Made by a program: the position numbers and the translations under genes. From Octopus sinensis (Eukaryota): a stretch of 64,000 nt of DNA. Shown here piece after piece: positions 1-64,000 of the stretch. The stretch is taken from assembly GCF_006345805.1 (NCBI RefSeq), contig NC_043001.1, forward strand, positions 29,388,001 to 29,452,000, in the 5' to 3' direction. The notes under the pieces are model-generated. The model saw only the letters and a list, made by a program, of their open reading frames with translations, was not told where the DNA came from and made no database searches. Each line of letters starts with the position of its first letter. Positions within the stretch are counted from its first letter, which is position 1.

Positions 1-866
1 GTGTGTGAGCATTGTGTACGTGTGTATGTATTTACATGTGTATTTGTTTTTTATATTATATATGTGTGTGTGCTGTGTGTGTATATGCATGGTATGTGTG
101 TATATGCATGGTATGTGTGTATATGTGAGTACATTGTTTGTGTGTGTGTGCGGTATGTAGAGATATATTTGAGTGTGTACGCTATAGGTTTGTATTTTGT
201 GTGTGTGGGTGTGTGTGTGAATTTTATATATATATGTGTGTGTATGTGTGTGAAAAAATATATGTATGTGCATGTATGTATGTATGTATATGTATATATA
301 TATATATATGTGTATATATATATATGTGTGTGTGTATGTGTGTGTGTGTATATATATTTTCATATATATGTGTGTATAAACATGTGCATTATTTGCATGC
401 GCATTGTGTATATGTATATTGTATGTATGTGTACTGTATATGTATGTGTACAATTAAGTGTATATATTGTGTGTATGTGTGCATTGTATATGTATATTGT
501 AAGTGGCTATATATACATGAATACATGTATATACGTTGCGTGTATATATATGTATGCATTGTGTATGTATGCTATGTGTGTGTGTGTCTATATATATTAT
601 ATGTATGCGTACGTGTATGTGTATGCATTGTATGTATGTATATTGTGTGTATATGTGGTATATCTATGTATGTGTATGTTAACACTATTTATATGTATAT
701 ATGTATATATGTATATGCATTGTCTATATATATATTATATGTATGTATTGCGTATGTATATTGCATACATATATTGTGTATGTGTATTATATACATGCTG
801 TGTATGTGTATTGTATGTGTATATATATGCTAGGTGTATTTGTGTGATATTTATATTATGTATATA

Positions 867-907
<41 letters not shown>

Positions 908-1092
908 TATATATGTGTGTATATTATATATAAATACATGTTATATTTGTGTGCTGTGTGTATATATTATATATGTGGGTGCGTTGTGTGTGTGTGTGTT
1001 CTGTGTGTGTGTGTTGTGTGTATGTGGTGTGTGTGTGTATACTATGTGTGTGTGTGTGTATTGTTGTTGTGTGTGTGTGTATATATGTGTGT
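1..1092. repeat. Degenerate (TA/TG)n low-complexity tract
   Basis: Nearly continuous alternating purine-pyrimidine dinucleotides; explains the long C/V/Y/I/M ORFs. Confidence 0.95.
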
Positions 1093-1914
1093 GACAAACA
1101 GACGCTGTCTGACCAGCAGGCACACGGACACATCTATTCACACCCGCATACTCACCTCCCAATAACCCCAAAATCACTGATGCTTGAAGGGAAGTATAAA
1201 CAAACTGGGTACATATCTTTTTTCTCTCAATCCAACTTTTCTGCTAAAACAAACAGGTCAGTAAAAAACAAATTCTCGCCTTCGATTCAAAATATTCTGA
1301 GATGTCTAAAATATCCATTTTAATTTTCTCTGTCAATATTACAAGCTTTCTCACCAAACTATTACACTTCCTTATGTCTTTAACATGTCCTTTCTACCAA
1401 AGACTGTATATATATACATGTAATGTGACAATTGGCGACAACCAATAATTAACGCAACCAAATTTCCAATAATATATTGTATTATTCTTTTCTGCCAATT
1501 TTTCCAAATATTCTCATCATACTATTGAACTTTTTTATACTATGTTTATACATGTAATGTGACAATTATGTATAAAAAAACATTTTTGAATTCATAATAT
1601 TCAATGTGACAATTATGTAAAAAACTTTTTTTGAACCCATAATATTCAAAGTTTCTTTTGACAATCTTTTACCAAAGAGTGAAACCGGTTAAGTAAATAA
1701 ACATAGTTTAAATTGCATTTTCAAACCTTTTTTCATATATAATCCCACTCGTGCGATACCCCACAACTCAACTTTTTTATATATACATATATATATTATA
1801 TATACATATATATATATATATATAAATATACTATATATATATATCTATACATATATATCATAACATACATATATTATTATATATACATATATATACATAT
1901 ACATAATATATATA

Positions 1915-1946
<32 letters not shown>

Positions 1947-1976
1947 TATGCACACACACATACACATACATACATA

Positions 1977-2770
1977 TACAGGGTGGTAAAATATTTGAGG
2001 ACAGATTTATGTTTATAAAAAACAGATATACAATAACAGATAACTTTATCAAAAAATATTATGAGGATAAAAATAAACCTTCTTTTCTATAACGTTATTT
2101 AATAAAGCCACCTTCAGCTTCAGCAATTGCTTCTATATGAGATCTAAATCATCTACATGCTTGAATCAAGTGGTTCTGGTTCATTTTGAATATTACTCTG
2201 ACTATGGCAACTTTCAAAGAATCTTTGGTGTTATGGGCATGTTCATTGACCTTTCTCAACAACGCACCACATGTAAAACTCCAATGGATCTGGGGAATTA
2301 AGAGGCCAAATGTTAGAGGTTATGTGATCATGAAAATTTTCAGCCATCCATTCCTGTGTTATTGGAGCCATGTGTGATAGTGCAGAGTCTTACTGAAACA
2401 CATATGGCCTTCCATTGCATACACTGTCTGTCCAGGGCTTAACAATTATTTCCAGGATCTCAGTGTAGGTGGCAGAGTTAGCTCTAAAGGCTTTGTGGAA
2501 AGAAGTAAGAAGACATCACATGGCCTTCATTGTTGGGAACCCCTAAAACATGACAGTTGCAGGAAATTTTGTATGCACAACACTTGGAACTTCAGAAGGG
2601 TTTGCGCATAACCATCTGTCATTTCTTGGTCTGCAATATCTGCAGATTTATATGTTTATCAAGAGCTGGGTTTCATAGTCACCAGTAGAATCACAATTGT
2701 TAAGTATAAATTTTATCTGAGTGCACACTGTTCTTAATGGTCCTCAGTCACAAGTGGACAATCTTCATGT
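1977..2770 (-). mobile_element. Decayed Tc1/mariner-superfamily transposase relic (maT/DD37D-like)
   Basis: Minus-strand translation across stops gives RWLCANPSEVPSVVHTKFPATV..., WPLNSPD and C-terminal AC(R*)FRSHIEAIAEAEGGFIK*; terminus TA-CAGGGTGG at 1977. Confidence 0.75.
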
Positions 2771-2941
2771 AGATATATGTATGTATGTACACACATATAT
2801 ACATATGTATTCATGCATGCATGTATGTATGTATAATGTATGTATGTATGTATGTATGTATTTGTATATGTATGTATGTATGCATGTATGCATACATGCA
2901 TACATGTATGTATTTATGTATGTATGTATGTATGTATGTTC

Positions 2942-3247
2942 AGAGACTCCCTTTGGTCATGAATGATCATGGGATTGCACCTAGAAAGTTACCCTCCAAG
3001 GCACAAGTCCGGGCAAGGTTGTTTATGGAAGGCCAGCAGTTGCCCATGCGTACCATCCTCTCCTCTTCACACCACTGATGTTCTCCAAGGGAAAGGCAAA
3101 GGCTGATGCAGCTTGGCACCAGTGATGTCGCAACTCATTTCTACAGCTGAGTGAACTGGAGCAACATGAAATAAAGTATCTTGCTCAAGAACACAACATG
3201 CAGCCTAGTCTGGGATTCAAACTCATAACCTGACGGTCGTAAGTTCG
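2942..3247 (-). mobile_element. tRNA-derived SINE (family D) inside an (ATGT)n microsatellite
   Basis: Reverse complement of the copies at 7725, 21330 and 50452 (tgttgtgttcttgagcaag...gttcactcagctgtagaaatgag). Confidence 0.8.
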
Positions 3248-3666
3248 ATGTATGTATGTATTTGTATATGTATGTATATGTATGTATGTATGTATGCATG
3301 TATGCATACATGCATATATGTATGTATTTATGTATGTATGTATGTATATGTATGTATGTATATATGTGTGTGTATATCTTTTTTTCTTTTATGTGATTCA
3401 GACTAAAAGCTGTAGCCATGCTGAGAAACCGCCAACATCATGGCCTTTTCTATAGCTATTCCAATGTAGTTGGCTTTTGGTGAAAGAAGGAGTTTGATAT
3501 TACTGCCCTTCTTTGAATTTCTTAAAGCAAAATAATAAACTTAACAAATCTGAAAGAGAGAGAAAAAATGTATGTATGTATGTGTGTGTGTGTGTGAGAG
3601 AGATTAAAAGTTGTCAATGCTCTTAAGCAAAAAAATGAAACAGTAATGAAGAGACTTTATACTTAC

Positions 3667-3824
3667 AGTAATTGACATAACAAATGTATTTACTCCAGCT
3701 GTAGAGTCAAGAAGTCCAAAGTATATGCCATTATGGTAATATCGGTTAGCTACAAACTCAGGGTTGTGTTCATTGACATTAGTTACTCTTACTGTCACAG
3801 ATGAAGTTGGATATGTCTGGAATG
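3667..3824 (-). CDS. Cadherin exon 30 (158 nt, phase 1-0)
   Basis: ttgcag|CA...ACT|gtaagt; [52 protein letters not shown]. Confidence 0.88.
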
Positions 3825-6800
3825 CTGCAAGACAATGATTTGGCTATTACTGGTTATTCTTGAAGAATTTCTATTTTTTGTTAAATGTCCAAATATCTGA
3901 GTTTACAATTATTTCCCTTTTTGTCACTGATTAAAATGATATGTCTAATGACTAAAGTAAGCATTGTAATGATGTTTATAGCTAACGAAACAGTTGTTGA
4001 GCATAATTAAATTATGAACTATTTGTGAGGATACATTCTGATACCACTGCAGCCACTCATGTAAAATGTAAGGCAGCCAATGGAAATTGCAGCTGTGATA
4101 CCAGTGCCAGTGGCACGTAAGAGAACCATCCGAACGTGGCCGTTGCCAGCACTGGCCCGACTGGCCTCGTGCCGGTGGCACGTAAAAAGCACCATCCGTT
4201 CGTGGCCGTTGAAATTGGTTGAAATTGCCGAAATTGAAGAAAATATCTTACAAATATCTTATAAACTATAGAATTTTCTCAAGAAAGCCAAGAGAAAAAG
4301 ATGTTTTATAAACACATTCTACCAATATACGAAGTTTAAAACTTTTTAGTTACATGGAAATTATTTTAAAATCTGCCGTTCAAACCGAAAAAATCCGTCA
4401 TTTCTCCTGTCAATAAGCTGTCGGCTACCTTCATGCCTTGAATGACATGTGAAATAAGAGATTCCTTACTTGATAAAGCAGAAAGCCTGAACATATAACA
4501 CAAAGCATTATAACTATTACCTTAATGGTTTTGCCAATTATTTCTACAGAATAAGTAACAAATGTTATAAGAAATTGGTAACAAAATACAGTATGGTAAA
4601 AGACATACCTAACAGTCTCCGCGTAGTTGATTGGTAAACGATAATCTTTAGATCGTAGATAGACTTTCTAGCTTCATAGTCAATTCCTTTCAATAAACTG
4701 AGATCACATGAAGCTGAATTTGTGTTATATTTCACAGAGAAGAGCCCTGCAAAACAGTAAAGTAAATCATTGAGTAAAGTTAATTATTTAATAGAAGGAA
4801 ATGAAAAAAAAAAAAAAAGAAAAAATATAAAATTCAAAAGGCAATAAACATATTCCATTTATACTTTACTAATTAGTCAATGGAGAGTTTCTACAAAATT
4901 ACAGTTGTTAGAAACAGCAGCTCTCAAGTCACTTAAAAACACAAATTCCATCTTAAATATAAATACATTTAATTCTTTTTTGGAATAGTGAAAGTTGAAC
5001 CAGATGAAGCTATAAATATTAGCATGTAAATATGGGGTTAAAAATTTTTGGGGTTTTCTATTCAAAGGGATTTTAACCCAAGGTTTATATGCCATTATTT
5101 ATAGTTTCATCTACTTTGGGCTTCACCATTCCAAAAAAAAAAAAAAAAAATTTAGAATCCTGCTTCCTGTACTAAAGGCATGCTTGGTGAGAATTTAATA
5201 GGATCAAAGAGTAATATTTGGTATAAATAGAGGATGAATAATTGGTTAGATATCAACCACAAGAAGGGCAACAATGAATTACTGAAGGAAAGAGTGATTT
5301 TACCTCAACTTTGAAGAACTGATATTGAAATTCTTTCTCAGATCAATTAAGCAACAAGATATGTTCATCGCTTAAAAATGAAGTCATTTTAATGGCTACA
5401 TCTAACAAAATTATGTATTTTAGCTATTAGATTGAAATCAACAAGAATTTAGAAAAAAGCCTAGGTCTATTATAGAGAATTCTTTCTAAATACAATTGGG
5501 CATATACTATTAGTTGTTAGGTGCTGGTATGGCTGTATAGTTAAAGAAGTTCACTTTCCAAACACAAGGTTTCAGATTCAATCTCACTGTATGGTACCTT
5601 GGGAAAGTGTCTTCTACTATAGCCTGGAGCTGATCAAAGACTTCTGAATGGATTTGGGAGATGGAAATTGAAAGAAACCTGTTTTTTCTGAGATTTTGTC
5701 TTGGCATTAAGCAATAGTTGTAAGCTAGCATTGTTATCACTCAAGTAGTGTCCTTTACCTCAAATGTTCCACTAAAGCATGTCCGAGCATGGAGAAATGT
5801 TACCTTATATAGAAACAGGTGAGAATTGTGAAAGGAAGATCATTTAACCATAGAAAATCTGCCACAAAAAATTCCATCTAACCCATGAAAGCATGGAAAA
5901 GTAGACGCTAAACTGATAATGATAATGATGATGATGGTAATTCAATCTTCAGCAGTTAGAAGTTAATTGTATATAACAACTACCAGCTATTAGGCTTTTA
6001 CGAGAGAGTACCAGATAAATTAGGGGAGAATTCACAAAAAAACAAAAGATGAAGACAGGTGGTGTAGACAACAAACAGATGTACGTATTAGTTTAACACT
6101 CGGGAAGTGAAAAAGTTTTTAACGTTTCGAGCCTATGCTCTTACACAGAAAGGAACACAGAAAGAAACAAGGAAAGAATATAATGTGTAGTGTCTAGTGA
6201 TTCATCATGGCTAAATTAGTATTTTTTCTTTACCTTCATCTCCACTCTGTATTTGACAAATGATACTGTTTGCAGACATTGCATTTTCCACTTTCATGGT
6301 CAGGATGATCTCATTTTGTGCAGTGTTCTCAGGAATAGTTACACTAAAATAAAACAAACAGGAAATATTCATTAAATATACATTAAAGGCGGTGCTCCAG
6401 CATGGCCGCAGTCAAATGACTGAAACAAGTAAAAGAGTAAAGAGTATAAAGAAAGATGAGTGATATTCTGCTGAATTGCAGTAACTTAATAAATTAATAA
6501 CTGTAATTATCTTTTTAAAACAGTTCTCATTGTGTTAACTTTTGACTATTTCACTGCAGTGTTTTTGCATATTTTAAACATTTACAGGGTTTTGAGTTCA
6601 GTTCCAATGTGCAGCACCTTAAAGCATTGTCTTTTACTATAGCTTCAGATTTACCAACGATCTGTGAATGAATTTTGCTGATGTGTGTGTCTCTGATGGA
6701 AATTGTATGGAAACCCATCTTCTATGCATACTTGCATGCATGTGAGTGTGTATTCACACATACATCTTTGTGTTTTTTTCTCTTAGCACTTGACAACTGG

Positions 6801-9382
6801 TATTTGTTTACATCCACAAATCTCAGCAATAAGTGACCAACTAAATAAGTACCAGTCTTAATAGCAAGCACAGAGGTCAAAAATGATTGACTCAAAAATA
6901 TTAACTCAGCATGGTTGTAGCCATCTTAAATTTATATAAAAATAAAATAAATTTATGAACTATCTCGCCCTGTTGCCAGCCTCGCCCCATTGCCAGCCTC
7001 GCCCCGTTGCCAGCCTCGCCCCGTTGCAAGCCTTGCCCCATTGCCAGCCTTGCCCCATTGCCAGCCTTGCTCCGTTGCAAGCCTCCCCCCATTGCAAGCC
7101 TCCCCCCGTTGCAAGCCTCGCCCCGTTGCCAGCCTTGCCCCGTTGCCAGCCTCGCCTGGCACCTGTACCGGTGGCACGTAAAATGCACCCACTACACTCA
7201 CGGAGTGGTTGGCATTAGGCAGGGCATCCAGCTGTAGAAACACTGCCAGATCAGACTGGAGCCTGGTGCAGCCTTCTGGCTTCCCAGATCCCGGTCGAAC
7301 CATCCAACCCATGCTAGCATGGAGAATGGACGTTAAACGATGACGACGTGTCAATTATAATGGCTTATAAATTTATTTCATTAACATGAACTTATGACTA
7401 CAATGGTTTTGTTAATTTCTCATTGCTATAGGAGCTAACGCCTTGATTTTTTTTACAAGTTCCTACAGGGCTTCAGCCACTCCAGTTATGAAAACCTTAT
7501 GTTGTAAATAGCAAATCGTTTGCCTTATTGTACCATAAATGTTCTACTGCATCGAACTTTCATATTTCTTTTCCTCTCAGATTTAATGACCTTCAGTTCT
7601 CCTTTTTAGGATTTATCTAACTTCACTTACACAAATTCTTCTGCAAAAACTATGGCAAATTAAGGAATTCTTTAGTTCAATACGTCTTCAATTCTTTTAT
7701 AAGTTAGACATGTTTTCCTCGAAGCTGCATGGTTCAGTGGTTAGAGTGTCAGGCTCACAATCATGAAGTAGTGAGTTTGATTCCTGGACCAAGCCATGTG
7801 TTGTGTTCTTGAGCAAGATACTTTATTTCATGTTGCTCCAGCTCACTCATTTGTAAAACAAGTTGCGATGTCACTAATACCAAGCTGTATTGGCCTTTGC
7901 CCTTCCCTTGGATAACATCAGCAGCATGGAGAGAGAGGGGAGGCTGTTATGCATGAGTGACTGTTGGTCTTCCATAAACAACCTTGCCCTGACTTGTACC
8001 TCAGAGGAGAATTTTCTAGGTGCAAGCCCATGGTCAGTCTGATAAAGTGGAGAGTTACTCCTCACCGTTGTTCTGCTTTTATAATATTTTACCAGTAATA
8101 CACATGTCATAATGCAGTGTTAGAGTAGAATTATGTTTTACCTCAAGCTCACACATGTTAATAAGTGTAGGTCTCCAGTTATGTTGTGACTAATTTCTTA
8201 CCCCAAGAATAGATTTATGTAGAATATTTTGTGTCTTTATTGGAGTGAATCTCATCAAAAATCAAATTCAATGACTGGCGTCCGTGTTAGTGGGGTGCAA
8301 AGAGCACCATGCGAGTGTGATCATTGACAGAGCGGCTAACCAGCTTCCGTGCCAGTGGCACTTAAAAGGCACCATTCGAGTGTGATTGTTACTAGTGTCA
8401 CCTTACTGGCACTCGAGCTCTGTGCTAGTAGGGTATTAAGAATACCATCCAAGCATGATCGTTGCCAGAGCGGCTATCTGGCCTCCGTGCCGGTGGCATG
8501 TAAAAGACACCATTCGAGCATGATCGTTACCAGCATTGCCTTACGGGTACCTGTGCCGGTGGCACATGTAAAAGATTCGAGTGAGGTCGTTGCCAGTACC
8601 GCCTGACTGGCCCCGTAAAAGCACCCACTACACTCTCAGAGTGGCTGGCATTAGGAAGGGCATCCAGCTGTAGAAACTCTGCCAGATCAAGATTGAAGCC
8701 TGGTGCAGCCATCTGGTTTGCCAGTCCTCAATCAAATCGTCCAACCCATGCTAGCATGGAAAGCGGACGTTAAACGATGATGATGATGATGATGATGTTG
8801 TAAGTACTGTGATTTTATGGTAGAGCATAAGAATATTAACCAAGACTGATTAGTTCAATTCTACTACAAGAGTATGTATGGAAAAGTAAAACATCTCATA
8901 CTGAAATTGATAAAAACTGAAAAGACCCGTATAGATCAATGCTTTCTGATAATCCAATATTGTATTTAAAATTACAGTATTGATAATTACAGTATTGATA
9001 ATTACAGTAGAAAGTATTGTATAAAGTTCATAAAAATTACATATTCAAAGTTGAAAAGTGCTGACAACATAGACAACTTACAAATAGGTTGGCTGTACAA
9101 AACCCAGTTGCCGGTCAGGTAATATCGCTTGGGTGACATTTATGGAAATGCTTGCTTCTGCTGTTTTTGGATTCCAGCCGCTGTCTTTAGCAATTACCTT
9201 GAACTGAAAAGATCAGATGCATTTAAATAATTAAATAACTTGTTGAAGAAAGATGATAATTGAAATAACTTTTAACCTTTAAATATATTTAACTAGTTGA
9301 AATGACTTGATGAAGAAAGATAATAATTGACATCATTTTCTTCAATGTACATGCACATGGGACATACATACTAAACACATGG

Positions 9383-9414
<32 letters not shown>

Positions 9415-9659
9415 ACACAGATACAAATGTAAACACATGATATAAGTTTTTACCTTAGAACAATACTATAAATTAGTAAGGTAAGTGTCATGAATGATTA
9501 AAGAGTTCTAATTCATAACTGGAACATATTTCATTGATACAAGAGAAGGAAAAGGTAAGTTAACTCTTGTGGGATTTTCACCCTGAACATAAAATGGTAA
9601 AAACTAAACACTTTAAGGTATTAGTTTAGTCTTGCATTATTTTGGCCACAAGAATTTTA

Positions 9660-9694
<35 letters not shown>

Positions 9695-9789
9695 GAATGA
9701 GATAGTAGTGCATGCCATCAAAGTGACACTGGGATAAAATATACGAAGCCCAGTATACCCATCATGACTACCTGTCTCATAAGGTACAC

Positions 9790-9828
<39 letters not shown>

Positions 9829-10399
9829 GTTCAAATTCTGCCAAGGTCAACTTTGCCTTTCATCCTTTTGGGATCGATAAATTAAGTACCAGTGAAAAAC
9901 TGTGGTCAATGTAATTGACTAGTTCCCTCGCCCAAAATTGCAGGCCTTGTACCTTTAGCAGAAAGGATTATGATTATTGTTATTATTATTATTATCATTT
10001 ATTGTCTTTGCACAGCTTCTAACGCTGGAGATGTACTATGATGCAAGCTGTTCATTATCAGTGAACTAAGGCAACACCCCTTATTTTTCAAGCATCCAGA
10101 GTATTTGAGCAGTTCCAAGCTGTGCTATTTTCTGCAAGTGCTCCACCCTTATTGCAGCCTCTGTTTGTTCCATGTACTTCTCAAGATTTTTACTCACTCT
10201 TCCCAGGGCTCCATTAATTATTGGTACTACTACTACCTTTTTCATCGACCACAACTGCTTAACCTCCCAAGCTAACCTGTCATACCTATCGACTTTTCTT
10301 TCTTCCTTATCACATACCTTGTTGTCAGCTGGGCATGCTATATCTATGATCCAGCATTGTTTGCTTTCTGAGAGCCACTGTCTGGTACTGCATCAGGGC

Positions 10400-10444
<45 letters not shown>

Positions 10445-10690
10445 CTGAGAGACTCTGAGATAGTTCTTGATTTCCGGTGTTCTTTACTTGAAAGCAGGCA
10501 ATAACAAATAACCAAAGGTTTCAAGTAGTGCCTTCTCCTGTGACTCAAAGGAACAATACTCTCCTTAGAATGCGAGCTGTACCCAACAATGTTGTCTTCT
10601 GGATCACTTCAAGCCTGATAGCAGCTCCAATATTCTTAATATGTTTTTCAAAGCTCTTGGAAACTGCTCCCAATGATCTAATTACCAGAA

Positions 10691-10747
<57 letters not shown>

Positions 10748-11307
10748 TTTGAGTGAGAGAGTAGTGCATGCCATCAAAGTGACACTGAGGTAAAATATAT
10801 GAAGCCTAGTATACCCATCATGACTACCCGTCTGACAAGGGTACACCAGGCACATGCGTCACAACAATATGTACACAACATGGTGATTGCATATCAAGAT
10901 AAACAGCACATGACCTTGCAGGTAGGGCCCAGTTAGAATTTTCTTCTGGTCAAGTAACCCATCCTGCACAAAAGGTCCCTAAATAAGAGTTGTTTAAGGA
11001 TGTAGAATGAAACACCCATGTTTCCAGAGGTGAATTATTAAAACCCCAAAGAATCCCTCTCAACTCATGTTTGTGATGCTCCCCCACTACTGCTCGTGAT
11101 CAGAGATGCACATATCGTCAGCCTCTAAGGGACATGGTCAACTGGTTAAGGTCAAACAACTGACAAGCAAATCTGTGGTATTGAGCAGAATATTTGCTGT
11201 AGCCCATCTTTTATACCAAGACAAAACAATGTACATGATAACACTTCCAATCAGGTAAGATCAGCAGCCACGAGAGCCACTGCCTGGTACTGCGTCAGGG
11301 CTACTAC

Positions 11308-11339
<32 letters not shown>

Positions 11340-11357
11340 GTAGTAGTAGTAGTAGTG

Positions 11358-11423
<66 letters not shown>

Positions 11424-14400
11424 ATGTGCCTAACTGGCAGAGTCTTTAGCACACTTCATGAAATGTGGCTAATTAATGAGAGAGGATGTAAGAAAACTTT
11501 TAATGTAACTAGCAGACTATGAGAGGCAGAGGATAATGTAGTGATTTATTCAAGAGGCAAAATAATAAAATAGCAAGTCATTAGCCCATGCATCAAAGAG
11601 CATGTAGCAACTTAAAACTTGAATGGTTTCTTTTCTTCTGTACTATGACTGGATTTTGTTTTTCTCTTATAATCAGATGGGAAGGTAGTGCTCATGACCA
11701 TTTACTGAGTCTTTGAGACTGGTGGAAAGGAGAAAAGAAAATACAGTGCTGCTCGAGATCTGGCTCAAAAACTTGCAGCAGTGTGAATTCTGTTAAAGAT
11801 GCCTAAAGTGCTAAGTGGTGGAGTGTTACATCTGGATGAAGTGTACCACTAAAGTAAACTATCTGGTAAAAAATTAAACAATCTGATCATAATGCACTCG
11901 CATCAAGATATTCAAGAAAAAATTATTAATTTAGTGTTGACTTACATTGTACACCTTGCTGCTTGTACCTGATAGAGTATTTGCTAAGTATATAACCCCT
12001 TGATTTGTAACAGCAAAATATCTTTTGGCATCAACATAAATATCAGGTATTGTCAGTATAACTTCTCCATTTGGATTCTGAAATTAAGAAAAAATGGCTT
12101 TATACTTAAAGTTCTAACATATTTAAGTTTTGATTTAGAAAAAGTATTTTAAAAATTGGTTAAAATAGTCAAAGTCAAACAACAAATTCTAATTAAAATC
12201 AATTTTCATTAATAATATTTTAGAGATTTTGGCAATTAGACTCATAACAAATATTAATGAAGCTTTTATCAAATGTTGCCTTTCCTAATAAAAGAAATGT
12301 TGCTGCTATTTAACCCCAGATCGGTTCATCTCATTCAGAACCGAATAATGATGAAAGATGTTCCAGTTGTAACCATCTCATTTTTCATTTATTAAGTACA
12401 AAATCAAAATCAAAGAATCAAACCAAAATCGATCAACATCGATGGAATTTGTAGTTTTGTGGTACCAGAGCCGGTGGCACATAAGAAAACCATCTGAACG
12501 TGGCCGTAGCCAGTACCACATCGACTGGCCTCCGTGCTGGTGGCACGTAACAAACACCATCCGATCGTGGCTGTTCGCCAGCCTCATCTGGCACCTGAGT
12601 CGTTGGCACATAAAAAGCACCCACTACACTCACGGAGTGGTTGGTGTTAGGAAGGTCTTCCAGCTGTAGAAACACTGCCAGATCTGACTGGCCTGGTGCA
12701 GCCTTCGGGCTTCCCAGACCCCAGTTGAACCATCCAACCCATGCTAGCATGGAAAGCGGACATTAAACGATGATGATGATGATAAGTACAGTGCAAAGCC
12801 ATCCAGTGTTACTTTCTTCTTCTAAGATGGCAAGGCACAATTCGAGGGAGATTCAAGTTGCTACACATATGATGTTGAGCAAAGATGCGTAGAACCCCCC
12901 CACCCCATCCTTTGGACTTAAGATAAAAGACATGTTTTAAGAGTCATCAACTCTTTTGACAGTTTCTTTGAAATTCTGGGGTATATTTTCAATAGCTAGG
13001 TGAACAGGTAAAATTTAAGGTCAAGTCTGAGACTCAAAAACAGAACAAAATGCTTGCAACACATTTTGAACTCATCCATGAAGAGAAGGTAATCCAATGC
13101 CGTATTTACTTAACTTTTTGTTTTTTGCATAATAAAATCTGTTTTTTTTTAAATATTTTTTTTCTGTTGAAAACTTCTAGGATATTTTCAAATTGTTCTA
13201 TTTTATAATGGCACCTTTTAATTAATCTTTTGAGTAGCATCATTTCAGCAAGACAGAAAACCAAATGCAGCTGTTTCAAAGCAAAAAAAATTCTAAAACT
13301 GAACAAGAGGAGGAGTGGCTGTGTGGTAAGTAGTTTGTTTACCAACCACATGGTTCCGCGTTCAGTCCCACTGCGTGGCACCTTGGGCAAGTGTCTTTTA
13401 CTATAGCCTCAGGCCGACCAAAGCCTTGCGAGTGGATTTGGTAGATGGAAACTGAAAGAAGCCCGTCGAATATATGTATATATTTATATGTGTGTGTTTG
13501 TCCCCCCAACATTGCTTGACAGCTGATGCTGGTGTGTTTATGTCCCCATCACTTAGCGGTTCAGCAAAGAGACCGATAGAATAAGTATTGGGCTTACAAA
13601 GATTAAGTCCTGGAGTCGAGTTGCTCGATTAAAGGCGGTGCTCCAGCATGGCCGCAGTCAAATGACTGAAACAAGTAAAAGAGTAAAGAGTAAGAACAAA
13701 ATTTAAATGGCTTACTTACATTTAAAGACCTGTCTTGATCACTAACTTGTAACTTCAAAATGGTCCTGCTTCGAAGGGCAGTAGTCATTATTGATTCACT
13801 GGCACTGGTGGGTTGCAAAACTGGCGGATAGCTATTTCGTTCAATGTTGACAATAACAAGGGTAGAACCAGACATTGGTTGAGGGGACTGGTCAGTAGCT
13901 ATCACAGTTAACTGGAATATAAAAAAAAAGAAATAAAAAAAATAAGGCCATTGATTAAAGAGTTCTAAAACTTGGAGATTAATTCTTCATATTCGTTGAA
14001 AATATGACCAGTCATTAGAATTAATGGTTTACTAATTTTCTGGTGTAGAATAAAATAAGTCTGTTTTTGACATAGAAAGCATAACCAAAGTTATATGATG
14101 CTCTGTAAAGAATTGTTAGTTTTCATTACTATGCATGAGACACAAGTAAATCCAAATACACAGTTTTTTTATAATAGTAATAACAATGATGAGAACAAAA
14201 AAAAATTTGGTTAATATCTGAGATAATGCTTGAATATTGTAAAATATTTTAGGAGAGAAAGTAAAACAAACAAACAGAAATCTATAGAAAACTTACGTTT
14301 ACTTGATTACCAATGAAACTTGTTGCAAGTGATTCTCTAACATAAATATTTCCCAAATTACCAATGGAGAAATAATTAGAGGATGGAGAGATGCGGTAAT

Positions 14401-17400
14401 TTAATGCATTTGCCTGTAGAAAGAATAAAGTAAGTTACTTAAATCACATACCAATACAATTTTACAATGTTTATATTTAGTAAGTGAATGTAGGTAATTG
14501 TAATCTAGTAAGTGTATGTATAGCTATAATAACCATTTTCTGACAGTTGCAATGAAAGCATTTGTGAACACATTAATCGCAATATGAAGGCCATATCTCT
14601 AATGGAAAGCCTTCATATTGGAATTAATCTTGAAAGTAATTAGGTGTTAGGAAGTAATAGAAATTTATTAAACTATCTTTTTTTTCCTTAGTTAGATGTT
14701 GTTTTGCTCCAGGTTAGCCTTAATTAAGGAAACTTATTGCAGTCATGTTATTCCTATTTGTTTAGGCAATAATAGTGTACACTGGGTCTCATTATCCAAT
14801 GGGTGTTCCTTTTCCAAGATAGCAAGGTGTAGTTTGACAGAAACTTGACTGCTATTTCTAGAAAGTAGCATCACCACATAGAGGTACCAATCATTCATTA
14901 ATGAGTGTATTTAGGCTGGTGTTTGGAATATGACCTAACAACATTCTGTACAGTGGTTTGTGTTAGGAAGGACACCCAGCCATAGAAACTATGCCAAAGT
15001 AGACAGTAAAGTTTGGTGCAGTCTTCTGACTTTCCAGCTCCTATCAAACCATCGAACCCATGCCAACATGGAAAACCAATGTTAAATGATGATGACGATG
15101 ATGATGATGATCAGATTCTCACATAAAGTTATAATGTAAGGTTTTTTATTCAAACATAGACATATGTAAAATTAAGTTGTTCTGTACAATAAAACTAGAT
15201 GTGGTGAACAATCATCTGCAGTGCCAAACTCTGGGGGTGCTACATAAATTCTGAACAATGAAAAGAAAATTTCTTAATTCAACTAAAGACTTATAATTTC
15301 AAATATCAAAGAAATCAGAAGAGGATGGAAGGCAAAACAGGGGTGAGACCATCAAGACAATATACATGCTTATAAATATATATAATTTTGTTGTGTCTGG
15401 GGAGAGTCATTTTCTTTTTGTGCCTTATAATTTAACTCACTCATCGGTAAAATTTCCACTTATTTCTTATTTTTATTTTCCTAAAATTTTCGTTGCGTCT
15501 TGCAGCCTTTTCAATAGTCTTTCAAGATTATTGAAAAGGTTAAATTATAAGGCAAAAAACAGAAAATGACTCTCTTCAGACTCAACAGAATATGCTTCAA
15601 CACACAAACTCACATAAAGAATCTTGCAAACCAAATCCAAAGACAAAATATATAATTTTGTTATATTGTATTTATAATTTCTAGGTCACTATTAATGTGC
15701 AATAATTGAAGAACACTTTTTGAGTTCTTTCTCCACAATGCTTTTTATGAGAACTTCAGTTTCAAGATAAATGCATTTTTGAAGCTTAACTACTTAAAAG
15801 TGTTTATGTGTCATTATTTTGTTATCTTCTTTTCTTGGATTAGAGCAGAAATGTTAAAAAAATCATTGCTAAAAAATTAAAAACAAAAACATAAAAAATT
15901 TTTTATTAACAACAATGTTTTGATTGCTCACCCCAATTTTCTTCATTAACAATGTTTTGATTCATCAAATTCTAGTCGTTATATTTTACTGTTTAAACTA
16001 GCCTTTATTGTGAGCAAGGTTTGTAATCCTGCCATTGCAGTCATCCATTTAAAACTAACATTTTCTAACTATACTGAGTTCAGTAGTATACAGATTATTC
16101 AGTCAAATGTGATGCTTATCTATTCACATTAAAAAAAAAATTAATCATGTATTATCTTGAAGCTTTGAGATTTTGAGGATGTGATTGTTTATTTGTAGAT
16201 TAAGACTGTAGGGTAAGTGTGAGAGGCTGGATCTGGCCACTCTCAACATAAAACAGGCAAAATATTTCGGCCGGATATGACCAGTTTATATGTTAAAAGG
16301 TTCAAGAGATGTTTAGGGTAACAATTTGGCAGAACCATTAACCCTTTCGTTACCAACCCGGCTGAAACCAGCTCTGGATCTGAGTATGTCTTGTTTTAAT
16401 AAGTTTTGAATTAAAATCTTCCACCAAACCTTAGTCACAATTTATGTTCCTAACACTAGCTGAATGATAACTGAGTTATTTTGTTAAATTCTTTGTTATA
16501 TTTAAAGTAATCGAAAGAAACACAGAGCATCTCAAAATAAATGGAGTGTAATGAAAGGGTACTAGGCAAACTGTTTAATGGCATCTCATCCATCTCCATG
16601 CTCTGAGTTCAAATGCTGCCTTTCATCTTTATGGGATTGATAGAATAATTACCAGTTAAGTACTGGGGTCGATGTAATCGACTTACCCCTGCCGCTGAAA
16701 TTTGAAACTAATTTTAAAAAGAGGTCATTGCCAGTACCGCCTGACTGGCCCTCATGCCGGCAGCACGTAAAAAGCATCAACTATACTCTCAGAGTGGTTG
16801 GCGTTAGGAAGGGCATCCAACTATAGAAACTCTGCCAGATCAAGACTGGAGCCTGGTGCAGCCATCTGGTTGCCAGCCCTCAGTCAAAGTCGTCCAACCC
16901 ATGCTAGCATGGAAAACGGACGTTAAACAATGATGATGATGATGGTGATGATGTTTCCATCTGCAAGACTTTGATTAAAAGTATTTCTCAAGATGAAAGA
17001 ATATTATTTACCGAAGAGCTTCCTGCTTGTAAATCTTGGTCTGTAGCTGTTACTTGGAAAATGGTAGTATCTAATGGTGTGTATTCTTTAACATTTACTA
17101 CATAAAATTTCTGACCGAATACTGGAGGATATAAATTATGCTTCACAGTTACAATAACTCTTGCTTCTGAATATCTGTGGGAACCATCACTGGCCTTGAC
17201 ATTGAACTAGAAAATTGAAAAGAGGATAATGAAGTGCATTAAAAATACATGTATTTGTATACACATACACACATCTATATATATAATATATATATATATA
17301 ATATATATATATATACTTACACACACACACACATATATAAATCATGGTTTATAATCATTCAAATGAAAGTAAGAAAATGGAGATATAACCTTTAATAAAA

Positions 17401-17450
17401 ATTTATTATCTGCAAAAATCAACATGGTCTCTTACAGTTATGCATATGTA

Positions 17451-17533
<83 letters not shown>

Positions 17534-17901
17534 CACACAAAGCTGATGTACATGAAGTACAAGCGTTGTTAGAAATAGCAGCCAGTAAGCTATTGGTGCT
17601 ATGTAGAGCTTCGCTAAATGTGTTTACAGACACTAGGGATGCTTAAAAAAGTCAGAAACCATGGTCCAGGAAATAGATGGTAAATGTTTTTATTTTTCAT
17701 TCCCTTCGAGTTTTTATCCCTAATAGTGGTTTGGACTTTAGCTGTTCCTTCTAGCGTGAAAAGAATTCTATGAAGGATACTTCTTATGTGTTTAAATGTA
17801 CACTGTATTTACATGAGTAATATATAGTCTATTGACTAATTTTTCTACAATCTAGGCCACAGGTAGCAAAAATTTCTAAAATCTTTATTACTCTGATATT
17901 A

Positions 17902-17949
<48 letters not shown>

Positions 17950-20900
17950 GGATATGAAGACAAGGGAAGCACCTGGACCATCAGGAATCACCTCCGAGAA
18001 GTGTAAAATATCTGGCATGTGTGGGTTATGGTCTAGTCAGCTGCATCATAAATCAGGTAGTTCATGAAGGAGTGTTTAGTAACATTCCTTTGCATTCTGA
18101 AATCAAATTATGTAATGGTCTCTTTTATTTTTTCATTTTTCTATTATTTTCTTTTATTTTTCATTCTGCTGGCTCTTGTGTGATATACTAAGAACAATTA
18201 ATTATATCCCTCATCTACAAAGTTGTAGCCTTGTATCATTGTAAGAAGTTAATATAAAACTGTTATGTTTGATGCAAGCAGTTTGTCTTGTCTATGGATG
18301 AAGCCTAATTAAAAATTTTAATTAATGTCTTCTAGATAGGTGCAGGAGTGGCTGTGTGGTAAGTAGCTTGCTAACCAACCACATGGTTCTGGGTTCAGTC
18401 CCACTTCGTGGCATCTTGGGCAAGTATCTTCTGCTATAGCCCCGGGCCGACCAATGCCTTGTGAGTGGATTTGGTAGACGGAAACTGAAAGAAGCCCATC
18501 GTATATATATGTATATATGTGTGTGTGTTTGTGTGTCTGTGTTTGTCCCCCTAGCATTGCTTGACAACCGATGCTGGTGTGTTTACGTCCCCGTCACTTA
18601 GCGGTTCGGCAAAAGAGACCGATAGAATAAGTACTGGGCTTACAAAGAATAAGTCCCGGGGTTGATTTGCTCGACTAAAGGCGGTGCTCCAGCATGGCCG
18701 CAGTCAAATGACTGAAACAAGTAAAAGAGTAAAGGAGTAAGAGAGATCAATAACATAATAGTGTTCATAAAATAACTGAAATAATTGTAATAATTCAAAT
18801 AAATAAAAATCAAAGAAGAACTTACCTCATAGTAAGATGTAGGGTTTGATGCAATGTCTCCGTTCACAGTAATTACTCCTGTGATGTTATTGACGGCAAA
18901 ATAGAAGTCACTTTGAGGAATGGAGTATATTACTTGATCCTTAAAATAGATGCCATGGAGATGGAGAAAAATCATGCATTAAAAATATAAACTCTATACA
19001 AATATGTTTTAATTTTAAATAATAAAGAAAAGTAACAATCTGATTTTAAAATATTTTTTAATTGTGGCATGTAAAAAGTACCATCCGAATGTGGCCGATG
19101 CCAGCGCCGCCTTGACTGGCTTCCGTGCTGGTGGCACATAAAAAGCACCAATCCGATCATGGTCATTGCCAGCCCTGCCTGGCACCTGTGCCGGAGGCAC
19201 GTAAAAAGCACCCACTACACTCACGGAGTGGTTGGCGTTAGGAAGGGCATCCAGCTGTAGAAACACTGCCATATCAGACTGAAGCCTGGTGCAGTATCCT
19301 GGCTTTCCAGATCTTGGTTGAACCGTCCAACCCATGCTAGCATGGAAAGCGGACATTAAACGATGATGATGATGATGATGTTATACCTTTACGTCTATTA
19401 GTTGTTCCAACAACATATGTCACCAAAACAGATACATAAAAGATACTGATTTGAAAAGATTAAAAATATATACAAATTTTGCATACAGATACATTTTTGT
19501 TTTTGCTGGTATTTGTGCACATTAGCCTCGTCCTTGTTGGAAATTTGATCTTTGGATCTTGTTGGCTGCGTTTGAAAACCTTGTCATCATTTAGTATATC
19601 CAAGACAAAGTCCCTTTTCACCAAAGGACATTACTGGGAATTTTTGTGGCGAGGATTGCAAGCTGACCAGGCAATTGTCAATTACACAGTGATTATGTTG
19701 ATTACAGTAAGGATCTAGTCTAACTAATGTTACCTGTTTAGAGCTGGGTGGACTTAATAATGTGAGGTTTAAGTCCTTTAACCCTTTCATTAGCAACCTG
19801 GCTGAAACTGGCTCTGGCTCTGAGTACAAATGTCTTGTTTTCAAAAGTTTTGAACTAAAATCTTTCACCAAACCTTTGTCACAATTTATGTTCTTAACAC
19901 TAGCTGAATGATAACTAAGTTATTTTACTAAATTCTTTGTTATAGTTAAAGTAATTGAAAGAAGAACAGAGATTCTCACGATAAATACAGTAACGAAAGG
20001 GTTAACTTTTGATACAGTATTCTGCTTGCTAGATCTTTTTGGTTGGTTATTTGATACTATATTTATTTGAAGAATTTTAGCTTTCTTACTAAAGTTAAGA
20101 CCACGAGAATATCAGTTAGAATTATAAAAGAGCTAGCATGTGGATCTACAGGTTCAGCAATTTGTATCTCAAACCTGTACAAGGTTGAATCCAGGTAAAA
20201 AATAAGAAAAAAAAAAAACTACAATAAACAAAACCATATACAAGTTACAGTAGGTTTGCCTTTCTTGAGATAAAAAATATTACTACAAGGGACTGTAAAA
20301 TTACTGAATATTTCATTAGGTTACTGTGTCTAGAGTAGATAAGGGATAATATCGAGTCTCTCTTTTTTTGAATCACTACATAAAGACATTGGATCTCAAT
20401 AATATCATAATATGAAGGCTTAATGATTGCATATTAGCTATTATTTCTTATGATGTTTAACATATTTACACAAGTATGGTTGCAAGAAATAAAATATTCC
20501 ACATGAAAAAGATTATTTTCTTTGAATGACAATTTTGTGAAATTATAATGCTTACCCCATCTCTATCAGTAGCAGATACAATACCAACAACGTCATTCTT
20601 TGAAGCTTTAGAAGTGATATTGAATTTATATTCACTTTGCTGGAATACTGGTATGTTTGAACGGCTGACAACATTGACTGTAATTCGCATGGTAGCTGTA
20701 TTCTTGGGGTAGCCATTGTCTTCTGCTTGGATATCAAGCTGTCAGAGATAAAACAGAATAGAAAGTGAAAAGATGCTCTCATTTTATTTAATTATTTATG
20801 TAAAATTCTGGAATACCTCCTCTATCTTCTGGACTTGCAATATCCTTAATCTTTAATTAATTCTTTATTTAGAAATTTAAAACACTGGGTACTTCTTATT

Positions 20901-22941
20901 TTATTAAGTACCAATAACACTTCATGATGGGTATAACCAGTGCTTAAGTTATTAATCTTGATGGAAGGAAAAATATTACAACAGCATTCAAAATGAAAAT
21001 AGAAGATTAAAGCAAAATACTCTAAAGCATTTAGTGCAATGGTTTATCTTATTTATTAAATACATTTCTCACTACATCCACACATTGAAAAGTTTTAATA
21101 TTACTTACTATGTATTTCTTTGTAGGACTTGGATTTTGGCTTAGCAAAGCTGTAACTGTCACATCACCAGTTTCAGGATTCACATAGAAATAGCTTTTGC
21201 CAGATGGTGGATTGTAATTAATAATCTTGTAGGTAATTCGACCATTTTCACCCTGAAGAAGAAATAAAAATAAATATGATATCCATTAATAAACTGTTGA
21301 GCAGTAATGATTTCTAACATTGGTACTGGGCTCCGTGGTTACAGCATCGAGCTTACGATCATGAGGTTGTGAGTTTGATTCCTACACCGGACTGTGAGTT
21401 GTCTTCTTGAGCAAGACACTTTGTTTCATGTTGCTCCAGTTCACTCAGCTGTAGAAATGAGTTGTGACATCACTGGTGCCAAGCTGTATCGGCCTTTGCT
21501 GTTCCCTTGGATAACATCAGTGGTGTGGAGTGAGGAGGCTGGTAAGCATGAGCGACTGCTAGTCTTCCATAAACAACCTTATCCGGATTTGTACCTCGGA
21601 GGGTAACTTTCTAGGTGAAATTCCATGGTCATTCATGACCAAAGGGGGTCATTACCCTTCACTGGGCTACAAATTTAAAGTAGAGATAATGGATGGGTGC
21701 AATCAGATATATCAACTCTAATATATGATGGGTACTTATGCCATCACTCCTGGGATGATGACAGGCAGAGTAGATCATGACGAGGTATGAACTTAGAATA
21801 TAACCTGTTGATTTGAAATTAGAACATTCAACTGTTCATCGTCACAATAATCATTTAGCATCAATTTCCCATGCTGGTATGGGTTAAACGACTTGACTGG
21901 AACTAGTGAGTTAGAGAACTGTACTAGGCTCCAGTTAGTTTTGGCTTGGCTTCTACAGCTGGATGTCCTTCCTAATGCCACTCACTCCACAGAGCGTACT
22001 AGGTACCTTTAACTCTTTAGTGTTCCAATTATTCTATCAAACATAATGCTTATTGATTCACATTGATTTGAATTAATCATGCATTATCTCATATCTTCAA
22101 GATCTTGATGGTGTAATTACTTAATGTAGAATAACATTGTAGGGTAGGTGTGAGAGCCTGGATCCAGTCAGTTTGAACATAAAACAGATTAAATATTTTG
22201 GCCGGATATGGCCGGTTTAAATACTAAAGGGTTAAAGTGTCACTGGCACTGGTACCTTTAACACGTCACTGGAATGGGTGCCTTTAGTGGGCCACTGGCA
22301 TGGGTGCCTTTTACATGTCCTTAGCATGAGTACCTGTTATGTGTTGATGGCACTGGTCAGGACTATGATTTCACTTAGGTTGACATGTCTTTTCAAGCAC
22401 AGCAAAATGCCAAAAAGTCTCAGTCACTTGTCATTCATTATTTTTTTTTATTTTCAGGAGGATTTTGAAGGTAATAATAGTAATAATAATGGAACAAGGT
22501 AATAATAGTAATAATAATAGGAACAAGGCTACAGATTTGAGATGGCGAATTGTTACTTCATCAAATCAACTCCAGTAAACTTTTATTTATTAACTTTGGA
22601 ATGAGGAAAATTGAAGTTGACCTCATCAGAATTTTAATTCAAATAGTAAAAAGCCTGAACAAATACTATTAGGTAACAATTCTACCAGTACACTGCAATA
22701 AGATAACAGTAATAAAAAATAATGAGAGGGATTTAAGCTCAGAATGCAAGAAGCTGAAGGAAATGTAACTAAGCCTTTTCTCCAATGTACTAATGATTCT
22801 GTTAGTTTACTGCCTTTATAATGATGATGATGAGGAAATAATAATGACAATAGTAATAATAATGAACTCCTAACTTGTCTCTTGAGGTCTCTGGGTGAGA
22901 TTTGGAGCCAACTTGTACAAATACAAAGCAAAAGTCAAACA

Positions 22942-22991
<50 letters not shown>

Positions 22992-25900
22992 TAATAATAA
23001 TAATACTTTCTATAACAGGAACAAGGCCTGAAATTTGAGGGAGGGGTATAGTTGATTACATTGATCCCAGTATTCAACTGGTACTTATTTTATTGACCCC
23101 GAAAGGATGAAAGGCAAAGTCAACTTAGAACTTAAAGAGCCAAAAGAAATGCCACGGAACATTTTGTCTTTCACATTAATGATTATGACAGGTCACTGCC
23201 TTAATAAAGGGTTGTCAGAAACGTCTAGACAACATCCCAGGAGAACCATGTGTCACAGAAATCAAAAAGATTGTCCTGCAAGTATTACCCACATCCTCAG
23301 GAAAACCTTATCAATTTAAATGTCTGTTTTATATTATATGGAGATATTTCACTACTTCCCCCACCACTTCCCTTCCACAAGCTTTCAGTTATACTGTAAC
23401 ATCTCTTATCCTTCACTTGCCCTTGGGTGCTGGGTGTGTCTTGGCAACCAACCACATGGTTCCAGGTTCAGTCCCACTGCATGGCACCTTGGGCAAGTGT
23501 CTTCTACTATAGCCCCAGGCCGACCAATGCCTTGTGAGTGGATTTGGTAGACGGAAACTGAAAGAAGCCTGTCGTATATGTATTTATATGTATGTGTGTG
23601 TTTGTCCCCCTAGCATTGCTTGACAACTGATGCTGGTGTGTTTATGTCCCCGTCACTTAGCGGTTCGGCAAAAGAGACCGATAGAATAAGTACTGGGCTT
23701 ACAAAAAATAAGTCCCGGGGTCGATTTGCTCGACTAAAGGCGGTGCTCCAGCATGGCCACAGTCAAATGACTGAAACAAGTAAAAGAGTAATAATAGTAA
23801 TAATAATAATAAAAGTAAAAGATATGAAAATAGAGAAAGCAGAATATAACTTGAAAATAAAAACAATCTTTGTAATAGTATGCACTGTAACACTTATTCA
23901 AAAAGATGTTGACAAATATGTAACCAAAATCTCAGGACTTGCATGTACACACAGTATACTGAAAACAGTACTAGGCATTGCATACATTAAGCAGAGTACT
24001 TTTATATGAATGAATAATAGGTTAAGAATGAAGGAACAGAGATTGTGTAGCTAATAGGATGATTTCTTTGAAGAAAATAAATGGTGCTTACAGTATCAGG
24101 ATCAGTAGCTATAGCCTTATAGAAGACATGTCCAATCGTTGTGTCATCAGTTATAGAAATTTCCACATTGGTGCTATTAAATCTTGGAGCAGTGTTTCTA
24201 CGGATTATCTTTACAATAACTGTGGTTGTTGCGGAACTTGATGTATCGTTTTTCCGGAATGCCTTCACTTCAATCTGTTTGGCAAAAATGAATAATAATT
24301 ACAGTTCAGGAATATTGCATACATGCCAGTAAAGTATTACATTTAATATACAAAGCCAGTAACACCCAAAGCATTTTAAATCAAAATGAAATGTATATTA
24401 TTATATAGTATTATAAACATCTGCAATTTAATTTTATATTGTAGTAATCAGTTTTTCTTGTGTTTTAAATATTTAGTAAATATTTTAGTTGGCCTTTGAA
24501 TCTGCAGGGTGATGCTACTGCCAGAAGTCAATAGCCATGGCTGAAGGGAGACAACCGTTTATCTTTGTGGTTTTTTTGGTGACCATAAGATGGTAGCATG
24601 GCTGAAGCTTGATGGCTAATGGCAAAGGGAGACAATCACCTTGTGTTTACTTTTATAACAAGACTTTTCCCCCTCCATATTTTGAAGAAATCTCAGGCCA
24701 GAAGTATTTGCAGTTTGAATATACACCATAAGGCTAAACCCCTTATGAGTGAGAAACCCAGGGTAACCCCTTAACCCAGCCTCTCTCATTATAAAATATA
24801 TATGAAATACTTTCTCAGGAATTGTATTTAAAATCCTATAATTGTTAGATGTATCAATTTCTACTATGAAATATCAATCTCTTAGGAGATCTATACTCCT
24901 AAACATTTCAGAACAAACTTTAAGGTGAATGAATCACACCAGATGATCAAAGCTTTTGCTAATCGAAATATGTTGATGAAGAGGGTGATTGTTCAAATAT
25001 AAACTGTGTAATAACAAATATCAGGCTGAGTAAAAAGTAAGCAATATTTTGAAACATGAAATTCATCACAATATATTTCAGTGATGTGGAAATTTTATTC
25101 ATCAAAGTAAATACCATTACAATGAACTCATTTTTGCTAATGAGTTACAAGTTGTTTATTCTGGTAACATAAAAATCTGGAGTTTCTGGAGCTGATGAAC
25201 TCTTTGAATGCACTTTCAGCATTGGTTTGATTTTTGAACTCTTTCTCTTGCAGGAAACTATCAAATTGCTTGAAAAAGTTGAAGTCGGTAGGAGAAAGTT
25301 CAGGGGAATAAGCTGGGTGGGGAAGAACTTTGTAGGCAAGTTCCTTTAACTTCTAGAGCATTATTAGTGAAACGCGTGGTCAAGCATTGTCATGAAGAAT
25401 GATTGGCTCTCTTCAGTTGACCAGTCTGGGATGGAGGAGTAACAGTTTTTTGTTCATTTTGGTAATTTCATGGCAGTATGTTTCTGCAGTAATGGTTTTC
25501 CCAGGTTTTAAGAAGTTATAGTGGATGAGTCCAGCAGTACACCACCAAACAGTCACCATAACCTTCTTTTTGAAGAGCTCAGGTTTAGGGAAGGTTTGTG
25601 GTCTTCATTTTGGTCCAACCACTGTGAAGAATGTTTTTTATTATTGTACAGAATCCACTTTTCCCCACAAGTTACAATATGGTCAAGAAATGGATTGGTC
25701 TGGTTATGGAGAAGAAGCAACAAACAAATTTCATATCTGGGCATTTTTTGATTTTCATTCAAATCATGTGGTACCCATTTGTCAAGTTTTTTTAATTTTC
25801 TGATCACATGCAAATGGTTGCAGGCAGTTTTCTGACTAACTTGAAGTTTTTTTGCCTGTTCTTGAGTAGTTTTATGTGGATCTTTCTCAATGACGGTCTT

Positions 25901-28900
25901 TAACTAACTATCATTGATGACAGAATTGGTGTTCACTACACTCACAATCTTCATGGCTCAGGTCTCCATTGTGAAATACTTTAAAACCTTTTCGAGCCGA
26001 CCACTCACTGGTCATTTCCTCACCAAATGTTTCATTGATATCATGAACAGTTTCAGCTGCTTTACATCGTTTTTTGAAGTTGAATAGCAAAATTGCTCGA
26101 ATATTGTGCTTTGACAGTTCCATTTCAGATGATTGTAACAAAAGGGAAAGAAAATCAATGTTTATTTATTTGGGCAAGTCTATGTCTGTATTATCAGATA
26201 ATTGCAAAAAAAAAAAGAATGTTTAAATTAAATTCAAATCCCTGCAAAAATCTGGTACAAATTCTTCATGGTTCAAAACGTTGATTACTTTTTACTCAAC
26301 TTGATAATAAAAACTGACTTACTTGAACAATATTTATATTGACACCAACAAGTGGCTTCGCCACAGTTATTACTCCATTTGAGTTCATGGCAAATAGTTC
26401 TACATTGTTAATCATTTGATATTGTAACTGTCCCTGTAAAAAGAAAGTTGAATGATTATATATATATTGTCATCATCATTCTCATCAATTAACATCTGCT
26501 ACACACACACACATACACACACAAACAAACAAATAAATATATATAGGTTTACAAGCACCTGTACACACATACATGCATATACAAACACACACAGAAAATG
26601 ATTTCTTCGTAACATATTAAAACTGTTCCAGATGATATCAATATAAAGTATTTGATAACATAAAATAAAGAAATCATATTAATTTGATTTTTTTCCCCAC
26701 ATAAAAAGAAGTGAGATGGTGAGTACGTGAAGCTGTTCCTCAATAAATTATTCTATATTCAGATGATAGAACCGAGCTGTCATTAAATGTCCCTTTTGTT
26801 AACATATTTCACTGTGTTTATTTCAATTAATTTTGAAATTAATTTAGAATTTAGTAAAATAACTTGGTAATTATTATGTTGGAATTTGGAACATAAATTA
26901 ACATGAAATTGTGATAGAAGGTTTAAATTCAGATCACTTTAAATCAACAAGTTTATATTGTAGAATCAAGGACAGTCTCAGGTAGCTTGGTATCAAAAGG
27001 GTTAAGTAGTAAATAGATTTCTCTGAATTTTGATGTTGATGATTCTATGTTTGATCAACTGAATTACCTGCTCATTAAATTAACATGAGTGGCTGGTCAT
27101 TCTGACCATTCAACAGATATGTATACCTATTTCTTTATTACCCACAAGGGGCTAAACACAGAGGGGACAAACAAGGACAGACATAGGTATTAAGTCAATT
27201 ACATCGACCCCAGTGCGTAACTGGTACTTAATTTATCGACCCCGAAAGGATGAAAGGCAAAGTCGACCCCGGCGGAATTTGAACTCACAACGTAACGCAG
27301 ACGAAATACCGCTAAGCATTTCACCCGGCGTGCTAACGTTTCTGCCAGCTCACCTGGTATACAGATATGTATACCATTAATGTAATCTTTAGGTAGAATT
27401 AGTCTGATTCATGTACGATAATGTGTTTTTGAATTACAAACATAATTTATCTGATATTCTTCTGCCCAATTTCCATTTCTCCAATTTCATTCACCAGGCC
27501 ACAAAGCCAAAGGTAAAAGATACTTTTCCAAGATATCACACACTGTAGCAGTGGAATCAAACTCGAGACCTTGTGACTACAAAGCTAACTTTTTTAATCC
27601 TTCTGTTATGCTGCATCCATATTGAAATTGGCACCTGTGCTGGTGGCATGTGTAAAAGGATTCGAGTGAGGTTGTTGCCAGTACTGCCTGACTGGCCCAC
27701 ATGCCGGTGACACGTAAATAGCATCGACTACACTCTCAGAGTGGTTGGCATTAGGAAGGGCATCCAGCTGTAGAAACTCTGCCAAATCAAGATTGGAGCC
27801 TTGTGCAGCCATCTGGTTTGCCAGCCCTCAGTCAAAATCGTCCAACCCATGCTAGCATGGAAAGCAGACGTTAAACGATGAACGGTGAGTGATACTGATA
27901 ACTGAATAAAGACAGAGGCAAAGCTGATAATTATGTGACTCACCGCAGATTGTGTAGGATCATTTGCTCTAACTTGGAAGACATAAGAGCTTACTGCTGC
28001 TGCCTCGTCCACAGACACTTCATACATGCTTCTATCAAAGAATGGTTTATTTGAGTGCAAAATGCTGATTACTACTTGTGCTCTAGATGTTTGTGGCTTG
28101 CTACCAGAATCAGATGCTTCAACATTGATCTAAAAAAATAAATAAATAAAATGTGAAGAGGTTTGTGGCATAATAACAATAACGGTAATGATTAGGAATT
28201 AAATGTTTAAAATTTTATGAGAATTATGACTGCAGTTATTAATAAGTGGTGCCCTGTAGTGTTTATGGATTAAACACAACATAAAGAAAAAATGTTCATA
28301 TTTACCGTATATCAAAATATTCGATTACTGATTCAAGATATATCATCAACTATAACCCTTTAGCATTCAGATTATTCTGTCAAATGTAAAGCTTATTTAT
28401 TCACACCATGTAAAATTAATCTTGCATCATTTCATGGCTTTGTGATTTCAATGATGTGATTGTTTATTTTTAAAATGACACAATAAGGTAGCTATGAATG
28501 ACCATATCTGACTAGTTTGAACATAAAATAGGTAGAATGTAATAATAATAATAATAAAAACATTGTGTACAGTGCTCAGGTGCACTACAACTCATCTAAA
28601 GTGTATGTATAGTACATAGGGTAATGTACAAGCGTCATGACATACACATATGTGTATGAGTATGGAAGGGGGACAATCAGGTGTAGTTTCGGCGGATTTC
28701 AGAAAGCATGAGGGCCTTAAAGGATGCAGTGTCATGGCAGTCAACAACGGACGCAGGCAGTTTGTTCCATGCTTCAGCAACTCTGAGCGTGAAAAAATGT
28801 TTCCGAAAGTCATGGGAGCTGTGCTGTTTTCTGGCTGGATATGGCCGGTTTAAACACCAAAGGGTTAAATTCACTGCTGTAAGCTGCCAAATCATTGTGC

Positions 28901-30324
28901 AATGACTAAACAATGTTCTGCTTTTAACTGTGGAATGTTGAATTTAGTTAAATGAAAACACCAGAATTACACCAATCTTTTCAATACTTGAAGACATTCA
29001 TTATCCAGAAAATGTGTTTCTAAGAAAAAGGAATGAGTTACTTAGAATATGTTCTTTTTCAAGCAAAACCATTCCCAACTATGATATTAGATAAATATTT
29101 TTATGAGAATTATGACGGCAGTTATTAATAAGTGGTGTTCTGTAGTGTTTATGGATTAAACACAACATAAAGAAAAAAATATTCATAATTACCGTATATC
29201 TGTCTTGACTGACTCCAGATAAGCTACTTCGAAGATAAATTATGCCTGTATCAGCATTCATTTCAAACAACTTTTGAGACTCTGTTGGACCAGTTATTTT
29301 GTATCTTATTTCTGCATTTTTACCCTAGAGCACAAACAAATATTGAAATATGCATTAATTCATACTCATGCATTATAAAAACGATAAATGTCACCCTCAT
29401 CAAGCCTAGCCAGGCTCATGGGCCTGGTTTCCTGGTTTCTGTGGCGTATGTGTCCCCCCCCCCGTCCCCAGCTGGATGGGACGCCAGTCCATCGCAGCGT
29501 TACTCAAGAAACATGAAGAGAGATTGAGAGAAAGTTGTGGCGAAAGGGTACACCAGGGGTCACCACCACCTCCCGCCGGAGCCTTGTGGAGCTTTTAGGT
29601 GTTTTCGCTCAATAAACACACACAACTACTGTGAGTCCACTACCCTAACCACTAAGCCACGTGCCTCCATACTCATGCATTATAGTACATAAAAATATCA
29701 CCCTCATCATCATCATTCTCATCATTGTTTTTACATCCATTTTTCCATGCTGGCATATGTTAGAGAGAACCTGCAGAAGAAGACCTTATACCACTATATG
29801 CTAATCCTAAGCACATATACATAGGGAGTGTGAAAGAGGTGGAGAGAGAGAGGACGATTTTATTATTAAATGCCTCTTTTTCTGTTTTGCCCTTTAATTC
29901 AATATATAATACTTTCATTTGGAATTTGTGGGAAAATGGATAAATTTTTTAATTCCTTCTAACTCATTTTCAACAAGCAATATAATACATGCTTAGAGAA
30001 ATGCAAAACAAAAGAGAAAATATTTGAATACACTTACTGTGTCAGAGTCAGTGGCTATAACTTGAAATATACTAACAAGAACTGGAGTGGTATCACTAAC
30101 AGACGTAAAATATGGAAGACCTGTGAATACTGGTGCATTATTATTCCTTAGTACTGTAACTATCAGAGTTGCAGTGGACCTGCGCTGAGGATCTCCTTGG
30201 TCTTCAGCAGTTATGGTAAGCTGATGGAAGATAAAAAGAAAGATAGAAGAATAGGAACAAATAGTGAGCAAAATATAGGAATTTTTGTTTCTTGTACAGG
30301 ATTTGACAAAGAAACCTGGAAAGT

Positions 30325-30382
<58 letters not shown>

Positions 30383-33300
30383 TATATATGTGATCTCTTG
30401 AGCACCACGTGATCTCTTGAGCACCAACATGTGATCTCTTGAGCACCACCAGCAAAAATATTTTTTTCCTCTGTCTTCCCTTCTTGGGATCTTTCCTTCT
30501 CCTTGTTTCCGACGAAGAGCTCCGCTCAAAACGTTAAACCCTCCTTCCCTTCTTTCCTGAGCATCAAATAATACTTTAATTGTTCCACGTCCTCGCGTTG
30601 CTGTGTTTTTTTCTGTGTTTTCTTGTTTGGATTAACTATATATATATATACACACACACATTATATATATATATATATATATATATAACTTTTCTAGCAA
30701 AGACCATCATATAAGTCTATTTACTTCATCAGCTTTTAAAATCAACAACACGGGGTATTTCATGTGGTTACTCAACCTGCTAGTAACAGCAACCAAATTT
30801 TTCTTGAATCACTACCATTTAAAAAAAAAAAAAACACTGGAAAATGTGAATCAAGATACATTATATCTAAACATCAAAAAAACATGGTATTGTCAGAGCT
30901 GACCTTGGCTAATCAATAACAATAACAGAGACTGCTTTTGAAAGTAAAGGCCAAATTTGTTATAATCCTAGAATGAGAAATCTTTTAGAGAAATATGAAA
31001 ATAATTCCAAATGTACTTACTGTATATCTAGATGATGTATCTTCTGATAAAGGCCTAGCGATGGATATTACTCCTGATAATGGGTTGATAATGAAAAAGG
31101 ATGAACCTGTCCCCTGCAAACTGTAATAAATCTTGTTTTCGGGATCCTAGAGATAAGAGAAAAGGGATTTCAGAAATAATTTTTATAAGGTGTTTATTAT
31201 AAAGTAAATTATGATATAAATTGATTCATGGCAGTCTGTAATAATTGAATATAACTGGAATTTCTCTTGTGTCAACAAATTCTACATGCAATGCATGGAT
31301 GAAGGTAGACATGTCCGTGTTGATTCGTATTGTATCCACAAGATCACAGGTTCAGTTCCTCTGTGTGACATCTTAGGGAAATGTATTTTACTACAACTTT
31401 ATGAAGTGAGTGAAATTTGGTAAAGAAGTCTGTTGTGCTTATATGTGGTGTGTGTATGCATGTGTGTGTGTGTGTGTGTGTGCGTGCGTGATATGCACGC
31501 ACATGTGTGCATTAGTGTGTAAGTAAGTATATGGTTCTACCGCCTTTGTATTGACACAGCTTTGGCTGTGGTGATGTTTATTTACATCACCCAGGAACAG
31601 AATGTCTTGGAACTGTGAAAAAGGCCAACAAAATTAAAGTACCTTACTTGATAAACAAAGAAAGGTTGGTGACAGGAAGGGTACCTGATTATAAGATACT
31701 GCATCAAAATATTTTGCTCAACTCATGCTAGTATTGAAAAATTTGATGATGACGATGATGATGATGACAATGATAATGTTGATGATGGTGATAGTGATAA
31801 TGATGATAAGAAGGCAGAGGACAAATACACAAACCAATGAGGAATCTTCTTCAGGGTTACACAACCTACTAGAAATAAATGCTAAATCACATTCAAATTG
31901 CACTCTACCATCTTGAAAATGGAGGTATGCTTAAGATTATGTCTTGATTTGCAATGCTTGAAAATAGGTTGGGAATGATTGTAGCTGGGCATCAGAGCTA
32001 ACTGAGGTTAGACATAACAACATATAAAGTATGATCAAAATATTCGATTACTGATTCAAGATATATCATCAACTATACATGTGTTTAAATTCACTGCTGT
32101 AAGCTGCCAAATTATTGTGCAATGACTAAACAATGTTCTGCTTTTAACTGTGGAATGTTGAATTTAGTTAAATGAAAACACCTAGCCCTAACCCTAACAC
32201 TTACCTCCATCTTTTCAATACCTGCAGACATTCATTATCCAGAAAATGTGTTGGCAGTTTCTAAGAAAAAGGAATGAGTTACTTAGAATATGTTCTTTTC
32301 TAAGAAAACCATTCCCAACTATGATAAATGTTTGTTATAAGTAGGCACCTATGGGATTTGAGAAAGAGACTTACAAATTTCTATATTCCCATGCCAGTGG
32401 CACGTAAAAAGCACTATCTGAACGTGGCCGAAGCCAGCACCACCTTGACTGGCTTCCATGCCGGTGGTACGTAAAAAGCACCAATCCGATCGTGGCCGTT
32501 GCCAGCCTTGCCTGGCACCTTTGCCGGTGGCACGTAAAAATCAGCCACCACACTCACGGAGTGGTTGACGTTAGGAAGGGCATCCAGCTGTAGAAACACT
32601 GCCAGATCAGACTGGAGCCTGGTGCAGCCATCTGGCTTCCTAGACCCTGGTTAAACCGTCCAACCCATGCCAGCATGGAAAACGGACGTTAAACGATGAT
32701 GACGATGATGATGATGAATATACTGCCATATAACTCTTCTGTCCTATAACATTTTAACCTCTCATCATTTGACAAACAAATCTTTCTCGGTTGAGTCATG
32801 CGAGCTATTTTGTAGTCTCATGGATACTGGTGTCACGTAAAAAGCATCCAGTACACTCTGTGAAGTGGTTGGTGTTAAGAAGGGTCAAAGCAGATATTGG
32901 GGACTTAGCGCTGTTCTCTGGCTTGTCAGAATCTGTTGAATCATCCAACCCAATGCCAGCATGGAAAACAGATGTTACATGGTGATGATGATGATGATGA
33001 TGATGATGGAGAGGATTTTAACATTTAAGTTTATCTCAAACTATCACAAAGAAAGAACTATTCTGTTTTCTTATTAATAAAGAAAAGTTGCAAAAAATTT
33101 ACACACACACGTACACACACAGACACGCACATTATATATATATATATATACACACACACACAAACATACATACATGCATACATACATATATATATATATA
33201 TATATGAAAAAACAAGTCAAAAATAGAAAATGCTAAGATAATTTTATAGTGAATCTTTCACTATATAGATGAATCTGTGAATTTTATAGTGAATCTGAAA

Positions 33301-33384
33301 GATTCACTATAAAATTATCTTAGCATTTTCTATTTTTGACTTGTTTTTTCATATATATCAACTCGTGTGTTCCTTTCCACCCTT

Positions 33385-33460
<76 letters not shown>

Positions 33461-34661
33461 GTTTGGATTAGATGATTAAAGGATATATAAATTTGAGTTA
33501 CCGTTATGTCAGAATCTTGTGCATTTGCATCAAAAACAAAGGTACCAACTGCATCATACTCAAAGACAGTTTTAGTGTATGGTGGAGCAGGTGTGAAAAC
33601 AGGTGTGTTAATGTTCTTGATTACAGTTATAGTCAGTAGAGCAACTGTAGCAATGGTGGGGTTTGTTCTTAAGTATGCTTTAATTACAAGCTGAAATTAA
33701 CAACAACAACAAAAAAAAATCAATGAAAAATCTCAAAACATATCTGCAAGTTTTCAATACTTGATAATAATAATAATAATAATAATAATAACAGCAACAA
33801 CAACAACTACTTCATTTAATTGCCACCAGAGAATTTGATAGAGAAGTCATTGCAAGTAAAGAAAATAAGATATTACGGATACATAAAATGCAGGGTTTAC
33901 ACAAAAATCAAATGCAAAAAAATAAAAAAAAATAAAGAGATGAGATGTAGACATATTATACAGGAGTGGCTGCATGGTAAGTAGCTTGCTTACCAACCAC
34001 ATGGTTCCGGGTTCAATCCCACTGCATGGCACTTTGGGCAAGTGTCTTCTAATATAGCCTCAAGCCAACACAGTTATAGTAAAATAGGTTGTCATCATCA
34101 GCATCATCATCAAAATCATCGTTTAATGATAATGAAGTTAATTTACTAAATTCTTTGTTATATTTAAAATAATTGAAGAAAACACAGAGCATCTCAAAAT
34201 AAATACAGTAATGAAAGGGTTAAACCATACCAATGGGATGAGCCAATCTAACATCACCATCAAATGAGGCATCTTTCAAGGTGACTCATTTTCCCCCATT
34301 ACTCTTTGCATGGCACTGATCCTACTCTCAAATGAACTGAGTAACACCAGGTGTAGGTTCAAAATGTATGATATTATTGTAAATCATTTATTTTATATGG
34401 ATGATGATCTGAAGCTGTTAGCTAGAAATGATGAAAAACTAGTAGGGCTATTAATAAGGCCAGCAATCTGAGGGGAAGAGGAAAGTCAATTACACCAGTG
34501 CCAGTGCTTGGCTGGTACTTATTTTATTGACTCTGAAAGGATGAAAGGTAAAGCAGCATTTGAACCCAGAACATACAGGTGAATGAAATGCTGCTAAGCA
34601 TTTAGCCTGGCACACAAGCAATTCTGCCAACTCGCCAGCTTAAATAATAATAATAATAATA

Positions 34662-34704
<43 letters not shown>

Positions 34705-36479
34705 TTTGTCTTGGTATAAAAGATGGGCTACAGCAAATATTCTGCTCAATACCACAGATTTGCTTGTCAGTTGTTTGACCGTAACCAGTTGAGCATGTCC
34801 CTTAGTGGCTGACGATATGTGCATCTCTGATCATGAGCAGAAGTAGTGGGGGAGCATCATAGCCATGTGTTGAGAGGGATTCTTTGGGGTTTGAATAATT
34901 CACCTCTGGAAACATGGGTGGTTCTTTCAACATCCTTAAACAACCCTTATTCAGGGACCTGTTGAGCGGGATGGGCTACTCAACCTGAAGAAAATTCTAA
35001 CTGGGCCCCACCTGCAAGGTCATGTGCTGTTTATCTTGATATGAGATCACCATGTCGCGCACATATGGTTGTGATGCATGTGCCTGATGTGCCTTTATCA
35101 GACGGGTAGTCATGATGGGTATATTGGGCTTCGTATATTTTACTCCAGTGTCACTTTGATGGCATAAACTGCTCTCTCACTCAATAATAATAATAATAAT
35201 AATAATATGATGATGATGATGATGATGATAAATAACACAGTTGATTACTTTAGTTTGTGGCAAAATTCGTAAATATTTCAATTTTACGCGTATATTGTAA
35301 TATTCAACATACAATTTTCAAGACAATTTTTAAAAAAATATATTTATAGCACAAAACTTACCACAACAATGGGTTTTTTGCCTGTAAGTTGAGTCAATGG
35401 TTGCTGAACATACACAACACCTGTATTTGTAGAAATATTGAAGTATCTCATTCCTAGACTTGTACCAGTAAGTTCATACTGAATTTGGCCCTGTAATGTA
35501 AATATGTAAATATATATATAAACAAATGCTTCTTGGAAATATTTGGAACAACAAAGATTTATATACCCACAAACACACACATGCATATATATTCATATAA
35601 ATATATTTTTGTTATATATATATATATGGGAGGTACCCAAAAAGAAACTGGAATTTTGCAATATTACTTTATTCACTTGTTTACACTTTTATTGCCTTCA
35701 AAGTATTCTCCATTTGAAGCAATGCATTGTTCCAGGTGTATTTTCCACTGTTTGAAGCAGTACTGGAACTCTTGTGAAGTGGTGCCTTTTAACACCTCCG
35801 GCGGTCTTTTCTTTGCCTCTTCCACATCTGCAAATTCCACAGTACCAACTTTCATCACCAGTGATGATCTTTTAAAAACGGTCCAGATCAACTTCTAATT
35901 GTTCTTTCAGTTCATAATACACATTCAGTCATGACTGCTTTTGATTTTCCATGAGCAAGTAAGGCACAAATTTTGCTGCAACTCATTTCATTTACAATTC
36001 CTCACTCAAAATTCATTGATAGGAGCTCCAAGACACACCAGTCATATCAAGAAGTTCGTTATCAGTTCATGAATTATCATATTTTCATTCATTTGGAAGG
36101 TTGATAGTTGCCTTAAACGAAGTTGGTCTTCAAGCAATAAATGACCCTTCCTAAAGCATGAAAACTACTCGGAAACTTGTGTTTCACTTATGGCAGTGTC
36201 TTTGTAAGTTGTCTGAACCATGAAAACTATTTTGGCTGCTGATTCCCCAGCAGAAAACAATATATACATACATACATACATACACACATACATTTCTGAA
36301 TATGCAAATTTTATTATATAATGCTGAGCATACATATTGATGTAAACATCTATGCATAATTTCTTAAGTATTGAAATATATACTACAATGAAGTAGGTTG
36401 AGAAATGGTCATAATCATTTGAAAATCACTGAGTCAAATCTATCTTTACCTCTCATATCTGACTTTATGCTTCATATAT

Positions 36480-36510
<31 letters not shown>

Positions 36511-36515
36511 GTATG

Positions 36516-36547
<32 letters not shown>

Positions 36548-36561
36548 CACACACACACACA

Positions 36562-36644
<83 letters not shown>

Positions 36645-36688
36645 ATATATATATATACATATATATATATACACACACACATACATGC

Positions 36689-36729
<41 letters not shown>

Positions 36730-39700
36730 CACACATATATATATACACATATATATATATACATATACATATATATATATATAACATATATATATATATA
36801 TTACATATACATATACATATATACACATATATATACATATACATATATATATATACATATATATACATACACACATACATACACATACACACACATGCAT
36901 GCACGTGTGTACACACACATATGCACACACACACACACAGAGGATTGTCTGAAAAGTTCATTGGCTGACCAAGTCACTTCCATAGAATGTGATCAAATTA
37001 GGATCAATTTTCTATATAGCCTCTCTTGCAGTCCATACACTTCTTCTATTGGTGTTGCAGTGCCTGTATCCCACTGCAGTTATGATACACTGATGAGTTT
37101 TTGATCAGGTGTCAGAGGATATGGTATCCACCCAGCAAAATCCTTCATCATGCCAAGCTCATTGTGCACAATATTCTCCACTATCTCATGCAATTATTAA
37201 TAAGAAGAGTTGAAATTAATGTATACAAGATTTCGTGGCTCTAGCATCACTCCTTCATAGTCAGCCTGTGAACTTTTCAGTTCACCCTTGCATATGTATG
37301 TCTGTGTGTGTCCCTCTGTGTGTGTGTGTGTGTGTGTGCGTGTGCGTGTGTGTGTGTCCATGTGCCTGTGTGTGTGTGAGTCCATCTGTGTGTATGTGTA
37401 TGTTTGTGTATTACATCTGTATATTTAAGAAGTGTGAATATGTTTTAGAGCATGTAAGCATGAGAGGAAGTGTATTTTTTTCTAAAACAGAAGTAGAACG
37501 TAGAATGATGCAATATCTATTTGAAAGCTGAAACACTGCTCTTTTGCCTGAAGATTTAAAAAGCGAAACTAAGAGTAGTGATTATGAAGTCTCATCTTCT
37601 AATAAATACGTCTATGTGAATGTATATGAAGGTATGTAATACATTGTTCACAAAAAGGTGAAGCCAAATATCTTACTAGGTTAGAATTGGTTGCAAATAC
37701 AGAGAACACACTTGTTCCAACTGAAGTGTCAGCAGTTTTTTCTGTACTATAAAAACTCTGAGTAAAAATTGGAGGCTGGACGTTTCTGAACACTTCAATC
37801 CTCATCATAGTTGTGGCTGTCTTTGGTGGTGAACTGTTGTCAGCAACTTTCACTTCAAACTGGCAGAAAAAATGGCAAAAGAAATACGAAATTAGTATTT
37901 TGTGCTTCAATTTGACAAAATGGATGTATTATCCATCAAATCTGGCATTAATTTTTAACAGCAAGATAAACTGAAAATATGATATGTTCTTCTCTAAAAT
38001 ACATTAAAACACCAACAGGAGATTTGAACTTGTGGCTCTTGTCCAATACTTTATTTACCTGGCCAACTCATCCTACTTCAATTATTTATACAAACAATTA
38101 CAAAATCACCCAGTAAAATATAGGAAGACACATCCGTAGAAAAGAATTATACAATTGCCTATCTTGAATTCTTTAATATATACCCAATATTCATATTCAT
38201 TTGCAAAAAGTAAATACTGTACTAGTTGGTGCAGAGAGGACGGACTTTTTGGAAAAATTCGCAAAATCATTAATTTTAGATGCAAACAAATTTTATTGAC
38301 ATCAACGTGTTTGTACTGAATTAGCATTTGTCAAAATTAAGCGTGGAAAACAACATCCATCATGTGGTGTCCGTTTTCATTGATGAATTTCTGAAGGCGT
38401 TCTTGGAAGTTGGCCTCCACACTCTCCAGCATTGCTCTGTTGATTTGGGTAACTTCCACATGAATAGCTTCCTTCAAATCATCCAGTGTATTGAGCTTAT
38501 GTGCATACACACATGCTTTGAGGTTTCCCCACAAGAAATAATCACACATGGACAAATCAGGAGTCTGAGGGGGCTAAGGAATGTCAGCAAACTTGAAAAT
38601 GAGGCAGTCACTGAAGAAAGGGCAAAGAACATCCATTGATGCTCTGACTGTTGCCCCATCCTGTTGAAACTACACATGTTGAATAGCCATACGTTTTCAT
38701 CATAATTCAGGCACAAAGTTGCTTATCATTTCAACGTAATGCTTGGAATTTACAGTAACCATTTCCATTATTGTTTTCAAAAGAGTAAGGACCAATGATG
38801 GTAGCTTTTTCAACAGCACACCAGACCATCACTTTTGAGTGGTGCAGTGGTCTTTCATGTGGTTCTCTTGAATTTTCAAGAGCTCAGTAACAAGAGTTCT
38901 GTTAATTCGCTATGCCGTTGAAATGAAAATGAGCTTCATCACTCATTAACAAAATGAGTTTGTCATTTGCCTCAAAAATTGTTTCCATCTGACGTGTGAA
39001 GTTAAGCCATTGTGCATAGTCCCATGGTTTCAACTATTACCCAATGACCAATTTGTACGGGTGGAAATGCATGTCTTCATGCAAAATACACCTTACCAAT
39101 CAATTGCTCTCCTCAGTGGAATGCTTCTGAGCAGAGCAATTCAGACTCCATTTCAAAGCTTGTCTGATACATTCCATATTTTCCAGGGTCTGTACCATTC
39201 ATGGTGCTCCACCAGTCTCTTATTCATTAGTGTACTTCATGTACAAAAATACATTCACCCAACATAAGATTGTGGGAACATAAGGTGGGAACAGCCTGAT
39301 TTCAGTGAATGTTGAAGTGGTGCCAAAACGCACACTGAACTGCCGTGACAGACTTGTTATTCTTCACATAACTGTTGTAGGCAAACATGCGATACTCTAT
39401 TGTCCACAGTGCTGTGACTTCACCTGAAAAGAAAAAAGTGCTAAGACACCACAGGCTGAATGGTACCTGTCAGACATATGTCCCTCCCACTGGGGCTGAG
39501 TAATAGCCATTTCAAAAACGTCCATCCTCTCTGCTCCACCCTGTATATAGTGGAAGAGTATTGTGGTCTATTCACTATCTATGATTTCAGTCATACATAG
39601 CCAAAATTTCAAGAAACTGGAAAAAAAGCAAGACTCTGTTCTCTTTAGACAAAAAGAAAACAATACAAAAAAAACAAACAAAAAAAAACAAAAACACGCA

Positions 39701-40227
39701 AAAACAAAATCCTGTAAATTATCTTTCAGTGGTAACTTACATTGAAAATACTTGGACTACTGGCTGTTAGAGCTTTAATCAAAAGGACATCACCATTGGA
39801 ATTCACTTTGAAGTAAGATTGTGCTTGAGAGTTAGGAAGACCAAATGAAAACACAATTGGATCCTATATGTAAGAATAAAAACAAGAACAGAGAAAATAA
39901 ATTGTTGTGAAATCTAAAAAGTACTTTCACTTTTACTGTCATCAAATCATTTAACAATATTTTATGTAGCAACAGGAAAGGGTTAGTAACAGGAAGGATA
40001 TATGACTAAAAAAACAATATGCTTTTTACTCTTTTTCTTGTTTCAGTCATTTGACTGTGGTCATGCTGGAGCACCACCTTTAGTCGAGCAAATTGACCCC
40101 AGGACTTATTCTTTGTAATCCTAGTACTTCTTCTATCAGTCTCTTTTGCTGAACCACTAAGTTGCGGGGATGTTAAACACACCAGCATTGGGGGGGCAAA
40201 CACAGACACAAACATATATGCACACAC

Positions 40228-40284
<57 letters not shown>

Positions 40285-43200
40285 ATATATATATACACAT
40301 CTATACGACGGGCTTCCTTCAGTTTCCATCTACCATATCCACTCACAAGGCTTTGGGCAGCCCGAGGCTATAGTAGAAGACACTTGCCCAAGGTGCCATG
40401 CAGTAGGACTGAACCCGGAAGCATGTGGTTTGTAAGCAAGCTACTTACCACACAGCCACTCTTATGCCTCCTAATACCTCAAAATTTACCGAAGCTATCA
40501 TGGAAATAAATGAATGAATGTATATAGTTTTTTTTTTTCAATGTATATTACAGCTTTTGAACAAACATAAAATATATCGTGTAATTTTTCTTATCAAACC
40601 ACATGACCACTTCTGTTTTAAAATGTTGAATCTTTTGAACCCATTCTTACATTCAAATACTACTGGATTTCTGGATTTTTGTTAGTGTTTATATCTCTTT
40701 AGACCTGATATTTGTATTTGGTACTAGGATCAATTCACGTGGCTGTATTCCCTTTCTTTACATCATTATTAAATCATTTTTATTTCTGTTATTAAAGCAG
40801 TAAGCTAGCAGAATTGTTAGCATGCTGGGCAAAACGCTTAGTGTTGTTGCATCCATCTTTACAATTTGAGTTCAAATTCCCCTGAAGTCAACTTTGCTTT
40901 CCATCCTTTGAAGATCAATAAGATAAGTACCAGTCGAGCACTGGGGTCGATAAATTGACTCTCCACCCCTCAAAATTACTGGCTTTGTGCCAAAATATCA
41001 AAGGATTATTATTATTGTCATTATTTATTACAAATATCAAAGTATCAATATAGTCTCCTCACCCAATAAAACTGGTTCAACTATGTGGTATTGACATCCA
41101 ATTGAAATTAACCCTTTCGTTACCAACCCGGCTGAAACCAGCTCTGGCTCTGTTGTACAAGTGTCTTGTTTTCTTAAGGTTTTAATTAAAACCTTCTATC
41201 AAACCTTAGTCACAATTTATGTTCCTAACACTAGCTGAATGATAACTAAGTTATTTTACTAAATTCTTTGTTATATTTAAAGTAATTGAAAGAAGCACAG
41301 AACATCTCAAAATAAATACAGTAACAAAAGGGTTAATAGATATTTATGGAATGAAAATCATGGTTGCTTACGTTGTCATCATCTGCAGCTTTCAGTCGGA
41401 AGAATGCAGTGTTGACTACTAAGTTCTCATTAATTATCTTTGTATATGGAGCATCGATAAAGTAAGGGCCAGTGCTGTTTCTGCTCACTCTAACAATTAA
41501 TTCAGACTGAATTTTCCTTTGAGGTGAGTTTATATTGAAAGCCGAAATCTGAATCTGAAAATGAAAAAGAAATTAAAAGATTAAATACTTAATATTGCAT
41601 GAGGTAGCTTTATTTAAAGAATAAAATACGAAAGAATTCAAAACTGCACTTGTAAAGAGTTATAAATGTAAATATCAGAACTAAACCTTTAAGGATCAGA
41701 CATGAGATCCTCCATATTAAGAACTTCATAATTAATGTGTGTGTGTGTATACAAAAAAATACAGTCTGCATTCATATTATTAATCTGAAAAAGACTTCAG
41801 TAACTTACATGAAAAAGACATTTCTTACCAATGGCTGGATATACTCTGATAAGAATATTCTTCATGCAAAGTCTAATTTTTGATGTGATGTAAGTTATAA
41901 AACTAATTAACCACTGTTGCAGCTGTTGTTAGTTAAGATCTTTCTTTTCAGACACAGTGTATCTAGGACTATATTATCTTATGTGTCCTTTCTTTTAAGG
42001 TAACTGGGCATGTTATGAGACAGATCTTTCTTTTCAGGTGCAGTGTTTTTAAGACTATATTATCTAAAGTATACTTTCTTTTAAGATGATAGTGTAAGTT
42101 AAGTGACCACACAGAGGCTCCTTCGTTGGTTTGTAGTTGGCTTTGAGCTACTTTTCAACATTAAGCTGAAATCCTCTTTAGTGTTATGGAAAAGAAATGA
42201 GAAATTCTTTTGTGTGTCCATCACAAGAAAAACTTCAGTAAAGCTGCAAAAGGTTCAATAAATTACTGGGCAGTTTATTTGTTGTTCAAACTATTTCATT
42301 AACTTGAAGGTTTAATAGAAAAATGGGATCACAATTTGAAGTTGAATATCAGAATTTTTGAAGTCTCAGCTATGACATTTCATAATAATCTTCCATCACA
42401 AAATGCATGAATGCATTGCATGGTGTAGTGGTGTCTAATTCATTGTCATTATTGTTTAGCCCAGGGATTCTCAACCTTTTTGTAGCATATCACCTTCTTT
42501 CATTGAATGGCCCCTTTTACAAATTCCTCTTTCACATGGTTTGCAAAGTGAAAGAAAGAAGTGCAATTACTTTAATTAAGCATAACTTAATTTTTTGCAA
42601 TGCTTTATTAATATTATACTATTCCATTCAATATGTGCTTCTTTTTGAATATAAGCATGGATTAGTACCTCCATGTTGAATGCTTAAGGAAATCACTAAA
42701 AAGGTTGAGGACTTATAGAATGAAAGGTGTTTAAAACGTTAGTATTTTAAGGCGGTTTAAACATTTATCACAGAGAGAGATAACAGGCCCCTCTAAAAAT
42801 CTAATGCCTCCAAATACTGCTCTTTAATATTTGCTGTCCTTTGAGAGTTCACAATGCCTCCAACAGGGCACTGCTGCCCAGGTTAAGAACCACTAATTTT
42901 AGTCCCAAGGTTGTTTTGATTATGTGGACCTACAATTAAAAGACTGTGACCACCCTACCCTTTAAGGGATGTTTTGGACAATCCAATGGATCTGTTCCAA
43001 ATTTAAGATGGCAAAATTTATTTATATAAGGCAGCGAGCTGGCAGAAATGTTAGCACATCGGGCAAAATGCTTAGCGGTATTTCGTCTGTCTTTATGTTC
43101 TGAGTTCAAATTCTGCCGCGGTTGACTTTGCCTTTCATCCTCTTGGTGTCAATAAATTAACTACCAGTTATGCACTGCGGTCGATGTAATTGACTTAATT

Positions 43201-45443
43201 CCTTTGTTTGTCCTTGTTTGTTCCCTCTATGTTTAGCCCTTGTGGGCAATAAAGAAATAAGAATTTATTTGAGGAAGACATGACAGCTATTTCTTCTTGA
43301 CAGAACAACCAAAGAGTGGGTTCTCTCATTGGCCAAGTTGTGTATGGATGTCACCTCTGTAGAGAAGCTTAAGATAGTATGAAGAATGAAATCACTTTTG
43401 TTGTTGCTGTTCAACATCCGATCCAGTTCCTGATTGAGAGGAACAATGGTCAAAAACATTCCAGCTGTAATCCCCTCATCTTGTATTGAGAAGTGACAAG
43501 TACCTTAACCCCTTGGGGTTCATTGGGGTGCTACAGCCACGCAGCATATCTATGGTGAGAAAGCTCGATGGAGCCCATCCCTCTCCAGGATAAACTCATT
43601 TCTACAGCTGAGTGGACTGGAGCAATATGAGAGGAATTGTTTTGCTCACAATGGATCGCTCGGTCCAGGGTTCGAAACCACAATCTTACGGTCATGAATC
43701 CAACACCCTAACCATTAAGTTACATGCCTCCACCAGTGGTACTCATTTCTCCAGCTGAGTGGACTGGGACATTGTGAAATGAAGTGTTTTGCTCGAGAAC
43801 ACAACACATTGCCCAGTCCAGGAATCAACATCACAATTTTACAATCCTTAGTCCAATGCCCTAACTACTAAGCCATGCACCTCCACCGTCTTGCATTAAG
43901 ATAAGGTATATCTAATACAACAATTTACTATCAGTGTTTTCGTAATCAATTTGAAATTGTATGGGGCTGAGACATGGCGAACAACAGTTAAGTCAAATAA
44001 GCAAATACAATCATTCATCAACAGATGCTTGCGTAGTATACTTAAAATTAGATGGCCTGAACACATAAGCAATATGGAGCTATGGCAAAGAACAAATCAA
44101 GTTTCGATTAGGGAGCAAATATTTAAGAAAAACTGGAAGTGGATTGGTAGCACAATTAGAAAAGACACACCGAATATAGTGAAAAGTGCTTTACAGTGGA
44201 ACCCAGATGGATATAGAAAGAAAGGTAGGCCTAAGAACTTGTGGCATAGATCAACACAAATAGAACTAGAGAAAGGGGAACATTCATGGCAGAGTATAAG
44301 TCCAGAAGCGAAAAATTATGCAACATGGGATTCAATTATAAGTGGCCTATACTCCACTTTGGAGGGATAAAGGCAGAATAAAATTTTTAAAATACTGCAA
44401 TAATCAATATGTCTATTTTTAAGATGGTAAGGTATGATTTAAGGGAAATTTAGTCGCTAGAAGTAATGATGAGTCCATCATTCATATGCATAACAGATAT
44501 AAAGAAAGGATACATAATATAAGCAGAAATAAATGTTCAAAGTAGTTATAATAAGAGCATACTTACTCTGTATTCAGTGTTTTTCTGAGGGTCATTTTTC
44601 AAGCTGTCATTCAAATAGATTATTCCACTCACTTTATCAATGTAGAAATGGTTTTGTCCGTTTGGAAAGACACTTTCAATTTGATATTGTGTTTGACCCT
44701 GAAAGACATTGAAGTACATGACAATAATAATTATTAGTATTATTCGTAAAATGTAAGCTTAAAGCACACAAGATTGCCACGTAGTATTAATGTGTATTTT
44801 GGGAGGGTGATTCATATACATACATACATACATATATATATATATAAGCAATAAATCTCAGAGCAAATTATAAACAGTAGCTACAACACATCGTGATGTA
44901 TATTTGCCATTTAAATATGGCTAACCCCTAAGAGTGGATGCTACTGTAGTTTGTAGCCCCAGGAGGACACCCAGGGCACAGAAAATGTGTCTATAGCCAG
45001 CTGGAGGAGGTGTCCTCCTGGGGCTACAAACTACAGTAGCATCCACCCTTAGGGGTTAGCCATATATACGACCCCCCACCGCCGTCAAATGGATGGTGCT
45101 GAGTTGTTAAACATTTAAACCAAATTTTCTCAAAACAACTTGTCCAACCATCACATTTTGTGGCATTATTTCAAGCCAGCCGGCTTTTTTTGTGCAAACT
45201 GCACATGCATTTTTCTCGTGTACGCATAGTATCGATCACAACAGCTGATGTACTTGCATGTAGAAATGCACGTTCCCACGGCTTTATCGATTACATTCTT
45301 ACCTGGAATCGATTTTTGTAATTTTTTCAAGACTTATACACGCCCTGATACCGTCGGTATCTACATATCAAATTTGAGTGCAATCGGATGGAGGATGCAC
45401 AAGATCCTAGAAGACACACACACAGACAGACAAGAATGGATTT

Positions 45444-45488
<45 letters not shown>

Positions 45489-48400
45489 TAAACACACACA
45501 CACACACACACATGCACACACAATACACATTGCTGTTTAATTCCCATCTGCATGGTTTGGGGTTTGGTCCCACTACATGGCACTTTAGACAAGTGCTTTC
45601 TACCAAAAAAAAAAAAGAGTTTTCAGAGGATTTGGTGGATGAATACTGACAGAAGCTCATTCTATCTGTCCGTCCGTCTGTCTGTGTGTATATATGTATG
45701 TGTCTGATACTGTCTTCTTGCCTTGACATCACCTGACAATTGTAAGCAAGTGTCGCCCTCATGCAAGTGGTGTCCATTTCCAAGTTTTTGTGAAAACATG
45801 TCTTATAGTAGGTGAATATTACTTTACTTGGGAACAGGTGAGGGTTAGCAACAGGAAGGACATCCAGCTGTAGAAAAATCCACCTCACCAAATTCCATCC
45901 AACTCATTTCAGCATGTAAAATTGGAGGGTAAAATGATAATGATGATGATGATGATGATGCATGTGTGTGTGTGTGTGAGTGTGTATTCTGTGCTAAATG
46001 GTGACAAGTGAAAAATAATAGTTATCAGCTTAAGCACATAAGCTAATACACGTATTTTAGCATCAAGGGCTTATATGCACCAATAGTGGATTATTTTCTA
46101 TAGCCAATACACAGGGAACACTTATAAGCTTAAGATTATAATTATTATTTACAGAATATATATATATATATATACATCATCATCATCATCATCATCATCA
46201 TTTAATATCCGCTTTCCATGCTAGCATGGGTTGGATGATTTGACTGAGGTCTGGCGAACCAGATGGCTGCACCAGACTCCAATCTGATCTGGCAGAGTTT
46301 CTATAGCTGGATGCCCTTCCTAATGCCAACCACTCTGAGAGTGTAGTGGGTGCTTTTACGTGCCACCAGCACGAGGGCCAGTCAGATGGTACTGGCAATG
46401 GCCATGCTCAAATGGTGCTTTTTATGCGCCACCTGCACAGGAGCCGGTCCAGCAGCATTGCCAGATCAGACTGGGCCTGGTGCAGCCTTCTGGCTGCCCA
46501 GACCCCAGTTGAACCGTCCAACCCATGCTAGCATGGAATGCGGACGCTAAACGATGATGATGATATACATATACATAGAGAGAGAGAAGAGAGAGAGAGA
46601 GAGAGCGAGGAAGGAGGGTGGTAGCGAGGGAGAGTTAGAGAGATGTGTAGATGCAGTAATTTATGATATTCAGGGTTGTAATTATTTCAGAAGTCAGGGA
46701 CTCTATTGGAGAAATATGTTAATATAAAAGTGCAATATAAATTGTCTACTGAGCTCTTACAAAGGTCACTTCCATAGAGACCCTGTTTATCATTCCAGAC
46801 CTGGTGGTTCTTCTTGATAGTGAAATGTGTTGAGGCAACTGGCCATCCAATGTAGCTTATATTTCAATCAAATGTTTTAAGATTAGAAAAGCTTTTTTTA
46901 TACTTACCACATTGTTATTTGAAACAGTTACTTGATAGAACATAGAGCCCCGACTGAGATTGTCGCGAACATTAATTTGATGTGGTAAATTTGTAAAAGT
47001 TATTGCTGGATTTTGTTTTACATTCACAATTACTGTTCCAATATTTTTCTTTGGAACTGGTTTTCCATTATCACTGGCTTCCACTTCGATCTAAGATTAA
47101 AAAAAAAAAGATTAAAAAAGAAACAAGTTTGTTTCAAACAAAGCAATATTTTTTTTTAAATATTTGAAATTCACTATTATCCTCATTATATTAAGAAAAT
47201 TTTGAAGAGATAAATGTTACTTAGTGATAGTAATCTTTATTGTATATTCAACTAACACCCTTCTCCAATTCTGGCCTTGCATCAAAATTTGAACTAAGGA
47301 TCTGTTAAATTTATAATATTTCAGTTTTGAAAGAGTTTTTAGAGAATCAGGTATTTTCAAGTTGTCAATGCCTTTGATGTGGGCACTGCCCAAGAGAATA
47401 AATTTTTGGCGTTCTTATTTCTTTATTGCCTACAAGGGGTTAAACACAGAGGGGACAAACAAGGACAGACAAAGGTATTAAGTCGATTACATCGACCCCA
47501 GTGCGTAACTGGTACTTAATTTATCAACCCCGAAAGGATGAAAGGCAAAGTCAACCTTGGCGGAATTTGAACTCAGAACGTAACGGCAGACGAAATACCG
47601 CTAAGTATTTCGCCCGGTGTGCTAACGTTTCTGCCAGCTCGCTACCTTTTTTGTGGTTCTGATACCTTGGTGTATCTTGGCATTTGATCATTTATGAGTA
47701 TCATTTGGTATTGTTCCCAAAGCTCTGATGATCACAGGCACAATTGTTCTTAGATACCACATTTTTGAAACCTCTGTTTTGAGTTCCTTGTATTTCACTT
47801 AATTCCGCAAATGTTTTTACAGAAGTGTTGCAGCCTGCTAGAATTGACAGACTTAAGAGTTGACATGTTTTGTCAACCTGATGTCTTACAATAATATTTG
47901 ATATATTAGCCTGTATAGCACAATCAGTTTGGTTACTAAAATAAAAAAATTTTTAAAATGGTGATTGTTGTTATCATTTTTGCTGTTGTTATTTGTTAGC
48001 CTTTGGTCAAATTTGATCAAGCAAACCCATAATCAAAGACAATCCAGCCCTGACGACCTCATCTTTTTTCAGACATAGTACACTCAAAATTACATTATCC
48101 AACATGTCCATTTATTATTTAAGATCATAGGCATGATTTGAAGGTGATATCACTACTATTTCCAGCAGGTCGAGTGACCACATAAAGGATCCCTTGACTC
48201 ATTGACAATTATCTAATACTTGGAAACAGCTAAGCTGCTAAAATATAGATGAAAGATGATATAATAGACTCAGCATTAAGAACTAATGATAAAGCTGCTT
48301 GGCTAATTATATTCTTTTAAGCTTGTCACATGAGTTAAATTCAGAACAACAGAAAGATATGCAAGAAATCTGGTAAATATAAAATCACAGTATATAATAA

Positions 48401-49013
48401 GTTTGTTACACTGTATCTAAAACACCAAAATACTTACTACATATTGTGTATTATTTTGTGAATCCAACAACAGACTCCTTTTTAATTGAAGGATACAGCT
48501 CTTGGGTGCGAGAGTAAAATATTGCAAAGCAACCGTTTGTCCTATAATTTTACAACTGATAAAATTCTGGAATATAAAAATAATAAAGAGAAATTAAAAT
48601 TCATCATTTTGAACAAAAATTCAGGGCAGACATGGCAGTGTGGTTTAAAAGCTCCCTTTTCAACCATGAAGTTTTGGGTTCAGTCCTAATGTACATCTTC
48701 AGCAATTCTTTTCTACTCTAGGCACAAGGCCCGAAATTTTGGGGGAGGGGGCAAGTTGATTACATCGACCTCAGTACACAACTGGTACTTAATTTATCGA
48801 TCCCGAAACGATGAAAAGCAAAGTCGACCACAGCGGAATTTGAACTCAGAACATAAAGACAGACAAAATATCACTAAGCATTTCACCCGGCATGCTAACA
48901 TTTCTGCCAGCTCGTTGCCTTTGTACATCTTCAGCAATTATCTTCTGATATAGCCTCAGACTAATTAATGCCTTCTTATTGAATTTGGTAGATGGAAATT
49001 AAGTGGAAGCCTG

Positions 49014-49054
<41 letters not shown>

Positions 49055-51757
49055 TAAATTAGAGATAAAACCACTATTAGGCAAATCAAACAATGAAAAA
49101 CTTAAGCCAATACATAAAATTAATTAATTTATATTATTTTAAATATATATCAAAATTATTAAAAGTTTAATAAAAGTAAGTTTGGATTTATTCCCTAATA
49201 TTTTATTATATATTTTATTATATATATATATGCTACAGGTTTCCACTTAACTTCCATCTACCAAATTCAGTGGAAACACATGTAGGTTGTCATAACTATA
49301 AAAATATGGTGTATGACATTGTAAAATAAAAGGAAATAGATTTTGGAGATGTACCAGTCTCCATACTCTCTATCATTATAATTATTGCTTATATAAATAT
49401 ACATTCAGTTAAATATATGTCTGGTCATAGAGTGACCAATGGTATCACTTCCATAAAGTGCTTAGCTCTATGGATGACTTGACAGACTGTAATGTTGGAG
49501 GGCATATAACCTCCCTTCAAACTGGAGGAAGGAAACCATTATGGTCAGTTAATTTATAAACAAAAAATAAAATACTGTTTGAGCTTTAGCCAGGACTGGT
49601 TATCTCCTTTAGACCAGTTCAGTTGGTAAATCTTATGGACTTAAAGGGCAAAAGGGGAATCTCCATCCTTAGGCTGTTTCCAGTCTGCAAAGATAACCAT
49701 AACAGGATTTGAACTCAGAGCATGGAGTGTTCAGTCTACTGTTCAAATGACTCTACCAGTTCTTCTGAAGACCTTTAACAACAACTTCTCCAAGGTTTTC
49801 ATTAGCAATCACGTCCGGGTTGCGGATCCGTGGAATAAGCTGCCGGACGAGATAGTGAAGATGCCGACGACCGCTCGGTTCAAAGTCTCTCTTGACCAGA
49901 AATGGCCTGAACTCTTTGCAAGAACAACCTCCCTGTACATAACTCCATGTACCCCTACATGGCCTTGCTTTTGCTTTTTGAGCCAAAAAATTAACTCAAC
50001 TTAACAGTTCACTACCTATATACATTTTATACTTCTAGTTAGTTTACATTTCCTAATATACAAACTATTAGTTATAGAATATGCAATAAAACTTACATTG
50101 TCTGCATCAGTAACATTAAGGTTGTAAAGATATATCCCAGGCTGGGAATCTCTTGGTATTTCCACAGAAGCAGTTTGTGGATTGAAGATTGGACCATTAG
50201 CATTCCTGGTGACAGTAATTAAAACATCAGTAGTCGCTACTGCATTTGGTTGACTGGGAATATATGCTTCAACTTTTAACTAAAACACAAGAAGAAATTT
50301 GCAATACAGTTAATATCAAAATTTATTCATGTAGTATTGAAATATTATTGCTGTTTCTGAAGCTTAAACCTTTAGCATTCAGATTACTGCCAAATGTACT
50401 ATATTTACTGGCATACAATTCAACATAGTATAGAGTAAAAACTCTAAAGTGAAGGCGCATGGCTCAGTGGTTATAGCATCGAGCTTACGATCATGAGGTT
50501 GTGAGTTTGAATCCTGGACCGGGCTGCGTGTTGTGTTCTTGAGCAAGACACTTTATTTCACAATGCTCCAGTTCACTTAGCTGTAGAAATGAGTTGCGAT
50601 GTCACAGGTGCCGAGCTGTATGGCTGTTGCCTTTCCCAAGGATAACACTGGTGGCATGGAGAAGGGAGGCCGGTATGCATGGGTGACTGCTGGTCTTCCA
50701 TGAACAACCTTGCCCGAACTTGTGCCTGGAAGGGTAACTTTCTAGGTGCAATCCCACGGTCAGTTATGACCGGAGGGGGTCTCATAGAGTAAAAACATGG
50801 AGTGTAAACATTCAAACATTGTTACCGTCTTTCCAAATTCTGTTGCATTTCTCATGGAATTTTTTGTCCTCCTAAGTTGTCTTTGTGTATAAGTTGACCT
50901 ATCATTTTTTTTGGCAGTAAATTTTGGTCTGAAAATTTAACTTGCATGCCAGAAAATATGGTAATGCTTATTTATTTATATTTTTTTGAATTAATCAGAC
51001 ATTGTGGCATAGTTTTGAGACCCTGATGATGTGATTGTTTATTTTCAGAATAATGGATTGGAAGCACTCGTCGGTTACGACGACGAGGGTTCCAGTTGAT
51101 CCGAATCAACGGAACAGCCTGCTCGTGAAATTAACGTGTAAGTGGCTGAGCACTCCACAGAGACGTGCACCCTTAACGTAGTTCTCGGGGATATTCAGCG
51201 TGACACACAGAGTGACAAGGCTGGCCCCTTGAAATACAGGTACAACAGAAACAGGAAGTAAGAGTGAGAGAAAGTTGTGGTGAAAGAGTACAGCAGGGAT
51301 CACCACCATCCCCTGCCGGAGCCTCGTGGAGCTTTAGGTGTTTTCGCTCAATAAACACTCACAACGCCCGGTCTGGGAATTGAAACTGCGATCCTATGAC
51401 CGCGAGTCCGCTGCCCTAACCACTGGGCCATTGCGCCTCCACTTTCAGAATAATATTGTAGAATAGGTGTCAAAGGCCAGATCTGGACTTCTTGAACATG
51501 AAACAGGTAGAACATTTAGATTAGACATGGCCAGTTTAAATGCTAAAGACTTAAAGCAAACATAATTTTATAGTGCCAAATATCATTAGATTATTATTGA
51601 TATATTGCTGACATGTGTATAATGTATGTGTTAGAATATGCAGATATTGATTGCTACAAACCTATATAAACTGGATGTTTTCTTACAGGCAATTAACAGT
51701 TTTGGAGCTCGTACATTGACTCAACTAATTGAATAAAAATTCTTCCTCTCTCTTTCC

Positions 51758-51804
<47 letters not shown>

Positions 51805-52578
51805 ACTCTTTCTTCTTTCTTTCTTTCTTTTCTTTCTTTCTTTCTCGCTCTTTCTCTCTCACACACACACATACACATATGTCTGTATACATACAATAAT
51901 CATAGTGAATCCATTACATAGTTTTAAACCAAAGCTCTCAGATTTTCACTATTCAGAACCATGGTCTAATGTAATAATCCAATACGACTTTTTTGCATAC
52001 CCATACACGCATGCATCTTTAGTCATCAAAAAGTTTCGTAGTCAGCTATATTAGCTAGACGCCATCATTACCATTACAAATGCCGTGTTACCACTCATCA
52101 TTGTTAGCATTACCATCATTGTCATCATCATCTCATATATTACCACAGATAGACACACGAAAATATAGAGACACATCTCTTTTGCACATCTATATATATA
52201 TAAAGCTGAAGTTGTCTGTGTATGGCAGGTTGGTAGCCTTCAACTAACACTATCACCTCCTAGACCCTGCAGCGCAAGTTGACCAAAATTGAGAGTATGA
52301 TAGAAGAAGGCTTGCTCTTCCTTCCGTAGAAGAAAAAATTGTAATCAGACCATGTTAACACCAAAAATTATTTACATCAAAAAGGTGCTTTTTTTCTATG
52401 AAAATCTCTATTTTTTACGATTTTTTGACTGCTGTGTTACCATTTTTCGGTGTATCTTAACCCGAAAAATGTTCACTTAAAGAGAATAACAAGCTACATA
52501 ATGCAAAATTTTTACTTTTCAAAAATTTCAATTCTAAAGGGTTAAAACAAACCCAAGCAACGCCGGCTGATACCGCTA

Positions 52579-52612
<34 letters not shown>

Positions 52613-55600
52613 TCATATATACTTAAAATATTCATAAGAATCAAAATGGCAGATGGTTGCTGTTTATTGTGTTCTTGGAGAAAAAGCATGACCTTACTTG
52701 ACTTCATATTTGACCAAAAATTTCTCAAACATTATAAAGAAAAATTTTATAAATAAAAATAATATGAATAAATAAATGAAATACATATAAACAAAACAAA
52801 AAAAGAAAGTATACAGAAAACTATAGAATTCCTCATTCTAGAGCTGGCTGTTAACTGCAAAATAAATCTGATAAAGAACTCACTGTGTAAGATGTTGTAC
52901 TCAAAATATCTGTTCGAAGATCTTTTTTCGTGGTTACAGATCCAGTGACATTGTTGACTTGAAAGAATAACTCAGCTGGATAATTTCCCACCACTCGGTA
53001 GCGTACCACATCCTGAAAGGAACGAAATCTGAATATAGTAACAGTCTACTTGTGCTACTCAATTTAGCACTAATTCACTATAGCCTCTTTTTACATGGAG
53101 ACATTTTCATTGGGATAACATTACGAGAGGGTGTTAAAAAGTTCCCAGCTTTGAGGGTAGCGTGAAAGGCCTGGTAGGAGGCTCAACCTTCTGAGTTTTT
53201 TCACAGGGCTTAGAGAAACTGAAGGCCACTGCAATAAGTGTGTGAATCTGAGAGGGGAATATGTTGAATAAAATCGTAATTAACTGATCTTCCTGTATTT
53301 TCTTTTACCCAAAGGCAGGAACTTTTCAGCACCCACCTTATATATTATAGAAATTGCATGCTAACATATAAAAAATTATGTACACTCACACATACATTCA
53401 AATTGTACGTTTTTTTTTTTTTATCTATCATCTGTAGAAATGGCCTGCAATTCCAAGTAGAGGATGGAAGTTCATCTCTGATGCTAAAAAAATTACCACA
53501 CTGAATATTTAAAAGTTGAATGGAGAACATCAATGATTAAAATCATGTCCAAAAAGAGCTTGAAGGCATTAACACAGAGTCACTAACTTTAGAAAGAATT
53601 CTTACTACTGAATTTCTCAGTAACAACATTAAGGTAACCAGAAATCACTGACAAGTTTACTGAGCATGTTCTTGACTGGAGTCACAGTAACAAGGTAAAA
53701 AGAAGTGTTTCATAACATATTCTACAGCTGTGAATTGTTTTATGAGAGATCACGAAATTCAATCTGCATAAGACTTAGACCTCAGTAAGCAACCAATGAA
53801 CAAGAAAGAGCTACAGCCTGAACATCTTCCGCCTTTTGCTTTTCTTTTCATTGGTGTGTTTCAACTGAATTAATGGCGAGAAGGGTCGTGTGCACATAAT
53901 TAAAGTTGATTCATTTAATTAGTTTCATATTTTCTTAACCCTTTCGTTACTGTATTTATTTTGAGATGCTCTGTGTTTCTTTCAATTACTTTAAATATAA
54001 CAAAGAATTTAGTAAAATAACTTAGTTATCATTCAGCTAGTGATAGGAATATAAATTGTGACTAAGGTTTGGTGGAAGATTTTAATTTAAAACTCATGGA
54101 AACAAGACATACTCATATCCAGAGCTGGTTTCAGCTGGGTTGGTAATGAAAGGGTTAATGAAATGACAGAATCTTTTTGCTTTCAAATTTTATCATAACT
54201 TTAGATCATAATGTGTAATATTACATTGCATGGGCTTATCTAAAGTTATATAGTGACTGGAGAGGGTGATAGTGACTCTCTAGATCTTGCAATCATTTGG
54301 CAGTGTTGCCCTCCTTCATTTGTTTTGAGGCACCATTAAAACTAGCATGTCAAGTTTGTATCTCTATTTATGCTGTGTTGTACAGTCTCAGTCAGTGCTG
54401 TATATATTAGGAGTACACCTAGAGCACAAACTAGGATATTGATTTATAACCACACATATTGGTGTTTGTGTGTTACTATAAAACATTTCATTTTTGGAGA
54501 TTGACTCGCATAGCAAGTGATTTGATCCGAGATCGTGTGCTGAAACGAAATCAATTGCAGCGTGGAAGGTGTTTGTAAGCCATTTAAGAAACACACAAAA
54601 GCCATTTGATTCACTTCAACATTTAAGTTTAATTTGTCAAAATATTTTCGTCGCTTTAAGACACGTGACCTGTTCGCTGACAAAAAATCCAGTGAACAGG
54701 TCGCAGTCTTAAAGCGATGAAAATATTTTGACAAATTAAACTTAAATGTTGAAGTGAATCAAACGGCTTTTGTGTGTTTCTTAAATGGCTTACAAACACC
54801 TTCCATGCTGCAATTGATTTCATTTTTGCTTGTTAATTAAATAACTAAAAGCTTAATAATTTGACATTGAGTTATGTATTAGTATTTCTTATCTACATGT
54901 TGAGCAGTGATAGACTTTACCTTCAACTTTTTCAGAGTGGAGTGATGTTATTATGTTAAACCAGAATATTAGTTTCGGGTGAATGAAGATTAGAATAATT
55001 CGCTTAACAATTCAGGTATTAATATTTTGAATAAAAGAAGTAAGATCTTCCACAATATATAGAAGTAAAAAGAAAATAGGAAAGAAAAAAGTGGAAGAAA
55101 GGTCAGTCTTTGGAAGTACAGAGTGATTGGTCATGATATCGGCAAAAAATATTAGCATCAATACTGCTTTGCTTAAGCAATGACATAAGAAATAACATTC
55201 ATACACATTTGCTCACACACACATATTCATGCACATATACACATACACATGCATATATATGACAAGCTTTTTACAGTTTTTTGCCTACCAAATTCACTCA
55301 TCAGTCAGATTGAAGCTATAGTAGAGTATATTTTTTGAAGGTCTGACATTGTGGGACCAAATCTGAAACTACATTGTTATAAGCGGACTTGTTAATCACA
55401 CAGATGTGTCTGTGCTTCTATTAACAGAATTTTGAATGACGTTCTCTGAACAATTCAGTAGACAGTGAAATTGGGTATATAAGTACACATTGATTAAAAA
55501 ATGGATTACAGATGAGAATTGAACAAAACTAGCCAACATTTCAGAATTTTCTCATTATTTTCCATTCCATGCAATGCAAAAATGAAAATAAAAATAAAAG

Positions 55601-56421
55601 GAAAATACAAAAAAAATAAACAGAACATTCAGGGTTAGAATATGAAATGACAAAAGTTATTGTTCGGTATACATGTTACATGGTATACACGTTATCATTT
55701 TTAACGAGAGAACACTTACAGTGTTTAACTGTGGCAGAGCTTGGACACCAACAATGACTGTCCCAACGGAACAGTCTCTTTCAAAGTAGCAAAATATTTA
55801 TTTTGCGAGAAAACAGGTGGTCGATTGTCGTTTGTTGTAGTCACTTTTACACTAACACTGGAGGTTTTACTTTGTGGATAACCATTATCACTGACTTTCA
55901 TAATACACTGCAAAAGAAAGAATTGATAGAAACAGGGTAAGAAGTGATTATTTATCACATTTCGGAATTACCATTTTTCAAAACAAGTTAGAACCTACCC
56001 TATCTGAATAATCCATACCATATAAGCTGAGCAGCAATTAACCTAAATAGGTTGGGACACACACACATACACTCGCACGTGCACACACACACTCGTGCGC
56101 ACACGCACACACAGATCCTCCTCCTCTTCCTCCTCCGCCACCGCCACCTCCTCATTTTTGCATTCACTTTTGTAGTTTATTAAGGCAGATTTTCTACAGC
56201 CAGATGCCCTTTTTGTCACCAACTCTCAGCTGTTTCCAAGCAAGGTATTTTCTCCATGGCCAGTCATGTTCTTAGAGTATTGGAAAGAAATGACACTGCT
56301 TCTATGGCCATGATACTCATTTACGTCTATCACTTGATGTGAATTCAAGGAAACACAGACGTGTATACACTCACACATACATACATACATACATACATAC
56401 ATACATACATACATACATACA

Positions 56422-56453
<32 letters not shown>

Positions 56454-59400
56454 CACACACACACTTATATACATGATGAGCTTCTTTCTGTTTCTACCAA
56501 ATTCACTCACAAGGCTTTGGTTGACCTGAGTCTATAGTAAAAGGCACTTGCCCAAGGTGTCACATTGTTGGACTGAATCTAAAACTATGTGGTTGAAAAG
56601 CAAATTTGTTAACTGTACAACCACGTCATCACTATCTGTCTCCTCATCTGGACTTCAAGTGATAGCTATAAATATATATATATATATATCATCATCATCA
56701 TCATTATCATCGTTTAATGTCCTCCTTCTATGCTGCTTGAGTGGAATGGTTTGACAGGATCTGGCCTGGCAGAAAACTGCACCATGCTTCTGTGTCTGTT
56801 TTGGCATGGGTTGGACGGTTTGACCAGGGATGGCAAGCTGCACCAGACTCCAATCTGATCTGGCATGGTTTTTATTGCTGGATGCCCTTCCTAACGCCGA
56901 CCACTCCAAGTGTGCAAAAAACTTATTAAGTGATAAATATACAGAATGAGGAAAGATATACAAATACATACATATGTATATATATAAAATGCATACAGAT
57001 GTTTTTTTAATATTTGTGCATATGTTTGAAGCTTTATATAGATAAGGAAACAAAGACATATATATGAAATAATTTATTAATAGAATGAATATATATTTCA
57101 AGCTTAGATTGCATACTATTTAGAATCTTTTAATGGAAACAACACTTAAGGTTGTTGTTGGCATTGTTTAACTTCAGGTACAATCTGATTAACCACTGTA
57201 GGAGGAGAGAGGAGAATGCTAGTTGTTGGGAAATGGATCTACAGTGCAGCTGGAAGGGAGGAGGTGAGGGAATCCTTGCAGAAGATGGCAAACAACAAGG
57301 CACCAGCTAAAGATGGGTCTACAGTGGAATGCCTAAAGACAGGAGGAGTGACAATAACTGAATAGTTAGTGAGGCTTATGAATGCTTGTTATATGGCGGG
57401 AAGAGTACCAAAGGACCGGTGTAGTGCCTGTATAGTGCCACTGTGTAGTGCCTGTATAGTTCCACTGTCTAGTGCCTGTATAGTGCCACTGTGTAGTGCT
57501 GTATAGTGCCATTGTGTAGTGCCTGTATAGTGCCATTGTGTAGTGTTTGTATAGTGCCATTGTGTAGTGCTTGTATAGTGCCACTGTGTAGTGCCTGTAT
57601 AGTGCCACTGTGTAGTGCCTGTATAGTGCCACTGTGTAGTGCCTGTATAGTGTCACTGTGTAGTGCCTGTATAGTGCCACTGTACAAGGGGAATAAATGT
57701 GAGCATGGAAATTTTAGGGGTATAAGTCTGTTGTGTGTGTTTGGTTAACTGTAGGGGAGAATTCTGATTGTAAGGGTGAGGAACCAGATAGAGAGTGTAC
57801 TAGGGGAGGAGCAGTGCAGTTTTAAGAGTAGAAGTGAGTGTGCAGATCCAATATTTATAGTAAGAACTTTTTTGCAAAAGAGAAGGAGGTGTATTGGGCC
57901 TTTATGGACCTAGGTAAGGCATATGACCGTGTGAATAGGGATGCAATGTGGCAGGTGTTGCGGTTGTATGGAGTAGATGGTAGATTGTTGAGAGCTGTTC
58001 AGAGGTTTTATAGAGAAAGTAGGGCATGTGTTAGGGTAGGTGGGGAAGTAAGTGAGTAGGTTGATGTGAAGGTGGGGTTAAGATAGGGTTGTGTAATGTC
58101 TCTGGGGCTGTTTAATTTATATATGGATGGTGTGGTGAGAGAGGTAAATGCTAGAACCTTTGGTAGGGGAGCCCAAATGGTGGGAGAAAATGGAGAGAAA
58201 TGGCAGGTGATTTAGTTGTTGTTTGCTGATGATACAGCACTGGTGGTGGATTCAGAAAAGCAACTGGGGAGACTGGTGGCAGAGTTTGGAAGAGGGTGTG
58301 AGAGGAGGAAACTGAAAGTGAATGTAGCTAAGAGTAAGGTGATGAGATGTTCGAGAGATGGAATGGCTGGTAGGATAAATGTGAGTATAAATGGCAAAAT
58401 GTTAGAGGAGGTGAGTGGTTTTAAGTATCTGGGATTACAAGTGACAGTGAATGGGGGTTGGCTGAAGAAGTGGGATACAGAGTGAGGGAGGAGAGTAAGA
58501 TACTTGGAGTTTTGAAAGGTATGCTGAGAGATAAAAGGTTGAGTATGAAAGCAAAAATGGTGTGTATGAAGGTGTGATTGTGCCGACAATGTTATATGGT
58601 GCAGAGATGTGGGGGCTAAGAAAGGTAGAAAGGAGACAACTAGATGTCTGAGGGCTATGGTTGGTGTGGCATGGATGGACAGGATGAGGAATGAGGAGGT
58701 GCAAAGGTGAGCAGGAATGAGAGAAAAACTAACCCTAAAATGGATAGACGAATGTTGAGGTGGTTTGGCCACATGGAGAGGATGGATAAGGAGCAGATAG
58801 TAAGGAGGGTAATAAAGGCAGAAGTGATAGACAGCAGAACCAGAGGTAGATTTTGGTTTGTGTGGATGGATGGAGTGAGGAAGGCTTTGGTGGTTAGAGA
58901 TGTTGGAATGAGAGAGGCAAGAGAGTTTATAACTGATAGGAAAGCTTGGAGAGTGTTTGTGAATGGATGAGTGAATTTGATGTTACTCAAGGGGTGTGGA
59001 ACCAGCATGATGTGGCAGGAGTAAACCAGCATATGCTGTTAGGCCCTGCTGCTGATATTGGAGGTTGTGTTCTATACCTGACCTGAGCATAGCACAGGGC
59101 CCACCTCTTTGAGCTCAAAAATGAATGGAATACCTGGTGTGTGTCTTGTGGCTACCCACTCCTAAAAAAAATGGGGAATAGGCCTGGGCATATAAAAAAA
59201 GAAAATACTATCTGATTAGACAAACCTATAATCTAAGGCTTTCTAGCCTTAATCATCTTGTCTACTTAGGGATATGCAGAACTATATTATGTAAAATTTT
59301 CTTTACAGAAGACAATGGGAAGTGATTTGAAGAAGATTTAGTTGATATTTCTAACAGATCACACTACATATAGGGTCTCTCAACAGCACACATTACAATC

Positions 59401-62216
59401 TGTAGGTAAAATAATGTAGTTTTTAAATGAGTTCTACGAAATAAATCAAATAGACTTATAGGACAGTAAAACATGACAAATTAATCACATACACACACAT
59501 ACACCTACAAAACATATTTAAGGTTTAGATAGATCTTGATCTGAATCTGTACTTACATCAAATGTTCTATTTGTAGATGGTAACACTTCTCGTACAAATA
59601 TCTCTCCTGTACTTGGTTTTATGTAGAAATACTTCTGACAATCACTGGTTTGTATGATAGAATAAGTTAGCACATCCTGGAAGGTAAGAAAATTAAAATA
59701 TCAAGAAATGAAAGAGTAAAATATGCTTACCAAATGATTTACTCAAAATATAGTCTAAACAAGTAAAAGTTGAGAAACAAAATAATTTAGGTAAATAATG
59801 ACAATGGGTTCATGATTAATATGATAGTATGAATGTGTTTTAAGAAACCAGTCATGTACAATAAGGATAAAACATTATTGACACATGACTACATTAACTT
59901 CAGAAAACTTTTGGCTTATTCAGAGAGGGACAGACAGCATCCAAATCTCTGTACAGAGTCTTAAAGGCTGATGGGAGAAGGAGAAAAAAACTAACTTTTA
60001 GATTATCTTCAGATAGAAACCAGGTCTTCTACTAGGGGTACCTGAAGGCCAAGTAATGGTGTTAGACCTGGTAAGGGATAGTCTACCATACAAGAATAGG
60101 TGAAATCCAATTTCACTTACAAGACTTAGATCTCAATCCAGGGCTATGGTAGAACTACTACATAAAAATATCATCAACATCATTGTTTTAATATCCACTT
60201 TATCAAGACAAATTTTCTATGGTTGTGTAGTGTATCTTGCATGCATGGATTGGATTCGATCCACCACAAATTCAAATTAATACTGCAACAGAACTTTTCC
60301 CACGATGGAACAATGGTTTTTCTCTGACAGCAGTTTTACATTTTCCAGATGCCTTTAGCTAGGCCGAAATAATGTCTTCACTACTTGACCCTTTCTAACC
60401 TCTTCTACTTCACCAAAAGCTAGAATAGATAACAAGACCACCAACTAAATCTATTGTTCTCAATGATATATCTATCATTCTGGATAGTTATATAAACCAG
60501 CACATCCCAAGCAAAAATCAGTTTTAGTCGCCAGCCGGTGACGACAACTCAACCAAGTCAGTCACATCATGACGACCCAGTGAGGTCTGGCTGACCAACC
60601 TTGGTCAGAGGGAAAAATGAAGTTTACTGTCAGACAACACCCAACACTTCTCTCTAGCTCTAATTCTGTTCTCTTACAACATCATTCTATCTCTCTCAGC
60701 AATTAGTACTACTAAACAATGAAGAGGACACAAACACAAACATTCTACCGTATTTAACTTTTGCATGCTTTTGGATTTATCAACCTGCCCATCGAGGCTA
60801 GGTATTGTAACGTAATGGTAAATAAATACTTTCTTAAAACTTTATACACTTTGTTCTTTCACATCCTACAGTGTGCAATTATAACATTGTTTACCAATCA
60901 ATCTAAAATCGTTACAGTTGCATGTTTTTCCCCTAACTAACCTTTACCTGTTTCTAAGCAAGGTAATATTTTTACATGGCCCAACATGTTTTTGCAGAAT
61001 ATTAGAAAGGAATGACATTCATTTACAACAAACATGCAATATTAACACGGATGTACACTTATGCATACATGCATATATATGAGGAGACGCCTAAAATTTC
61101 CTGGCTTTGGATGAAAGAAAATACAGGAGGATCAGCTAATCCTGATTTTATTCAACAAATTCCCCTCTCAGATACACACACTCATTGAAATGGTCCTTCA
61201 GTTATTCTATGCCCTGTTGTTGTTGTTAAGCAACAAGACGGGTAAGGGTGATTAGGTGATGGTCTAGGACTTAGGGGCAGTAGACCCCAGACCTTTTGAG
61301 CGAAATGGGCTACTCGACCAGAAGAAAATTCTAACTGGGCCCCACTTGCAAGGTCATGCACTGTTTATCTTGATATGAGATCACCATGTCGCACACATAT
61401 GGTTGTGATGCATGTGCCTGGTGTACACTTATCAGACGGGTAGTCCTGATGGGTATACTGGGCTCCATATATTTTACTCCAGTGTCACTTTGATGGCATG
61501 CACTGCTCTCTCACTCAATAATAATAATAATAATAATAATAAAAATAACAACAACAACAATAATGAAATTATTATGTATAGTGCTCAGATGCACTCTTAT
61601 TTCTGGCAAAGTGGTTGATTCAGTAATTTATTTTCATACCACAGTGAAAACAATGAACTAAAACCCACATCATACAACCTATTGCATAGAAATAAAATGG
61701 ATTTGGAACTAAATCTCTTATTTAATGCACTAGCTGATAACCATTATACAGACCTTTAAACTAAGGAGCTTGTTTTGTTTTATATAAGCGGAAATTATGG
61801 AAAATTAGAAAAATAAAAATGACTTGCCACAACAAAACTTTCGTTAACTACCTCTCTCGTAATCACACATACATTCATGCATGCATGCATACTCCATCTC
61901 TCTCTCTCTTTCTGTCACACACACACATACAGACATGCACACATACATACACATACACACACATATGCACTATCTCTCTCTCTCTCTCTCTCTTAACCCT
62001 CCTCTCTATACATTAGAAAATGAAATTACTTACATTGTCATTATCAACTGCTTGAATCTTTCCAACTATTGTTCCTAGTTTTGAAAGAGAATTGGTCTGG
62101 AATCTATAAGATGGTAACTGAAAGCTTGGAGAATTAACATTCCTACTCATCTTGATGTAGATCTTTGTGGTGTCTTTGTTTGAAGGATATTGTGGATTAT
62201 AAGCTTCAACAATCAA
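3667..62216 (-). CDS. Partial multi-exon gene for an atypical large cadherin-repeat protein (30 exons, about 14 EC repeats; start and stop outside the window)
   Basis: 30 GT-AG bounded exons found by manual reverse-complement translation join into one cadherin-repeat frame (PxF, YxI, FxIxxxxG, AxDxG, DxD motifs), apart from one 1-nt deficit in the exon at 55720-55907. Exon lengths sum to 4580 nt. Confidence 0.93.
4609..4746 (-). CDS. Cadherin exon 29 (138 nt, phase 1-1)
   Basis: ttgcag|GG...TTA G|gtatgt; [45 protein letters not shown](A). Confidence 0.87.
6030..6210 (-). mobile_element. Short retroelement fragment with a hammerhead-like motif (possibly Penelope-like derived)
   Basis: Minus strand 6117-6152 reads CTTT-CTGTGTA-A-GAGC-ATAG-GCTC-GAAAC-GTT-AAAA. 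Confidence 0.45.
6234..6343 (-). CDS. Cadherin exon 28 (110 nt, phase 2-1)
   Basis: ttttag|T GTA...GAA G|gtaaag; [36 protein letters not shown](G); phase matches exon 27. Confidence 0.87.
6965..7347 (+). mobile_element. GAT-tailed SINE-like retroposon (family B), 5' part replaced by a 17-bp minisatellite
   Basis: 3' end ccaacccatgctagcatgg...gacgttaaacgatga shared with many copies; unit ttgccagcctcgccccg about 11 times at 6973-7156. Confidence 0.85.
7725..8055 (+). mobile_element. tRNA-derived SINE (family D)
   Basis: Head catggttcagtggttagag...gagtttgattcc (A/B-box-like), body matches 21330 and 50452. Confidence 0.8.
8270..8797 (+). mobile_element. GAT-tailed SINE-like retroposon (family B), long copy
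   Basis: Internal ccggtggcacgtaaaa-type repeats, family 3' end and (gat)n tail. Confidence 0.85.
9082..9203 (-). CDS. Cadherin exon 27 (122 nt, phase 0-2)
   Basis: tttcag|TTC...TAT TT|gtaagt; [40 protein letters not shown](F). Confidence 0.87.
10010..10400 (-). mobile_element. 3' fragment of an RLE-type non-LTR retrotransposon (R4/Dong-like)
   Basis: Open frame [56 protein letters not shown]...[19 protein letters not shown]; flanked by (ATT)n. Confidence 0.75.
10445..10688 (-). mobile_element. 3' fragment of a second R4/Dong-like family
   Basis: [43 protein letters not shown]; bounded on both sides by (ATT)n. Confidence 0.7.
10750..11292 (+). mobile_element. About 540-bp non-coding element associated with (TAA)n tracts
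   Basis: Same sequence reversed at 34700-35185 and partial at 9695-9790 and 61290-61520, each adjoining (TAA/ATT)n. Confidence 0.75.
11297..11423. repeat. Compound (ATT)n-(AGT)n microsatellite
   Basis: Seen directly. Confidence 0.95.
11946..12077 (-). CDS. Cadherin exon 26 (type B, 132 nt)
   Basis: tttcag|AAT...AAT|gtaagt; [44 protein letters not shown]. Confidence 0.88.
12440..12783 (+). mobile_element. GAT-tailed SINE-like retroposon (family B)
   Basis: Family 3' end and (gat)n tail. Confidence 0.85.
13309..13694 (+). mobile_element. Full-length tRNA-derived SINE (family A)
   Basis: Head ggagtggctgtgtggtaag...ggttccgcgttcagtccc, CORE-like ccttgggcaagtgtc, tail gtaaaagagtaaagag; ends about 25 nt from the exon 25 donor. 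Confidence 0.85.
13720..13911 (-). CDS. Cadherin exon 25 (type A, 192 nt)
   Basis: ttccag|TTA...AAT|gtaagt; [64 protein letters not shown]. Confidence 0.88.
14297..14413 (-). CDS. Cadherin exon 24 (type B, 117 nt)
   Basis: ctacag|GCA...AAC|gtaagt; [39 protein letters not shown]. Confidence 0.88.
16342..16559 (+). mobile_element. piggyBac-like MITE (family 1)
   Basis: TTAA|CCCTTTCGTTAC...GTAATGAAAGGG; right TTAA degenerate. Confidence 0.75.
16722..16952 (+). mobile_element. GAT-tailed SINE-like retroposon (family B), 5'-truncated
   Basis: Family 3' end and tail; about 60 nt from the exon 23 donor. Confidence 0.82.
17012..17206 (-). CDS. Cadherin exon 23 (type A, 195 nt)
   Basis: ttctag|TTC...TCG|gtaaat; [65 protein letters not shown]. 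Confidence 0.9.
18339..18741 (+). mobile_element. Full-length tRNA-derived SINE (family A)
   Basis: Near-identical to 13309-13694. Confidence 0.87.
18826..18939 (-). CDS. Cadherin exon 22 (type B, 114 nt)
   Basis: tttaag|GAT...GAG|gtaagt; [38 protein letters not shown]. Confidence 0.88.
19070..19381 (+). mobile_element. GAT-tailed SINE-like retroposon (family B)
   Basis: Family 3' end and (gat)n tail. Confidence 0.85.
19782..20001 (+). mobile_element. piggyBac-like MITE (family 1), 220 bp
   Basis: TTAA|CCCTTTCATTA...TAACGAAAGGG|TTAA. Confidence 0.82.
20556..20738 (-). CDS. Cadherin exon 21 (type A, 183 nt)
   Basis: tgacag|CTT...GGG|gtaagc; [61 protein letters not shown]. Confidence 0.92.
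21109..21252 (-). CDS. Cadherin exon 20 (type B, 144 nt)
   Basis: cttcag|GGT...ATA|gtaagt; [48 protein letters not shown]. Confidence 0.92.
21330..21655 (+). mobile_element. tRNA-derived SINE (family D)
   Basis: Matches 7725 and 50452. Confidence 0.8.
22013..22231 (+). mobile_element. piggyBac-like MITE (family 2) inserted in a reverse-oriented family B SINE (about 21860-22440)
   Basis: TTAA|CTCTTTAGTG...TACTAAAGGG|TTAA. Confidence 0.72.
23440..23790 (+). mobile_element. tRNA-derived SINE (family A), 5'-degenerate
   Basis: Matches 18339-18741. Confidence 0.82.
24092..24274 (-). CDS. Cadherin exon 19 (type A, 183 nt)
   Basis: aaacag|ATT...ACT|gtaagc; [61 protein letters not shown]. Confidence 0.9.
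25021..26304 (-). mobile_element. Full-length (1284 bp) decayed mariner element
   Basis: TA flanks; TIRs TCAGGCTGAGTAAAAAGTAAGC and TCAAGTTGAGTAAAAAGTAATC; broken transposase with [17 protein letters not shown] and KWVPHDL...[11 protein letters not shown]. Confidence 0.85.
26323..26433 (-). CDS. Cadherin exon 18 (type B, 111 nt)
   Basis: ttacag|GGA...CAA|gtaagt; [37 protein letters not shown]. Confidence 0.88.
27125..27355 (-). mobile_element. tRNA-derived SINE (family C)
   Basis: Reverse of gagctggcagaaacgttag...gagttcaaattccgcc...gtcgatgtaattgac; same family as 43025 and 47415. Confidence 0.85.
27620..27880 (+). mobile_element. GAT-tailed SINE-like retroposon (family B)
   Basis: Family 3' end; about 60 nt from the exon 17 donor. 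Confidence 0.82.
27944..28129 (-). CDS. Cadherin exon 17 (type A, 186 nt)
   Basis: ttttag|ATC...GCG|gtgagt; [62 protein letters not shown]. Confidence 0.9.
28356..28864 (+). mobile_element. piggyBac-like MITE (family 2) with a nested minus-strand CR1/L2-type LINE 3' fragment (about 28560-28830)
   Basis: CCCTTTAGCATT...CACCAAAGGG|TTAA; nested [34 protein letters not shown]. Confidence 0.75.
29193..29324 (-). CDS. Cadherin exon 16 (type B, 132 nt)
   Basis: ctctag|GGT...ACG|gtaatt; [44 protein letters not shown]. Confidence 0.9.
29403..29667 (-). mobile_element. Internally rearranged tRNA-derived SINE with about 42-bp flanking direct repeats
   Basis: Head ggaggcacgtggcttagtggttaggg; flanks catactcatgcattata...caccctcatca at 29361-29402 and 29668-29709. 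Confidence 0.7.
30038..30220 (-). CDS. Cadherin exon 15 (type A, 183 nt)
   Basis: catcag|CTT...ACA|gtaagt; [61 protein letters not shown]. Confidence 0.92.
30385..30640 (+). mobile_element. Short retroelement with a hammerhead-like motif and a 3x about 20-bp internal repeat (possibly Penelope-like derived)
   Basis: gtgatctcttgagcacca three times at 30390-30448; GTTT-CCGACGA-A-GAGC-TCC-GCTC-AAAAC-GTT-AAAC at 30505-30539. Confidence 0.5.
31021..31146 (-). CDS. Cadherin exon 14 (type B, 126 nt)
   Basis: ctctag|GAT...ACA|gtaagt; [42 protein letters not shown]. Confidence 0.9.
32390..32716 (+). mobile_element. GAT-tailed SINE-like retroposon (family B); a more decayed copy follows at about 32820-33010
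   Basis: Family 3' end and tail. Confidence 0.82.
33198..33358. repeat. Perfect 63-bp inverted repeat with a 35-nt spacer
   Basis: 33198-33260 is the exact reverse complement of 33296-33358. Confidence 0.92.
33502..33690 (-). CDS. Cadherin exon 13 (type A, 189 nt)
   Basis: tttcag|CTT...ACG|gtaact; [63 protein letters not shown]. Confidence 0.9.
34225..34455 (+). mobile_element. RT fragment of an R4/Dong-like non-LTR element
   Basis: [21 protein letters not shown]...[18 protein letters not shown]. Confidence 0.65.
34700..35185 (-). mobile_element. (TAA)n-associated non-coding element, reverse copy of 10750-11292
   Basis: Flanked on both sides by (AAT)n. Confidence 0.8.
35362..35490 (-). 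CDS. Cadherin exon 12 (type B, 129 nt)
   Basis: ttacag|GGC...GTG|gtaagt; [43 protein letters not shown]. Confidence 0.9.
35625..36260 (-). mobile_element. Decayed mariner transposase relic
   Basis: C-terminus [48 protein letters not shown]. Confidence 0.7.
36470..36938. repeat. Long compound (TA)n/(CA)n microsatellite
   Basis: Seen directly. Confidence 0.95.
36939..37290. mobile_element. Mariner-derived MITE
   Basis: Degenerate TIRs agaggattgtctgaaaagttcattggctgac and gtcagcctgtgaacttttcagttcacccttg. Confidence 0.65.
37677..37859 (-). CDS. Cadherin exon 11 (type A, 183 nt)
   Basis: tgccag|TTT...CTA|gtaaga; [61 protein letters not shown]. Confidence 0.9.
38222..39543 (-). mobile_element. 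About 1.3-kb decayed Tc1/mariner-superfamily element
   Basis: TA flanks; degenerate TIRs (ggtgcagagaggacggac and gtccatcctctctgctccaccctg); transposase C-terminus [28 protein letters not shown]...ENGHH. Confidence 0.78.
39741..39863 (-). CDS. Cadherin exon 10 (type B, 123 nt)
   Basis: atatag|GAT...AAT|gtaagt; [41 protein letters not shown]. Confidence 0.88.
40023..40465 (-). mobile_element. tRNA-derived SINE (family A) with an expanded internal TA tract
   Basis: Reverse complement of 18339-18741. Confidence 0.82.
41112..41332 (+). mobile_element. piggyBac-like MITE (family 1), 221 bp
   Basis: TTAA|CCCTTTCGTTAC...GTAACAAAAGGG|TTAA; about 35 nt from the exon 9 donor. Confidence 0.85.
41372..41554 (-). 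CDS. Cadherin exon 9 (type A, 183 nt)
   Basis: tttcag|ATT...AAC|gtaagc; [61 protein letters not shown]. Confidence 0.9.
42462..42895. mobile_element. hAT-like MITE
   Basis: Termini CAGGGATTCTCAACCT and AGGTTAAGAACCACTA resemble hAT/Charlie TIRs; 8-bp TSD only partly preserved. Confidence 0.55.
43025..43265 (+). mobile_element. Full-length tRNA-derived SINE (family C)
   Basis: gcgagctggcagaaatgttag...gagttcaaattctgcc...aataaagaaataag. Confidence 0.85.
43930..44372 (+). mobile_element. RTE-clade LINE 3' fragment
   Basis: [13 protein letters not shown]...[19 protein letters not shown]...WKWIG...GYRKKGRPK. Confidence 0.85.
44567..44698 (-). CDS. Cadherin exon 8 (type B, 132 nt)
   Basis: tttcag|GGT...AGA|gtaagt; [44 protein letters not shown]. 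Confidence 0.9.
44915..45065. repeat. 57-bp fold-back (1 mismatch) with a 37-nt loop
   Basis: 44915-44971 versus the reverse complement of 45009-45065. Confidence 0.92.
45070..45450 (-). mobile_element. Helitron/DINE-like non-autonomous element (5' part)
   Basis: Minus strand starts ...tatataaaatccattcttgtctgtctgtgtgtg...ccgattgcactcaaatttg; no CTAG 3' end recognised. Confidence 0.5.
46185..46563. mobile_element. Two family B SINE copies fused head-to-head (tails outward)
   Basis: (cat)n plus reversed 3' end on the left; forward 3' end plus (gat)n on the right. Confidence 0.85.
46908..47090 (-). CDS. Cadherin exon 7 (type A, 183 nt)
   Basis: tcttag|ATC...GTG|gtaagt; [61 protein letters not shown]. 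Confidence 0.9.
47415..47645 (-). mobile_element. Full-length tRNA-derived SINE (family C)
   Basis: Reverse complement of the 43025 type. Confidence 0.85.
47650..47900 (-). mobile_element. Decayed RLE-domain fragment of an R4/Dong-like element
   Basis: [12 protein letters not shown]...(fs)[29 protein letters not shown]. Confidence 0.55.
48438..48566 (-). CDS. Cadherin exon 6 (type B, 129 nt)
   Basis: ttccag|AAT...GTA|gtaagt; [43 protein letters not shown]. Confidence 0.85.
49790..49965 (+). mobile_element. CR1/L2-type LINE 3' fragment
   Basis: [34 protein letters not shown]. Confidence 0.7.
50097..50279 (-). CDS. Cadherin exon 5 (type A, 183 nt)
   Basis: ttttag|TTA...AAT|gtaagt; [61 protein letters not shown]. 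Confidence 0.9.
50452..50785 (+). mobile_element. Full-length tRNA-derived SINE (family D)
   Basis: Head gaaggcgcatggctcagtggtta...gagtttgaatcc. Confidence 0.85.
51055..51442 (-). mobile_element. Young full-length tRNA-derived SINE with a 12-bp TSD, nested in a piggyBac-like MITE
   Basis: Head GTGGAGGCGCAATGGCCCAGTGG...GTTTCAATTCC; TSD tttcagaataat at 51043-51054 and 51443-51454. Confidence 0.88.
52189..52579 (+). mobile_element. Non-autonomous Helitron (391 bp)
   Basis: A|TC 5' end (tctatatatatataaagctg), subterminal cccaagcaacgccgg, CTAG|T 3' end; no TSD. Confidence 0.78.
52884..53012 (-). CDS. Cadherin exon 4 (type B, 129 nt)
   Basis: tttcag|GAT...ACA|gtgagt; [43 protein letters not shown]. 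Confidence 0.9.
53123..53341. mobile_element. Mariner-derived MITE (partial reverse copy at about 61080-61215)
   Basis: TIRs acgagagggtgttaaaaagttcccagcttt and aaaggcaggaacttttcagcacccacctt. Confidence 0.65.
53939..54154 (-). mobile_element. piggyBac-like MITE (family 1), reverse orientation
   Basis: TTAA|CCCTTTCGTTAC...GTAATGAAAGGG|TTAA. Confidence 0.85.
54547..54821. repeat. Long hairpin element (about 133-bp arms, 10-nt loop), MITE-like
   Basis: 54547-54679 is the near-perfect reverse complement of 54690-54821. Confidence 0.9.
55720..55907 (-). CDS. Cadherin exon 3 (type A, 188 nt, 1-nt frameshift near 55767)
   Basis: ttgcag|TGT...ACT|gtaagt; [47 protein letters not shown], then in the shifted frame [16 protein letters not shown]. 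Confidence 0.85.
57240..59205 (+). mobile_element. 5'-truncated, decayed RTE-clade LINE
   Basis: RT motifs [60 protein letters not shown], with stops and frameshifts. Confidence 0.9.
57419..57681 (+). repeat. 24-bp minisatellite, 11 copies, inside the LINE RT region
   Basis: Unit gtgtagtgcctgtatagtgccact; one copy lacks 1 nt. Confidence 0.93.
59557..59676 (-). CDS. Cadherin exon 2 (type B, 120 nt)
   Basis: ttccag|GAT...GAT|gtaagt; [40 protein letters not shown]. Confidence 0.9.
61290..61520 (-). mobile_element. Partial copy of the (TAA)n-associated element
   Basis: Matches 34960-35185; followed by (AAT)n. Confidence 0.75.
62034..62216 (-). CDS. Cadherin exon 1 of 30 in window (type A, 183 nt, phase 0-0)
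   Basis: ttttag|TTG...AAT|gtaagt; [61 protein letters not shown]. Confidence 0.9.
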
Positions 62217-62749
62217 CTAAAAGAGAAAAGTGACATATATGAAAAGATTACATACAACAGATAAACCAAAGAACTGAGACCTTCAGTTATTTTGATATCA
62301 CTTGAAGTAATAAATGATTATGAAAATTATATGTAAAATTAATACTTCAGTGGACCACAGAAATCGATCCTGAAATGATTTAAGTTTAACTAGCGGTTTG
62401 GTTGTTGCCCTCATGATCACAAGACAGGGTGGTGGATTGTGTTTTTGAGTAAAGCACTTCATTTAGCGTTGTGTTCCAGTCCACCCAGCTGAAAATGAGT
62501 AACCCCACGATGGACTCGCATCCCATTTGGAGGGAGTGTTGTGATCTCACACATTTATATGTCACGGAAACTGGTTACCAGCTTTATGAATACTAGAATT
62601 CAAGACAGTAACATTCAGAGGTTATCAATGATGAATATAGCATTAAAGAGGTCAATATATTCCTGCAGAAGTTGCAATTCTAACATGCACTAACTTTATC
62701 TAGAATAAGCCTAGCACCAATATCTCAAATATTGGTAAGTTGAAGCAAT

Positions 62750-62822
62750 CCTCCTCCTCCTCCTCCTCCTCATCATCATCATCATCATCAGCATCATCAG
62801 CAGCAGCAGCAGCAGCAGCAGC
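62750..62822. repeat. Compound (CCT)n-(CAT)n-(CAG)n microsatellite
   Basis: Seen directly; intronic relative to the cadherin gene. Confidence 0.9.
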
Positions 62823-62951
62823 GTTGTCATTTAATATTTGTTGTTCATGCTGGTATGGGTTGGACAATGTAAAATTGAATTTTCTTTTCCCCTATAGCCA
62901 CATAAATTCTTAGAAAGCATGTCATTTGTTCACTTGGTTACTTCACTTATA

Positions 62952-63511
62952 TTGGGTTGTCCGGAAAGTTCATGCCGATTTTTAAAGGAAAGAAAAAGGT
63001 CAATAAATACTTCCCATTACATTTTTAATCAACCAAATATGAACCATGCACAATGCATCTTCATCTTTCCTTTAACTTGAAAATACCCTCTTCCCAGAAT
63101 TTAGGTGGTTTCATGGCAAAGAATTCATCAAGATATCTTTTTACGTCATCCAAGGAATTGAAATTTTTACCATTAAGACTATTCTGCAGAGACCCGAATA
63201 AGTGGAAATCCGAAGGAGTAATATCTGGTGAATATGGAGGGTGGAGTAACACATCCCAGCCGAGCTGCAGCAATTTTTGTCTGGTTCCCAAAGCATCAAG
63301 TGCCGAAAATGAACTTTCTTATCTTCCATTTTAAAGGGTTACAGAATTAACACAGCTAATAGGAACATAAACCTTCTTCCACGAAAAGATAGCTTAAACT
63401 GTGCTCTAAATGGAGATGTAGTCAAATCCTATTTTATGGACTCAACCATGTTCTAAAATAAGTCAAAAGGTAAGCTACTATAAATCGGCACAAACTTTCC
63501 GGACAACACAA
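62952..63511 (-). mobile_element. Internally deleted mariner element (560 bp)
   Basis: TA flanks; about 30-bp TIRs ttgggttgtccggaaagttcatgccgattt and aaatcggcacaaactttccggacaacacaa; N-terminus MEDKKVHFRH joined to C-terminus HPPYSPDITPSDFHLFGSLQNSL. Confidence 0.88.
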
Positions 63512-64000
63512 TACTTAAAACATTTTAAGAGAATATTCATAATAGATTTTTATAGTTCCATTTTACCGTTTTCTTCTAGTAAAGATATGACCAAAGAAGA
63601 AAGCATGATTTTACTTGAAGAACATTAAGAGCAGATGTTTTACAAATATAAAAATTCAGATATCTAATTGAAATAACACATTTACAGTAAATTAACAGTT
63701 TGATGAATAGCTTCTAAGTACTTTACATTACAAAGCAGAATGTACAATTTCTTGTAATTCAGACATCACATGGTCCCAGCAGACAAAACGGAAAAGATGT
63801 TGCCCTGGAGGATGCAATGGAGATGCACTGGAACAACTGCTCTGATTCATGAGGCTTGCACTTGCGGATAGCCATCTCCACCCTGATAATCACGAGCAGG
63901 GATATAGTTGCCTTGAATCTTATAAGTTATTGCTTTTAACTTTGGCTCAGCTTTGATCAAGCTGACCTATGTTCAAGAGTATTTTTGATCTGACCATCTT

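What the first reader, a model, noticed from the sequence alone, without database searches (positions are those of the whole stretch)
3667..62216. Alternating calcium-retaining and calcium-free cadherin linkers, co-varying across separate exons
In classical cadherin structures, Ca2+ site 3 is ligated by the linker Asn, the DxD motif and the AxDxG Asp of the following repeat. Here each repeat takes its DxD from the end of one A exon and its AxD from the start of the next A exon, two introns away, yet they track each other. Both present: E1/E3 (DNDN, SDNG), E5/E7 (DAD, SDNG), E9/E11 (DDD, ADNS), E13/E15, E15/E17, E19/E21, E21/E23, E23/E25, E25/E27. Both absent: E3/E5 (ALPQL, EAYIP), E7/E9 (SNNN, SAFN), E11/E13 (TNSN, KAYL), E17/E19 (one Asp only in NDPT; KAFR), E28/E29. 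The first seven repeats alternate strictly. Inference: a two-repeat (four-exon) higher-order unit giving alternating stiff and hinge junctions, so a zig-zag or foldable ectodomain rather than a rigid rod.
Basis: partly seen in the sequence, partly recalled or inferred. Interest (0 to 1): 0.75.

Follow-up and report, generated by a model that had tools for sequence, protein, structure and literature searches.

The report
Giant mollusc cadherin with alternating joints
This is part of a giant mollusc cell-adhesion (cadherin) gene whose repeats are joined by two alternating kinds of degenerate calcium site; the pattern is real and ancient, but each kind of joint is already known from other cadherins.

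Summary
The motif pattern is real. The window's minus strand carries 30 exons (3667-62216), giving 1,527 codons and 14 cadherin repeats. DXD and the top Asp (XDX-top) are both present in 9 repeats and both absent in 5, and EC1-EC7 alternate. Two corrections apply. First, exon E3 ('ALPQL') can only be read across a 1-nt frameshift. Second, no junction inside the stretch is canonical: DRE and the linker aspartates are missing almost everywhere, and an 'xRNxN' linker replaces DxNDN. The 'calcium-retaining' junctions can therefore hold at most one Ca2+, at site 3, like the flexible PCDH15 EC5-6 linker. They are unlikely to be stiff three-calcium joints. Co-variation across exons is expected, because both motifs sit on one domain face and bind the same ion; other cadherins show it too (odds ratio 10). 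The two-repeat unit is supported. Collinear orthologues from gastropods, a chiton, a bivalve, a brachiopod and a nemertean alternate RN and non-RN linkers, and non-aromatic and aromatic 'tops', at the same positions. Profile comparison clusters EC2/4/6/9 apart from EC1/5. The orthologues mostly keep the top Asp, so the perfect co-loss is specific to the window's lineage. The zig-zag shape remains untested. I rate this a new variant of a known kind, of moderate interest.

The parts
62034..62216 (-). E1, A exon: end of EC0 (top 'AYN'), linker 'SRNVN', start of EC1 (DXD 'DND')
59557..59676 (-). E2, B exon: middle of EC1 (no DRE)
55720..55907 (-). E3, A exon: EC1 top 'SDN', linker 'TTNDN', EC2 XEX 'KET', DXD position 'PQL'. 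188 nt, with a 1-nt frameshift near 55757-55760.
52884..53012 (-). E4, B exon: middle of EC2
50097..50279 (-). E5, A exon: EC2 top 'AYI', linker 'TRNAN', EC3 DXD 'DAD'
48438..48566 (-). E6, B exon: middle of EC3 (two conserved Cys)
46908..47090 (-). E7, A exon: EC3 top 'SDN', linker 'KQNPA', EC4 DXD position 'NNN'
44567..44698 (-). E8, B exon: middle of EC4
41372..41554 (-). E9, A exon: EC4 top 'AFN', linker 'SRNST', EC5 DXD 'DDD'
39741..39863 (-). E10, B exon: middle of EC5
37677..37859 (-). E11, A exon: EC5 top 'ADN', linker 'FRNVQ', EC6 DXD position 'NSN'
35362..35490 (-). E12, B exon: middle of EC6
33502..33690 (-). E13, A exon: EC6 top 'AYL', linker 'IKNIN', EC7 DXD 'DSD'
31021..31146 (-). 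E14, B exon: middle of EC7
30038..30220 (-). E15, A exon: EC7 top 'EDQ', linker 'LRNNN', EC8 DXD 'DSD'
29193..29324 (-). E16, B exon: middle of EC8
27944..28129 (-). E17, A exon: EC8 top 'SDS', linker 'LHSNK', EC9 half motif 'DPT'
26323..26433 (-). E18, B exon: middle of EC9
24092..24274 (-). E19, A exon: EC9 top 'AFR' (Arg conserved in mollusc orthologues), linker 'IRRNT', EC10 DXD 'DPD'
21109..21252 (-). E20, B exon: middle of EC10
20556..20738 (-). E21, A exon: EC10 top 'EDN', linker 'VSRSN', EC11 DXD 'DRD'
18826..18939 (-). E22, B exon: middle of EC11
17012..17206 (-). E23, A exon: EC11 top 'SDG', linker 'KHNLY', EC12 DXD 'DQD'
14297..14413 (-). E24, B exon: middle of EC12
13720..13911 (-). 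E25, A exon: EC12 top 'TDQ', linker 'ERNSY', EC13 DXD 'DQD'
11946..12077 (-). E26, B exon: middle of EC13
9082..9203 (-). E27: EC13 top 'KDS' and a long non-canonical linker ('[12 protein letters not shown]'). The exon pattern changes here; the following intron is phase 2.
6234..6343 (-). E28: start of EC14 (XEX 'PEN', DXD position 'NAM')
4609..4746 (-). E29: middle of EC14. It carries 'DYE', the only DRE-type motif in the stretch.
3667..3824 (-). E30: end of EC14 (top position 'VYQ'), near-canonical linker 'NVNEH' (DVNDN in orthologues), start of EC15. The gene continues beyond this exon.

Best explanation
The window holds EC repeats about 23 to 37 of a giant single-pass cadherin. Its family was seen here only in Lophotrochozoa. 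Pipelines label members 'protocadherin Fat 4-like', but the family lacks Fat's EGF and LamG modules.

Throughout this stretch the ligands of Ca2+ sites 1 and 2 are gone. These are DRE and the two linker aspartates. The linker is one residue shorter than canonical and reads x-R-N-x-x-x-P-x-F.

Two junction classes remain.
- Class I has an RN linker with Asn102, usually an acidic XEX-base residue in the preceding repeat, and DXD plus the top Asp in the following repeat. It keeps a complete set of site-3 ligands. I infer that it binds one Ca2+, like PCDH15 EC5-6. I also infer, with less certainty, that the conserved Arg stands in for the lost cation charge by pairing with Glu11 and the second DXD Asp.
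- Class II has a non-RN linker followed by a 'Y-type' repeat with an aromatic residue before the top position. In this lineage it has lost DXD and the top Asp as well, so I infer it is Ca2+-free.

Class I and class II alternate through EC0-EC7 and further upstream, because the protein was built from, or is constrained as, a two-repeat unit. That unit predates the split of molluscs, brachiopods and nemerteans. From EC7 onward class I predominates.

The DXD/top-Asp co-variation follows from both residues belonging to one ion site. Their position in different exons plays no part.

Shown: the gene model, the motif states, the family signature, conservation of the periodicity and the clustering of repeat types. 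Inferred: calcium stoichiometry, the role of the Arg and any mechanical consequence.
For: - Gene model and 14 cadherin domains.
- Motif states.
- DRE is absent, and the RN linker is a family signature. Position 101 is R in 80% of 358 family repeats. Only 66 of the 1,298 repeats scored in the other proteins of the first homologue search have an RN linker, nearly all of them in this family. Only 12 of the 147 proteins returned by the representative search have at least 30% RN linkers, and every named one is a mollusc, brachiopod or nemertean.
- Collinear orthologues.
- Per-junction table: RN linkers follow EC0, 2, 4, 6, 7, 9, 10, 11 and 12 in nearly all species. These are exactly the nine junctions whose next repeat keeps DXD and the top Asp in the window.
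- A Y-type repeat is associated with an RN linker at its own C-terminal end (odds ratio 6.6, p=4e-11).
- Repeat types cluster in profile-profile comparison (p=0.0014; p=0.029 with motif columns masked).
- Solved precedents. PCDH15 EC5-6 lacks DRE, has the linker PPNNQ, keeps DXD and XDX, binds one Ca2+ at site 3 and shows variable orientation (PMC7547225). PCDH15 EC9-10 lacks all motifs and is Ca2+-free and bent (PMC5120219).
- Orthologues have only cadherin Pfam domains, a transmembrane helix and a short tail.
Against: - No calcium binding or geometry was measured or modelled. The AlphaFold2 model of orthologue P0019 had pTM 0.31 and no pLDDT difference between junction classes.
- The RN linker is one residue shorter than canonical, so site-3 geometry may not be preserved. 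The Arg aligns with D100 or with x101 depending on gap placement.
- Window junctions 1/2 ('TTNDN') and 5/6 ('FRNVQ') keep Asn102 although the next repeat lacks DXD and the top Asp. Linker and top therefore do not track perfectly.
- The alternation inside the window alone is not significant (p=0.09).
- Single-sequence repeat identities show no clustering.
- E3 carries a frameshift, so this copy may not be translated as modelled.
Confidence: 0.6

Rival explanations
1. One reading: canonical, stiff, fully calcium-loaded junctions alternate with calcium-free hinges, giving a zig-zag or foldable rod.
For: DXD and the top Asp are present or absent together and alternate in EC1-EC7. Ca2+-free linkers are known bending sites (PMC5120219; PMC8325961).
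Against: None of the 'retaining' junctions has DRE or the linker aspartates D100 and D103. The solved analogue with this motif set binds one Ca2+ and is flexible.
Confidence: 0.1
2. All junctions in this stretch are effectively calcium-free. The conserved Arg and other contacts lock or shape the joints. DXD and the top Asp are kept for fold or electrostatic reasons, for example pairing with the Arg, and not for Ca2+.
For: R is present at 80% of family linkers in both junction classes. The linker is one residue shorter than canonical. EC9 replaces the top Asp by a conserved Arg while keeping the first DXD Asp in all mollusc orthologues, which suggests Asp-Arg pairing in place of an ion.
Against: The full site-3 ligand set (Asn102, DXD, top Asp) is conserved together at nine junctions across phyla. 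That is the pattern seen where a site-3 Ca2+ is bound in PCDH15 EC5-6.
Confidence: 0.2
3. This is a decaying gene copy: a pseudogene in which relaxed selection erodes the calcium motifs, so that the pattern has no function.
For: There is a 1-nt frameshift in E3. Several losses are single D-to-N changes specific to this lineage, namely EC0, EC4 and EC6.
Against: 29 of 30 exons are open with consensus splice sites. The same lost states (PRL/YIP, NNN/FNI, NPN) occur in an intact-frame relative that is 77-93% identical per exon. The losses fall only on the conserved Y-type repeats, not at random. The missing base lies in a short G or A run, which is typical of an assembly error.
Confidence: 0.07
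4. Chance: with only 14 repeats, the concordance and the alternation are coincidental.
For: The alternation in the window alone has p=0.09-0.13 (and my own count).
Against: Concordance has p=0.0005 (Fisher), or 0.011 given family rates. The same positions are marked in orthologues from other phyla, and the repeat types cluster.
Confidence: 0.03

Closest known systems
Protocadherin-15 EC5-6 'partial Ca2+-free' linker (PMC7547225)
   Same: The XEX is modified, DRE is absent, the linker has lost its aspartates but keeps an Asn (PPNNQ), and DXD and XDX-top are kept. One Ca2+ is bound at site 3 and the interdomain orientation varies. This is the same motif set as the nine class I junctions here.
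   Different: In PCDH15 it is a single junction among mostly canonical ones. Here it is the commonest state in a stretch with no canonical junction before EC14/15. It carries a conserved Arg, has a linker one residue shorter, and alternates periodically with a second class.
Ca2+-free linkers: PCDH15 EC9-10 and Drosophila N-cadherin EC2-3 (PMC5120219; Jin et al. 2012, known here only through citations)
   Same: All five calcium-binding motifs are absent or degenerate, as at window junctions 1/2, 3/4, 5/6, 8/9 and 13/14. These linkers are known to be bent or bendable.
   Different: The known examples have no common sequence motif and occur singly. Here the following repeat carries a conserved aromatic residue before the former top Asp, and the junctions recur every second repeat.
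Fat4 / Dachsous giant cadherins
   Same: They have a very long chain of EC repeats, a single transmembrane pass and automated 'Fat 4-like' names. They are also the best-scoring non-lophotrochozoan relatives. Fat and Dachsous are reported to self-bend (Tsukasaki 2014, cited).
   Different: Fat has juxtamembrane EGF and LamG domains and mostly three-calcium linkers (PMC9935876). The orthologues here have only cadherin domains and 0-4 'ND'-type linkers per protein.
LI-cadherin (CDH17), a 7-repeat cadherin thought to derive from duplication of a two-repeat unit with a Ca2+-free EC2-3 linker (from memory, not checked here)
   Same: It combines a two-repeat building block with a non-calcium junction between units.
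   Different: It has one duplication and canonical junctions elsewhere. It does not have a run of ten or so units with degenerate sites at every junction.

Membership tests
Cadherin superfamily | Tandem extracellular cadherin (EC) domains | tested here: met
   Pfam PF00028 matched 14 stretches (E=5.6e-130). The best solved relatives are CELSR1, CDH23 and protocadherins.
Canonical three-Ca2+ cadherin linker | XEX-base and D(R/Y)E in repeat n, DXNDN in the linker, DXD and XDX-top in repeat n+1 (PMC5120219, PMC7547225) | tested here: not met
   No junction from EC0/1 to EC13/14 has DRE together with the linker aspartates. Only EC14/15 comes close (PEN, DYE, NVNEH), and its DXD lies outside the window.
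Partial Ca2+-free linker, site 3 only (PCDH15 EC5-6 type) | DRE and linker Asp lost; linker Asn, DXD and XDX-top kept | tested here: met
   Nine junctions meet this by sequence: 0/1, 2/3, 4/5, 6/7, 7/8, 9/10, 10/11, 11/12 and 12/13. In the window, 9/10 and 10/11 have the Asn displaced by one position.
Partial Ca2+-free linker, site 3 only (PCDH15 EC5-6 type) | One Ca2+ actually bound at site 3; variable interdomain angle | not testable with these tools
   No ion-aware model or coordinates were available. AlphaFold2 gave pTM 0.31.
Ca2+-free linker (Jin 2012 class) | Absence of the calcium-ligating residues on both sides of the junction | tested here: met
   Junctions 3/4, 8/9 and 13/14 lack essentially all ligands. 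Junctions 1/2 and 5/6 lack DXD, the top Asp and DRE but keep a linker Asn.
Fat / Fat4 family | EGF and laminin-G domains between the EC repeats and the membrane (PMC9935876) | tested here: not met
   Orthologues P0121, P0126 and P0002 run through a transmembrane helix and have only cadherin-type Pfam hits. The window itself ends before this region.
Lophotrochozoan 'RN-linker' giant cadherin (a grouping defined here) | Most linkers read x-[RK]-N-x with no acidic residue at 103; DRE absent; collinear with P0121, P0126 and P0002 | tested here: met
   The window has 7 of 13 scored linkers of RN type, against 0-2 per protein outside the family. Collinear alignments score about twice as high as shifted registers.
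Octopus cadherin with more than 70 EC domains, highly expressed in suckers (Albertin 2015, quoted in PMC6062618) | More than 70 EC repeats in one gene | tested here: inconclusive
   The close relative has 2,803 aa ending inside the window's stretch, and orthologues are 2,900-4,000 aa (about 30-37 EC). This points to a different, shorter gene. Neither end of the gene is in the window, and the source paper was not held.

The most novel reading that the evidence does not exclude
The RN junction may be a distinct, undescribed kind of cadherin joint. In it a conserved Arg, in a linker one residue shorter than canonical, would replace the Ca2+ charge of sites 1 and 2 by pairing with Glu11 and the second DXD Asp, while site 3 alone binds calcium. 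Paired with a calcium-free 'Y-type' junction in a two-repeat unit conserved across Lophotrochozoa, it would make the ectodomain a periodic hard/soft chain with built-in, weakly calcium-dependent elasticity. A more remote add-on: several lost Asp residues are now Asn (AAY codons). If the source is a coleoid cephalopod, A-to-I editing could in principle recode them back to Asp. I give that a few per cent at most.
Probability: 0.25. Interest if true: 0.65.

Novelty: new variant of a known kind. Interest (0 to 1): 0.45.

Why it matters
Calcium-free and partially calcium-free linkers are thought to set the bending and elasticity of long cadherins such as tip links, Fat/Dachsous and DN-cadherin. In known cases they are isolated exceptions among canonical joints. 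Here canonical joints are absent from a stretch of 14 junctions, and two degenerate joint types recur with period two. That arrangement has been conserved since before molluscs, brachiopods and nemerteans diverged. It offers a natural test of how much rigidity one site-3 calcium, or an Arg substitute, gives a cadherin joint. It also provides a marker (RN linker, no DRE, no EGF/LamG) showing that the 'Fat 4-like' label on these proteins is not a true Fat assignment. The window on its own adds a lineage-specific end state in which the Y-type repeats have lost the whole site.

Tried and rejected
- Pairwise identity of the 14 repeats from the window alone showed no clustering: same type 22.8%, different type 23.0%, p=0.53, and lag 2 not above lag 1. 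Repeats that are only 16-33% identical give too little power. Per-repeat orthologue profiles did show clustering.
- The first homologue search returned nothing above 34% identity. The close relative P0131 appeared only in the representative search.
- The look-up of encoding contigs had no record for P0131. I therefore have no orthologous DNA, no dN/dS estimate and no check of exon structure in the relative.
- The AlphaFold2 model of P0019 with a 10-sequence alignment had pLDDT 78.9 and pTM 0.31. Linker-block pLDDT does not differ between junction classes, so it says nothing about bending. I did not run fold search on it.
- Jin 2012, Tsukasaki 2014 and Albertin 2015 are not held. What I say of them comes from papers that cite them.
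- A literature search for alternating or duplicated Ca2+-free linker units found nothing. That is not proof of novelty.
- Identity with the octopus cadherin of more than 70 EC repeats was considered and left open.
- The source organism was not verified. Named relatives are molluscs. The only close relatives are unnamed UniParc entries (UPI0006955DBA, UPI0006956867). From memory, their accession range fits a 2015 cephalopod proteome, but this is a lead only.
- ARAGORN found no tRNA genes.
- Two ORFs that look mariner-like to me had no Pfam hit.

Full report
**What is in the window**

The cadherin-like open segments all lie on the minus strand. I chose acceptor and donor sites by consensus and by frame, which gave 30 exons between 62216 and 3667. 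From E1 to E27 the gene alternates two exon types.
- 'A' exons are mostly 183 nt. Each carries the F-G end of one EC repeat, the inter-repeat linker, and the A-B strands of the next repeat up to its DXD.
- 'B' exons are 111-144 nt and carry the C-E strands.

All introns from E1 to E27 are phase 0. The exon pattern changes from E27 to E30. The spliced product is 1,527 residues without a stop and has 14 Pfam Cadherin stretches (E=5.6e-130). A profile built from the repeats finds these 30 segments and nothing else on either strand. The exon borders coincide with the segment borders of the closest relative found.

E3 is 188 nt long. The frame that reads 'KETVPLG' runs into a stop. The donor site and the text '[13 protein letters not shown]' are in another frame. 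The relative reads 'ETVPVGTFVVGVRALPRLNT' straight through. The window therefore lacks one base in a short G/A run near 55757-55760. I cannot tell whether it is an assembly error or a real lesion.

**Check of the observation**

I cut the protein at the P-x-F that follows each linker and aligned the 14 repeats (profile alignment). The DXD / X-D-X(top) states are:

| Repeat | DXD / top |
|---|---|
| EC1 | DND / SDN |
| EC2 | PQL / YIP |
| EC3 | DAD / SDN |
| EC4 | NNN / FNI |
| EC5 | DDD / ADN |
| EC6 | NSN / YLR |
| EC7 | DSD / EDQ |
| EC8 | DSD / SDS |
| EC9 | DPT / FRK |
| EC10 | DPD / EDN |
| EC11 | DRD / SDG |
| EC12 | DQD / TDQ |
| EC13 | DQD / KDS |
| EC14 | NAM / YQS |

Nine repeats have both motifs and five have neither (Fisher p=0.0005). 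EC1-EC7 alternate strictly. Inside the window alone, however, the alternation is not significant: permutation p=0.09, and by my own count the chance that five 'absent' repeats among 14 are never adjacent is 252/2002.

**Is the co-variation surprising?**

[quoted passage not shown] DXD and the top Asp belong to the same face of one domain and to the same ion, at site 3. Selection acts on the folded site, so their position in two exons is irrelevant.

In 1,556 repeats from 120 other cadherins the two motifs are strongly associated (odds ratio 9.9, p=3e-43). In this protein's own family the odds ratio is 52. The association is not perfect elsewhere: when DXD is lost, the top Asp survives in 54-58% of repeats. 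Against those rates the window's 14 of 14 has p of about 0.011. It is therefore a real feature of this lineage, though a modest one.

**What the 'retaining' junctions really are**

The rest of the calcium site is missing almost everywhere.
- DRE is absent from every repeat before EC14. A single Asp survives in EC2-EC4.
- The linker reads SRNVN, TRNAN, SRNST, FRNVQ, IKNIN, LRNNN, ERNSY and so on, in place of DxNDN.
- An alignment to CELSR1 pairs 'vt.rnangpif' with 'vldvndndpmf'. This shows the linker is one residue shorter than canonical.
- Depending on where the gap is placed, the conserved Arg stands at D100 or at x101.

Glu11 (sometimes), Asn102, DXD and the top Asp remain, so only the ligands of site 3 form a complete set. 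This is the motif pattern of PCDH15 EC5-6: XEX modified, DRE absent, linker PPNNQ, DXD and XDX kept. Crystal structures of EC5-6 show one Ca2+ at site 3 and widely different interdomain orientations (PMC7547225). The five junctions that also lack DXD and the top Asp match the fully Ca2+-free class, PCDH15 EC9-10 and DN-cadherin EC2-3 (PMC5120219; PMC8325961). The only near-canonical junction is EC14/15 (PEN, DYE, NVNEH; DVNDN in orthologues).

**Relatives**

The first search gave nothing above 34% identity. The best hits were molluscan 'protocadherin Fat 4' predictions. Three of them align collinearly with the draft at about twice the score of any shifted register:
- Plakobranchus P0002
- Liolophura P0004
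- Elysia P0019

An exhaustive search with P0019 added more. P0131 is an unnamed UniParc protein whose last 440 residues match window exons E3-E11 at 77-93% identity. It carries the same lost states (PRL/YIP, NNN/FNI, NPN) and has about 2,300 residues upstream. The search also added collinear orthologues from Patella, Potamilus, Lingula (a brachiopod) and Tubulanus (a nemertean), and paralogues from Haliotis.

The orthologues have only cadherin Pfam domains, a furin-like RKKRQ in EC14, two canonical membrane-proximal junctions, one transmembrane helix and a short tail. Fat proteins have EGF and LamG modules (PMC9935876), so the 'Fat 4' label is a similarity name and not a family assignment.

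The RN linker marks the family. R occupies the position in 80% of 358 family repeats. RN linkers number 0-2 per protein elsewhere. Only 12 of the 147 proteins returned by the representative search have at least 30% RN linkers, and every named one is lophotrochozoan.

**The two-repeat unit**

A 13-sequence alignment, read at the window's motif positions, shows three things.
- The linker after EC0, 2, 4 and 6, and after EC7, 9, 10, 11 and 12, is xRNxx in nearly every species. These are exactly the nine junctions whose following repeat keeps DXD and the top Asp in the window.
- The linker after EC1, 3, 5, 8 and 13 is something else. After EC3 it is a conserved xRDxx.
- The repeat that follows each of those other linkers (EC2, 4, 6, 9, 14) has an aromatic residue before the top position in most species.

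Across the family, an aromatic top is associated with an RN linker at the same repeat's C-terminal end (odds ratio 6.6, p=4e-11). In the long orthologues the Y/non-Y and RN/non-RN pattern runs for about 20 repeats upstream of the window's stretch. Examples are Patella '[13 protein letters not shown].....' (p=0.008) and the Lingula RN pattern (p=0.006).

Single-sequence identities among the window's repeats show no odd/even clustering. Profiles built per repeat from the orthologues do show clustering. EC2-EC4, EC2-EC6 and EC4-EC6 are the three highest scores in the matrix, EC9 joins them, and EC1-EC5 is next. In EC1-EC7, lag 2 and lag 4 score about 151-154, against 118-126 for lags 1, 3 and 5. 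The permutation p is 0.0014, or 0.029 after removing the DXD, top and linker columns. The two-repeat unit is therefore real and old. It arose either by duplication of a pair of repeats or through a shared structural constraint.

**What is not conserved**

Orthologues mostly keep the top Asp in the Y-type repeats ('AYD'). They keep both motifs in EC4. They lack DXD in EC2 (all but the bivalve) and variably in EC6. EC9 has 'DPx' plus '[YF]R' in all molluscs. The perfect co-loss, and hence the clean present/absent alternation, is the end state reached in the window's lineage and its close relative. Several of the losses are Asp-to-Asn changes.

**Mechanism I commit to**

The ectodomain stretch is a chain of degenerate junctions. 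One-calcium (site 3) joints carrying a conserved Arg alternate with calcium-free joints in the N-terminal part. Mostly one-calcium joints follow from EC7 to EC13, and canonical joints appear near the membrane. I rate this sequence-based assignment at about 0.6.

I think it plausible that the Arg compensates for the missing cation charge. The supporting points are its conservation, the shorter linker, the retention of Glu11 at RN junctions and the Asp/Arg swap in EC9. This is unproven. The mechanical outcome (zig-zag, spring or compact fold) could not be tested. The AlphaFold2 model of an orthologue gave well-folded domains but pTM 0.31 and no linker-class signal.

**Verdict**

The kinds of joint are known, but their periodic arrangement and the RN-linker family appear undescribed in the literature I could search. 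I rate it a new variant of a known kind, with interest 0.45.

Noticed in passing
window 55757-55760 (minus strand, exon E3): There is a one-base deletion relative to the intact reading of the closest relative (GGG-ACA where an extra G or A is needed). As assembled, the exon is out of frame. It may be an assembly error in a short homopolymer or a real lesion.
   Followed up: partly
window 3667-62216, introns of E1-E27: All 26 introns are phase 0, and eight A exons are exactly 183 nt. Skipping a B+A exon pair would therefore remove one repeat-length unit in frame. The relative's gene model (P0131) lacks the B exons E2 and E10, and its exon preceding E3 is only about 40% like window E1.
   Followed up: partly
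window 4609-4746 and 3667-3824 (E29/E30 junction): Orthologues carry a furin-like RKKRQ/RRKRQ insert in the F-G region of EC14. The window reads only 'TTRRLLA' across the splice junction. Either the site is lost or a small exon or alternative donor was missed.
   Followed up: no
window 59557-59676, 55720-55907 (EC1) and 48438-48566 (EC3): EC1 has a pair of cysteines ('SDCQ', 'FDCIM') and EC3 has another pair ('ISCK', 'KSCIL'). Both pairs are conserved in mollusc, brachiopod and nemertean orthologues, so they probably form intradomain disulfides.
   Followed up: no
window 57838-58485 (+ strand), in the intron between E2 and E3: These are reverse-transcriptase fragments of a retroelement. 58216-58485 matches Pfam RVT_1 at 33.6 bits and 57838-58059 matches weakly. 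An adjacent open frame of low-complexity sequence lies on the minus strand at 58212-58772.
   Followed up: partly
window 25553-25813 and 63064-63318 (minus strand); 43951-44370 (+ strand): These ORF remnants look to me like mariner/Tc1 transposase pieces ('PYSPDITPSDFHLF') and a LINE tail. Pfam gave no hit at E<=0.01.
   Followed up: partly
window about 6375-6485, 13606-13700, 18643-18740, 23699-23790 (minus-strand reading): The same short element, translating as '...[18 protein letters not shown][VI]EQ...', recurs in at least four introns. It is probably a SINE-like repeat.
   Followed up: no
window 1-1100, 17187-17650, 33330-33480, 36400-37000: There are long TA/CA-type microsatellite tracts that read as runs of YIYI/CVCV in every frame. 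Downstream of E30 (1-3600) no further exon was found.
   Followed up: no
P0175 (UniParc UPI0006956867, 1,915 aa): This is a second unnamed protein whose accession is close to that of the window's nearest relative. It has 17 of 19 RN linkers and is probably a paralogue of this gene in the same proteome.
   Followed up: no
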